A stretch of DNA of 63,907 bases, counting the filler, from Octopus bimaculoides (Eukaryota): assembly GCF_001194135.2 (NCBI RefSeq). It is 12 parts of 8 records of this genome, joined end to end, with 100 filler letters (N's around TTAATTAATTAA, not from the genome) between each part and the next. Parts side by side here need not be neighbours in the genome. Positions count along the whole stretch, not along the records: positions 10,717 to 20,746 come from NC_068989.1; positions 20,847 to 22,484 come from NC_068984.1; positions 22,585 to 24,953 come from NW_026437690.1; positions 25,054 to 26,815 come from NC_068981.1; positions 26,916 to 32,524 come from NC_068981.1; positions 32,625 to 48,276 come from NC_068983.1; 6 more parts are not named here. The stretch is one strand, 5' to 3'. The position numbers and the translations under genes were made by a program. Positions 1 to 63,907 of the stretch are shown one piece after another. Under the pieces are notes generated by a model. The model was not told where the DNA came from. It was given only the letters and a program-made list of their open reading frames with translations, and ran no database searches. The first letter of the stretch is position 1; each line of letters starts with the position of its first letter.

Positions 1-49
<49 letters not shown>

Positions 50-80
50 AATATATATACAAATATATATATATATATAC
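1..80. repeat. (AT)n microsatellite
   Basis: Pure or near-pure AT dinucleotide run; many similar tracts occur across the window (e.g. 545-580, 5457-5510, 33940-33987). Confidence 0.98.
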
Positions 81-180
81 ATACATGTAATTCAGTTGTA
101 ATTAAACTTTATCCTTTAATGGTTTCTTGATAGCTTTAATGCGATAATGATCATCATTATGTTGATGGCGACAGTTATGG

Positions 181-372
181 CTGTGATTACGGTGGTGGTG
201 GTGGTAGTAGTGGTGGTGGCTATGTTTGTGATGGTAGTGACTTCGGCATTGTAATAGTTATGGTGGTGGTGGTGGTGGTTGTGGTCCTGATGTTGATGGT
301 TATGATTGTGATCGTGGTGGTGATGATGGTGGTGTTGGTGGTGGTGTTGGTGGTGGTGGTTCCACAGGTATT
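181..372. repeat. degenerate (GGT)n/(GAT)n trinucleotide repeat
   Basis: GGT/GAT-rich cryptic repeat; explains the poly-Val/poly-Thr ORFs. Similar tracts at 2513-2735 and 3015-3420. Confidence 0.95.
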
Positions 373-545
373 GAAATTGGTCTTGATACTAATGGTAACA
401 CTAACTCTCACTATATCAATACACACATATATATATACATAAATTCATAAATACACATACACACACACATAATATAAATGCTTAAACATACACACATACA
501 CACACGCATATGTAATATGAATATATTCATATATACATAGATACA

Positions 546-583
<38 letters not shown>

Positions 584-647
584 GGAGTAAGCACATGAAA
601 TGTGCAACAAGGTGGGAAAAAAGTACTCAAATACCAGAGGTAGAGTA

Positions 648-816
648 ATATGCTTTATTTAAAAGCAGCAGAAATATAACAAAAAAACTGTACTCTGAGT
701 TTCACGTTCCCGTTCATCGGACAGTTTTGTTAGAAAAAATTGTCCGATGAACGGGAACGTGAAACTCCGAGTAACAGTCTTTTGTTATATTTCTGCGGCT
801 TTTAAATAAAGTATAT
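648..816. repeat. ~170-bp fold-back palindrome (inverted Penelope-like pseudo-LTR segment)
   Basis: 648-728 is the reverse complement of ~735-816 (ATATGCTTTATTT... / ...AAATAAAGTATAT), with a ~6-nt loop. Each arm has a hammerhead-like core followed by AATAAA in its sense orientation. Confidence 0.85.
739..778 (+). ncRNA. minimal type-I hammerhead-like motif (CCGAUGA variant core)
   Basis: Stem I ATTGT/ACAGT; core CCGATGA (744-750); stem II ACG-GGAA-CGT; GAAA; stem III ACTC-C-GAGT; cleavage triplet GUA (771-773). Mirror copy on the minus strand at 684-728. Confidence 0.55.
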
Positions 817-817
817 G

Positions 818-851
<34 letters not shown>

Positions 852-1635
852 GGAACACGCGCATAAACACTCGAATACTTGTAATTAAAATTATGTGGGT
901 GGGTGTTAAGTATTGATATTTAATATAAATTATATATAAAAAAAAAATAGAATGAAAATGACTGAAATTGAACCAATTTCTCGCTAGAAATTTCTTAAGT
1001 GTTTCGACTGGAATTACAGAAGTGTTCAATAATGAATTCTTGAAGTATGTTCTACATTAAAATATGGATACTATTTAAATTTCTACTCCAAATAATTATG
1101 TGGTCCGATTAAGATTATAATTGTCGACATATTTAAAGCAGTGAAAATTAGAAAAATTAGAATAAAATAATTTGATGGAGAGGAAAATATATTAGTCAAT
1201 GACTATCATTAATGTCAGTTTCGAAGACATGTAAGGGAAGTAACTTCAGGCATTTTCTCGTGTTTTTCTGTCCTTATTAGCAAAGGATAGTTTTTACTTT
1301 ATCATCAAGACTGACATTAAAATATAACTAATGTTCAAAACTTGTGTTTTGAGAGTGTCATTACACCAATAATAATAAACACACGCACTGGCTCAAGATC
1401 ACTTCTTTATTGCTAGACAATTGGTTAAATATCTAACCAACCAATTAATCGATAGTTTGCTTAATGTGCTGGTTAAACAATGTTCGAAAATTTAGTCCGT
1501 CGTATATGTAACAATTCAAAAAATTATACTATATGTATTACAGTATATATATGCACCTCCCCTACATACACACAAACACATATGTATATATGAATATTGG
1601 TTTCGAATATATATATTCATGCGCATGTATATTCA

Positions 1636-1812
1636 GAACCAAGACCAGTAAGTTCGAGGGAAGTGGGTAAGTCGATTACAACGACTCCAGTGCTCGTCTG
1701 GTACTTGCTTTATCGGCCCCGAATGGATGAAAAGCACAGTTGATCTCAGCGGATTTCAAACTCAAAGTAAAGGCGGACGAAATGCCGCTAAGAATTTTGT
1801 CCGGTGTGCTAA
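1636..1812 (-). mobile_element. SINE family B, diverged copy
   Basis: Degenerate match to the in-window consensus GGCGGCGAGCTGGCAGAA...TTCTGAGTTCAAATTCCGCCGAGGTCGACTTTGCC. Confidence 0.7.
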
Positions 1813-1814
1813 AT

Positions 1815-2032
1815 ATTCTTTTCTACTCTAGGCACAAGGCCCGAAATTTTGGGGGAGGGGGCCAGTCGATTACATCGACTCCAGTACGAAATTGGTACTT
1901 AATTTATCGACCCACGAAAGGATGAAAGGCAAAGTTGACCTCGGTGGAATTTGAACTCAGAACGTAACGGCAGACGAAATACCGGTAAGCATTTCGCCCG
2001 GCGTGCTAACGATTCTGCCAGTTCGCCGCCTT
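1815..2032 (-). mobile_element. SINE family B, near full-length young copy
   Basis: Reverse complement has a tRNA-like head (GGCGGCGAACTGGCAGAATCGTTAGC; B-box GAGTTCAAATTCC). Near-identical to 10471-10616 and 50261-50475. Confidence 0.9.
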
Positions 2033-2175
2033 CTTTCAGTTTCCGTCGACCAAATCCCGAATTCACTCAAAAGGCTCTGTTCGGCCGGAGGCTATACTAG
2101 AAGGCACTTGCCCAAGGTGCCACGCAGTGGGACTGAACCCGGAACCATGTGGTTGGTAAGCAAGCTACTTACCAT
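2031..2175 (-). mobile_element. SINE family A (tRNA head + CORE-like CCTTGGGCAAGTG), 5' half
   Basis: Reverse complement: GGTAAGTAGCTTGCTTACCAACCACATGGTTCCGGGTTCAGTCCCACTGCGTGGCACCTTGGGCAAGTG. Same family as 16027-16412. Confidence 0.9.
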
Positions 2176-4403
2176 TCCTGCGCTTATATTTTAAGAATTT
2201 TATTATACAATTCCTAATATTTGGTTATAAAAACATAATAGGATTTTTTTATAAGCATTGAATGGCATAGTTCCTTACAATAATAGGACCTATGTTACAC
2301 TTCAATTTCCCTAAAGACTACAATAGATTATCTCTGAAGATAGACATCAGTGAGGTCGAGAAAATAACAATCCTAAATCTGTAGATATTGTTAAGTCATT
2401 TTCACATAACATTTATAAAATTCATTGAGAAATATTGCGCATGAATGCGATTCTTTTTGATGTGAGACACAAGATTCTAAATTTATTTCTTAAGATATCA
2501 ATTTAACAAGTGGTGATGGTGATGATGATGGAGTTGAAGCTTGTAGTGATGATGGTGATGATGATGATGGTCATGATGTTGATGGTTTTGAGGATGGTGT
2601 AGAAAGTGGTGATGAGGGAGTGGTATGATGATATTGATAGTGGTGGTGGTAGTGGTGGTGGTGGTGGTATTGGTTGTGATGCTGGTGAGGGTGATGGCGG
2701 AGATGCTGATGATGCCGGTGATGATGATGATGGTGATGAAATTTGATTTTTAAAATAAATCGAAATAAAACGCCATAAAGATAAAGGAATACCTGTAAGT
2801 CATTAAATAATCGTAATGTCAAAGGTTAATTAGTAGTTAATTAATAGTTAATTTGCTACAAAAAATCAGCAAGAAATAAATGTACATTCTGAAGAATGTA
2901 ACATAAAAATTGAATTCATAATAACTCGAAGAAAGGCATTAAAGAATTTAAACTACACACGCTCTGCTGACGGCTAAAAGTGTTGTTGTTGTTGCTGTTG
3001 TTGGNNNNNNNNNNTGGTGGTGGTGGTGATAATGGTAATGATGAAGGTAGTAGTGGGGGTGGTGATGGTGGTGGTAGTGGTGATTGTAGTGGTGATGGTC
3101 ATGGTCATACTGGTAGGTGGTAGTTGTGGTAATGGTGATGGTGGTTGTTGTGGTTGTTGTTGTGGTATTGATGGTGGTGGTAATTGTGGCGGAGGTGGCG
3201 GTGGTGTTTGCAATGGCTGTGGCTGCGTAATTGCTGTTGTTGATGGTAATGGTGTTGTTGGTAGTGTTTCCGTTGTAGGCGATGTTGGTGGTGATGGTTG
3301 TGGTGGTAGTGGTTGCGGTGATGATGATGATAATGGTGGTAGTGGTGGTGGTGGTGGTGTTGGTGTTGGTGGTGGTGGTGGTGGTGGTGGCGGTGGTTGT
3401 TGAGGAGGTGATGATGGAAAAACTAAAACATNNNNNNNNNNNNNNNNNNNNNNNNNNNNNNNNNNNNNNNNNNNNNNNNNNNNNNNNNNNNNNNNNNNNN
3501 NNNNNNNNNNNNNNNNNNNNNNNNNNNNNNNNNNNNNNNNNNNNNNNNNNNNNNNNNNNNNNNNNNNNNNNNNNNNNNNNNNNNNNNNNNNNNNNNNNNN
3601 NNNNNNNNNNNNNNNNNNNNNNNNNNNNNNNNNNNNNNNNNNNNNNNNNNNNNNNNNNNNNNNNNNNNNNNNNNNNNNNNNNNNNNNNNNNNNNNNNNNN
3701 NNNNNNNNNNNNNNNNNNNNNNNNNNNNNNNNNNNNNNNNNNNNNNNNNNNNNNNNNNNNNNNNNNNNNNNNNNNNNNNNNNNNNNNNNNNNNNNNNNNN
3801 NNNNNNNNNNNNNNNNNNNNNNNNNNNNNNNNNNNNNNNNNNNNNNNNNNNNNNNNNNNNNNNNNNNNNNNNNNNNNNNNNNNNNNNNNNNNNNNNNNNN
3901 NNNNNNNNNNNNNNNNNNNNNNNNNNNNNNNNNNNNNNNNNNNNNNNNNNNNNNNNNNNNNNNNNNNNNNNNNNNNNNNNNNNNNNNNNNNNNNNNNNNN
4001 NNNNNNNNNNNNNNNNNNNNNNNNNNNNNNNNNNNNNNNNNNNNNNNNNNNNNNNNNNNNNNNNNNNNNNNNNNNNNNNNNNNNNNNNNNNNNNNNNNNN
4101 NNNNNNNNNNNNNNNNNNNNNNNNNNNNNNNNNNNNNNNNNNNNNNNNNNNNNNNNNNNNNNNNNNNNNNNNNNNNNNNNNNNNNNNNNNNNNNNNNNNN
4201 NNNNNNNNNNNNNNNNNNNNNNNNNNNNNNNNNNNNNNNNNNNNNNNNNNNNNNNNNNNNNNNNNNNNNNNNNNNNNNNNNNNNNNNNNNNNNNNNNNNN
4301 NNNNNNNNNNNNNNNNNNNNNNNNNNNNNNNNNNNNNNNNNNNNNNNNNNNNNNNNNNNNNNNNNNNNNNNNNNNNNNNNNNNNNNNNNNNNNNNNNNNN
4401 NNN

Positions 4404-4479
<76 letters not shown>

Positions 4480-4564
4480 AAAAATATATATATATCGATT
4501 CTTTTTTCAAAATTCTTATTGTGTTACTCACTCATATACTTGTGTAAGATGAAGTATGTAAAAT

Positions 4565-4732
4565 ATTAGACAATGAAACCTTTTGATCAAAACTTTTTCA
4601 CGAACCCGTAAAATACTACTGTGGACCTCCAGTTTACTATTTTGCTGCTATGGACCTCCAAAAACCTTATATGGACCCCCAGGGGTCAAATGGACTGGCA
4701 GGGATCATATGAACCTCGGTTGAGAACTACTG
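4565..4732. mobile_element. hAT (Charlie-like) non-autonomous element end
   Basis: Ends GGTTGAGAACTACTG (reverse complement CAGTAGTTCTCAACC, a typical hAT TIR), preceded by repeated TGGACC(T/C)C motifs. Other end and TSD not found. Confidence 0.5.
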
Positions 4733-4739
4733 GCCTTGC

Positions 4740-4932
4740 CAATCAAGAGCATTCGAACAAAACAATAATATGGGTACCACATGTGGGCATGAGTTGGTGG
4801 TTGACATTTCAGATGACCTGAAGACAGTCAGCACCTTGTGAAACGAATGTACAAAAGTAGCAGCCGATCGAACCCAGTGGAGGGATCTTTCCACCCAATG
4901 CTCTAAACAGCGCAGAAGGACTTTAACCTAAA
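4740..4932 (+). mobile_element. RTE-clade LINE 3' fragment
   Basis: Encodes ...KVAADRTQWRDLSTQCSKQRRRT, resembling RTE ORF C-termini (A.DR..WR). Confidence 0.5.
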
Positions 4933-5454
4933 GCTGAAGACGGTCGAGTACAATGTGAGCTGCTAAAGCATAGAAGTTGAAGTTGTGGAACCACAAATCA
5001 TAACTGATGAACAACTATTAACAAAGTCCTTGGGTTCCAGGCCCAGAGCAATGATCACAGTCAGTAAGAGACTGTCGAGAGAAGGCTGAACAAATGGCGC
5101 CGGAAAAGATCTTCTACAGCACGATTTTATGTCATCGCTGATCGTTGAAGTGTTAAGATACGAGGTTATTTCTAATATATTTTAATGCCATTTCTCGTAG
5201 CAGCACAGCCGTCCATTACAGATTACCAATATGATATTCACGGCTTATTGCTTTTAGGCGGCCCAATGAGAAAAGAGTGTTTGTTCAGCTCGGGCGGAAC
5301 AAATATAGCAGAATATTTTTTATTCGGAAACACCGGTTGATAGGTTTATTCACTGATGATTACATCTTTCGCCGATATAATACCCGTAACCCCCCCCCCC
5401 CAGAGGCAAACATACATATATGTGTATGTATGTATTTTATACATGTATCTGTGC

Positions 5455-5552
<98 letters not shown>

Positions 5553-6947
5553 ATACGTATACATATAAATATATATATAAATTGTAATATGTACGGATTG
5601 ACACACCTATTCTCTCTTTCACTCATACACACACACATCTATACACCCCACCCATATATATGTTTGTATGTGTGTGTGTGTGTGCGTGTGACACACACAC
5701 ACACACACACACGCACACAGGTGGTTTTCTACATGTCAGCCATTACTACACATGGTTGATTCCACTTCAGTGTGATTATTACAGAGTCAAGGAGACAACT
5801 GGCAACCATGTTGTGACATTGGTGGAAACATGGCTGTCCAAAGTTGATTTAAATCCCTTCTTAATTACAAATTTTATTGCTGATTTTGTGGATAAACACT
5901 AACAAAATTGCTATATAATTGCTGTAGTAATAACCGAACCCTTACCACAAGCCCCCATAATTCTACGATATTTTAAAAAACAACCATTGAAGTGTTTATT
6001 AAAAAAATGTTTGCTATGGCTAAAAGTGGTGAAATTGTTGTAAGGGCGCGTCTGGTTCGAATTTTCTTTTAAAACTTCATGAATTTGTATTAGATTTCGT
6101 CTTGTGTTTTTCAGCTTTTGTCAGCGGTTTAAGTTGGCGATATCTATTTGGTAGACTGGCAGGATTGTTATAATGTTGGGCAAAATTCATTGGGGTATTT
6201 CTTTGTCAGTCTCTTTAAATTCTGAGTTCAAATCTCGCCAAGGTAGATCGACATCACATTTCATTAATTCGTAATCAATTTCCGTTGAAATTTACTGTAA
6301 TTGTGCCAAAGTTAGAAAGAATTATTATAAGGCGTCGAACAGGCAGACTTTTTAGCATACCGGACAAAATTCTTAGCACCATTTCGTTCGTCTTTACGTT
6401 CTAAGTTCATATTCCGCTGAGTGAATTTTGTCAGTGAACAGGTCGGGGTCTCAAAGCGATGAAAATATTTTGGCAAATTAAATTTAAATGTTGAAGAGAA
6501 TCTAACGGTTTTTGTGTGATATATTGAAATAATTTCCAAGTTAAATCCGATTTTGTTACATATTTCTTCCTAACGACCAGTTGAATTATAAAAATCTATA
6601 ATGGTCCCCCTAGGGAGGTGGGGGCTGTAGCACATGTTTACAAATCATCTACGATAAGCTCCGACACGCGACAACGCCAGCTACAATATGTGGACTATTT
6701 GTCAATGTATTTGTAAAGCTATTTATCTAATTTATTTTACTTAGATGCATATTCGTTTGTTAAAATAATATAAGGACATTCCTTATTCACCCACTAATCG
6801 AATTAATAATTTGTAATACCTATTCTTAGCAATAAACTATTACCATAAAGGACGGGTTGGGTAGAAATACATCAACTGAATAGGAAACCGAATAGGACAT
6901 GGAACAGTGTAGTGGTAAACGGGAACTGAGGATAGCCCCCGCTTTCC

Positions 6948-7239
6948 CGGTACCCTTAACGTAGTTCTCGGAGAGATTCAGCGTGACACAAAGTGTGACA
7001 TGGCTGGGCCCTTTGAAATATAGGTACAACAGAAACAGGAAGAAAGAGTGAGAGAAAGTTGTGGGGAAAGAGTAAAGAGTAAAGTAAAGTTGTGGTGAAA
7101 GAGCAGGGTTAGCCCCCCCCCGTCGTGGAGCTTTAGGTATTTTCGCTCAATAAGCACTCACAACGCCCGGTCTGGGAATCAAAACCGCGATCCTACGACC
7201 GCGAGTCCGTTGCCCTAACCACTGGGCCATTTCACCTCC
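6948..7239 (-). mobile_element. SINE family C (tRNA head variant 1)
   Basis: Reverse complement has A-box TGGCCCAGTGG and a B-box-like GGTTTTGATTCC. Body GTACCTATATTTCAAAGGG...GAGAACTACGTTAAGGGTAC is shared with 22121-22435. Confidence 0.8.
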
Positions 7240-7789
7240 ACACACACACACATATATGTATACATACATACATGAATACATACATATATATACATATATA
7301 TATNNNNNNNNNNNNNNNNNNNNNNNNNNNNNNNNNNNNNNNNNNNNNNNNNNNNNNNNNNNNNNNNNNNNNNNNNNNNNNNNNNNNNNNNNNNNNNNNN
7401 NNNNNNNNNNNNNNNNNNNNNNNNNNNNNNNNNNNNNNNNNNNNNNNNNNNNNNNNNNNNNNNNNNNNNNNNNNNNNNNNNNNNNNNNNNNNNNNNNNNN
7501 NNNNNNNNNNNNNNNNNNNNNNNNNNNNNNNNNNNNNNNNNNNNNNNNNNNNNNNNNNTATATATATATACAATGGTGTAGTGCAATTAATTTGGTCAGC
7601 TGTGGGATAGGGAGGGAAAAATGGAGGAAGGGGGAAAAGGGAGCAGGTGTAGAATAACGTAAGGAGGAGAAGTAAGAGTGAGTTGAATGCTATTTCATTT
7701 ACTCTCATGCATTTTCTGCGAAGCATGTTCTTGGTTTGGGTGGTCTCTGTGGAGATAAGATAATCGTACATGCTGTAGCTAGCGAAACA

Positions 7790-7950
7790 ACAGCAACACC
7801 AACAACAAGAACAAGGGCAACAACAACAACAACAACAACAGCAACAACTACGTGAAGCCCAACCCTAGTTATAACAGCAACAACAACAACGAGGCCACAA
7901 CAACAGTAACAACAGCAGGAACACCAATAATATAACGAGAACAGCAATAT
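7790..7950. repeat. degenerate (AAC)n repeat
   Basis: CAA/CAG-rich cryptic repeat; similar tracts at 8870-9200, 14770-15000 and 53090-53460. Confidence 0.9.
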
Positions 7951-7962
7951 TAGCAGTTGCTA

Positions 7963-8180
7963 AGGAGGCGAGCTGGCAGAATCGTTAGCACGTCAGGCAA
8001 AATGCTTAGCGGCACTTCGTCCGTCTTTACATTCTAAGTTCGAATTCTGCTGAGGTCTACTTTGCCATTCATTTCTTTGGGGCTTGATGAAATAAATACC
8101 AATAGAACAGTGGGGGGTCGATGTAATCGACTTACTCTGCCCCCGAAATTCCTACCCTTGTGCTAAAATTTGAATTAATA
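7963..8180 (+). mobile_element. SINE family B
   Basis: AGGAGGCGAGCTGGCAGAATCGTTAGC head and full body. Confidence 0.85.
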
Positions 8181-8199
8181 TATATATATATATTTTTTG

Positions 8200-8398
8200 C
8201 TTCTTCGCTCTAGGCACAACGCCAGAAATTTTTGGGGAGGGGCTAGTCGATTAGATTGACCCCGTAGGCAATATATCGACTTAATATATCGACCCCGAAA
8301 GGAGGAAAGGCAAAGTCGATCTCGGCGGAGTTTGAACTCAGAACGTAAAGACAGACGAAATACCGCTAAGAATTTCGCCCGGCATGTTAACGTTTCTT
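8200..8398 (-). mobile_element. SINE family B (5' slightly truncated)
   Basis: Reverse-complement match to family B with the standard GTGCCTAGAG tail. Confidence 0.85.
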
Positions 8399-8622
8399 AT
8401 TTCTGAATTGCCCCACAAGGGGCTAAACATAGAGGGGACAAACAAGGACAGACAAAGGGATTAAGTTGATCACATTGACCCCAGTGCGTAACTGGTACTT
8501 AATTTATCGACCCCGAAAGGATGAAAGGCAAAGTCGGCGGAATTGAACTCAACGTAACGGCAGACGAAATACCGCTGAGCATTTCACCCGGCGTGCTAAC
8601 GTTTCTGCCAGCCCGCCGCCTT
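8398..8622 (-). mobile_element. SINE family B, alternative-tail variant
   Basis: Family-B head/body joined to a different 3' tail (TTTGTCCCCTCTATGTTTAGCCCCTTGTGGGGCAATTCAGAAATAA on the sense strand). Confidence 0.8.
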
Positions 8623-8648
8623 AATTTGAATTACCATTATCCGTAACT

Positions 8649-8850
8649 AAGGCGGCAATGAGACAGAAGCGTTAACACTCTGGGCAAGATGTCTAACGGC
8701 ATTTCGTCCGTCTTTATGTTCTGAGTTCAAATTCCACCGAGGTCGACTTGGTATTTCATCCTTTCAGCGTACCAGCGAAACAGTGGAGTCGATATAATTG
8801 ACTTACTTCCTCCCGCGAAATTTGCGGGCTTTGCGCCAAATTTGGAAACC
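8649..8850 (+). mobile_element. SINE family B, diverged
   Basis: AAGGCGGC...GTTCTGAGTTCAAATTCCACCGAGGTCGAC. Confidence 0.8.
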
Positions 8851-9817
8851 AATATTTGCAGTAGCTACAACAGCAAACAGCCGCGCAAGCAACAGGAACA
8901 ACAAACACAACTTCAGTATTGACATGAGCAAGACTAACAATGCCATTAGCTGCAAAAACAGCCAAAAAGAAAACAAAACAAAAAACACGGCCTCCCGTAG
9001 CAATAGCAACAACAACAACAACAACAACAACAACATCAACGGCATAAATAACAAAACGTCAACAACCACATTACCAGTAACTACAACAAAAAACAGCAAC
9101 AGCAGCAATAACAACACAAAAAACTATTATAAGAACAACAACAACAACGATGACGATGACGACGATGGCGGCGGTGGCGTCGCTGACGACAACGTCGACG
9201 GGTACAGCAGCCACACAAAGCGGAAGTGAATATTTGCTTTCTCAATTTAATGGCGTNNNNNNNNNNTTGTATATGCATACGTATGTTTTTAAATGTATAT
9301 ATTAATGTTAATGTATGTATATGTGTGTATATGTATGTATTTGTATATATATATGAATGTGTATATGTTTATATGCGTTTGTTTATGTATAAGTGTGTAT
9401 AAATTTGTATGTGTACGTTGAGTGTGAGAGTGTGTATACACGCATATCAATATGCGTGAATAGTTGTATATATTTGTTTCTCTATGTGTATGTATGGATG
9501 TATGACTGTGCTTAGATCTTAGTATTTGACTGTATGTTTGTATGTGAATTTATGTGTGTTTCTTTGTATACGTGTGTGTGTGTGTGTGCATCTATGTATG
9601 TCTATATGTATGTCTATATGTATGTATGTATGTATGCATGTATGTGCTTATGCGTGCATACAGAAAGAAATGTTGCGATGACCTAAAGGAGTTTATATCT
9701 TGATCTCCGTTCAAATATTTTCTCTGACTCTCTTTCTCTCTTTCTCCCTCTCACCCTCTCTCTATTATTACCATGGCCTGTCTCGCTCTCACTCTCTGCA
9801 TCAGTCTCTCATTTTCT

Positions 9818-9864
<47 letters not shown>

Positions 9865-10336
9865 CATTATCTCTCAGGGCCGCCCCCTCTCCTATCTCCT
9901 ACCGTTCAAATAAACTTGCTGGCGTAACACAGACAACTGAAGGCCGTCCCGTCCATCAGATCATTTTATAAAAAACCTACAAAGCTGAGGTTACAGGTCC
10001 TTAAGCAATCATCAGATATAAAACATAACAGATTCATTAGTCATCCCAGGTCACGTGATATCAATATGTTATACAGAGTCTGACGACACATTACCTCACT
10101 ACAGGAAATCTACACACACATACATAAATATATATATATATATATAGCTGTATAGATACGTACAGATACGTACGTAAAAGTAACAATTTTTTTCTTTACA
10201 TATATATATAATTAGAAAAGCAGCAGACAAACACACCAAGCAGAATTAGTATATTTACATAGAGTACAAATCACTGAGTACGAAATAAAGAGGACAAATA
10301 AACACAAGGAGCTAAGTAGCAGTTTTATCTTAACAG

Positions 10337-10445
10337 CTGTTTCTGGTGAACCATGGCTTATGCGGTAACCACTTTCGTGATATGATAAAGACACGTGATA
10401 TAGGTGTATAGAATAGCATAAGTTTCAATGGATTCATTTGGCAAG
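10337..10445 (+). other. candidate exon (non-coding or 5' exon)
   Basis: TTTTATCTTAACAG acceptor and AAG|GTAAGG donor in unique sequence. All three frames contain stops over the full length. Confidence 0.25.
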
Positions 10446-10470
10446 GTAAGGATACCCTCATCGAGAGAAT

Positions 10471-10616
10471 ATTCTTTTTTTTTCTACTCTAGGCACAAGG
10501 CCCGAAATTTTGGGGGAGGGGGCCCAGTCGATTAGATCGACCCCAGTACGCAACTGCAACTTAATTTATCGACCTCCGAAAAGATGGAAAGCAAAGTCGA
10601 CCTCGGCAGAATTTAA
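10471..10616 (-). mobile_element. SINE family B 3' part (truncated by gap)
   Basis: Near-identical to 1815-1960. Confidence 0.9.
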
Positions 10617-11670
10617 NNNNNNNNNNNNNNNNNNNNNNNNNNNNNNNNNNNNNNNNNNNNTTAATTAATTAANNNNNNNNNNNNNNNNNNNNNNNNNNNN
10701 NNNNNNNNNNNNNNNNTATATATATATATATATATGATATAATATAATATAGGATAAATTCTTTATAAGAATTTATCAAGTAGTGTGAGGTATATATATA
10801 TATATCGTACAGAGGTCAGACTACAGGTTCCCTAGTTTCTGAAGAAATGACACTTCTCATCAATAGGGTCCGTATTCATATCCGAGCCCTCGCATCTCAA
10901 GAGGAGATGTGGGTTGCGAGGAGAAAGAGAGTTGAAAGGGTGAACGACGTTGGATGGAAGCCTGTATTGATGACTTATTTGGGCGATTCTTCTGAAAAGC
11001 CCTGTATATAATACAGCAATGTCAATACAGGCCAGTTGACTTTATAGTACTTTTGACCTCTCATACTTTGCAGCTTTGTGATTTATTAATAAAGACAGTC
11101 GTGTCACTGCACATACATACAGATACATTATACACGAGGCGTACTTATACATCTACTATTCTCAAATGTATACGCATAGCCTCATACATACGCATTCGCA
11201 CAGAAGAACAGATATATTCACAAAAGTATATGCACGCACTTACAGACAAACTTACAAATATACACATATATACTGAGTTACACATAGAGTTATATACGCA
11301 TATATACATGTTTATGTATGCATATATATACAGGGAATCATACCAACACATGCAAATATAATCGCATATACAAAACACACAAACACATACACACAAACAC
11401 ACATATATACATGCACATTTAAACGTGGAAATATAGTGTTACACAAGCGCGTGTAATACAACCGCATATATTCATGTCATACATATACTTATATACAGAT
11501 ACGTGTTCATATACTCACGCACACACATGCAGACATGAAATACACTCACGGAGACATGAACAAAAATGAGTGCGTGTGTATGTTTTCATGTATGTATGTA
11601 TATATGTCTGTATGTTTTTTTTTTCTATTTTGTATGTATGTGTGTATGTATGTATGTATGTATACGTTTT

Positions 11671-11875
11671 TACTCTTTTATACGTTTCAGTCATTTGAGT
11701 ACGGCCATGCTGGAGTGCCGTCTTTAATCGAACAAATCGACCCCGAGGAGTTATTCTTTGTAAACCTGGTACTCATTCTATCGCGCTCTTTGGTCCGAAC
11801 CGCTAAGATTCGGGGACATAAACACACCAACATCGGTTGTCAAGTGATGGTGAGGGAGGCAAACACAGACACAAA

Positions 11876-11880
<5 letters not shown>
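11671..11880 (-). mobile_element. SINE family A 3' half
   Basis: TTTCAGTCATTTGA...GGCCATGCTGGAG...CCGAACCGCTAAG...GGTTGTCAAG, followed by (CA)n. Confidence 0.85.
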
Positions 11881-11913
<33 letters not shown>

Positions 11914-12400
11914 NNNNNNNNNNNNNNNNNNNNNNNNNNNNNNNNNNNNNNNNNNNNNNNNNNNNNNNNNNNNNNNNNNNNNNNNNNNNNNNNNNNNNNN
12001 NNNNNNNNNNNNNNNNNNNNNNNNNNNNNNNNNNNNNNNNNNNNNNNNNNNNNNNNNNNNNNNNNNNNNNNNNNNNNNNNNNNNNNNNNNNNNNNNNNNN
12101 TCTATCTATCTATCTATCTATCTATCTATTTTTTTTTCTTCCCGCGATCCCTTTTGATCGAAATCCCCACCTTTTTTTTCCGCGATCCCTTTTGATCGAA
12201 ATTATCCCCCCCCCCAAGAAAAGCTCTACCTTGTAATTTGTCCATTTTCTGTATTTAGCCCTGTGTGGCTATAATAAAAAGATATCTATCTATCTATCTA
12301 TCTATCGATCTGTCTGTCTGTCTAACTGTCTCTCTCCATCTGTCTAACTGCCTGTTTCTCTGTCTAATTGTCAGTCTGTCTATATATATATATGTATGTC

Positions 12401-12497
12401 ATTGTTCAACTTATTTCAAGAATTCTTGCTAATAAAGAGAGAACCGGTTTCTAACCTAGATCCAAGTTTCCTCTATTGGAGGTTCAACAACAGGGTA
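12401..12497 (-). mobile_element. family D: ~100-bp element embedded in (TATG)n, probable LINE 3' tail
   Basis: Homologous to 12957-13049 and 22604-22702 (AGAACCGGTTTCTAACCTAGATCCAAG). All copies abut (ATGT)n. Confidence 0.7.
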
Positions 12498-12703
12498 TTT
12501 TTGTATGTGTGTATGTATGAATGTATGTATGTATGTATGTGTCTGTCTCTCTATCTGCCTGTCTGTCTGTCTGCTTGCCTGTCTGTCTATCGTATATATG
12601 TGTGTTTATGTGCGTGTATGCGTCTATGCGCGCGCGCGCGTCTAAAAGAGACATCAGATGAGATTCCCATTAAGCTGTTCATGCTTCTTTTCAACCTATA
12701 TAG

Positions 12704-12761
12704 GAGTGGTACCATTTCACATGTTTGAACGTCTGCTTCGTAGGTCAACAAATTCATGTCT
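12704..12761 (+). CDS. candidate internal coding exon (VVPFHMFERLLRRSTNSC)
   Basis: CTTTTCAACCTATATAG acceptor and CT|GTATGT donor. Open frame whose end phase is compatible with 15626. No recognised homology. Confidence 0.2.
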
Positions 12762-12956
12762 GTATGTATGTTCTGCCCTTTCACATTTAATTTAGAATAA
12801 AAATTGACCGTCTGCCTACTTGGTAGCATGATTGTAAATGTATGCAACACGTTTCACCCGTCATCTTTTAAATCATAAGATTTTTATAGTCCCAAGATGT
12901 TGTGATCATTTGTTGTGGATGAGTTAAAGATATTGATTTCTGCATGTATGTATGAC

Positions 12957-13049
12957 ATTATTCAGTTTTATTCTAAGATTTCTTGACAATAGAGAAAGAA
13001 CCGGTTTCTAACCCAGATCTCCTTCAATGAAATTTCAACATCAACAAGT
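12957..13049 (-). mobile_element. family D copy
   Basis: Flanked on both sides by (ATGT)n; AATAAA on the sense (minus) strand near its 3' end. Confidence 0.7.
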
Positions 13050-13299
13050 TATGTATGTATGTATGTATGTATGTATGTATNNNNNNNNNNTACATACATA
13101 CATACATACATACATACATACATAACCTGTTGTTGATGTTTATATATATATATATATATATATATATCGTAATGTTACTGTTACTGTATTTCTCTCGCTC
13201 AGAGATTTGAAACGTTGTTTCTCTCGATTTACTTGTCCTCTTTTCCATTTTTTTCTCGTTGTTTACGTATTTCAAGTTATTTACACCGTTAGTGACGTC

Positions 13300-13690
13300 C
13301 TGTACCCATACTCTCTCACGTTGCTCACACGTGACCATCGTCCGTCATTCTTTTCCTCGCGTGACCATTTTTCTTTTTCTGCATGGACGTTTAAAAGAAC
13401 GGAGTGTCTTTTTCTGTCTCTTTCTCTCTCCTATGTTTTCTCTTCTCAAAAAAATGTTTCATGCTTTCATTATTTTCCTATCGTTCTGGTCTAACGACCC
13501 TCCATGTTTGTTTTCATTCGGTTTCCTTGTATAACTCAATTGTCCTGTATTTGTTCCCTGCTTTAACCCTCCATAAATGCAAAATTTTATTTTAGTATTT
13601 AAGGGGGCAGCTGTCTTTGAAGACTCATATTGTCGTTGAATGCTCGAAAGGGGAGTAGATAGACAGCCGACAACTGATGAAGGGTCCTTT
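13300..13690 (+). mobile_element. Penelope-like UTR/pseudo-LTR fragment ending in CTGATGAAG at a gap
   Basis: Pyrimidine-rich UTR-like sequence, then CTGATGA (13674-13680) + AGGGTCC before Ns. Architecture resembles 47120-47470. Confidence 0.35.
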
Positions 13691-14587
13691 NNNNNNNNNN
13701 NNNNNNNNNNNNNNNNNNNNNNNNNNNNNNNNNNNNNNNNNNNNNNNNNNNNNNNNNNNNNNNNNNNNNNNNNNNNNNNNNNNNNNNNNNNNNNNNNNNN
13801 NNNNNNNNNNNNNNNNNNNNNNNNNNNNNNNNNNNNNNNNNNNNNNNNNNNNNNNNNNNNNNNNNNNNNNNNNNNNNNNNNNNNNNNNNNNNNNNNNNNN
13901 NNNNNNNNNNNNNNNNNNNNNNNNNNNNNNNNNNNNNNNNNNNNNNNNNNNNNNNNNNNNNNNNNNNNNNNNNNNNNNNNNNNNNNNNNNNNNNNNNNNN
14001 NNNNNNNNNNNNNNNNNNNNNNNNNNNNNNNNNNNNNNNNNNNNNNNNNNNNNNNNNNNNNNNNNNNNNNNNNNNNNNNNNNNNNNNNNNNNNNNNNNNN
14101 NNNNNNNNNNNNNNNNNNNNNNNNNNNNNNNNNNNNNNNNNNNNNNNNNNNNNNNNNNNNNNNNNNNNNNNNNNNNNNNNNNNNNNNNNNNNNNNNNNNN
14201 NNNNNNNNNNNNNNNNNNNNNNNNNNNNNNNNNNNNNNNNNNNNNNNNNNNNNNNNNNNNNNNNNNNNNNNNNNNNNNNNNNNNNNNNNNNNNNNNNNNN
14301 NNNNNNNNNNNNNNNNNNNNNNNNNNNNNNNNNNNNNNNNNNNNNNNNNNNNNNNNNNNNNNNNNNNNNNNNNNNNNNNNNNNNNNNNNNNNNNNNNNNN
14401 NNNNNNNNNNNNNNNNNNNNNNNNNNNNNNNNNNNNNNNNNNNNNNNNNNNNNNNNNNNNNNNNNNNNNNNNNNNNNNNNNNNNNNNNNNNNNNNNNNNN
14501 NNNNNNNNNNNNNNNNNNNNNNNNNNNNNNNNNNNNNNNNNNNNNNNNNNNNNNNNNNNNNNNNNNNNNNNNNNNNNNNNNNNNNNN

Positions 14588-14622
<35 letters not shown>

Positions 14623-14833
14623 ATATTAATCTACCGACGGAGAAAAATTAGTGGTAAAGTTCTCGCACTAATAATAAATAAATAAAATAAGCCAAACGAA
14701 AAGGAAGACATGTTTAATTTTGCTGAACTCCAATTATTTCTTGAACGAAGATTTAAAAATCAACACAAAATATAACAGCAAGGAATCTAATAACAGCAAA
14801 TACAACAATAGCAACGACATTAACGACAATAGC

Positions 14834-14884
<51 letters not shown>

Positions 14885-15259
14885 AGCAGTAGGAAGAGTA
14901 AAAGCAACAATTTACATTAATAGCAAAAACTACAATAATAATAGACAAGAACAATAAGGACGCCAACTAAAATACGAACAACAGCAACAATAACAAGAAA
15001 GCATCTATGTTTGTTTAGAATGAAGATGGAAAAATCAGTGTTTCTGTCAGAATAATCTCGTAATTCTTTAATCCCTTAATCATATTGTTAATAAGCTTTC
15101 TCAAACAACTCAGGATCGAATTACTGACATTCTTCCTCAACTGCCCCCAAGTACGATTGCTTCGCTTTTAAAAGGTTTTATAGAATTGCATTCGGAATCA
15201 ATAAATTTGTCACTTATTTACGATCTGATATAAATATATAAATAAATATATCAATATCA

Positions 15260-15299
<40 letters not shown>

Positions 15300-15625
15300 N
15301 NNNNNNNNNNNNNNNNNNNNNNNNNNNNNNNNNNNNNNNNNNNNNNNNNNNNNNNNNNNNNNNNNNNNNNNNNNNNNNNNNNNNNNNNNNNNNNNNNNNN
15401 NNNNNNNNNNNNNNNATGTAGTCATGTACACGTGTTTAATAAACGCATATATTTAGAAAGTTAACTGTGAAATTAGGTCGGAAGAACAGTGCTTAAAACT
15501 TAAACCATATGTCTTGAGGCCGCGCGGAAAAAAAACAACATTATAAGCTACTTAGTTAAGAAATGTAAACAAGAGGGAGGATTGTACAATTCATTTAAAT
15601 AACGATAACTAGTTTTTGTTTTCAG

Positions 15626-15731
15626 GGTCAGAATCTACTTGGAAGAGTCCAACAAATATTGGCATTATATAAATCTCAGTCGAGGCCTACAATCTGATGT
15701 TGCGTTCAAATTTAAGAAGATGCCGTGCTAA
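15626..15731 (+). CDS. candidate terminal coding exon (VRIYLEESNKYWHYINLSRGLQSDVAFKFKKMPC*)
   Basis: TTTTTGTTTTCAG acceptor, 34 open codons, TAA at 15729-15731 and AATAAA at 15765-15770, in unique sequence. Protein not recognised. Confidence 0.35.
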
Positions 15732-16026
15732 ACGACATCCATAAGAGTTCACCCGGCTGTTTGGAATAAAATCATAGTTACACCCCAGCCTCTGGACGAC
15801 AGATGTGATATTTGCGACCTCTTCCTCTTTGACTATAACTATCACAGTCTTTCCTACCCGAGGGTGGATGGGCTCACGGTGCTTCTACTCAGGTATTCGT
15901 TTCTCACTCACTATCGTCAAACTTGTAGTGTCTTCACTCCTATGAGACCACCCATTAATCACTTGGTCCAATCCACCCTTGTCAGAACGTTGCCTTTCTA
16001 GTATTCCCTCCCTGCTCATTATTTTT

Positions 16027-16412
16027 CTTTCAGTCATTTGACTGTGGCCATGCTGGAGCACCGCCTTTAGTCGAGCAAATCGACACCACGACTTATTCTT
16101 TGTAAGCCTAGTACTTATTCTATCGGTCTCTTTTGCCGAACCGCTAAGTTACGGGGACGTAAACACACCAGCATCGGTTGTCAAGCGATGTTGGGGGTGG
16201 GGACAAACACAGACATGCAAAGATATACACACACATACATATATATATACACATATATACGACGGGCTTCTTTCAGTTTCCGTCTATCAAATCCACTCAG
16301 AAGGTTTTGGTCGTCCCGAGGCTATAGTAGAAGACACTTGCCTAAGGTGCCACGCAGTCGGACTGAACATGGAACATGTGGTTGGTAAGCAAGCTACTTC
16401 CCACACAGCCAC
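16027..16412 (-). mobile_element. SINE family A, full-length
   Basis: Complete element: tRNA-like head, CORE-like segment, internal (TA/CA)n and 3' tail ...GCGGTGCTCCAGCATGGCCACAGTCAAATGACTGAAA. Confidence 0.92.
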
Positions 16413-16539
16413 CCTTGCACCTATTGTTGTCAATTTCATGGGTCTAGTTCGAGGCTGCGATCCCCATGGGCACGGCTTCTTTTTCTAGACCGAAGAAATT
16501 CAAAACAGGAAAGAAACTGGCTTTGCATGCAGCCATCTA

Positions 16540-16865
16540 GTTTAAGGTTTCGTCCCACTACCCAGCTACTCGGCCAAATATTTTCTACTAAATCCTCGGG
16601 CCGACTAATGTGTTTTGAGCACACTTTATCATAATTATACCGATGTCTGTATGTGTGCGTGCGTGTGTGTGTGTGTGTGTGTGTGTGCATGTATGTGTGT
16701 GTGTCTGGGTGTATGTGTGTGTGTGTATGTGTGTCTGGGAGTGTTTGTGTGTGTCTGTGTGGTGTGTCCCCCACTGCTTGATAACCGCTGTTGATTTGCT
16801 TACATTCCTATAACGCAAAATATAATAAAGTACCGGAGTTGATTTTTTCGACTAAACACTTCTTA
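16540..16865 (+). mobile_element. SINE family A, old diverged copy (opposite orientation)
   Basis: Patchy matches (CCTCGGGCCGAC, CTGCTTGATAACCG, TTCGACTAAA) around an internal (TG)n. Confidence 0.5.
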
Positions 16866-18002
16866 CGACGACTGGCTGGTACAAAGAAAAAAGAAATGAT
16901 ACAAAGAAAAATAATTATAAATATAAAATTATTTTGCTGTCTGATATTAAATAAAATATTACTATTATTATGTTGGAGCTGGGCTTGTTTTGACAACGAT
17001 ACGACATACTAGTCTGTTTTGGCACGATTCCTAACTTTACAGTGAAAATAAATATATGCTTAGGAAAAGCACAAGCATATATGCTTTTTCATAGATACGT
17101 ATGTGTGAATAATATATATATTTAAAGTTTGTGCAAAGAATTATTGACATAGTCGCAATATTTGAAGAGAGATATTTCGAAACTATAAATCATTCATTGT
17201 ATGAAAAATTTCTTAAAAGAAACTGAATGATGAAAACCGTTTGGAAAACACTTTCGAAGTGTGTGAAATCGCTTTCGCTGTTTCATTTTTTCAGACACAC
17301 GTGTTATGAGGAAAATCGTACAGAGTCGTCTTAGTAGAACTATAATATATTTTCTAGCTCTCTCTCTCTCTCTCTCTTTCTTTCTCTCTCTTTTTTTTCT
17401 CTCTCTCTCTATCTATGTTTCTATCTATCTATATGCATGTGAATTTGTAAACGTATGAAGATGCATTTGTTCATTCGGTTATGACTATTGATATAACATG
17501 TACTATAAATGTATAGCTTACTTCAACCAATCTAACACAAGCCATGCTGGAGCGCCGAGTGAATATTAATAAAATGTAAAATGAATTTTTATTTTTTTTT
17601 ACATTTTAATTTCTCTTTAATTGTTTTTAAAGCTGAAACATTGATGAGGAAATGAGAATACCTTTTGTTTGTCTATTTCTTTGTTTCTTCTGCCGCAATT
17701 GCTGCTGTCAAGTGACAAGTGTTTTGACGTCTTTTAGTGAGCTCCAACAAGTTAGAAATAATTAGAGAACTTGTACTATTTAATTACACGAGAACAGATA
17801 AAACTAAACAGAAAACGTCAATGTAAAATGTTTTGCAAAGCAAACAATATTAAAGGAGAGAAACATAAAATAAAACGAACACGAAAATTTAATCGACAGA
17901 TCAGGAAAATTTTTTTAATAAAACAATAGCAATTCTGTATTAAAACTATATTAACGAAACTATTCTATATTAACAATAATACTCTTTTATTCTATTAATT
18001 GA

Positions 18003-18385
18003 TTCAGTCATTACAATGCGGCCATGCTACAGTATAGGCGCGAAGGGTTTCGTCGAATAAATCGACCTTAGTACTTACATGTTTTAATGTTTGGCACATA
18101 TTCTATCGGTGGCTTTTGCCGAACCGCTAAGTTACGTGAGCGTACACAGACCAACACCGGTTGCCAAACGGTATGGCAGCAAACACAGACAAAACGACAC
18201 AAAAGACACACACACACACACGCACACACAGAGCCAATATGTTTCCACTCAGTTCCTTCTACCAACTTCCATCACAAGGCATTTGTCTGTCCGGGACTAT
18301 AGTAGAGGAGACTTCCCCAAGGTGCTGCTCAGTAGGACTGAACCCAAGATCACGTGGCTGCAAAGAGAGCTTCTTAACCACACGT
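18003..18385 (-). mobile_element. SINE family A, diverged full-length
   Basis: Collinear with 16027-16412. Confidence 0.85.
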
Positions 18386-19230
18386 CAAACAAATACCATC
18401 TCAATAGTTAATTTATTATGTGTTACAGAAACACAACGACAGATTTTGGGTAAACCTGTTATGTTATCCTATTTCTTAACAGATAATGCACGTTACATTA
18501 GAAGAAGTCTGATACGACATATTGTATCACTTATACGGTTGTGCAAACAATCTCGAAGCAACAGTCAAATCTCCTTCAAATCTCAATTTATCGTTATAAA
18601 TAAGGACATGTTTTATAATGGTGGGCGTCTTTATACATATATATTGTTACGAACGAAAAATATCATATTCGGTTAATTTCTCATACGTACGATGCGAATT
18701 AGAACACTGCTCTCTGGTTTTGAAAGCGAAGACGGAAAAAATCTTTGTGGTCACGTGACTGTTTAAAGCGTAGGCGATATGATTTGTGGCACGCTTTTAC
18801 GGTGAGGGCGAAGTATAAAGACTACAAATGCTACGTGGCCACGCGTGAATTTGTAGTTAGTGCGGGAAGACGATGTGCGACGGGCGACGTGATGAAGGCG
18901 ATGTGAGATGTTTTTCATGTAGGAGCCGGTGCCATGCAGTCGATATGTGAGATGGTGCCGGGAAAAATTCGTGTGGAACAGACATAGTATTTGTCGTCGA
19001 GTGTGAAGTTTCGGTGGTTAATGTGAATAGTGGAAGGTTTTGAACTGTTTGTGAAAATAGTGAATTTGGCAACGTAAAGAAGCCAGAATGGTACCTAAAA
19101 TTCTGAAGTAACAAGAGTCCAGTCGGACAAAAAGAGATGAAAAAAAAAATAGAATATAAATCATTAGATTAGTGAATAAAAGAAAAGCTCACTGAAAAAA
19201 GTCTACACATTCAGAGGTAAATGAAAGAAC

Positions 19231-19982
19231 GGATCTTTTTTAAAACGGGGCCACAGTATTTTCTTAACAAAACACTTTGAAACTTGGAACACTGGTAGAA
19301 TGTGTCATATAAAACATCTTTTTCTCTTAGTCTTCTTAAAAAAAAAAAGAAATCCCTAAGTTATTCCATGTTAAAGTTGTCGTATTTCTGTAATTTCAAC
19401 CAATCACTGACGTCCATTCAGCCGATATACATTAAGTGCCGACTACATAAACAAACGATTCTGAAACAATTCTACCGGTGATAAAATTATTACTTCCTTG
19501 TCAAAAAATGGCTGAAGCATATTGGCAGTAGCTAATAAACCTTTCTATTATAGGCTAACCCCAACCCTAACCCTAACCCTAACCCTAACCCTANNNNNNN
19601 NNNNNNNNNNNNNNNNNNNNNNNNNNNNNNNNNNNNNNNNNNNNNNNNNNNNNNNNNAAAGAAAAAAGCAAATAAAACGAAGAAAAAAAAATGAAAAAAG
19701 CAAATTGCCTCTCTGCAAATGTCAGAAGTTATGGAGATTAAATACGCTTTACACCGCTTAATCAGCCAAAGGAGTAAATGTAAACAACTGAATACTTGTC
19801 AGTGATTGGTTGAAATTATCGAAATAAGACAATTTTTTACATGAAATAAATTCGCATACAAAAATATTTTTCTGTTCTATAACACAAAATAGATAAGTAT
19901 ACGAAGTTTGAAAGTCTTTCGGTACCAAAAACACTACGTAAAACATTAATGAAAAATGTGGCCCCCGTTTTAAAATAGATCC
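19231..19982. mobile_element. non-autonomous DNA transposon (GGATC termini, 8-bp TSD) with internal (CCCTAA)n
   Basis: TIR GGATCTTTTTTAAAACGGGGCCACA / TGTGGCCCCCGTTTTAAAATAGATCC; imperfect inner arms; flanks GAAAGAAC / GAAAAAAC. Confidence 0.88.
19555..19593 (+). repeat. interstitial telomeric repeat (CCCTAA)n
   Basis: At least 6 units running into an N gap. Confidence 0.95.
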
Positions 19983-20241
19983 GAAAAAACTCTCTAAAAA
20001 CTCTCGAAAGAACTGTTTATTTGCTTCATAAATGTTATTGGCCTCTGAATTAAAGTTCTTGCATTTTGTTTATACTCAACGGGTTTATTTGTTATTTTCA
20101 ACTCCTCTGACTTCTTTGACTTCTGCTTCTTCCGGTCTGAGCAAGTTGGTTTGCTGAGCTCGCCTACGTGGTCTTCTGAGCTATTGGACACAACCTGTTG
20201 TGTTATAGGTGGTTTCCGGAGGTTGCGTGTGGCGCAACAAC

Positions 20242-20259
20242 TGGTGTCGGAATTGGGAT
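20242..20259 (+). promoter_or_regulatory. primer-binding site, tRNA-Leu type
   Basis: TGGTGTCGGAATTGGGAT matches TGGTGTCAGAAGTGGGAT (complement of the tRNA-Leu 3' end) at 16/18 positions, 2 nt after the LTR CA end. Confidence 0.8.
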
Positions 20260-20290
20260 ATTCATTGCTACTGTGATCCGATTATTCACT

Positions 20291-20425
20291 ATGGACCCGG
20301 CGGAAGGAGTACGTACAATGAGTCAGACAAAAACGGCTACAGTTGTGAAAATTCTAAAGGAGCTCAATGATAATTGAAATGAGCTCAAAGAGGAGCAGAA
20401 AACGTGGCACGCATCTTCAAGTTGT
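20291..20425 (+). pseudogene. Gypsy gag N-terminal relic (MDPAEGVRT...)
   Basis: ATG shortly after the PBS; MDPAE-type start; in-frame stop after 28 codons; truncated by a SINE-A tail fragment at ~20440-20510. Confidence 0.5.
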
Positions 20426-20514
20426 GAAAAAAAAAAAAAATACTGGGGTCAATTCGACTGAAACAAATTGCTCAAGGCGATGCTCCAGCATGGCAGCAGT
20501 CGAATAACTGAAAC

Positions 20515-20640
20515 AGTGTTACCCATTTCAGGACTAGAACAAGATGAAATGGCATGTTTTGCTCAAGAACACAACAACCGTTCCGTCTGCGGATCGAACG
20601 CATGATCTTGCGATTCTGAGTGCAATACCCTAACCATTAG
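20515..20640 (-). mobile_element. tRNA-derived SINE head (family C-like), diverged
   Basis: Reverse complement: TAATGGTTAGGGTATT...GTTCGATCC...TTCTTGAGCAAAAC. Confidence 0.6.
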
Positions 20641-20846
20641 GGAACTGGAATATTGGAATATATAACCATGGTGATTACAATATGCAACACTTCTACCGAT
20701 ATCGGATGCTTGAAGACTGGAAGTGGGGAGTCTTTTTCATGCTTCANNNNNNNNNNNNNNNNNNNNNNNNNNNNNNNNNNNNNNNNNNNNTTAATTAATT
20801 AANNNNNNNNNNNNNNNNNNNNNNNNNNNNNNNNNNNNNNNNNNNN

Positions 20847-21218
20847 GCTTTCTAATTGATGTATCAATACCAGCAGGTGGCAACGTTTCTCTAAAAGAAA
20901 TGGAAAAACTTTCAAAATACAAAGACCTGGAAATAGAGATAACTCGAATGTGGAAGCTAAAAACAGAAACAATTCCTATTATAGTAGGTGCCTTAGGTAT
21001 AATAAAAAAATATTGAAACAAATACTTAACAAAAACACCAGGACTTACAAATATATATAACATACAGAAAATTGCACTACTGGGTACTGCACACATTCTA
21101 CGCAAAGCACTTTCAATACAGTAAACATAAGAGCACCACAGCAAACGACAGCACATACCCAAGGCGCACAGAGCTGCGCTCGGTAGTGATGTGAAAGCAC
21201 GTTATAAAAATAAAACTA

Positions 21219-21221
<3 letters not shown>
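20847..21221 (+). mobile_element. R4/Dong-type non-LTR retrotransposon 3' end (RLE domain + 3' UTR)
   Basis: LIDVSIP...EKLSKYKDLEIEITRMWKLKTETIPIIVGALG; ends in (AAT)n at 21222-21249. Confidence 0.9.
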
Positions 21222-21246
<25 letters not shown>

Positions 21247-21249
<3 letters not shown>

Positions 21250-21765
21250 TAGAATGATGAGTTCTTTACTTTTGTATACGATTGCCAAATTCCATCACTA
21301 AGGTAAACATAGTTGACGTAATCCATCACTACGGCCAACTCAATAACAGAAAGCGCAACTCGAAAGTAACTTATTTATTGGTCCTTTGAACAACGACAAT
21401 ATTTCGACATTTCGTGTGTCTTCAACTGGTCTGGTTCAAAATAAAATAAATGTCAATCTAATTCATTTTTAGTTTATAGAGAGGACTGCTAAACTCAGCA
21501 GAAATGTAATATATAGAAAAATGAGTTCTTAACTTTTGTATACGATTGCCAAATTCCATCACTAAGGTAAACATGGCTGACGTAATCCATCACTACGGCC
21601 AACTCAATAACAGAAAGCGCGACTCGAAAGTAACTTATTCATTGGTCCTTTGAACAACGACAATATTTCGACATCTTGTGTGTCTTCAACTGGTCTGGTT
21701 CAAAATAAAATAAATGTCAGTCTAATTCATTTTTAGTTTATAGAGAGGACTGTTAAACTCAGCAG
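21247..21765. repeat. tandem dimer, 264-bp period, ~93% identical
   Basis: 21247-21501 is repeated at 21511-21765. Each unit has a decayed hammerhead-like motif on the minus strand. Confidence 0.95.
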
Positions 21766-21869
21766 TTTGTTGTAGTATAGATTCATCACAGCAGATTCAC
21801 AGCAGACTCACACTTTACTCTTTATTGGGCTAACTTGAAACAGCTGTAAGGGACTATTCTTTTATTCTT

Positions 21870-21933
21870 TTAATCTTTTACTTGTTTCAGTCATTTGACT
21901 GAGGCCATGCTGGAGCACCGCCTTTAGTCGAAT
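21870..21933 (-). mobile_element. SINE family A 3' tail fragment
   Basis: TTGTTTCAGTCATTTGACTGAGGCCATGCTGGAGCACCGCCTTTAGTCG. Confidence 0.85.
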
Positions 21934-22120
21934 CATTTGAAGGATTATAATCATGGTTTATATACAAACATTATTTTACAAATATTATTATTCGTAATAA
22001 ATATTAGGTATTGAACCAGTAATTTATTGGATGATACTATCCCTTAACGAGAATAGTTTAACCTCTAATTGTATTTGTGTGTGTATAAACACACACACAC
22101 ACACACACGCATAAACGTAT

Positions 22121-22435
22121 ATATGCTTAGTGGTCAGGGCCTTCGTCTCATGATTGTAAGGTCTTGGGTTCAATTCCCAGCGACGGGTTGTGTCCTTGAG
22201 CAAGACACTTTATTTCACGTTGCTCCAGTCCACTCAGTTGGCAAACATGAGTAGTACCTGTATTTCAAAGGGCGAAGGTTGTCACACTCTGTGCCAATGC
22301 TGAGTCTCCCTGAGAACTACATTAAGGGTACACGTGTCTGTGGAATGCTCAGTCACTTGCACGTTAGTTTCACGAGCAAGCCGTTCCGTTGATTGTATCA
22401 GCTGGGACCATCATCGTCGTAACCCACGGAGTGCT
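22121..22435 (+). mobile_element. SINE family C (head variant 2, CCTTGAGCAAGACAC central domain)
   Basis: A-box TGCTTAGTGG, B-box GGTTCAATTCC; body shared with 6948-7050. Confidence 0.85.
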
Positions 22436-22452
22436 CCCTCTATCCCTCTCTC

Positions 22453-22484
<32 letters not shown>

Positions 22485-22603
22485 NNNNNNNNNNNNNNNN
22501 NNNNNNNNNNNNNNNNNNNNNNNNNNNNTTAATTAATTAANNNNNNNNNNNNNNNNNNNNNNNNNNNNNNNNNNNNNNNNNNNNGTGCGTGCGTGCGTGT
22601 GTG

Positions 22604-22702
22604 ATTATTCAGTTTATTTCAAGATTTCTTGCCAATAGATAAAGAACAGGTTTTTAACCTAGATCCAAGGTTCCTTCATTGGAATTTCAACATCAACAGC
22701 AA
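22604..22702 (-). mobile_element. family D copy
   Basis: Homologous to 12957-13049; abuts (TATG)n at 22703-22770. Confidence 0.7.
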
Positions 22703-22770
22703 TGTATGTATGTATGTATGCATGTATGTATGTATGTATGTATGTATGTATGTATGCATGCATGCATGTA

Positions 22771-23787
22771 TGATTTATATATGTATTCTTATGCATATAG
22801 TTACATATCTAGACATGCTCATACATATTTAAATGCTAAACTTCTGGAAAGTTTTATAGATTTTTACAGTTCCATTGATGGATTGGATCTCTAGCCTTCA
22901 AATTAGCTTTCTCCTTTCTGGTTTTGAGAACCCTAATTTCTCAAGTTTGGTATTTAGGCAGTGTGTTACATATCCCAGGTCCCCAATAATTACAGGTATA
23001 AACCTGAACTTGTAATCTCGATAGAGTAACTGCAGATTTCTCAATAGTTCAGCATAGATGTTCTCTTTTTCACTGATCTTCAGCTTTATGTTGACATCCG
23101 CTGGGCAGCTAATTTCCACAACTGTGCACAGTTTCTCTTCTCTATCTCAAATCATATCAGGTCTGTTGTGCTTACATTTTATTGAGGTCTTCACCGGTAC
23201 TTTCCGCCAGTATTCCTTTTCATTATGAATGGCTATGGCTTTTACTCATATTGTGGGTTCTTATTTCTTTGTCCTCGGGATTATCCTAACCAGAAAGACA
23301 TATTTCATCGGTAGATAATACCGTGATGACATTTTCAGACAACTGCATCAGTTGTCACATTTTACGAATTTTTCCCGCATCTCTATCTCTTTTGTGCATC
23401 AGGTACTTGGTTGATGATTCCTGTTCCTGGATTGCAAACGGATAACCTTCAAAGTGGGAGGTAGTAATCCGGATATTTGTCCGTGATAAACTGCTTTGAT
23501 GATCAATGTTACTATCATCACGGAGCTTTCTTCTAACATATCCATACATAGTCTTCTGCTCATATAGGCTCATCCTTTCATCTGATTATATGTTGCGGTA
23601 GAGTCGTGCGACTTCTTTGGGCATGTATTATAGTTTATCAGACAAAGAGTGTTGCTCAAGGAGCTGCCTTCCAAGTCTTATGATGTTATCAGTTTCATGT
23701 ATGGAAACTTGGTCAAGAGATGCACTTCGACGCTTGTTGGTTAAAAGATGTTGCTGAAGGGATACGATGCGACATTCAGAAGCATTT
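22771..23787 (-). mobile_element. RLE-type (R4/NeSL-like) LINE C-terminal fragment flanked by (ACAT)n
   Basis: Frameshifted ...HFEGYPFAIQEQE..., MEISCPAD..K..EKENIY...FIPVIIGDLG and GTVKIYKTF. (CATA)n lies on the sense strand at both ends (22703-22770, 23788-23830). Confidence 0.8.
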
Positions 23788-24171
23788 TGTATGTATGTAT
23801 GTATGTATGTATGTATGTATGCATGTATGTTTACCTGTATGTATATATGTGTGCATTTCCCAGTAACAAACCCGACCTTGGAACCATGCAACTCCATGCA
23901 AATGTATAAAACAAACGCTAGAAGTATGAAAAGTGGTGATAACAACTGCTGGATATTTACAGTCGTATAATCACAACCGACCAACTTATTGCGGAATTAT
24001 TGTTTTCCTGAAAAGTATGTTCTGGAATTTCGGACGGAAGACATATTTTTGTGATTGAGTTCCATGTCGTAACCTCTGTGGAATTCTGACGGAAGTCTTT
24101 CATAAAGATAAAAACATGTTTTATAACTTTTGTACCGAAAAATAAAATATCTTTTCAACTTCCACAAATGT

Positions 24172-24234
<63 letters not shown>

Positions 24235-25053
24235 CGCGTGCATATATATATAATATTTTAAGAGAAATGCATCAGGAAATAAATAAGAATTCACTAACAT
24301 CGTAGAAGAGTAAGTTTTGACCACAAAAGTGGTATATATGTAACGACTGAAGATTTGTTTGATGAAGGTTGAGACTCTTCATTATGTAAGGATGAAAGAA
24401 CAGTGATTGAAGTTGTGAAGAAAATATTTATTTTTACCGTTACATTATACAATACCTTGCCTCGACGGGCAGGTGATAAAATCATAGAGCATGCGAAGTA
24501 AAAGAGTTAATTTCAGCCTGTCTGTTCTTATTGTAGTAGTAAACCATAGAGAGAGATATGGTAATGTGCAAAGAAGAGAAAGTGAGTTTGTGAAAATGAG
24601 AGAGTGTGAGAAGTTGGGTCTCGTATAGTCGCTGATTCTAAACTTCTTTCTTTTTCTCTCTGGCCGTTTGTCTGCCTGCTTGTGGCCATGATTCTAGTGG
24701 TCGGTTCACTAACTGATATCAGCTCTCTCTCAACTCACGAGTTTTCACCAAGTGACTAACTTATTTTTGCTTGGGAGTTCTTGTTATAACTATCCAGAAG
24801 GATAGACATATCGATGAGAACAATGGATTTAGTTGGTGGTACTTGTTATCTTAATTCTAGCTTTTGGTGGTCTATAAGAGGTTAGAAGGGTCAAGTGGCG
24901 AAGACATTATTTCAGCCTAGCTAAAGGCATCTGGCAAATGTAAACTGTCAAAGNNNNNNNNNNNNNNNNNNNNNNNNNNNNNNNNNNNNNNNNNNNNTTA
25001 ATTAATTAANNNNNNNNNNNNNNNNNNNNNNNNNNNNNNNNNNNNNNNNNNNN

Positions 25054-25103
<50 letters not shown>

Positions 25104-25199
25104 ATGTGTGTGTGTGTGTGCATGCGTGTGTGTGTTTGTGTGTGCATGTGTGTGTGTGTGTGTGAGGTGATGGGTAGATTATTGCTGTAAAGGACATGC

Positions 25200-25620
25200 C
25201 TTTATATATGGATGGTCATGATTTTACTTAGCTTGATATGTCTTCTCAAGGACTGCAAATAACCAGAAGTCTCAGTCCTTTGTCATCTCCTCAGTGAGGT
25301 TCAATATCTGAAGATCCTTTCTCCTCCCTTCATCCTATGTCTTCCTGGGTCTACCCCTTCCACAGGTTCCTCCACAATTAGATATCAGCACTTCTTTATT
25401 GCAGCTGTCCTCATCCATACACATCACATGGCCACACCAGCATAGTCTCTTGCACACAACATCTGATGCTTCTTATACCCAACCTTTCTCTTAAATCATT
25501 TACACTCTGTCATACATGCACATTGATATTACCCATCCAGCAGAACATGCTGACTCTATTCTTTTTAAGCCTTCTCAAGTCCTCTGCAGTCACAGTCCAT
25601 GTTTTGCTATCATGTAGCAT
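25200..25620 (-). mobile_element. RTE-clade LINE 3' fragment
   Basis: Frameshifted LREKLGIRSIRCC.QE..L.WCGHV..MDEDSC.KKC..LIVEGTCGRGRPRKT.D. Confidence 0.8.
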
Positions 25621-25654
25621 AGCTGTTCATATATATATATATATATATATCATC

Positions 25655-25950
25655 AATCAACATCACCATCATCATCATCACTATCATCAACATTTAACAT
25701 CCATTTTCCATGCTGGTATGGGTTGGATGGCTTAACAGGAACTGGCAAGGCCAAGGGCCACACCAGATTCCATAGTCTGTTTTGGTTTGTTTTCTATAGC
25801 TGGATGCCCTTCCTAATGCCAACCACTTCACAGTATACTGATGCTTTTTACATAGCACCATCAGCAGTGCTTTTTATGTGGCACCAGCACTAATGCTTTT
25901 TACATGGCACCAGAACTTACACCAATACTTTTTATGTGGCACCTTGATTT
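25655..25950 (-). mobile_element. SINE with RTE-like modules (family R), diverged, with internal minisatellite
   Basis: GCTGGATGCCCTTCCTAATGCCAACC motif, (GAT)n tail, and four ~23-bp TGCTTTTTA(C/T)(A/G)TGGCACC units. Confidence 0.75.
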
Positions 25951-26084
25951 TAGGATATCAATTTTTGTTGTGGTGTGTAGGTCTTCTTGAGTACAGAAAT
26001 GCACCACATTCTTTGGTTCTTTGTCATCTCTTTCATAAGACTCAGCATGTGTGTCTATGTGTGTGTGTGTGTGTATACATATAT

Positions 26085-26235
26085 ATACTCTTTTATTCTC
26101 TTTTACTCTTTTACTTGTTTCAGCACCGCCTTTAGCCAAACAAATCAACCCCAGGACTTATTCTTTGTAAGCCTAGTACTTATTTTATCGGTCTCTTTTG
26201 CCAAACCACTAAGTTACGGGGACCTAAACACACTT
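26085..26235 (-). mobile_element. SINE family A 3' part
   Basis: CACCGCCTTTAG...CCCCAGGACTTATTCTTTGTAAGCCTAGTAC...AAGTTACGGGGAC. Confidence 0.85.
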
Positions 26236-26627
26236 TTTCTCTAAAGATGGAACAGATTTCCATGAAAATGATGGTTGTAGACTCCTTGCAGGAAATTGCA
26301 CCAATTGCACATCTATTCTTGAAACAGCTGTAAGGGGCACATCTTCCTTCTTATCCAGCTTTGGATTCTGGACTTTACTTGTGATGACCTGCCTTAACCT
26401 ACTATCTAATATCAATAATATAGACTTTCCTTATAACTGTTCCAAGAGAACGCCGGCATACATCACAAACATTATGAACATACCTGAACTGATTTTTTTT
26501 TTTATTGATATCTTGTGATTTATACTCCCAAAACATTTCAAATCCCTTTCTATCTTCAAGCTATATCAATACATAAATATCCTAATCTGACCAGACACCA
26601 GTTGTTTACCTGTCTATATTTTAATGA

Positions 26628-26815
26628 CATCATCATCGTTTAACGTCCGCTTTCCATGCTAGCATGGGTTGGACGATTTGACTGAGGACTGGTGAAACCG
26701 GATGGCAACACCAGGCTCCAGTCTGATTTGGCAGAGTTTCTACAGCTGGATGCCCTTCCTAACGCCAACCACTCAGAGAGTGTAGTGGGTGCTTTTACGT
26801 GTCACCCGCACGAAA
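26628..26815 (-). mobile_element. SINE family R, young copy
   Basis: Near-identical to 62915-63069; ends ...GCGGACGTTAAACGATGATGATG on the sense strand. Confidence 0.85.
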
Positions 26816-26915
26816 NNNNNNNNNNNNNNNNNNNNNNNNNNNNNNNNNNNNNNNNNNNNTTAATTAATTAANNNNNNNNNNNNNNNNNNNNNNNNNNNNN
26901 NNNNNNNNNNNNNNN

Positions 26916-26948
<33 letters not shown>

Positions 26949-26956
<8 letters not shown>

Positions 26957-27214
26957 GAGTAGAGGCAATTAGAGTGGAAAACTAGAGGTTCATGACCTAT
27001 TATCCGGCAAAATATACAATATATATGCACACTTACTTCGACATTAATAAAACGGCATATATGTCTATACGCTTGTATCTTATTAATACTTCTGTTATGT
27101 TGAGCTTTATGCCGCCTTATTAATGTTGAAGTGTGCATATATATTGTATATTCTTCTCTATAATAGGTCATGTCCCTCTAGTTTTCCGCTCGTATTGCCT
27201 CCACTCAAATTATA
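26949..27214. repeat. ~265-bp imperfect fold-back palindrome
   Basis: TATAATTTGAGTAGAGGCAAT...GCACACTT... (26949-27062) mirrors 27103-27214, with a ~40-bp spacer; left end abuts (AT)n. Confidence 0.85.
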
Positions 27215-29249
27215 AATTGGAACTCTACTCAACTTGAGCACTTCGAGTCTAGCCTGTCTACGAGTATTGTTAATTAATAACAATATCTATAAAATAATAT
27301 AATTTCTCTCTCTATATATATATTTATGCATGGACAACATACTAAGAAGGAAAAGCAAAGAAACAAAGAGAAAGAGATGTTTCAGATAAAAAAGAGAGAA
27401 AAAGTAAGAAATTGAATGTGATAAAAACATAGTCAAATGGTTATTAGGGAATGAAATTAACTTAGTTCATCACGAAAACTCTTGTTTTATACTACCACAC
27501 TTATGTCTTAATGTAAGAATTGTACTGTTTCTGGAACTCCTTCGCAAAATGTGTTTCTCTGCACATATCAACGACTAACTTCAAGGAAGCAAACTCTTAG
27601 CTATCCAATGACAATTCCTCAACCTGAACAATTAACCTGCTAAGATAGCAACCAAATCTTGTACAAATCACACCATGTAACCTTAAAAAAGAAACAAAAC
27701 ACTGTGTAACGCAGTGATAGATAGACTGTAATTAAAAAGAAGACAAGAAATCTCTGGACTGAAATTTCTTTGAATATAAATCCGTTCCATTATTGTTGAT
27801 ATGAAGTTAAATAATGCCAAGAATGGTACCTTCATTCCGTTATCTTATTTTATAATGCTAGTTAATAAGAAAACGAACGAAATGACACTTTACAAAGGAG
27901 ATACAAATGGTATATAGCATAAAAGTCGCCAGGAGTTTTCGCTAACGAGTCTGTTCTTATGAAAATGTTAAGTGTTCTAACAATTATTAGTAAAGTCTAA
28001 AACCAAACGATTTAAATATAGAAAATAAACGTGGTGCCAACAGCAAGAACATTTATTGTTTCTTAATCCGAGATTAGCACTGATTGATGAGATTTATAAT
28101 CGAGGATATTCCAGTCGTGATCATCACATTCGTTAGGCTATGTACATTCAAGGTCACAGTATTTAACATGTGCTTCTTCTTTTAAGATGGTAGACCTTGA
28201 TATGCTGAATACTTGACTTCCATATTTAGCAGGTTGTGCGATCTCGTAGAGGCTCCCTTAGTATCTTGAGTAAGAGAAATAGGAACATTTTGGTTTGGAT
28301 TATCAGCAGTGAAGGGTTCTGCCAGGTGAAGAAAGTTCAAAACAAGTGTAAGCGGCCATTTCAATTCGAAAAGTAACCAGACATTACCAAATGGAAAGAA
28401 ATAACAAAAGAACAAAAGAAAATCGACCAACTGAAATACAGCAAGAATGTCCCAAATTTCAGGTTGAAATATTTTTGAAACACGCAGAAAGTACTTGAAA
28501 AATATTTAATGACTGAGAAAGTGCTATAAACAACAACTGATTGGATTATCTAGTGTAATCTTGGATTATCTAGTGTAAAGACAACTAAAGAGCCACAAAC
28601 CCATCATAACCTACTTGAGTGTACAGATAAAAAAGAAATCAGTTTTTCGCTCCACATGGTAATAGATTTTACTGAGCTCTTCTACAGCCAGTGTTCAAAC
28701 ATTTAATTGTAGTAATGGTTCAAAATTGTGATTACTTAAAAAGGAAGTCTCACTTCCAGAAGACAATGGATGCTTCAAAATTACAAATGACTGTAAATAA
28801 CAGTCATTACCGAAGAATATAACAGAAAGAAGAATCTGATTTACTAACAGATGACATTTTACCATGTTTCCTGTATATGGTCACAAAAGTGTAGATATGA
28901 GTATAAAGTAGCATAAATAGTAATAAGGTACAGAATCCTGTCAAATAAATGACGGCCAAGTCTCCCAGTATGAAAAAACCCAAAATAAAACAAAATTAAA
29001 TCAAAATGGACTCGGGTTCAAATATCGTGGTTGTATATAAAGCCTTCTTTTGTATATAAACCGATGATTTGAAGTAGTACTTTGTAGATGATAAACAAAC
29101 TGGTAACAATGTTACAGATACACACAAGGCTGCGAATATGATGAGTCATGTATAGGACATTTTAAAGATGGAAATTATGAATGAAGAAAGAATATATGAG
29201 TATACAAGGGAAATTATTAAAGAATTATACAGGAATAGAAAACAATACA

Positions 29250-31300
29250 ATATACAAAGGTGACAATCGTTGACAATGAAAATATCAACAGAGTAAACCA
29301 AAATATATGCAGCAATCATACTACTTTGGAAGGAAAGCCAAGTATTCCGTCAATTCTATTCATATAAGAATATCAAAACCTAAACAAACAAGGTATCCGA
29401 CAAACACACAGAGAAAGATAGAAAATGACATAAAAAAGATCGCCCGATCTTTATAACAAAAATAACAAATGAAATCAATAGATAAAACAAATACTACCAA
29501 AATATTACATAACAAAAACGTATCAGAAATCAAAGAATGCTCAAAAAGAGAATCTTGCTAAATTGCGAAGAATCCGTTGTTATGAAAAGCTACACGAATT
29601 ACTTGAACAAAACGAACAGTTCCACTCCAGTGCAAAACAATCTTATCAATAACTAAGTAAATAAAAAAATAGCAGCGCCAGCAAAATAACAACAACAACA
29701 ACAAAACAGAAAAGAAAAGAAAGCAAAGAACATAAACGAAAGCAAAAACAGGATAAAAGAATTTACTCATAGGTATATATTTTTCGCTATCATGTGCAAA
29801 GAAGACAGTGGTATATAACAGACATACAAGTGTTGACAAAAACGAAAAGAACATTTAATGTCGTACTGAAAAGACTCACCGGAAACAATACCTGAATGAC
29901 TCCCTGAGGAATACGTTTAATAACCAAAAATAAAAATAAAATAGTAAACCCTACAAACCCAAAACAAGACCACTTACGGTGTGCAAACACATATTGACAA
30001 TACTGTAACACAGGAGACATGATTTCTCTAAAAAACATAACTCTCTCTAAGAAGAACAGAGTGGACACTGTAAAGGCATGTGGTTACACTGATTAATAAT
30101 AAGTCAACAAAGGCTTCATCACACATCGTAGAAGAACAAAAAGTCTGCACATGCACAGATTAACTATGAAAAGGCTTTTAATAGTGTTAACGTTGCTCCT
30201 GGCTTCTGGATAAATTAACTATGAGTGAAAGAGCACCAATTCATAAGCTGGAAGCTCAAACATACCATCAATGAATGGCAAAAATTCTCTAGTTCCATAT
30301 ATAAATTATCTATAAAGATGAATCTAACATCATTTGGAAGAATGGCAATACAAAGTAACTTCCTCGGTCCACATTTTTTTATCTGGCGTAATGTCTCTTA
30401 CCACCGTGTTACGCTGGACTGAACAAAATGTTAAGGTATACAAATGTTAAGAGATAGAAGTGCTAAAGCAAAGATATGTTAAAGGATACACATGTTAAGG
30501 GAGAACAATCAACTAGCTTTTGTACACCGATAACATCATGTATTTTGCAGAAGCAAGGAAGAAATGCTGGTAATAGGGGTACAGGAATTCAGTAATGGAA
30601 AATTACGTTAAGACAGTTTTGAAGTGTGGAGAAATTGATCAAAAATAGATATACATCATGATAATTAAAGAAATAAATATATGGAAATTCCTCTTAATCA
30701 CAGAATTATATGTAATTATGGAATTAAAATGAAAACAATACACACAAGCGATAACACTATCAAGAAAGACCATATAAACGCATTAGATTAAAACATTAAA
30801 CTTCACTACATGAACTATTGGAAGAGTGGTATGAAATATATACGTATATATAATTTCATGCGTGTTTTTGCATGCGTAAGTGCGTATGTATGTGTATATA
30901 CGTATATGTACATGTATACTTATCAATACTCAACTGGAAGTCAATTAATTAGGTAGACTAGACCGGAAAACAAGAACAATATCAGCTATATTTAGGATAC
31001 ATCATTTAAATGAAGTCATAAACAGATAATATTAGCAAGAAGGTTAAGATCTTCGAAAACATTTTGATTATAAACTATCTATAAAAATATATTTGCAAAG
31101 ATTAAAAGAAAACAGTTAAAACTTTGAAAGCCAAACGTTTTTTTTTTCCTTATCTAATGTAGCTAACAAATATGAAACAGCATGTGAAGTAACAGACAAC
31201 TGGAAAGAAGAAGAAACAGCATAAACTATAAAGTTATCAAAATTTTACCTCAATAGAGTCATGCTGATAGGAAAGCAGAAATGCCCCCGCGTGGCTAACC
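29250..31300 (+). mobile_element. very old R4/Dong-type RT relic
   Basis: Heavily mutated motifs in the right order: TIPE.L..GI..., NPTNPKQ-RPL.CANT, INYEKAFNSV, LDRKTR. Boundaries uncertain. Confidence 0.5.
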
Positions 31301-31654
31301 CGATGAAACGGAAGTGGAAAAGCTAGCATAGGCCACAATGTGCAGGGTTTAAAGGGTGTTTTCATTGCATACTTTGCATAATAAATCATAAATTAAATAT
31401 TTCCACCAGAATGCATCAAGTACATACAGGGAAACGCAATATAAAAATTTCAGTAAGCATTGTGGTTGTGAAGAAATAATTAAACTATTTCTTCCTGTCC
31501 TGTCTTATCAAAAATGGAATGATATATTGAGGCATGGCTGAAATAGATTCTTTTTTTTCTGAAAATTATAGCCATTATCAAATACCCAAAATAAAAATCT
31601 ATCTCATAATTATACATTAAAAAATATTGTCAACGAATGAAATAAAATTGTATT

Positions 31655-31744
31655 GGCGCAGGAGTGACTGTGTGATAAGTAGCTTGCTTACCAACCACAT
31701 GGTTCCGGGTTCAGTACCACTACATGGCACCTTGGGTAAGTGTC
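31655..31744 (+). mobile_element. SINE family A head
   Basis: GGCGCAGGAGTGACTGTGTGATAAGTAGCTTGCTTACCAACCACATGGTTCCGGGTTCAGT...CCTTGGGTAAGTG. Confidence 0.9.
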
Positions 31745-31960
31745 CCTGTAGTTTTTACGCCTCGAAAAAGACGCGTTCAGCTTCCAGTAGCCGGGTCCTT
31801 CTATATGAGTCCTATATATGGCAACTGTGAAGATCACACATTTGTGATCTGTGTAGCCAACCAGTTTGAGATGCAGATATCCTAAGATACCTCTGCCAGT
31901 TAAGTTAACGAATACTCTAGGTACGATCTGGAAGACCAATCGTGATTGCTTCAAGTTCAC
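31745..31960 (-). mobile_element. L1/Tx1-clade ORF2 fragment (end of APE domain)
   Basis: VGYTDHKCV...GPGYWKLNASFS..KNYRD matches the SDH...GPGYWKLN.S motif of L1/Tx1 ORF2. Confidence 0.8.
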
Positions 31961-32024
31961 ATTGGTACATTATGGATATCCAGTCAGTATCGGTCAGAAT
32001 GGTTTCAACTTTTAGCACAAACCC

Positions 32025-32157
32025 AACATTATCGCGTAGGGAGTAACTCCAGTACATCGACCCTAGTGCTCAACTGGCAATTACTTTATTGATTTCGAAG
32101 ATTGAAAGGCTAAATCGACTTCAGCAGAAATTGAACTCAGATCGTGAAGACGGAAGA
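32025..32157 (-). mobile_element. SINE family B fragment
   Basis: ACATCGACCCTAGTGCTCAACTGG...TTGAACTCAGA. Confidence 0.7.
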
Positions 32158-32178
32158 AATAATAATAATAATAATAAT

Positions 32179-32524
32179 ATGCAAAAACCTGGACTTGCCC
32201 CATGATAAAAACTGGTGGGAACACAAACCACCCCCAGTACTTGGAAATGATCACATTGCACTCCTCTGGAACTTCACCATTCAAACTGACAGAAAGATAG
32301 ACGCAAATAGGCCAGACATCATACTGAAAGACTTCAGACAAAAATCATGCCTCCTCATTGATATGACTGTCCCAATCGATATAAACGTATCTGTCAAGAC
32401 CTACCAAAAACTGAGCAAATATAAAGATCTTGAAATAGAAATTAGCAAAATGTGGAATCTGAAGACGAAAACAATACCTATTGTCATAGGTGCCCTGGGA
32501 ATGACAGCGAAACGGGCTGATTAC
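32179..32524 (+). mobile_element. R4/Dong-type RLE endonuclease fragment
   Basis: WWEHKP..V..LLWNFTIQTDRKIDANRPDIILKD...LLIDMTVP.D....KLSKYKDL (PD-D/ExK RLE); preceded by (AAT)n at 32158-32178. Confidence 0.92.
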
Positions 32525-32624
32525 NNNNNNNNNNNNNNNNNNNNNNNNNNNNNNNNNNNNNNNNNNNNTTAATTAATTAANNNNNNNNNNNNNNNNNNNN
32601 NNNNNNNNNNNNNNNNNNNNNNNN

Positions 32625-32655
<31 letters not shown>

Positions 32656-32686
32656 CATAAATATATCTATATACATATATACACAC

Positions 32687-32768
<82 letters not shown>

Positions 32769-32809
32769 ATGTATGTATATACATAGGAGTCTGTCAATGT
32801 AATAAATCT

Positions 32810-33630
32810 ATTTGGAAAAGAGGCAACCATCGATTACATCAACATAAGAGAAGAGGATGTAATATTAGCTATTGATGAGATGAGATCAAACTCAGCAAGG
32901 GGCCTAGATGGACTCCCGCTTGTTCTCTTAAAGACATTTAAAAAGGCTCTTGCAAAGCCGCTGCAGATACTCTTTCAGGGGGATACTTGCATGTGGTAAA
33001 CGTCTCAATATGCTAAAAGCGGATGTAATATGCCCTGTCCATAAAGGAGGGACCGGAGAAGATGCTAAAACTATACGCCCATCTCTCTGACCTCACATGT
33101 TATCAAGATAATGGAGCGCATTGTCAGAAAAATGCTGATCACGTTCCTAGAAGAAAACAACCTTCTCACACAAACGCAACATGGCTTCCATCCAAGGAGG
33201 AGCTGCCTCACACAATTGCTGCAGCACTTTGACTTGGTGCTGAAGTAACAGCTAAACCAGTCAGCTGTAGACGTGATATACCTCGGCTTTGCCAAGGCTT
33301 TCGGCAAGGTTGATCATGGCATGATATGTCATAAGCTGCGGAATTTTGGTATTACCAGGAAACTGGGAGAGTGGCTGCATTATTTTCTGAAGGGCAGGAG
33401 TCAAACAGTTGTAGCCAATGGTGCTCACTCTGAAGAGACACCAGTTCTCAGCGGGGTCTTACAGGGAACTATACTGGGGACATTCTATTTGTGGTGGCCC
33501 TATCTGACATGCCTTCCGCGGTACAGTCAGCCAATTTGACTAGTTATGCTGACGACACAAAATTATTGCAGACAATGAGTAACTCAGAGGGCATCATAAA
33601 ACTGCAGAAAGACCTGAACGAAATCTACAT
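32810..33630 (+). mobile_element. CR1-like LINE reverse-transcriptase pseudogene
   Basis: Frameshifted RPISLTSHVIKIMERIV, QHGF..RSCLTQL, DVIYLGFAKAFGKVDH, GVLQGTILG, YADDTK. Confidence 0.9.
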
Positions 33631-33639
33631 CACAATACA

Positions 33640-33909
33640 TGAAAATATGTATGGATCTGTGAAAAAATGTAAAAGCTGCAAGAAAAATAACATCGTTTTG
33701 GGAATTTCCATTCAAACGCCCGATTGAGCTCACAAAAATCGATACGAACTGATCATTATAGAGTTTTCGAAAACTTCCGGCCTACTTCAAGGCATTTGAT
33801 CTATTTGTGTGCTAAAAATCATTAAAATCGGTTAGACGGTGTGGAAGGAGTTAGAGTAACCCCAAACACACAGACAGACAGATACCGTTACACATTTATG
33901 TATATAGAT
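33640..33909 (+). mobile_element. non-autonomous Helitron/Helentron-like element end
   Basis: AAAATCGGTTAGACGGTGTGGAAGGAG...CAGACAGACAGA...TTTATGTATATAGAT resembles HINE/Lep1-type 3' ends. Confidence 0.4.
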
Positions 33910-33941
33910 ATTTGTATATACATATATATATATTTGTATAT

Positions 33942-33987
<46 letters not shown>

Positions 33988-34489
33988 NNNNNNNNNNNNN
34001 NNNNNNNNNNNNNNNNNNNNNNNNNNNNNNNNNNNNNNNNNNNNNNNNNNNNNNNNNNNNNNNNNNNNNNNNNNNNNNNNNNNNNNNNNNNNNNNNNNNN
34101 NNNNNNNNNNNNNNNNNNNNNNNNNNNNNNNNNNNNNNNNNNNNNNNNNNNNNNNNNNNNNNNNNNNNNNNNNNNNNNNNNNNNNNNNNNNNNNNNNNNN
34201 NNNNNNNNNNNNNNNNNNNNNNNNNNNNNNNNNNNNNNNNNNNNNNNNNNNNNNNNNNNNNNNNNNNNNNNNNNNNNNNNNNNNNNNNNNNNNNNNNNNN
34301 NNNNNNNNNNNNNNNNNNNNNNNNNNNNNNNNNNNNNNNNNNNNNNNNNNNNNNNNNNNNNNNNNNNNNNNNNNNNNNNNNNNNNNNNNNNNNNNNNNNN
34401 NNNNNNNNNNNNNNNNNNNNNNNNNNNNNNNNNNNNNNNNNNNNNNNNNNNNNNNNNNNNNNNNNNNNNNNNNNNNNNNNNNNNNNNNA

Positions 34490-34633
34490 GTGCTCAGCGG
34501 TACTTATTTTATCGACCTTAAAAGAATGAAACACAAAGTCGACCTCGGCAGTATTTGAACTCGGAGCGAAAGATGGACGAAATGCCGCGAGGCATGTCCG
34601 ACGTGTTAACGATTTTGCCAGCTCACCGCCTTA
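34490..34633 (-). mobile_element. SINE family B 5' part
   Basis: Head abuts the (CTA)n/(ATA)n tract at 34633-34710. Confidence 0.8.
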
Positions 34634-34655
34634 CTACTACTACTACTACTACTAC

Positions 34656-34710
<55 letters not shown>

Positions 34711-35021
34711 TTGATGAGAAAGTCAATATGAGAGGTATAGAGAAAATAGCAAAGTACCAGGACCAAACCATTGAGTTACAGAGAATATGGAAAGTGAGGG
34801 TAAAATGTATCCCCGTAGTTATAGGTGCATTAGGAATTATTCCTAAAGATTTGAACGGATAAGTAGAGGAAACAAGCATAAAACCCAGTTTAGTACAGCT
34901 CCAGAAAATAGTATATTAAGGACAACTAGGATACTTAGGAAGGTTCTTGGCATCTAAGATTACTTGTAGTCTGACGTTAAGAATTTTTTCCAACAGTCTA
35001 ATCTGTTGTGCGTATATGAAT
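34711..35021 (+). mobile_element. R4/Dong family X 3' end
   Basis: Close match to 40550-40850 (EKIAKYQD...IPVVIGALG...); preceded by (AAT)n and followed by (TAG)n. Confidence 0.88.
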
Positions 35022-35084
<63 letters not shown>

Positions 35085-35112
35085 CAGCAGCAGCAGCAAC
35101 AGTAGCAGTAGT

Positions 35113-35350
35113 AGAGTGAAAGCTAAAGTGCATGACAAGATGGAGAAGTACGAGTCACTGAAGGAGGTGTATAGATTGTTGCTGGGAATGAAGAAAGCGT
35201 TAGTGATTCCAGTATGGTGAACAAAGCATTGAAATGCATACTGGAGTTTCAAGGACTGTATAGATAAAATTGGAATTGATAAAAGATTGCAGATCGTTCA
35301 GACGGCAGCACTTCTTGGTAGAGCTAGGATTTTAAAGGAAGTCTAGTCTA
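35113..35350 (+). mobile_element. R4/Dong-type 3' end (another family)
   Basis: KVHDKMEKYESLK...LQIVQTAALLGRARIL. Confidence 0.7.
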
Positions 35351-35439
35351 TTAAGTCACAGAGAGGAAGCAGTAAGGGACCATTGTTAATTGGTTGACTG
35401 CTCCCTAACTGAAATGTCCGGACCGTTTAACATCTTAGT

Positions 35440-36155
35440 GTTAATACCAACTCAGTGAAAAAGAATATATATCACACAAGTGCATCGGACCTCTCCAGAA
35501 TGTGTGGGAAGAGAGTCGAAAGCTGGACTCACATTTAGTGCTTGTGAAAATCTTGCACAGAAAGAGTACAAGCATAGACACGACAAAGTAGCGTAGAACC
35601 TCCACTGCTGCAAGTATGGATATGAGGCTATGGATGCTTGCTACCAACGTACACCGGAAAAAGTAATGAACGAAAAGGGGAAGGCAAAAATCCTCTGGGA
35701 CTTTGATTTCCAGACAAAAAAGTGTTAGAGCACCGAATGCTGCATACAGTAACCTTTAGGAGGGACAAACCAGTGCCTAATAATCGACGTGGCAGTGCCA
35801 AGCGATCAACATATCATCATGAAAAAAAGAGGAAAAGTTTATAAATATGAAGACCTGAAAATTGAGATCGCCAAGATGTGGCAGCTACGAGAGTCGAACA
35901 TAAAGGTTATCTCTATTGTCATCGGAGCATTGGGTTCAATACCACCCAATCGGAAAAAAAATATCTGAAAACTTTAGAAATACCCTACAATCTAGGTGTG
36001 TTGCAAAAGTCGGCATTACTTAGAACTGCACGCATATTGCGTAAAGCACTGTCTGTCTGAGGTCCTTGTTGTGGCTTGACAAACAGTACAAACCCTCGGT
36101 AGACATAATATCTTCAATCAACAACCTCACGATATTGTATACTGTGTGACGTCTA
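35440..36155 (+). mobile_element. R4/Dong-type 3' fragment (CCHC knuckle + RLE + UTR)
   Basis: Frameshifted RMC...ESWTH..ACENLAQKEYKHRHDKVA, ILWDFDFQT, IIDVAVPSD, YEDLKIEI, LQKSALLRTARILRKAL; followed by (AAT)n at 36156-36248. Confidence 0.9.
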
Positions 36156-36168
36156 TAATAATAATAAT

Positions 36169-36250
<82 letters not shown>

Positions 36251-36805
36251 GTCCTGATGCGGTACCAGGCACTGGCTCTCATTGCTTCCATTCTCAACTG
36301 ATAGGGAGTGTTATCATGAACATATTTTGTCTTGGCATAAAAAGATACGCTACAGTAAATATTCTACTCAATACCACAGATTTGCTTATCAGTTGCTTGA
36401 CGTTAACCAGTTGAGCATGTCCCTTGGTGGCTGACGATATGTGCATCTCTAATAACTAGCAGGAGTAGTGGGGGAGCATCATAGCCATGTGTTGAGAGGA
36501 AGTCTTTGGGGTTTGAATAATTCACCTCTGGAAACATGGGTGTTTCGTTCATCATTCTTAAACTACACTGATTCAGTGACCTTTTGAGCGGGATGGGCTA
36601 CTTGATCTGAACAAAATTCTAACTGGGCTCCAAACCTGCAAGGTCATGTGCTGTTTCATTTTGATATGAGATCACCATGTCACGCACATATGGTTGTGAT
36701 GCATGTGTCTGGTGTACCCTTATCAGACAGGTCGTCATGGTAGGTATATTGGGCTTCATATATTTGTACCCCAGTGTCACGATGGTATGCACTACTCTCT
36801 CCTTC
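36251..36805 (+). mobile_element. ~555-bp non-coding element embedded in (AAT)n (family N)
   Basis: Homologous to 50884-51220 (minus). Both copies have (AAT)n on both sides. No ORF and no Pol III boxes seen. Confidence 0.8.
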
Positions 36806-36915
36806 AATAACAATAATAATAATAATGAATCTAATAGCATATGGGAACCGGTATTGAGGAAGGATAGAAAAATAATAGATTTATAAGCCTTAAAATTCAC
36901 CCCATAATTGCCCAT

Positions 36916-37168
36916 GGGCATATGGCGTAGTGGTTAAGAGCGCGGGCTACTAACCCCAAGGTTCCTAGTTCGATTCACGGCAGCGACCTGAATAATAATA
37001 GTAACATCGATAGGAATGAGATCCCAGGTTCGAAATTTCCCCAAGACACCTGACGAAGGCTGGAGGGTATATCAGCCGAAACGTTGTGTTAACAACAAAC
37101 AAGATGAGGACGAATATCCGTCAAATGTAAATAATGTAAATAATTCCTCATCTCTTAAATATAGAACT
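36916..37168 (+). mobile_element. tRNA-headed SINE-like element carrying a minimal hammerhead ribozyme
   Basis: A-box TGGCGTAGTGG (36923-36933), B-box GTTCGATTC (36968-36976), short (AAT)n, hammerhead 37045-37090, and a 3' stem AGATGAGGA/TCCTCATCT (37102-37153). Confidence 0.8.
37045..37090 (+). ncRNA. minimal type-I hammerhead ribozyme
   Basis: Stem I GACAC/GTGTT; core CTGACGA (37050-37056) plus an extra A; stem II GGCTG/CAGCC; GAAA; palindromic ACGT stem III; cleavage triplet GUU (37083-37085). Confidence 0.75.
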
Positions 37169-37554
37169 GTAGAATCTAATACTGTACAAACCNNNNNNNN
37201 NNNNNNNNNNNNNNNNNNNNNNNNNNNNNNNNNNNNNNNNNNNNNNNNNNNNNNNNNNNNNNNNNNNNNNNNNNNNNNNNNNNNNNNNNNNNNNNNNNNN
37301 NNNNNNNNNNNNNNNNNNNNNNNNNNNNNNNNNNNNNNNNNNNNNNNNNNNNNNNNNNNNNNNNNNNNNNNNNNNNNNNNNNNNNNNNNNNNNNNNNNNN
37401 NNNNNNNNNNNNNNNNNNNNNNNNNNNNNNNNNNNNNNNNNNNNNNNNNNNNNNNNNNNNNNNNNNNNNNNNNNNNNNNNNNNNNNNNNNNNNNNNNNNN
37501 NNNNNNNNNNNNNNNNNNNNNNNNNNNNNNNNNNNNNNNNNNNNNNNNNNNNNT

Positions 37555-38859
37555 AGACCAGCCTAGGGCTGATGAAAATGGAGTAATGATTGAAAGAGTT
37601 AATGTAACTAATAAGCAAAATGAAATACTCTCTGAACAACCATAAACACTAAGGCAGATAAAAATCAAATAGATGAAGAAAGTCACACACTCTCCCAAAA
37701 ATTCGCAATTCTAACCAAAACCTGAAAATAATTGGTAAAATCCGCCTTGCACTTAAGGATATAATTTCAGCTAATGATGTTGATATTACAGATCTCAACC
37801 ACCTGTACTGTGTTTCCGCGAAAATCTCAACGATTCTATGTGGTGAAAAGATTAGAAAACGACAACATTCCCGCAAAAAGCCTTCTTGGCAAGAGCGCAT
37901 TCAACACCAAATTAAGCTACTTAGGTATGGCATAGAATATCTGAAAAACCTTAAGTCTAACAAGACTATCAAACTACAAAAATTATCAAACCTACCGAAA
38001 ATTAAAGAAAAACTATATGAAAACCATATTTGACATTGATATCACCATAGAAACCATCAAGTAAAGGGTATGTGCTAAAGCTGCCCGCACAGCAAGGTAT
38101 GAAAAGCGCGTTAGATTCTTCAAGGACAACATATTGAAAAAAAAACCAAAAAATTTTTACAGGAAGATAGGGACGATACCAATTATAGTAAAGTCTGTCT
38201 CATCAAAAGAAGAAGTGCAGGAATTTTGGTATAAAATTTAGGCAGAAGAAAAAACACACAATGGATTGATAGAATATCTACAGACTTAGACTCCTTAGAG
38301 GAGCAAAAGTGGGAGGGTGTCAAGGTAGAAGATATAAGATCTGCTCTCAGGAGGTCAAGCAAATGGAAATCTCCAGGAAATGATAAAATTCCTAACTTCT
38401 GGTTGAATGCCTTCCCAGAGAGCCATGAACTGCTAACAAAACTTTACAACGATGTTTTGCAACATCCTAGTATGATTCCCTCTTGGCTATTTAAGGACTT
38501 AACATTCCTACTTCCGAAAAGTGAAGAAACAAATGAACCAAAAAAATTATCGACCCATAACCTGCTTAACAACAATGTATAAAACGCTAGCATCTGTCCT
38601 GACTGAATATACCTATAGTTTTTTAATAGAAAGTGGCATATTCCCAAATGAGCAAAAAGGATGTAAACGTGGATCTTATGGTTGTAAAGATCAGCTACTC
38701 ATCAATAAGATGATCTTAGAAGATTGTCACAAACGACACAAAAACTTGTCAATAGCCTGGATAGACTATAAAAAAGCTTTTGATAGCCTACCACATAACT
38801 GGATTAAGAAATATCTGGAAATGTATAAAATAGCTCCTACTCTACAATATTCTTTATGA
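37555..38859 (+). mobile_element. R4/Dong-type family Y: N-terminal region + RT domains (pseudogene)
   Basis: [67 protein letters not shown]; with stops and frameshifts. Confidence 0.93.
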
Positions 38860-40850
38860 AAGACAAAAGCAAGGGTAATATAGCAAGCAATTATAGACCA
38901 ATTACTTGCTTGCCATTAGTGTGGAAGTTGTTAACAGGAATGCACATAGAAAGCATTTACAAGCACCTTGACAGCCAGAATTTGCTGCCAGAAGAACAGA
39001 AAGGTTGCAGGAAGAAGACTAGAGGAACGCATGTTCTATTATACATAGACAAAGCAGTTCTAAATTAAGTAAATTTTAGAAAGAAAAATTTAACAATCGC
39101 ATGGATATATTATAGGAAAGCCTATGACATGATTCCATACTCATGGATAAGTGAATGTCTGAGTATATTCAGTATTTCAGACAACATAAGAGAATTAATT
39201 AGCTTTAGCATGAAGAAATGGACTCGGTGACATAGCCTTATGGAAAGTTAATATCAAGAGAGGAATTTTCCAAGGAGACTCATATTACCGTTTAACATTT
39301 GTCTAACGTTTAATCCTCCTCAGTTTAGTGTTAAGGGCGGCAAAAGCAGAGTGTCAATTCAGAAATAAAAAGGAAAAATTAACCATTTCCTCTACATGGA
39401 TGATCTGAAGCTTTTTAGTAAGAATGAAAAAGAGTTAGATTCCTCAATACAGACTGTAAGAGTCTTCAGCAAAGATATAGGCATGGAATTTGGCATAGAT
39501 AAGTGTGCCATATTAGTCATGAAAAAGTAATAGGTAGTCAACAGTGAAGGTATCCAATTACCAGATGGCCAGACATAAAAATCACTGTAAGAAAGAGAGA
39601 GCTATAAGTATCTCGGAGTACTAGAATCTGACAGAACGAAACTTCAGTACATCAGAAGGATTAGGAAGCTAATAAAGTCAAAGCTAAATGGTCCGAATCT
39701 AGTGAAGGCTGTAGATACTGAGGTAGTGGCAGATTTTTTAGATTGGACCAAATCTGAATTAGCAAATCTAGACAGAAGAGCTAGGAAGGAATTCAATATG
39801 AATGGAGTACTTCACTCAAGATCAGGAGTAGCAAGATTATACTTACCTAGAAATGAAGGTGGAAGAGGGTTATTATCAGTAGAAGACTATATGGAGTTAA
39901 CTAGAGTAGATACAGCCTCCTATGTAGGTAATAGTGAAGAATGTTTATTAAGAGCTGCTAGAATCACAGTAGACGCCAAAAACTCAAATGAAGTTAAAAA
40001 CCAGAAAAAAGAAGAAAGATTATCTCATTGGCAAGAGAAGGCTTTGCATGGTAGACTCCCAAGGATAATTTCAGAAAATAGTAATTGCGAGACATGGTTA
40101 TGGTTGCAGAAAGAGGGGCTGAAAATGGAGGCAGAAAGTTTGTTAGTAGCAGCACAAGATCAAGCATTGAGGACCAATTGGATAAAATCCAAGATAGTAA
40201 AAAAAAATGGGAGATTCCCAATGTAGTTTATATAAATCAAAAGAGGTAAGTGTTTCTCATTAGTGAGTGAATGCAGCATGCTGGCACAAAAAGAATACCA
40301 AAAAAAAAAAAGACATGACAACCCAGGGAGAATAATCCACTGGGTTATGTAGAAAAGCTAGGATTTGACCATAATGATAAATGGTATGAACATGAACCTA
40401 GTAAAGTACTAGAAAGTAAGAAATATAAGATGTTGTGGGATTTTAACATTCAGACTGACATAGTATTAGAAGTTAGAAGGCCTGATTTAGTAGTAGTAGA
40501 CAAAGAGAATAAAAAGTGCCAGATGATTGACTTTGCAGTTCCAAATGATGAAAAAGTCAATATGAGAGGTATAGAGAAAATAGCAAAGTACCAGTACCTA
40601 GCCATTAAGTTATAGAGACTATGGAAAGTGCGGGTAAAATGTATCCTAGTAGATGTATTAGGAACTATCCCTAAAGATTTGAACAGATAGATAGAAGAAA
40701 TAGGCATAAAACCTAGCTTAGTACAGCTCCAGAAAACTGTTATTAGGGACAGCTAGAATACTTAGGAGAGTTCTTGGCATCTAAGGTTACTTGTAGCCTG
40801 ATATTAGGATTTTTTCTTTCCCAGTAGTCCAATCTGTTGTGCGTATATGA
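38856..40850 (+). mobile_element. R4/Dong family X: RT to 3' end (pseudogene)
   Basis: [83 protein letters not shown]. Confidence 0.93.
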
Positions 40851-40984
40851 AATAATAAGTACCATCCTATATTCTGCAATAAACCCGAGAAAGATTCTTG
40901 AGATTTGAGGAGACTTGTTATCACTAAACCTTAAGATAACATTCCTGCTGATTAAAATAGCATCAAACAACAACAACAACAAGG

Positions 40985-41292
40985 GAAGAACTATGATGAA
41001 TTGAAGTGAGAAGTACCCAGGTTGTGGGCAATGAAGAGAGTAGACACGACACCAATTGTAATTGGTGCGCCTGAAATTATCAGAACCCAACTACCAACAT
41101 GGCTCGAAAAGACTAGAACAAATATAAAGATGGAACATCTACAAAATTTTCATTACTTGAAATTGCAAGAGTTCTCCGCGTGGTTCTTGAAGCCTGAACA
41201 GTAAACAATTGTAACCTTAGTCTGCTGGCTATGGGCAACTGATACTTTCCATCATACCCAGAAAAATACGCCGAGAGTTTTCAGGAAATATT
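40985..41292 (+). mobile_element. R4/Dong-type 3' end
   Basis: YDELK.EV.RLWAMKRVDTTPIVIGA; followed by (AAT)n at 41293-41372. Confidence 0.75.
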
Positions 41293-41299
41293 GATAATG

Positions 41300-41373
<74 letters not shown>

Positions 41374-41379
41374 TCTTCA

Positions 41380-42735
41380 ATGAGAGCGATTGAGAAAGGG
41401 CAGTGATATAAGTACTTGGGAATACTGGAAGTAGACGAAATTTAAAAAATCATGAAATGAAACGACCAGTAGGGAGTACACTTGGAGAGTAAGAAAATTG
41501 TTGCAGTCAAAGCTGAATTCACAAAATCTTATTGAAACAAGAAATTCAAGGGCAGTACCCTTAATCAGATATGGAGTAAAAACGATATAAAGAAACTTGA
41601 CAGAAAAACTAGAAAGTTGTTGACAATGTATGGAGCCCACCATCTGAAAGCTAATATCAACCGGCTGTAATGAGGAGAGACCAAGGTGGAAGAGGCTTAA
41701 TAGCAGTAGAAGAATGTGTACAGAGGGAAAGAAAAGACCTAGTAGAGTTTACAGAGTAGCACAGGAAAACTACTAAAGACAGTGTATAAAGAACAGGTGA
41801 TCAAGTGCATAATACAAGAAAAGGACAAGAATGAAACAAAACGAAAGCAAGCCAGACAAATTGAAGAGAAACCTCTGCATGGCCAATTTTGGAGAGCCAC
41901 AGAAGACGTATGTGGAACAAAATCTTGGGCTTGGTTAAAAAAAGGGGGGGGGGGGCAATTAAAAAAAAAAACAGAGAATCTAATTGTAGCAGCCCGAGTT
42001 CAAGCGATAAAAACAAACAACTTGAGAAAAATATATATGGAGATAATGTGTCAGAAAAATGTAGAGCTGTGGAACTTAGAACGAAACAGTAGCACACATT
42101 GTGGCAGAATGCCCCAAGTGGGCACAGGAAGACTATAAGAAATGGAGGCACGACCAGATTATAAAAGTTTTACACTGAAAACTGTGCCAGAAATGAAGAT
42201 TTGAAGCTGGAAACACACGGTATAATCACTGAGTCGAAAGAAATGTAAGAGTCGAAGAAATGCTGGAGTCGGAGAAATGTAAGATTTTGGGGGACTTTCC
42301 TATTCAAACGGACAAGAAGTTAGAAAACAGACCGGACATAACAATTATAGATAGAAAAGCGAAGCTGCTTACTTATTGACCCATTATGCCCGTTTGATTC
42401 CAGGATCATAAAGAAAGAGGACGAAAAATACAGTCCCTTAAAATTTGAAATAGGAAGAATTTGAAGCATGAGAGCAGTTAAGGTCGTGCCTATAATTGGT
42501 GCGCTGGGAGCAGTAAGCAATGATATAGCGAAATGGCTGAAAATTCGAATAGAATGCCCGGTAGAGCTCCTACAGAAAGTTTGTCTCTTAGGGACAACAA
42601 AGATTATCAGGAGAGTTCAAAGCGTTTGAAAGACAGCTGAAAACCCGTGGATACCTAAGTTTACAGGTAATAACCCGCTACCCATATAAATCCTACCAGG
42701 AATAAGACCGAACCTGAGCCAAACCAAAATAAAAA
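41380..42735 (+). mobile_element. R4/Dong-type 3' half (pseudogene)
   Basis: YKYLGILE, LDRKTRKLLTMYGAHH, EKPLHGQFWR, SWAWLKKG.LKK.TE.LI.AA, RPDI..., VVPIIGALGAVS, LLQKVCLLGTTKIIRRV. Confidence 0.88.
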
Positions 42736-43859
42736 TAATAACGTCGTAACATGTTGGAGATGTGAAAAGTCTTAGATTGTTCAGATACTGGTGTCTCTTA
42801 AAAGAAAAGGAATAATGATTCATTGATAACTACCGGACCTCTACTTTACAAAGGGAAGATGATACCATCGATTTTACTCCGACCATAACATACTAGAAAT
42901 AACAAAGAATAGTACAAAGAAAATCGAAAGTGTATACCGTACATGAAGCAATCAAACCCTATCCAATCTGAACTTCTACGAAGTTGACAGTAAATCTGTT
43001 CAAAGAGAGATTCTGAAACAAAACTGATCTAAAAATCTCTTTGTGCAAGACAATAACATGAAAGTTAAAGAAATTGTTAATATAAGCTATCTGTATTAAA
43101 CTTGTTCCATAGAGAAAACTAATACATGTAAAAACATTATTCCTAGGGACAGGAAGGTCCTCATGAGACAAAATATAAACATTTCAAATCGCTTAAATAA
43201 ACAACTTAATGGTAGCCAGGAGTCCCATTTATGAAAAAGCTCCCTTTTTAACATAGCCTCTTCCATGAAAAAACGAGGGGAGAGAGAGAAACTAAGATAG
43301 CTTGAAATATAAAAACAAAACCTAAGATCTTCTGCGAATGTACAAAAGAATCTACCTTGATGTGTCACAAGATGGTGTCACAATTCGAAGAAAATTGTAC
43401 TGCAGAACTTAACAAAATAAAAGAAATACTAAATAAACAATTCTAAAGTGTTTTCATTTCCCATTGTGAGATCTGCAGATAAATAACCCTAATGAGTTCT
43501 TCAAAATCACAGANNNNNNNNNNNNNNNNNNNNNNNNNNNNNNNNNNNNNNNNNNNNNNNNNNNNNNNNNNNNNNNNNNNNNNNNNNNNNNNNNNNNNNN
43601 NNNNNNNNNNNNNNNNNNNNNNNNNNNNNNNNNNNNNNNNNNNNNNNNNNNNNNNNNNNNNNNNNNNNNNNNNNNNNNNNNNNNNNNNNNNNNNNNNNNN
43701 NNNNNNNNNNNNNNNNNNNNNNNNNNNNNNNNNNNNNNNNNNNNNCAGAATTTCAAATCAGAACATGACAGACGAAATGTCACTAAGCATTTTTCCCGGT
43801 TTGCCAACGATTCTGCCAGCTCGACACCTTTAGGAGATTGTAATATTGGCATTAAATGT

Positions 43860-44058
43860 TGACACAAGGCCAGCAGCTTCGGGGAAGGGGTTGATTACAT
43901 CAACCTTAGTGCTCAACTGGTTCTTATTTTGTCGACCCCCGAAAGGATGAAGGGCAAAGTTGACCTCAGCAGAATTTGAACTCAGAACATAAGGACGGAC
44001 GAAATGCTGCTAAGCATTTTGCCCGGCGTGCTAGCGATTCTGCTAGCTCGCCGCCTTA
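43860..44058 (-). mobile_element. SINE family B full-length (plus a 5' fragment at 43746-43830)
   Basis: Collinear with family B; head ...GCTAGCTCGCCGCCTT at 44043-44058. Confidence 0.88.
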
Positions 44059-44837
44059 GAAGAGGTTGTAATATTGGCCATTGATGTAATGAGTTTGAAC
44101 TCAGCAATAAGCTTTGATGTTTTTCCAATTATTCCCTTAAAGAAATGCAAGAAGACTGACAAAATCACTGCAGATACTTTTCCAAAGTATTCTTCGATGT
44201 GGTAAACTTCTGGAAAAGTTAAAAGAAGGTTCAATATGCCTTATCTATAAAGGAGGAAGCAGAGCAGATATTAAAACTTACAGGCCTATCTCTTCGACCT
44301 CACACATCAGCAAAATAATGGAATGCATTATCAGAAGGAAAATAATTACGTTGGTAGATGAAAATGGTCTGCTTATTGACACACTATACAGCTTCCATCC
44401 AGGAAGGTATTGCCTCACACAGCTACTTGACGCTGAAGCAAGAGATCAATCATTTAAAATAAGATATGATGTATCTTAATTTTGCATAGGCCTCCGATAA
44501 AGTTGATTATAAAATGCCAGAAACTTCGTGACCTTAGTAAAGTTAGAAAACTTGGAAAGTGATTGCATAACTTTTTAAAAGGTATAAAGGTAAGAGTCAG
44601 GCAGTCGCAGCAAACAGTGCTCTCTTCAAGAAGACATCAATTCTAAGTAGAGTCCCTCTGGGAACTCTACTGAGATCATTATTGTTTGTGATGACTCTCG
44701 CAGAGATGGCCTCAGTCATGCAGTTAGCAGTTAGCCACTCTCACCAGCTATGTTGATATTACAAAAGTGACACAGACTGACTAGAAGTTTTATCATAACG
44801 CAAATCAACTGCAAAACATGAATGCAATATAAAAGTG

Positions 44838-45514
44838 GGATCTTTGGGGTTTGACGGGCAACATTTGTTTTCTTAACGAAACACTTTCAAACTTGGGACA
44901 CTGGTAGAATGTGTCATATAAAACAACTTCTTCTCTTAACCTTCTTAACAAAATTTTGTACATCGCAAGTTATTTCATGTTAAAGTTGTATTTCTGTAAT
45001 TTCAACCAATCACTGACGTCTATTCAGCTGAATACAATTACTGCTGTTTGGTGTCAAGTGTGTTATTCCCTGTTTAATTATATCATTATTCCCTAGTAAG
45101 GGTTTAGGGTTAGGGTTTTAGGGTTAGGGTTTTAGGGTTAGGGTTGGGGTTAGGGTTGGGGTTAGGGTTAGGGTTANNNNNNNNNNNNNNNNNNNNGCTA
45201 AAACCAGTACAAACGCACGAACGATGTCATAAATAAGAGTAACACGGGTAGTTGTTGACAAACAACGGGACTAATTTTATTCAAGGGAAAAGATCCCATG
45301 ACACCGTTACGGCATTAATTGTTTTCACCTCAATAGACGTCAGTGATTGGTTGAAATTACCGAAATACGACAGTTTTTTTTACATAAAATAACTTCGAAT
45401 ACAAAAGTTTTTATCTGTTCTATACCACAAAATATACAAATATTTGAAGTTTGAAAGTGTTTCGGTACCAAAAACACTACAAAAAAAATGTTGCCCGTCA
45501 AACCCCAAAGATCC
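44838..45514. mobile_element. non-autonomous DNA transposon (perfect 29-bp TIR, 8-bp TSD) with internal (TTAGGG)n
   Basis: GGATCTTTGGGGTTTGACGGGCAACATTT (44838-44866) / AAATGTTGCCCGTCAAACCCCAAAGATCC (45486-45514); TSD TAAAAGTG at 44830-44837 and 45515-45522. Confidence 0.95.
45099..45176 (+). repeat. interstitial telomeric repeat (TTAGGG)n with variants
   Basis: About 12 units including TTTTAGGG and TTGGGG variants, running into an N gap. Confidence 0.95.
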
Positions 45515-45942
45515 TAAAAGTGAACTGAAGAAAACGACACGTAGTTCAGTGCTGAAATTCCAAGCGTCTCGTTTTCAGCCCACACAGAGATTGCAATCAG
45601 AGTATACTGGGCTAGGGAGTATTGCAATCAGAGACACAAGCAGCGCATGATCTGGAAACTCGTGAGTAATGATGCATCATGCTGTATACGTAATATTAAG
45701 ATAAAAATATGCAGGCGAATGGCTGGTTGGATGCAGAGAATTTTCAGAATAAGAACAAAGGAAGCCATATTGATTCTACAGAGAACATTTGTTCTTTGCT
45801 GCCTGGACAGCGTTTTCTTTTACTTTTTAATTATAAGTCGCCACATAACGTGCACGTGCATGTGATGTGTATATGATTGTATAATACGTATAAATATAGC
45901 TTGTATATAAAATAGTGTATATTATATATATACATATATATT

Positions 45943-46125
45943 CGTTTCAGTCATTTGACTGCGGCCATTTTGGAGCACCACCTTGAAGGGTTTTAGTCGA
46001 ACAAATCGACCACAAGATTGAATTTTTTAAAGTCTAGTACTATTTTACCGAACCGCTATACTACGAGGACATAAGCACACCAACACCGGTTGTCAAGCGG
46101 GGATAGGAGGACAAATAGGCACAAA
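45943..46125 (-). mobile_element. SINE family A 3' half
   Basis: TTCAGTCATTTGACTGCGGCC...CCGAACCGCTA...GGTTGTCAAGCG. Confidence 0.85.
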
Positions 46126-46150
46126 ATCACACACACACACACACACACAG

Positions 46151-46188
<38 letters not shown>

Positions 46189-46197
46189 GTACGTATG

Positions 46198-46250
<53 letters not shown>

Positions 46251-46319
46251 ATATATANNNNNNNNNNNNNNNNNNNNNNNNNNNNNNNNNNNNNNNNNNN
46301 NNNNNNNNNNNNNNNNNNN

Positions 46320-46379
<60 letters not shown>

Positions 46380-47119
46380 TGTGTATATGTATATATACAT
46401 ATATGTATATATATGTGTATATATAGATATGTATCTGTATATAGGGAAAACATAAGTTCATCATATTCATTAAAAGAAAACATTCAGAGAAAGTAATAAG
46501 AATATGAAAATAGTTGTTGAAAAATATCGTTATAGGTATAAATATACCATAAACAATTATAGAAAAATGGAGGAGAAAAAGATGTTGCATCAAAATTAGA
46601 TTTAATACAAAATAGGATTCACTACATACGCGCGTTTCAAAGGACAATACAAATATGTCAGAAAAAAATTATAATCATAGTAATTATAATTAAATTTATC
46701 ATTGTCATTCTCATCAGTGTGAAGAATTTTTGGAAGGACATCAAAAAAGGTTTAATAAAATAAAGTAAAATATCATACAATAAAGGAGAATACAAAAGGA
46801 GTAATAGGGAAAAATCAGATATTTACAAGCAAGTTGTAAAAGGGGGAAAATAACAGTAATAATAATAGTGAGAGAGACAAAAGAGAAAAAGGATGACATA
46901 TCAATGCGTATACACGTCTATATGTGCAGTAAACTACAACATAAAGATAGGAATAAAAATCTGACGAATATGTTTTAAAAAATGGTAACCGGTCCAGACG
47001 AAGTATAATGAAAACAGGCCTACGTGTGTATAGTAGAATATAACGTAACAGGTGCACTAGCAGAAATAACCATAGACAGTTATACATATACACACTGATA
47101 TTGAAAAACGAGCGTTCAT

Positions 47120-47470
47120 ACACATAATTTTTCCCGTCTGGCCGTATAGCCTTTTCTGTTTGTTTTCCTGTATTGTTTTTTGTCCGCCACTACATTCCTC
47201 CATGGCAAGGTTTAATTTGTGTATACAAATTTAATTTGCGGTCCATGGGAAGAGCCGTTTTAGCGATGCGTCCTGCCCAGCTCTTCGAAACGCCGGTGTT
47301 AAAACGGGGGTAGCTGATGAAGAAGAATGTTCTCTATGTGGCTTGTGTGCTTTCTCGTCTACGTTTTATTTGCAATGTCCTGTACCCAGATATGCACCTA
47401 TACATACAGGTGGATGTCGGTATGCACATACCTGTACGTATATATGCATATACTCATTTACTATTTGTTN
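47120..47470 (+). mobile_element. Penelope-like UTR fragment related to the 58.6-59.0 kb palindrome arm
   Basis: TGTCCTGTACCCAGATATGCA...GATGTCGGTATGCACAT...ATATATGCATAT matches 58940-59016; contains CTTCGAAACG and CTGATGAAG. Confidence 0.45.
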
Positions 47471-48166
47471 NNNNNNNNNNNNNNNNNNNNNNNNNNNNNN
47501 NNNNNNNNNNNNNNNNNNNNNNNNNNNNNNNNNNNNNNNNNNNNNNNNNNNNNNNNNNNNNNNNNNNNNNNNNNNNNNNNNNNNNNNNNNNNNNNNNNNN
47601 NNNNNNNNNNNNNNNNNNNNNNNNNNNNNNNNNNNNNNNNNNNNNNNNNNNNNNNNTATATATATATATATATATATTACACGAGGCTAAAAGTGATAGA
47701 CAAGACTATGTTTGAAAAAAGTTACATCATTTAAGTACAAATGTACATACAAGCAGAGAAAATAACCAAAGAGAACTTAGCAAGGAAAAATTATCGATCA
47801 CAGACAAGACCGGCCGGTTTATTCGAGAGAGTTACCTTACTAAAAAACTAGCCCGGGGTAGGGGAGACAATTAGAAAAAGTAGGAACAAAAACGTGATAG
47901 AAAAAACGTATACTCTTAACACATGATGATATACAGTCATAGACATATGCATACATACACAACACACACAAAAAAAAAACGTGCATACACTCACACAAAC
48001 ACATACAGGGGTGCAAGTGTGAGGGAAGATACAAGTAAAATAAAGAAGTACGTATTCACATAAGACGTATACAAATATATATACATATATACATCTACAC
48101 ACATAGATACATACACACACCTACAAACACATACATAAAACATAGACATGCACATACAACTACACG

Positions 48167-48200
<34 letters not shown>

Positions 48201-48235
48201 CACTATATACATATATATAAATAAATATATATATG

Positions 48236-48276
<41 letters not shown>

Positions 48277-48376
48277 NNNNNNNNNNNNNNNNNNNNNNNN
48301 NNNNNNNNNNNNNNNNNNNNTTAATTAATTAANNNNNNNNNNNNNNNNNNNNNNNNNNNNNNNNNNNNNNNNNNNN

Positions 48377-48414
<38 letters not shown>

Positions 48415-49172
48415 TGTGTGTGTGTGTGTGTGTGTGTGTTTGTGTGTGTGTGTACATACATACATACATTCAATGTTATTCAACGTACTGATCTAACGAT
48501 TTTGTTGGGTTTTTTTCTCCAAATATTTACTGCCGTCTCTTTTTAACAGTCCACCTATTGTAATGTGATTCTTGGCTGTTTGGTGTTTACACCACTCTCT
48601 GTTGCTATGGAGCTAAGATCAAAGGAAATTGCAATTTCGTTCGGCTGGTGGTGCTGTGTGAGAAATAAAGATAAAAATAAGAAAAAAACTGCGTCACTGA
48701 CGGTAGTTTACGGGTGGCCTATGGACCTATCAATGTCATATACATATTGATATACATATATATATATACAAACATATATATATACATGTATATATATATA
48801 CACACACATATATATGCATACATATACANNNNNNNNNNTATATATATACATATATATATACATATATATATATACAGACATATATACACATATATATATA
48901 CATATACATATATATATATATGTATATATGTATGTATGTATTATGCGTCTAAGTATATATGGAGTATGTAGATATGTATACTATATAGCTAGTACAAAAG
49001 GCTAACATAATTTAATAGTTTATATAGACGTGTTGATCGTGGGCCATAAGGTGGTGACGGAGTTGTATTGTTGGTATTGGCGGCAATAGCGTATGTGTAG
49101 TTGTTTAGCCTCAAGTAAATGTTGATTAGCAGATTTGTGATCAAAAATGGTCAATTGTGACAACACCATATC

Positions 49173-49255
<83 letters not shown>

Positions 49256-49258
<3 letters not shown>

Positions 49259-49980
49259 TAGTCTTATTTTTATCACGTGCTTTCACTGCACTATCGAGCG
49301 CAGCTCTGTCTGCCTTGGGTATGTGCTGTGGTTTATTGTAGTGCTTTTATTTTCACTGTATTGAAAGTGTTTTATGCAGGATATGTGCAGTGCCTAGTAG
49401 TGCTATTTTCTGTGTTACATATACATGTAAACCCTGGTGTTTTTTGTTATGTATTTGTCTGAATTTTCTTTTTTATTATTATATCAAATGCACCGAGGAA
49501 CTGTTTCTGCTTTTAGGCTCCACATTCAAGTTACCTCTATTTCCAGGTCTTTGTATTTTGAAAGTTTCTCCGTTTCTTTTAGAGAAACATTGTTATCTGT
49601 TGGTATTGATACATCGATTAGAGAGCATTTTTTTTTCTTGGTGATCTCTGACAACTATATCCAGCCTATTGGCCTTAATTTCTCTATCTGTGTGTATTGG
49701 CATATCCCAGAGTATGGTTGCTTTCTCATTTTCTGTGACCATCTTTTTTCTGGTGTCATTTCATAGTGTTGGCATAGCTTCCGGTGTATATAGGTCCCAG
49801 CTCTGTCGTGTCTGTGAATATATTCCTTCTTAGCCAGGACTGGGCAGCCAGAGACAATATGATTTATTGTTTCTTCTCCATCACCACATATTCTGCAGTT
49901 ACTTGTATTTCTTTACATTTCGTGATTTTTGGTGATTTGGTGGGAAGGCGTTGATCTTGTGCTGCAATTAAAAATCCTTC
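49256..49980 (-). mobile_element. R4/Dong-type 3' fragment, same family as 20847-21221
   Basis: Reverse complement has AAQDQ, CRICG...INHIVSGCPVLA..EY..RHDR, RPDIVVRD and the same 3' UTR; (ATT)n on both sides. Confidence 0.9.
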
Positions 49981-50025
49981 ATTATTATTATTATTATCAT
50001 TATTATTATTATTATTATTATTATT

Positions 50026-50180
50026 ACGTCTTTACGTTCTGAGTTCAAATTCTGCCGAGGTCGACTTTGTCTTTTATTCTATTGAGATCGGTAAAGTATG
50101 TTTCAGTTGAGCACTGGCGTCGAAGTAATCGATTTACCCCCTCCCAAAAATTGCTGACCTTGTGCCAAAATTTGAAACTA
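50026..50180 (+). mobile_element. SINE family B 3' part
   Basis: GTTCTGAGTTCAAATTCTGCCGAGGTCGACTTTG. Confidence 0.8.
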
Positions 50181-50205
50181 TTATTATTATTATTATTATT
50201 ATCAT

Positions 50206-50260
<55 letters not shown>

Positions 50261-50261
<1 letters not shown>

Positions 50262-50475
50262 AGGTGGCGAGCTAGCAGAATCGTTAACACACCGGAAAAA
50301 ATGCTTAGCGGCATTTTATCCGTCTTTTCGTTCTGAATTCAAATTCCACCGAGGTCGACTTTGCTTTTCATCCTTTCGGGGTCAATAAACTAAGTACCAG
50401 TGAAACACTGGAATCGATGTAATCGACTATCCCCCTCCCCAAAATTTGAGGCCTTGTACTTATAATAGAAAGGAT
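50261..50475 (+). mobile_element. SINE family B full-length
   Basis: AAGGTGGCGAGCTAGCAGAATCG head directly after (AGT)n. Confidence 0.9.
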
Positions 50476-50883
50476 TATTATCATTATTACTAGTTTCTTT
50501 TTTTCCTTCTTTCAATTTTGTTTCCATTTCTTGCCGAATACCTTCCCGACATCTAGGGCAAAGAAACTCACGGGATACATTGGTAGGCCATTAAAATAAA
50601 CACACATTAATGTAATAGAAAAAAGCAAAAAAAAAGAAAAGGAAAATGAAAAAAGAAAGAAAGGAAAATGGCAAAAGAGAAAAGAAAATAGAAAAAAGGG
50701 GGGGAAAATGCTCTTCTCAATACCTGTAACATGTCAGTTAAAACAATCTTTTGTACTTCTTGCATGGATGGTAAACCAGGGATCATTTAAAAATAATTTT
50801 CAGTTCCTTTTTTCATCATTTCAAGTCCTCCAACAATCACTGGTATTGTAACCACTTTAAGATTATTATTATTATTATTATTA

Positions 50884-51220
50884 TTGAGTGAGAGAGCGAT
50901 GCATGCCATCAAAGTGACACTGGAGTACAAATATACGAAACCCAATATACTCATCATGACTACCCGTCTGATAAGGGTACACCAAGCACATGCATCACAA
51001 GCATATGTCCGCGACATGGTGATCTCATACCAAGATAAACAGCGCATGACCTTGCAGGTGGGGGGGGGGCTCAGTTAGAATTTTCTTCAGATCGATTAGA
51101 TCAGATATGCACATATCGTCAGCCACCAAGGGACATACTCAACTGGTTACGGTCAAGTAAATCAAAGTAAATATGTGGTATTGAGCAGAATATTTGCAGC
51201 AGCCCATCTTTTATACCAAA
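50884..51220 (-). mobile_element. family N copy with internal deletion
   Basis: Reverse complement of 36330-36805 lacking ~170 bp; (ATT)n on both sides. Confidence 0.82.
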
Positions 51221-51285
<65 letters not shown>

Positions 51286-51840
51286 GTTTTATGTTTGACT
51301 TTTGCTTTGCATTNNNNNNNNNNNNNNNNNNNNNNNNNNNNNNNNNNNNNNNNNNNNNNNNNNNNNNNNNNNNNNNNNNNNNNNNNNNNNNNNNNNNNNN
51401 NNNNNNNNNNNNNNNNNNNNNNNNNNNNNNNNNNNNNNNNNNNNNNNNNNNNNNNNNNNNNNNNNNNNNNNNNNNNNNNNNNNNNNNNNNNNNNNNNNNN
51501 NNNNNNNNNNNNNNNNNNNNNNNNNNNNNNNNNNNNNNNNNNNNNNNNNNNNNNNNNNNNNNNNNNNNNNNNNNNNNNNNNNNNNNNNNNNNNNNNNNNN
51601 NNNNNNNNNNNNNNNNNNNNNNNNNNNNNNNNNNNNNNNNNNNNNNNNNNNNNNNNNNNNNNNNNNNNNNNNNNNNNNNNNNNNNNNNNNNNNNNNNNNN
51701 NNNNNNNNNNNNAAGAGACCATAAGAAAATTATGTGTTTGTTTTAAAATTTGAAATCACATAGACAGTATTTTACATAGGATATGGGCAGTTCCCATGGG
51801 CACTATCTTTTGAACTTCGTTATTATTATTATTATTATTT

Positions 51841-51975
51841 TATGTTTGACTTTTGTTTTGCATTTGTACAAGTTGGATCCAAGTCTCACCCAGAGACCTC
51901 AAGAGACAAGTTAGAAGTTCATGTAGGCCTAGGGTACCATATATTTGGATTTGTACAGTTTTGTTCAAGTGAATG

Positions 51976-51978
<3 letters not shown>
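51841..51978 (-). mobile_element. RLE-LINE-like 3' tail between (ATT)n tracts (second copy starts at 51286)
   Basis: TGTTTGACTTTTG(C/T)TTTGCATT occurs twice, each time right after (ATT)n. Confidence 0.55.
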
Positions 51979-52047
<69 letters not shown>

Positions 52048-52389
52048 AACAGACTCAGTGTGTCTACGACTTTATTATCCGGTATGTCCTTCCATCTTAA
52101 AAAGACTTGGGTGAGTAACATTTGATGGTGGGGATTTATTTGGTTGTGTTCATTGCGTTTGTCGTGGTGGACGTCTGTGTTAGTGCTTGCAATGATTCTT
52201 GTGGACATGTCACACCTTACCTCCTACAAGCGAGAACACATTTGATGATGTAGCCCTAGGTACACTACGGCTGGAGATATGAACGTAGCTGTCACTGTTA
52301 GAATACCTTTTGTTTGCGCGATCAAAATAGAGCTGGAACGAAACAAAGATATTAACACCTTATACTTGTAAAAAGTGACAGATAGCAAG

Positions 52390-52640
52390 ATCGGTAGAAT
52401 ACTGAGTGGGTGTTATTTAATTGTGTGTCATCACATTCTAAGTTCAAATCCCGCCAACGTCGACTTCGTCTTTGATCCTTCCAGGAATCGATAAGATAAG
52501 TAGCAGTCAAATACTGAGACACATCTGATCAACCATAGTCCCGACCCTACCACATTAGCAAATCTATATTGGTTTCAAATTTTGGCAACAGGTCAGCAAT
52601 TTAGGGGAAGAGAGGACAATCGATTACATCAATCCCAGTG
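52390..52640 (+). mobile_element. SINE family B, diverged copies
   Basis: TTCTAAGTTCAAATCCCGCCAACGTCGACTTCG; a reversed tail fragment follows at 52570-52640. Confidence 0.55.
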
Positions 52641-55600
52641 CTACTCTAACTCGGAGTAGCACCAATCAGAATCCCAGCTATTGGTTAATTAACATATTAG
52701 AACGCGCCTTCCTATGCAGTTTAAGACTGGACACGGCGGACTCTACGGAACAAACCTTCATAGTTAAACGGAGGAGAGGCAGCCGTAGCAATGCATTATG
52801 GAGTGCAGAAAGCAAGATGAAGCAAGTAAGACATCTTAGTCATCCATTGTATCTGTTTCCATTCCCAGTCGTTTTGGCTTGGTCTTACCACTGGATTGAA
52901 GATGGCCAGGGACGTGAGGGTGACGCTGACGGTGCGCAACTCTTCTTTACTTTAAATAAAGTCATTGCACAGGTCATCAATCATCCCTAAGGATGACTAG
53001 ATAATCCTCATCGCTCCGTCGGACGAATGTAGTATACTCGTGTATTATAACTACTATAATGAGGGTGAGTAGCTATTTCACTATTCAACAACTACTATCA
53101 CATCGACAGCAAAAATCAAAACAACCACAGCTACAACAACGTCAGTAATATCAAATGTATAGAAGTAAAATCAAAAACAACTTCAATAATAGTATGATCA
53201 ATCACAATATCAACTATAACAAATATATGAAAAACAAGACAACAATATATACTACACTAATAAAGAACAACAGCTGGCGTCAAAACAAAACCGACAACGT
53301 CAGATGCAACAACAACAAAACAATTACAGCAATCACATATTAAACAACAAAAGAAATTTTAGAAATAATTTTAGTTCACAACAGCTGTAACCAGTAGCCA
53401 CAACGACTAAAACCACAATGTCTGCAGCAACAACAACAACAAAAGCACTATCAACACAAAAAATATATAAGCTTACTACAAGGCCTAAAAGTAAAGGCAA
53501 GAACATAACTTCAGCTGACGACGTCTAATAACTTAGAAACGTTTAGAGTCGTATCCCTTGCTTGCTTGCTCGCTCGGCCGAAGAATAATGATAGCTAACT
53601 TTTAATATTTCCTTTTCATATTCACCTGTATTAACCGCCGTTGAGGTTATTATAATTGTGCTCATCGGAGATTGAAAGTATGGAAAGAATTGCGGCTATC
53701 CTCTGTTACTGGAAATGAAGAGGTGTCATATCCGGCTTATGGACGCTATAAAAAAAAGTTGCAGAAACAATTAATCAAAGAAGTTGTCAAGAGTTGTCTC
53801 CCAAAATCTTAGTTGTGATGCAGCAAAGAAATAATCAAACCTACATTTTTATAGCTGACGAACCAAGACGAACCAAGTGTTCCCTAAAAAGGTAAGAAAT
53901 AATAATCTGGTTTCCATAAATCCCGTCTTACATTTTTTAAACCTAGAACGACAGATTAAATAATGTAATCAAGATACATTATGACTGAAAGTGAAAAAAA
54001 AATGAAAGTGGTGACAGTTAGAGTGTCTTTTGGTCATAGGTCTGCCCAGTCAGGACTGATCTGAGTCTAATTAAAGTGACAGCAGATGTGACAACAACTG
54101 GTTGAGCAACTGCAGACATAACATAAACCGAGACAAAACAGCAACAACACGAACAGAGTAACAATATGCTACATCAAGGAACTTGTCAAGAGTTATGTCC
54201 CTTGTACTCCCACCCCCACCCCCATTCCTCCTCTCACCCCAAAAAAGTTGTGTGAGTTGTAATGCAGCAAAATTATAGTGGGTTAATATGTGTAAGAGGT
54301 TTAAAGGAGTTGATAAGTGAGAAGGGAGACAGGGAGATTTAGGAGGGGTACTGGATGGGTGCCTAAACCCTTACCCCTATGTGTAGGTGCTATGCGTATG
54401 TGTTTCTGTGTGTATGTTTTAGTCAAAACTTTCCTGGGCTCCTAGGATGTGATGATGGAAGGACCGATGGTGACGTTCTCGGTTTAAAATGTCTAGTACT
54501 TTCTGCCACTGTTAAAATAAAAATTGCACTCCTCCATGGTTCTCCACTTAATGTTGCAGTCGATGGCGCTTTCCTTCAATAACCCTATATTCCTTACCAG
54601 GGCAATGACATTGCGCCTCTCATGAATATTACCGGAGGATTTATGGTTGTTAGATGGTCCTGAAAGGCTCTTCTATCGCGCCCACATACATCCGCACGTT
54701 TGACTTTCCGCTGGGATCTTTTAACGTCACTTCTGTTTCATATATATATCTGTTTCTGTATTGCAGCGGCGTGGAGTAATGTCCCATGTGATGTTGCCTC
54801 CGCATGAACATCCTGCCTCTGTCTCATGTGTGGACCTACATATTAATATAGTCTTTGTACTGGGTGCACAGCTACAAGACACTCTTAAAGTGCATGTATT
54901 AACAATTTTACGGAACCTATTTGTACGAGAAAAGTGTCTGTCCATTAAGCTAAGGTTTTAGAAAGTTACACTAGCTCAAGATTCCACGCAATGGTATCGA
55001 ACCTGGGACCACTTGGTAGAGAAGGGAACTCTTTAATGATTTTGCTATACGTCGTATATATGTATCTGTGTGTGTGTATGTATAATAAATTATGATGCAT
55101 TTTATATATATATGTATATACATAGACATACATATTTATGTGTGTATATATTTATATATATATACATTTATATATATATATATGTATATATGTATGTGTA
55201 TATATATATATACATTTATATATATATATATGTATATATGTATGTGTNNNNNNNNNNNNNNNNNNNNNNNNNNNNNNNNNNNNNNNNNNNNTTAATTAAT
55301 TAANNNNNNNNNNNNNNNNNNNNNNNNNNNNNNNNNNNNNNNNNNNNGTGTGTGTGTGTGTGTGTGTGTGTGTTACAGAGACAGAGAGAGAGTAAGAGTG
55401 AAAAAGCTGGGTGAGTAGCGAATAATGAGAGTGGATATTAAAGTGGGTGGAGGAAAGAATAGGAAAGTCAAATGGTTGTAGTATATAGATGAACAGAGAC
55501 GGGTGGAGAAGAAAGAGGGGAGAGCGAGAGAGACGGGTAGAGAGAAAGACGTGAAAGAGAGGCAGAGGTGGGGGGTGGGGTCAGTGATAGGGGGTAGAAA

Positions 55601-55689
55601 TGCTTGGAAAAAACGGAGAAAGTGGTAACAATCTATTGAAAAAATAAGCAGAAAGATAGATAAATAAATGGGTTAGATAGATCGATAAG

Positions 55690-55990
55690 TAGATATGTTT
55701 CTTTATTAGCCACACAGGGCTCAACATAGAAGGGACAAAATACAAATGTAGAGTTTTTCTTTTCGAGCGGGGCTAAAACAAAGCAGAAAAAAACAAAAGA
55801 AAAACAAACAAAAGTGGGGACAACGATGAAAAAAAAAACATCGTAAAACGTTTGGGGTATTTACAAAAAATACGAAATAATACAGAAAATTCCCAATAAA
55901 TGGGGAGGTTATCCGTGGAAAGAAAAACCTACGAAAAGACCACGGTAACCTCGGTCCTTAGTGTCACAATTTGTTAAATAAAATTTCTTT
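55690..55990 (-). mobile_element. LINE-like 3' UTR ending TTAGCCC(TG)TGTGGCTAATAAAGAAAC
   Basis: Tail shared with 12215-12285 (plus) and with the SINE-B variant tail at 8398-8450. Confidence 0.5.
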
Positions 55991-56341
55991 NNNNNNNNNN
56001 NNNNNNNNNNNNNNNNNNNNNNNNNNNNNNNNNNNNNNNNNNNNNNNNNNNNNNNNNNNNNNNNNNNNNNNNNNNNNNNNNNNNNNNNNNNNNNNNNNNN
56101 NNNNNNNNNNNNNNNNNNNNNNNNNNNNNNNNNNNNNNNNNNNNNNNNNNNNNNNNNNNNNNNNNNNNNNNNNNNNNNNNNNNNNNNNNNNNNNNNNNNN
56201 NNNNNNNNNNNNNNNNNNNNNNNNNNNNNNNNNNNNNNNNNNNNNNNNNNNNNNNNNNNNNNNNNNNNNNNNNNNNNNNNNNNNNNNNNNNNNNNNNNNN
56301 NNNNNNNNNNNNNNNNNNNNNNNNNNNNNNNNNNNNNNNNN

Positions 56342-56375
<34 letters not shown>

Positions 56376-56470
56376 CACTTGGTATAACACTGGTGTAACG
56401 ATAATTGGGTACCCTCCCAGCAGTATATTGGATATATATTATAGAAAGATAGACAGACAGACAGACAGAC

Positions 56471-56508
<38 letters not shown>

Positions 56509-56811
56509 CAAGTTAGATAGATGAAACAAAGCGAGTAAGATTAGGGCGGTGGCCGTAGTTGTGGTGACAAGGATGGAAGTAAAGACGGTAATATATGGGA
56601 AGAAGAAATGAAAAAATGAAGGAAGGAGATGAGAGAGTAATTAATATACATATTTATATATACACACGCATATGCAGATATACACACACATGCACACACA
56701 GAAATACAGACACACACACATATATATGTTTATACATACATACATATATAGTATATGTATACGTATACCTATACATATATATATATATATATATTGATTT
56801 ATAAATATCGA

Positions 56812-57066
56812 CCTCGGCCAAGCTGGAGCACCGCCTTTAGTTTCAGAAATCGACCCCAGGACTCATTCTTTGTAACGCTAGTACTTATTTTATCAGTCTC
56901 TTTAACCGAACCGCCAGCTTACGGGGATGTAAACGCACTAAACAGACGCAAATACGCACACACTCACACACACACACATAAACAACGGGCTTCTTTCAGT
57001 TTCCGTCTACCAAGTCAACTCACAATGCTTTGGTCGGCCCGAGGTTATAGTAGAAGACACTTGCCC
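56812..57066 (-). mobile_element. SINE family A (head lost in gap)
   Basis: Collinear with 16040-16345. Confidence 0.88.
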
Positions 57067-57167
57067 ANNNNNNNNNNNNNNNNNNNNNNNNNNNNNNNNN
57101 NNNNNNNNNNNTTAATTAATTAANNNNNNNNNNNNNNNNNNNNNNNNNNNNNNNNNNNNNNNNNNNN

Positions 57168-57205
<38 letters not shown>

Positions 57206-57317
57206 TGTATGTGTTTGTATGTGTGTGTCTGTGTGCGTGTGTTTGTCTGTGTGTTTTTGTACGTGTGTGTGTGCGTGTGTGTGTCTGTGTGCGTGTGTGT
57301 CTGTGCGTGTGTGTGTG

Positions 57318-57360
<43 letters not shown>

Positions 57361-58646
57361 NNNNNNNNNNNNNNNNNNNNNNNNNNNNNNNNNNNNNNNN
57401 NNNNNNNNNNNNNNNNNNNNNNNNNNNNNNNNNNNNNNNNNNNNNNNNNNNNNNNNNNNNNNNNNNNNNNNNNNNNNNNNNNNNNNNNNNNNNNNNNNNN
57501 NNNNNNNNNNNNNNNNNNNNNNNNNNNNNNNNNNNNNNNNNNNNNNNNNNNNNNNNNNNNNNNNNNNNNNNNNNNNNNNNNNNNNNNNNNNNNNNNNNNN
57601 NNNNNNNNNNNNNNNNNNNNNNNNNNNNNNNNNNNNNNNNNNNNNNNNNNNNNNNNNNNNNNNNNNNNNNNNNNNNNNNNNNNNNNNNNNNNNNNNNNNN
57701 NNNNNNNNNNNNNNNNNNNNNNNNNNNNNNNNNNNNNNNNNNNNNNNNNNNNNNNNNNNNNNNNNNNNNNNNNNNNNNNNNNNNNNNNNNNNNNNNNNNN
57801 NNNNNNNNNNNNNNNNNNNNNNNNNNNNNNNNNNNNNNNNNNNNNNNNNNNNNNNNNNNNNNNNNNNNNNNNNNNNNNNNNNNNNNNNNNNNNNNNNNNN
57901 NNNNNNNNNNNNNNNNNNNNNNNNNNNNNNNNNNNNNNNNNNNNNNNNNNNNNNNNNNNNNNNNNNNNNNNNNNNNNNNNNNNNNNNNNNNNNNNNNNNN
58001 NNNNNNNNNNNNNNNNNNNNNNNNNNNNNNNNNNNNNNNNNNNNNNNNNNNNNNNNNNNNNNNNNNNNNNNNNNNNNNNNNNNNNNNNNNNNNNNNNNNN
58101 NNNNNNNNNNNNNNNNNNNNNNNNNNNNNNNNNNNNNNNNNNNNNNNNNNNNNNNNNNNNNNNNNNNNNNNNNNNNNNNNNNNNNNNNNNNNNNNNNNNN
58201 NNNNNNNNNNNNNNNNNNNNNNNNNNNNNNNNATTAACAGAGGATATAGATAATACAGGCACTCCCCATACACACACATGGACTTACAAAACATAGACAC
58301 ACATAGAGGGATACGCATGCGTAGACACATACAATAGGAATACAAAATACAAAATAAAATGGCTGATCGTTAGCAAAGAGGGATACACATAAGAAAGAAG
58401 AAAAACAAAGGACCACTGATGAGGTCACAGAAGTGTGACGAAAGAACTCTGGCCGAAATATGATTAATGTAATGTAATATAAAGCTGAAGCAAATTAACA
58501 CCAAATATACAGTGCGTGTGTTTTATTGGCTAAACTGGCAATATGACCGTCCCCAAGTACAACAATATATATATATAAAGAGAGAGAGAGAAAGAGACAG
58601 ACAGACAGAGAGACAGAGGAACACAGAGAGAGAGACAGAGAGAGAG

Positions 58647-59016
58647 ATGCATATATCCATACATATATGTACATACCTGCATCTATATGTATACATACAT
58701 GCATATATGGGTACAGGACATTAAAAAAACGTTAAACACAATGAGAAATGAAAAACGAAAAGAGAAAACGAACTTTTTTCGAACAACGATAAAAAACAAA
58801 AAGAGAAACGTTATACTCTTTATGTTGCATGTCTCGTTTCTCTGTTTGTTTTTTGTTTTTTTTGTTTTTTTTTTTCGTTGTTCGAAAAAGTTCGTTTTCT
58901 CTTTTCGTTTTTCGTTTCTCATTGTGTTTAACGCTTTTTTGATGCCCTGTACCCATATATGCATGTATGTATACATATAGATGTAGGTATGTACATATAT
59001 GTATGGATATATGCAT
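58647..59016. repeat. 370-bp fold-back palindrome
   Basis: Arms 58647-58810 and 58835-59016 are reverse complements (~90%) with a 24-nt spacer; explains the near-identical opposite-strand ORFs 58683-58976/58687-58980. Confidence 0.93.
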
Positions 59017-59619
59017 ATATCTATACATTTATATTATTATATGATCGAACATAAATGATTGCATCTTATATCTTGGAAGAACATTAGATAAATGGACAAT
59101 CCAGAAGCGAATAATCTAGTACCTAGGTTTCGGACTCTTCAAATACACTTGTTATCGTAAACTTGATTAGTCATTTTCCGCTAGATTTACCTTAACATAA
59201 TTCACAGGTAGAACCACCATGAAGCTATAAGGAAAATGGCTTTATGTTTTGAGTGCGCGTCATTAAAAAGGCCCAATACGGCCGAAAAGCAAATGGAGTT
59301 CTCGCAAGTTGAGTTCGGGATGATTTTTTCTCTTCCTCCGATATATATTGTGTATTCTTTAACACAGCACATCTATATGAAAACTGCAGTACGTTGTCTG
59401 TCAATTGTGTTTGTATGCTAAGTATAATATATACATAGCTATTTTGATTTAACACTGTTTCCATTACGTACACCGAATGTACATACATACATACATACAT
59501 ACATACATACATACATACATACATACATACATACATGCATACATACACTCGCATATATACATACATACATACACACATACATACACACGCATACATACAT
59601 ACATACATACATACATACA

Positions 59620-59655
<36 letters not shown>

Positions 59656-59965
59656 TACATACATGCAGATGCACGCGTGTTTGTGTGTGTGTATTTAGCT
59701 TTACAATGAAACAAATAGAGTACATCAACTGTTGCATCTATATATAACTTTTTTTCTTTTTTCATTATCTGCAAAAATAATGTGCCGGGAGTTTCGTGCC
59801 GGCAAAGACCGCTAAACCTTTCGAATTACCGTAGATTATTGGTTAATAAAATCAATTCACACATTNNNNNNNNNNNNNNNNNNNNNNNNNNNNNNNNNNN
59901 NNNNNNNNNTTAATTAATTAANNNNNNNNNNNNNNNNNNNNNNNNNNNNNNNNNNNNNNNNNNNN

Positions 59966-60016
<51 letters not shown>

Positions 60017-60128
60017 TGAGTGTGAGTAGTACACAAAATGTTTATAATGGTGATTGTTGGTTGACAAACAAAAGTGTTCCCTATGACTAAAAGCTATGGT
60101 ATGTCCTAAAACTCAAGTTTAAAGACAT

Positions 60129-60159
<31 letters not shown>

Positions 60160-60324
60160 GTTATCTTTCTTCTTTCTTTTTTGACAAGTTTCTCATTAAA
60201 CAGAGTCAGGTACACATTTCTATGTAGTAAGGCACATAAGACTTATTAAAGATTATTGTTCTTCTTATCATTATTATTGGTCCTGTACCTAAATCAGAAA
60301 TAATAATAATAATAGTATTCATTA

Positions 60325-60900
60325 GCACACTGAGTGAAATGCTTAGTGGCATTTTGTCCATCTTCGCATTCTGAGTTCAAATTCTGCAAAGGTCAACTTT
60401 GCATTTCATCCTTATGGGGTCGACAAATTAAGCACCAGTAAAACACTGGGGCTAATGTAATTTCAAGCGTCGTGCTTATAGTAGAAAGAATTATTATTAT
60501 TATTATTATTTTTATTAAGGTGATGAGCTGGCAGAATCATTAGCATGTCAGGCAAAATGCTTAGCGACATTTTGTTTTATTTTACACTCTGAGTTCAAAT
60601 TCCAATGAAGTCAGCTTTGACTTTCATCCTTTTGGGGTTGATAAAATAAGTACCAGTTGAGAACTGGGGTCAATGCAATCAACTTATCCCCTCCCCAAAA
60701 TTGCTAGCCTTCTGCCAAAATTTAAAATCATCATCATTATTATTATTATTATTAATAATTTGAACTCAGAATGTAGCAACAGGTGAAATACCGCTAAGCA
60801 TTTCGTCCAGAGTGCAGTATTTTGCCAGTCACTATGTTCTGAATTTGAACTCAGAACATAGTGACAAGTGAAATACCACACACTAGATGAAATGCTTTGT
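60325..60900. mobile_element. cluster of SINE family B copies (+ 60325-60490, + 60517-60725, - 60757-60900 with internal duplication)
   Basis: Repeated TCTGAGTTCAAATTC B-box segments; TTTGAACTCAGAA...GTGAAATACC occurs twice on the minus copy. Confidence 0.8.
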
Positions 60901-61618
60901 GCCAAAGTCTGAAATCATCGCCATCATCATCATTATTACTATGATGGCTACTGATATAAAACCATATGGCAATGACAACCTCTTTGCTTCAAAAATTAAT
61001 TGCACATATTGAATTCCCTTATCTATTGTATCCTTGTAATGCTGTTCAAGTCTATAGAATTTGTGCAGGTTAAGGCTTTTTATAAAGTGAGTACTTCAGT
61101 GTCTCTTTTTCACCTCTTTTACAATTGAGACAGCACATATAAATAAATTTTCAACTAATGACTGATTATAGAAAGATTATTCTGAAAATACGTAGAGTGT
61201 CATCTAAAAATTCCATTGCAAAACCAAAAGCAAGCATGCAAATATATTACAAAGTCAATAAAAGTCATTTAGTAATATATCACAAAGATAATACTTGTCA
61301 TACAGAGATACTACCAAATAATAGAAATTTTCAAAATGTACAAACCTAAAAATGTCAAAATAAATTATTTATATTCAATCTTTTATTTGTTGAGAATACT
61401 GCAGGAGTTAGTTACTCCAAGGTCTAGAGTTTCACACTTATGAACGAAACCATTGCTTTCCCCCTCTCAAATACTCATTCCCATTTAGCCAAAGGGAAAA
61501 CTTTTTCCTTTTCCTCATTCTTTTCTTGTCTTGCAAGTTACATGGTGACCTCACAAGTGCTGGTGGTACAAAAAAAATTACAGTGCACTTTGTAAAATGG
61601 CTGGTGTTAGGAAGGGCA

Positions 61619-61835
61619 TACAAGGTGGTGCTGAAAAGTTCCTGGTCTTAAGGGCATTGTGAAAGGCATGGTTGAAGACCCAACCTTCCGAGTTCTTTTA
61701 CAGGGCTGAGAAAAACTGAAGGGCTACTGTAATAAGTGTGTGAATCTGAGAGAGGAATATGTTGAATAAAATCATAATTAACTGATCCTCCTGTATTTTC
61801 TTTTGCCCAAAGCAAACTTCTTAACTCCACAGCTA
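61619..61835 (+). mobile_element. mariner-derived non-autonomous element
   Basis: TA + CAAGGTGGTGCTGAAAAGTTCC (mariner-type TIR) and KCVNLREEYVE* (mariner C-terminus); inserted after AGGAAGGGCA of a family-R SINE. Right TIR is degenerate. Confidence 0.5.
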
Positions 61836-61845
61836 TGTCTGTGCC

Positions 61846-61887
<42 letters not shown>

Positions 61888-62032
61888 TCAGTATGAGACA
61901 TTTGGGCATGGTTGTTTGGATGCAGGTGATTTGGCACAACTGACTGGACATTGCACATGTTTTTTGGCATTAGAGACAAACACACACACACACACTCACA
62001 CATGCATGTACACACAGAAATATACAGATACA

Positions 62033-62067
<35 letters not shown>

Positions 62068-62279
62068 TGAGAGAAATTTTAAAATGTCTGATCAAATAAG
62101 TCAATGTTGAATCAGCAACACCACATAAACGGTGACAAAATGGATATGCCAAAACATTTCATACTCTCTCTCTCTCATATATATAAACCACAGTATATTG
62201 CCATCCTTGTGTTTCACACAATTCTCATAGTCCTTCATAGTTGAATATCTTTCTTTCATCAGGCATTTTTTTTTTTTTG

Positions 62280-62545
62280 GAAGCTTGGTACTTATTCTAT
62301 TGGTCTCTTTTGCCAAAACAATAATTTATGGGGATGTAAACATACCAACACCAGTAGTCAAGTGGTAGTGGGGGACATACACAGACATAAAGGCACACAC
62401 AATGAGCTTCTTTTCAGTTTCCTTCTACCAAATTCACTCACAAGGTTTTGGTTGACCCAAGGCTATAGGAGAAGATACCTGCCCAAGGTGCCATGCAGTG
62501 GGACTGAAACTAGAGCCATAAGGTTACCATACAGCCACACCTGTA
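62280..62545 (-). mobile_element. SINE family A, diverged
   Basis: GTACTTATTCTAT...CTTTCAGTTTCC...CCTGCCCAAGGTGCCATGCAGTGGGACTGAA...CATACAGCCAC. Confidence 0.85.
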
Positions 62546-62914
62546 AAAATGCAATTCATATATACATACATAACAATCTGAGATCAAATTACTTGCCTGG
62601 CAAGTATATATATATATATATATTCAAACACACATATATACATATANNNNNNNNNNNNNNNNNNNNNNNNNNNNNNNNNNNNNNNNNNNNTTAATTAATT
62701 AANNNNNNNNNNNNNNNNNNNNNNNNNNNNNNNNNNNNNNNNNNNNAGCACATCACGCTGTAATTCTTGGGCTGAGAAATCAACACTTAAAAGCCATAAT
62801 TTTAAAGGAGCGATAAGAATTTTGAATAAAGGAAAATGGGTAGGGGTGGGTAGGTACCGTCAGCGAGGAGATAGGGCACTTAATTGTAGATTTTAAATAT
62901 TTGAGAGACAACAT

Positions 62915-63069
62915 ATCATCATCGTTTAACGTCCGCTTTCCATGCTAGCATGGGTTGGACGATTTGACTGAGGACTGGTAAAACCGGATGGCAACACCAG
63001 GCTCCAGTCTAATTTGGCAGAGTTTCTACAGCTGGATGCCCTTCCTAATGCCAACCACTCAGAGAGTGT
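62915..63069 (-). mobile_element. SINE family R, young copy
   Basis: Near-identical to 26628-26780. Confidence 0.85.
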
Positions 63070-63907
63070 ATATATATATATATATATATATACATATATA
63101 TACATACATACACACATACGCATAACATACATGTAGATAAAAATAAAAATGCAGAAAATCACATCTTTTATTGGTAATTGCACCATACAGTGCTGATGAC
63201 CATTTTTGTTGTGTCAGCTTATTTAGATACAGAAAATATCAAATTGATATATCTGAAAATATATGTTAACACAATGTTATCAAGGCAATCCAAAATTGGT
63301 TAAATTCAAAGCGAACTAAGAAAGTATCTCTAGTAAATGAATGCATACAAAAAGAACATGAAGAAGAAATATAGTATTCTAAGAAAAGCCAGTTTAGTAT
63401 TTAACTTTTGATGAAGTCTGTAGATAATGAAAGAATAAAAGATGAATTCTACATTATGACAATTAGAAACATAGAAGTTCTACATCATAACAATTAGTTA
63501 TCTATCAATTAAATATGCTAAATATTTTTAGAAAAATTATGCATATTATATTATATGAGAAGTAATTATAATTAATGGGTTATTTAGAATTGAAATCTTT
63601 AAATGCTTTTCTATATTTGTGAGAACATTTCAATATAAAATTACCTTTATAATTCAATAATACTATTGTAGAAGAAATTATACAATACATTTCCTCAAGG
63701 ATATTTTCTTAGTCTGCTTTGAAGGATTGCCTTGATAATATTGTGTTAGCATATATTTTCAGATATATTTATTTGACTGATATTTTCTATATCTAAAATA
63801 AGTACCAGACTTTAAGAAATAAGCTTATCTAGTCATGCCAAAACCATGAACAGTCATTGTCGTAATTACTGACTGGAGATAATGATAAATATATATATAT
63901 ATATATA

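What the first reader, a model, noticed from the sequence alone, without database searches (positions are those of the whole stretch)
19231..45514. Non-autonomous DNA transposon family carrying internal telomeric arrays (copies at 19231-19982 and 44838-45514)
Seen: both elements start GGATC and end GATCC, have 8-bp TSDs (GAAAGAAC/GAAAAAAC; TAAAAGTG exact) and share ~250-bp imperfect inverted arms (e.g. GTAATTTCAACCAATCACTGACGTC and its mirror). Both have a telomeric array in the middle. The outer TIRs differ between copies yet match within each copy, suggesting two subfamilies. Relative to the shared left arm the array is (CCCTAA)n in one copy and (TTAGGG)n in the other; both run into gaps. 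Established: TTAGGG is the usual molluscan telomere repeat; 8-bp TSDs with GG termini fit Merlin, while 8-bp TSDs alone also fit hAT and P. Inferred: a mobile vector that spreads interstitial telomeric sequence, possibly with a head-to-head CCCTAA/TTAGGG centre, and thus G-quadruplex or shelterin-binding sites and fragility.
Basis: partly seen in the sequence, partly recalled or inferred. Interest (0 to 1): 0.78.

Follow-up and report, generated by a model that had tools for sequence, protein, structure and literature searches.

The report
Octopus transposon family spreading telomeric hairpins
These two stretches are copies of a short jumping-DNA family, estimated at several thousand copies in what is likely an octopus genome, and a large share of copies carry telomere-type repeats in their middle, so transposition has likely scattered chromosome-end sequence through the chromosome interiors.

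Summary
Both elements have GGATC..GATCC ends, 8-bp target duplications and shared 85-87% arms, and neither encodes a transposase. Raw reads from the same organism show hundreds to about 1,900 different flanks per run starting exactly at the ends, and an estimated 3,600-8,800 copies. The arrays are not gap artefacts. In the commonest form the left arm runs straight into (CCCTAA)n (497-1,032 reads per run), the right arm also meets CCCTAA when read inward, and contigs show a CCCTA-GCGT-TAGGG hairpin between the two arrays. The window's two copies show opposite halves of this design. Roughly 30-40% of copies are shown to carry arrays; 13-25% of e1-like junction reads lack them; the rest are unresolved. 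The strand order is the reverse of a chromosome-fusion scar. Merlin is the likeliest mobiliser (GG ends, 8 bp, TIR likeness to a hemichordate Merlin, Merlin abundant in Octopus), but no partner transposase could be linked, and Mutator is not excluded. The same hairpin centre sits in an unrelated repeat family in metagenome contigs. Verdict: a new variant of a known kind, and a concrete case of transposon-spread interstitial telomeric sequence. Protein binding and fragility are untested.

The parts
19223..19230 (+). left target-site duplication of e1 (GAAAGAAC)
   Evidence: some reads and 2 contigs carry A at 19227, matching the right copy
19231..19255 (+). e1 left TIR tip (25 bp)
   Evidence: 24 of 25 match to right tip; loose ends before 19231 with random flanks, 754 and 745 reads
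19256..19471 (+). e1 left arm with conserved CCAAT/CRE-like core at 19391-19411 and inner segment; the commonest family form enters (CCCTAA)n right after 19471
19472..19554 (+). extra inner segment of the longer e1-type subfamily
   Evidence: depth 430-672; weakly like e2's right inner segment, p=0.005
19555..19593 (+). (CCCTAA)n array, 6 C-tracts, G4 pattern on the minus strand
19594..19657 (.). assembly gap (64 N); this copy's centre is unresolved
   Evidence: no laid piece bridges it
19658..19722 (+). A-rich inner segment of a minority of copies
   Evidence: depth 212-641 against 1323-1688 in the next bin
19723..19982 (-). e1 right arm and TIR; its inner end (about 19729-19758) is a decayed form of the junction that in other copies runs into the array
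   Evidence: 24 of 28 columns by eye; 839/1653/1890 loose ends behind 19982
19983..19990 (+). right target-site duplication of e1 (GAAAAAAC)
   Evidence: 3 listed contigs match the flank from 19982-19985 onward without the element
44830..44837 (+). left target-site duplication of e2 (TAAAAGTG), inside a decayed LINE reverse-transcriptase region
44838..45090 (+). e2 left TIR tip (26 bp), arm and short inner segment
45091..45102 (+). likely relic of the hairpin centre (CCCT-AGTA-AGGG); the left array is collapsed to one partial unit
   Evidence: sequence; homology to the read-derived centre is inferred
45099..45176 (+). degenerate (TTAGGG)n array, 12 G-tracts, the only plus-strand G4 pattern in the window
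   Evidence: 160 and 163 reads run past 45119
45177..45196 (.). assembly gap (20 N)
45197..45514 (-). e2 right inner segment, arm and TIR
   Evidence: 219-bp inverted match to the left end at 70%
45515..45522 (+). right target-site duplication of e2 (TAAAAGTG)

Best explanation
The two elements are copies of a high-copy, non-coding, quasi-palindromic DNA transposon family, likely moved in trans by a Merlin transposase, whose commonest form carries telomeric repeats between its arms as a likely inherited passenger. Shown: ends, 8-bp duplications, many different insertion sites, no coding capacity in the sequenced parts, and arrays directly behind the arms in many copies. Layout of the main form, pieced together from short reads and so inferred as a whole: TIR, arm of about 240 bp, (CCCTAA)n, a 4-nt loop, (TTAGGG)m, arm of about 250 bp, TIR. 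Inferred origin: a founder carried a few telomeric hexamers in its subterminal DNA, and a fold-back or template switch inside them made the inverted centre. Slippage then changed array length, and hairpin processing flipped the loop and deleted one half (e2) or the whole array (array-less copies). Cut-and-paste transposition, with gap repair restoring donor sites, amplified the result to thousands of interstitial telomeric sites. On this reading the arrays need no function.
For: Ends and mobility: loose ends before 19231 and behind 19982 with agreement 0.35-0.36, i.e. unrelated flanks. e2 interrupts a LINE whose relative P0002 aligns to residue 175 on the left and from residue 178 on the right (E 0.36 and 0.006). 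Copy number 3,557-8,764 for genome sizes of 2.3-3.2 Gb. Arrays: 497/1,032/790 loose ends behind 19471 with (AACCCT)n consensus, agreement 0.75-0.77, enough to account for the whole depth drop there. 160 of about 223 and 163 of about 244 reads on e2's inner segment run past 45119 in the array. 952/986 loose ends behind 45047 end in CCCCTAACC and match e1's right inner segment (24 of 28 columns by eye). Centre: 10 X2 contigs give CCCTAA units, then CCCTAGCG, then TTAGGG; the X23 consensus ends in the reverse form. Fold-back z = -9.5 and -19.8 against 25 shuffles. Merlin: GG ends, 8-9 bp TSD and 24-462 bp TIR define it (PMC8101967). O. bimaculoides has the most Merlin hits listed among bilaterians (191), and Merlin is nearly restricted to cephalopods among molluscs (PMC10294476). 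e1's right TIR matches a Ptychodera Merlin end at 13 of 19 positions (11 of 17 without GG, p about 0.001), and that family holds (TTAGGG)2 about 330 bp inside one end.
Against: No read or contig spans a whole element, and neither gap is bridged. The centre rests on the longest few of 10 contigs (median loose length 13) and the last 4 letters of one consensus; X21 and X22 read pure repeat for 30 letters. Array-less joints exist: 72, 222 and 257 reads, 13-25% of e1-like junction reads. A large class (617 reads behind 45046; 1,006-1,516 behind 19422) is not seen far enough to score. No empty-site joint was among the 15 of 82 joints shown. No transposase is linked. In the Ptychodera Merlin the repeat reads TTAGGG inward, opposite to the main octopus form. 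The TIR comparison is one family, counted by eye. Library type is 'other' and depths differ about twofold between runs. The organism rests on one named hit at 75% identity.
Confidence: 0.7

Rival explanations
1. Same family and same arrays, but mobilised by a Mutator-like (MULE/foldback) transposase rather than Merlin.
For: MULEs have TIRs over 100 bp and 8-10 bp TSDs, animal MULEs make 8 or 9 bp, and their non-autonomous copies have heterogeneous interiors (PMC5225508). MULEs occur in all molluscs surveyed. Arms here are 240-260 bp.
Against: Both TSDs are 8 bp (2 of 2). TIR likeness to a Merlin end. Merlin is unusually abundant in Octopus.
Confidence: 0.2
2. The telomeric centre is a selected cis-element: telomere-repeat-binding host proteins, or the hairpin itself, help pair the ends, escape silencing or favour repair of the donor site, so array-bearing copies out-amplify array-less ones.
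For: The commonest form keeps the arrays. The same 20-bp centre sits in 5 copies of an unrelated repeat family and in 1 other locus (6 of 6 matches examined). Short TTAGGG runs are kept in a transposase-bearing Merlin. TRF1 and TRF2 bind a subset of human interstitial repeats (PMC7215372). Both arrays fit a G4 pattern.
Against: Array-less and half-array copies have also multiplied. Founder effects alone can give a dominant form. A fold-back inside any telomeric run yields nearly this centre, and no control pattern was scanned. There are no binding data.
Confidence: 0.15
3. The arrays were first put there by telomerase healing of a break (for example an excision site) or captured from a chromosome-fusion scar, and were then amplified.
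For: Short interstitial telomeric sequences in mammals arise at repaired double-strand breaks, sometimes with inverted duplications that give two opposed stretches (PMC7215372). TTAGGG is the telomere motif found by FISH in one octopod.
Against: Two telomerase-extended ends joined together give TTAGGG then CCCTAA (recalled); the reads show the reverse order with a 4-nt loop. This argues against simple healing or fusion but not against one telomerase-made run that later folded back.
Confidence: 0.12
4. The arrays are mis-joins at gap edges, or microsatellites that arose independently in these two copies.
For: Both arrays abut N runs, and the window is full of gaps at simple repeats.
Against: Hundreds to about a thousand raw reads per run join arm to array at one fixed position, in 3 samples, and contigs of another run agree.
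Confidence: 0.02

Closest known systems
Merlin non-autonomous elements (IS1016/IS1595-related), as described in PMC8101967
   Same: GG ends, 8-bp TSD, TIR within 24-462 bp, imperfect extendable TIRs, internal tandem repeats noted for many families; abundant in Octopus.
   Different: The paper does not mention telomeric repeats (0 hits for 'telomer' in the main text). Here the repeat is a two-sided telomeric hairpin at the centre of a family of thousands. No transposase is linked.
Ptychodera flava Merlin family (S2 Appendix of PMC8101967)
   Same: TIR start alike at 13 of 19 positions; a TGACGTC motif in the subterminal DNA; TTAGGG units a few hundred bp inside an end.
   Different: Transposase-bearing; only about 2 units; reads TTAGGG inward; no hairpin centre seen in the first 400 letters shown per segment.
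Aedes Muta1-type MULE/foldback elements (PMC5225508)
   Same: Long TIRs, 8-9 bp TSD, hundreds of non-autonomous derivatives with varied interiors.
   Different: Muta1 has 12-bp subterminal tandem repeats inside the TIR and mixed 8/9-bp TSDs; none of the former were found here.
Oxytricha telomere-bearing elements, TBE (PMC4724952)
   Same: A DNA transposon that carries the host telomeric repeat, C-rich strand reading inward from each end.
   Different: TBE repeats are at the very tips of the TIR, the TSD is ANT (3 bp), the elements are autonomous Tc1/mariner and serve in ciliate genome rearrangement.
Interstitial telomeric sequences of vertebrates (PMC7215372, PMC9693754)
   Same: Short internal TTAGGG runs of variable length; a transposon origin is listed as a proposal.
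   Different: Those are single insertions at breaks or fusion scars; here one junction is copied to thousands of sites inside a TIR element.

Membership tests
non-autonomous TIR transposon (MITE-like) | short, TIRs, TSD, no transposase ORF | tested here: met
   677 and 752 bp; longest ORF in e1 79 aa (through the array and gap), ORFs in e2 at most 61 aa; gap sizes are the assembler's estimates
non-autonomous TIR transposon (MITE-like) | high copy number at dispersed sites with exact ends | tested here: met
Merlin | 5'-GG termini | tested here: met
   all TIR variants seen in reads begin GGATC
Merlin | 8- or 9-bp TSD | tested here: met
   8 bp in 2 of 2 copies
Merlin | TIR 24-462 bp, often imperfect | tested here: met
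   25-26 bp tips; 219-bp inverted match in e2
Merlin | TIR sequence like that of a transposase-bearing Merlin | tested here: inconclusive
   13 of 19 with one hemichordate family, by eye; e2's tip is less alike; no octopus Merlin TIR was available
Merlin | partner with DDE_Tnp_IS1595 transposase sharing the TIR | not testable with these tools
   no genome held; no relatives in metagenome or viral contigs
Mutator/MULE | TIR over 100 bp and 8-10 bp TSD | tested here: met
Mutator/MULE | partner with MULE transposase | not testable with these tools
hAT and P | termini beginning CA or TA (recalled, from no call) | tested here: not met
   ends are GGATC; only the 8-bp TSD is shared
TBE (telomere-bearing elements) | telomeric repeat at the TIR tip and 3-bp ANT TSD | tested here: not met
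   repeats are central, TSD is 8 bp
fusion-type interstitial telomeric sequence | TTAGGG array followed by CCCTAA array (order recalled) | tested here: not met
   reads show CCCTAA then TTAGGG
functional telomere-protein site or fragile site | TRF/POT1 binding, G4 formation in vivo, breakage | not testable with these tools
   only the G4 sequence pattern was checked

The most novel reading that the evidence does not exclude
A divergent telomeric hairpin, (CCCTAA)n-loop-(TTAGGG)m, is a cis-acting module that unrelated animal DNA transposons (this Merlin-like octopus family, a Helitron-like family in another animal) have each adopted because telomere-binding proteins or the hairpin aid their spread. 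In octopus it has seeded thousands of shelterin-binding, G4-capable internal sites that shape chromosome breakage and the reshuffled cephalopod karyotype.
Probability: 0.12. Interest if true: 0.85.

Novelty: new variant of a known kind. Interest (0 to 1): 0.55.

Why it matters
Reviews list transposon insertion as a proposed but little-documented origin of interstitial telomeric sequence (PMC9693754). This family gives a countable case: thousands of near-identical sites with natural controls (array-bearing, half-array and array-less copies), so binding by telomere proteins, silencing, breakage and amplification rate can be compared within one family. It also bears on practice, because cephalopod assemblies use TTAGGG to mark chromosome ends (PMC13218726) and these internal arrays can cause false telomere calls and assembly gaps, as at both copies here.

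Tried and rejected
No whole genome is held, so no genome-wide census or partner search was possible. The conserved arm 21-mer gave 0 matches in metagenome contigs and 0 in viral contigs. Rfam gave 0 matches. Three look-ups of earlier findings returned nothing. An empty site inside the window was sought: the LINE paralog at 32849-33600 does not reach e2's insertion point, and no second LTR copy is present. My first idea, that the whole centre is inverted between e1 and e2, has weak support (p=0.005 and 0.001), but a symmetric two-array ancestor with loss of one half explains the reads better. I first read the loose ends behind 45047 as a third subfamily and dropped this once they matched e1's right inner segment. 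Proximity-ligation chimeras at GATC were considered for the loose ends and rejected by inference: a GATC cut would put them at 19232 and 19981, not 19231 and 19982. Summed contig depths were not used for copy number, as the tool warns. A nested piggyBac reading of the centre (TTAA-CCCT..AGGG, recalled motif) was considered; the right junction was not seen, so it is untested.
Full report
Check of the observation. The duplications do not extend to 9 bp, and these are the only 2 GGATC..GATCC pairs within 5 kb in the window whose 8-bp flanks differ at 2 or fewer places. The outer 25-26 bp match within each copy (24 of 25, 26 of 26) and less between copies. The next 130 bp or so group by side: left with left 87%, right with right 85%, left with right 70-79%. 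A 21-mer occurs in all 4 arms and nowhere else, with none in 100 shuffles. The arrays are the only tandem telomeric hexamers in the window, and both run into N runs. Neither element has an ORF that could be a transposase.

Surroundings. e2 interrupts a decayed LINE reverse transcriptase. A relative (P0002) aligns up to residue 175 at the left boundary and resumes at residue 178 just after the right duplication, so the LINE is colinear across the insertion, though the two boundary alignments are weak (E 0.36 and 0.006). e1 lies in what looks like the LTR of a decayed retrotransposon (TG at about 18646, CA at about 20238, a primer-site-like TGG motif; labels recalled, not tested). Three listed contigs of run X2 match the right flank from 19982-19985 onward without the element, and some reads show A at 19227, making the left duplication equal to the right one. 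Both fit an original target GAAAAAAC. No empty-site joint was among the 15 of 82 joints shown. The only named protein hit for a LINE fragment of the window is an Octopus entry at 75% identity (1 of 4 hits), so the organism is likely but not proven to be an octopus.

Family size and mobility. No genome is held, so I laid public reads of the same organism on the two loci (24 runs listed; 5 used). In 1,934 Mb per run, flank depth was 0-36 while the conserved core reached 5,984 and 7,641. Loose ends pile up exactly before 19231 (754 and 745 reads) and behind 19982 (839, 1,653, 1,890 reads) with agreement 0.35-0.36, which means unrelated flanks. For genome sizes of 2.3-3.2 Gb this gives 3,557-8,764 elements. 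The library type is 'other' and depths vary about twofold between runs, so several thousand is the safe reading.

Are the arrays a family trait? Yes, for a large share. On e1, depth drops by about 980-1,840 after 19471, and 497, 1,032 and 790 loose ends there have an (AACCCT)n consensus with agreement 0.75-0.77. At the element's end, loose-end counts are 0.41-0.42 of depth, so this class accounts for the whole drop. On e2, 160 of about 223 and 163 of about 244 reads over the inner segment run on past 45119 inside the array. A class of 952 and 986 loose ends behind 45047 (agreement 0.56-0.58) ends in CCCCTAACC; by eye it matches e1's right inner segment read inward at 24 of 28 columns, and depth on e1's right side falls from 1,323-1,688 to 233-411 just inside that point. 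So the main form meets CCCTAA reading inward from either end. Against this: joints that skip the array total 72, 222 and 257 reads, 13-25% of e1-like junction reads, and a class of 617 reads behind 45046 (1,006-1,516 behind 19422) is not seen far enough to score. Rough hand arithmetic from these numbers gives 30-40% of elements shown to carry arrays; a majority is possible but not shown. Limits: only 24 of 900 and 24 of 2,407 loose-end rows were displayed, the tool skipped e1's array so depth inside it is unknown, and human-like reads are dropped silently, which would bias against array-bearing reads.

The centre. Ten X2 contigs give a loose-end consensus of CCCTAA units, then CCCTAGCG, then TTAGGG (agreement 0.95, median length only 13). 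The X23 consensus ends in the reverse-complement form, while X21 and X22 read pure repeat for 30 letters. This is a CCCTA/TAGGG stem with a 4-nt loop, present in both orientations. e2's array starts at CCCT-AGTA-AGGG, a likely relic. The opposite array directions in e1 and e2 are then two halves of one symmetric design. Both elements fold end to end far better than shuffles (z -9.5 and -19.8). Neither window gap was bridged, so these two copies' own centres stay open. The order CCCTAA-then-TTAGGG is the reverse of an end-to-end fusion junction (order recalled; the 2q13 case is named in PMC7215372).

Mechanism. Shown: dispersal of one arm-array junction to many sites with 8-bp duplications. Inferred: a founder with a few subterminal hexamers underwent a fold-back inside them; slippage varied array length; hairpin processing flipped the loop or deleted part or all of the arrays; a transposase in trans amplified the result. 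I give this 0.7 including the Merlin assignment. A selective role for the arrays (0.15), a telomerase or fusion origin (0.12), a MULE mobiliser (0.2) and artefact (0.02) are the rivals; they concern different steps and do not sum to one.

Superfamily. Merlin is defined by GG ends, 8-9 bp TSDs and 24-462 bp TIRs, and many families hold tandem repeats (PMC8101967). O. bimaculoides has the highest count listed among bilaterians, 191 hits, and Merlin is almost restricted to cephalopods in a mollusc survey (PMC10294476). In that paper's S2 archive the string TTAGGGTTAGG occurs 40 times; the 30 places I saw lie in the Ptychodera flava Merlin contig file, about 330 bp inside a TIR by my overlap of truncated lines. 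That TIR matches e1's right TIR at 13 of 19 positions (p about 0.001 without the GG). There the repeat reads TTAGGG inward, unlike the main octopus form. MULEs also fit the TIR and TSD sizes (PMC5225508). The defining transposase could not be tested, so membership is probable, not shown.

Recurrence elsewhere. The 20-bp centre motif matched 6 metagenome loci. Five belong to one repeat family unrelated to the octopus arms, with a short 3' hairpin and GACA repeats (Helitron-like, label recalled); its loop reads GCGT in 4 copies and ACGC in 1 in the same family orientation. The sixth locus is a separate context. No control pattern was scanned, so this shows that such hairpins recur, not that they are selected. 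I also recall telomere-like runs inside fish non-autonomous DNA transposons; that comes from no call.

Novelty and reading. Ten paper searches listed no description of this family or of a TIR element with a central telomeric hairpin. Repbase, Dfam and subscription journals could not be searched, and the family may already sit in an octopus repeat library. A review lists transposon insertion as a proposed origin of interstitial telomeric sequence (PMC9693754). TBE elements carry repeats at their tips with a 3-bp TSD (PMC4724952). TTAGGG is experimentally known for one cephalopod only (PMC6160780, PMC13218726). What I saw: passages of all eight papers; for PMC8101967 also part 1 of 2 of S1 Table (periods only, no units), four supplement searches and part 24 of 55 of the S2 archive with lines cut at about 400 letters. 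Its Fig. 2 TIR sequences were not visible. Feschotte 2004, Adachi 2014 and Bolzan 2017 were not read.

Verdict. A real, large, non-autonomous transposon family with a telomeric hairpin core in a large share of copies: a new variant of a known kind. It is a good test system for transposon-spread interstitial telomeric sequence; functional claims remain untested. Interest 0.55.

Noticed in passing
window 18646-20238 and 20242-20746: LTR-like segment around e1 (TG..CA ends, primer-site-like motif, decayed gag-like start at 20292); right part has read depth 4-28, so it is a small multi-copy family. Labels recalled.
   Followed up: partly
window 44058-45830 and 32849-33600: Two decayed LINE reverse-transcriptase fragments, 67% alike; homologues carry PF00078.
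   Followed up: partly
window 19391-19415, 19798-19818, 44997-45021, 45335-45359: The best-conserved part of all arms joins a CCAAT box to a CRE-like TGACGTC (motif names recalled); it is the read-depth peak and may be a promoter remnant or a transposase-binding site.
   Followed up: partly
window 648-816, 26946-27217, 63218-63802: Three other fold-back or TIR elements unrelated to this family (89%, 77% and 76% inverted matches).
   Followed up: no
window 21242-21765: Tandem duplication of a 264-bp unit at 95%.
   Followed up: no
window 10617, 20747, 22485, 24954, 26816, 32525, 48277, 55248, 57068, 59866, 62647: Eleven gaps have the pattern 44 N, 12 bases, 44 N; the 12 bases at 20791-20802 are TTAATTAATTAA. 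Likely an assembly linker artefact.
   Followed up: no
window 32135-32572, 39591-40226, 41746-42138, 20847-21249: Further LINE-like coding fragments, and many copies of short interspersed repeats across the window.
   Followed up: no
L001, L002, L004, L005, L006: A Helitron-like repeat family of about 1 kb rich in GTGACCTTGA motifs carries the same telomeric hairpin centre, with the loop flipped in L005.
   Followed up: partly
L003 54-89: An isolated 26-bp telomeric palindrome with the same loop, in an unrelated context.
   Followed up: no
PMC8101967 S1 Table: Merlin-1_Aplcal of the mollusc Aplysia has a 6-bp-period repeat of 39.5 copies and Merlin-N1_DR a 12-bp-period repeat; units are not given and could be telomeric.
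   Followed up: no
window 19458/19684 and 19264-19270/19944-19950: Opposite-strand joints in about 75-165 reads per run suggest copies whose two ends or inner segments are swapped or mirrored.
   Followed up: no
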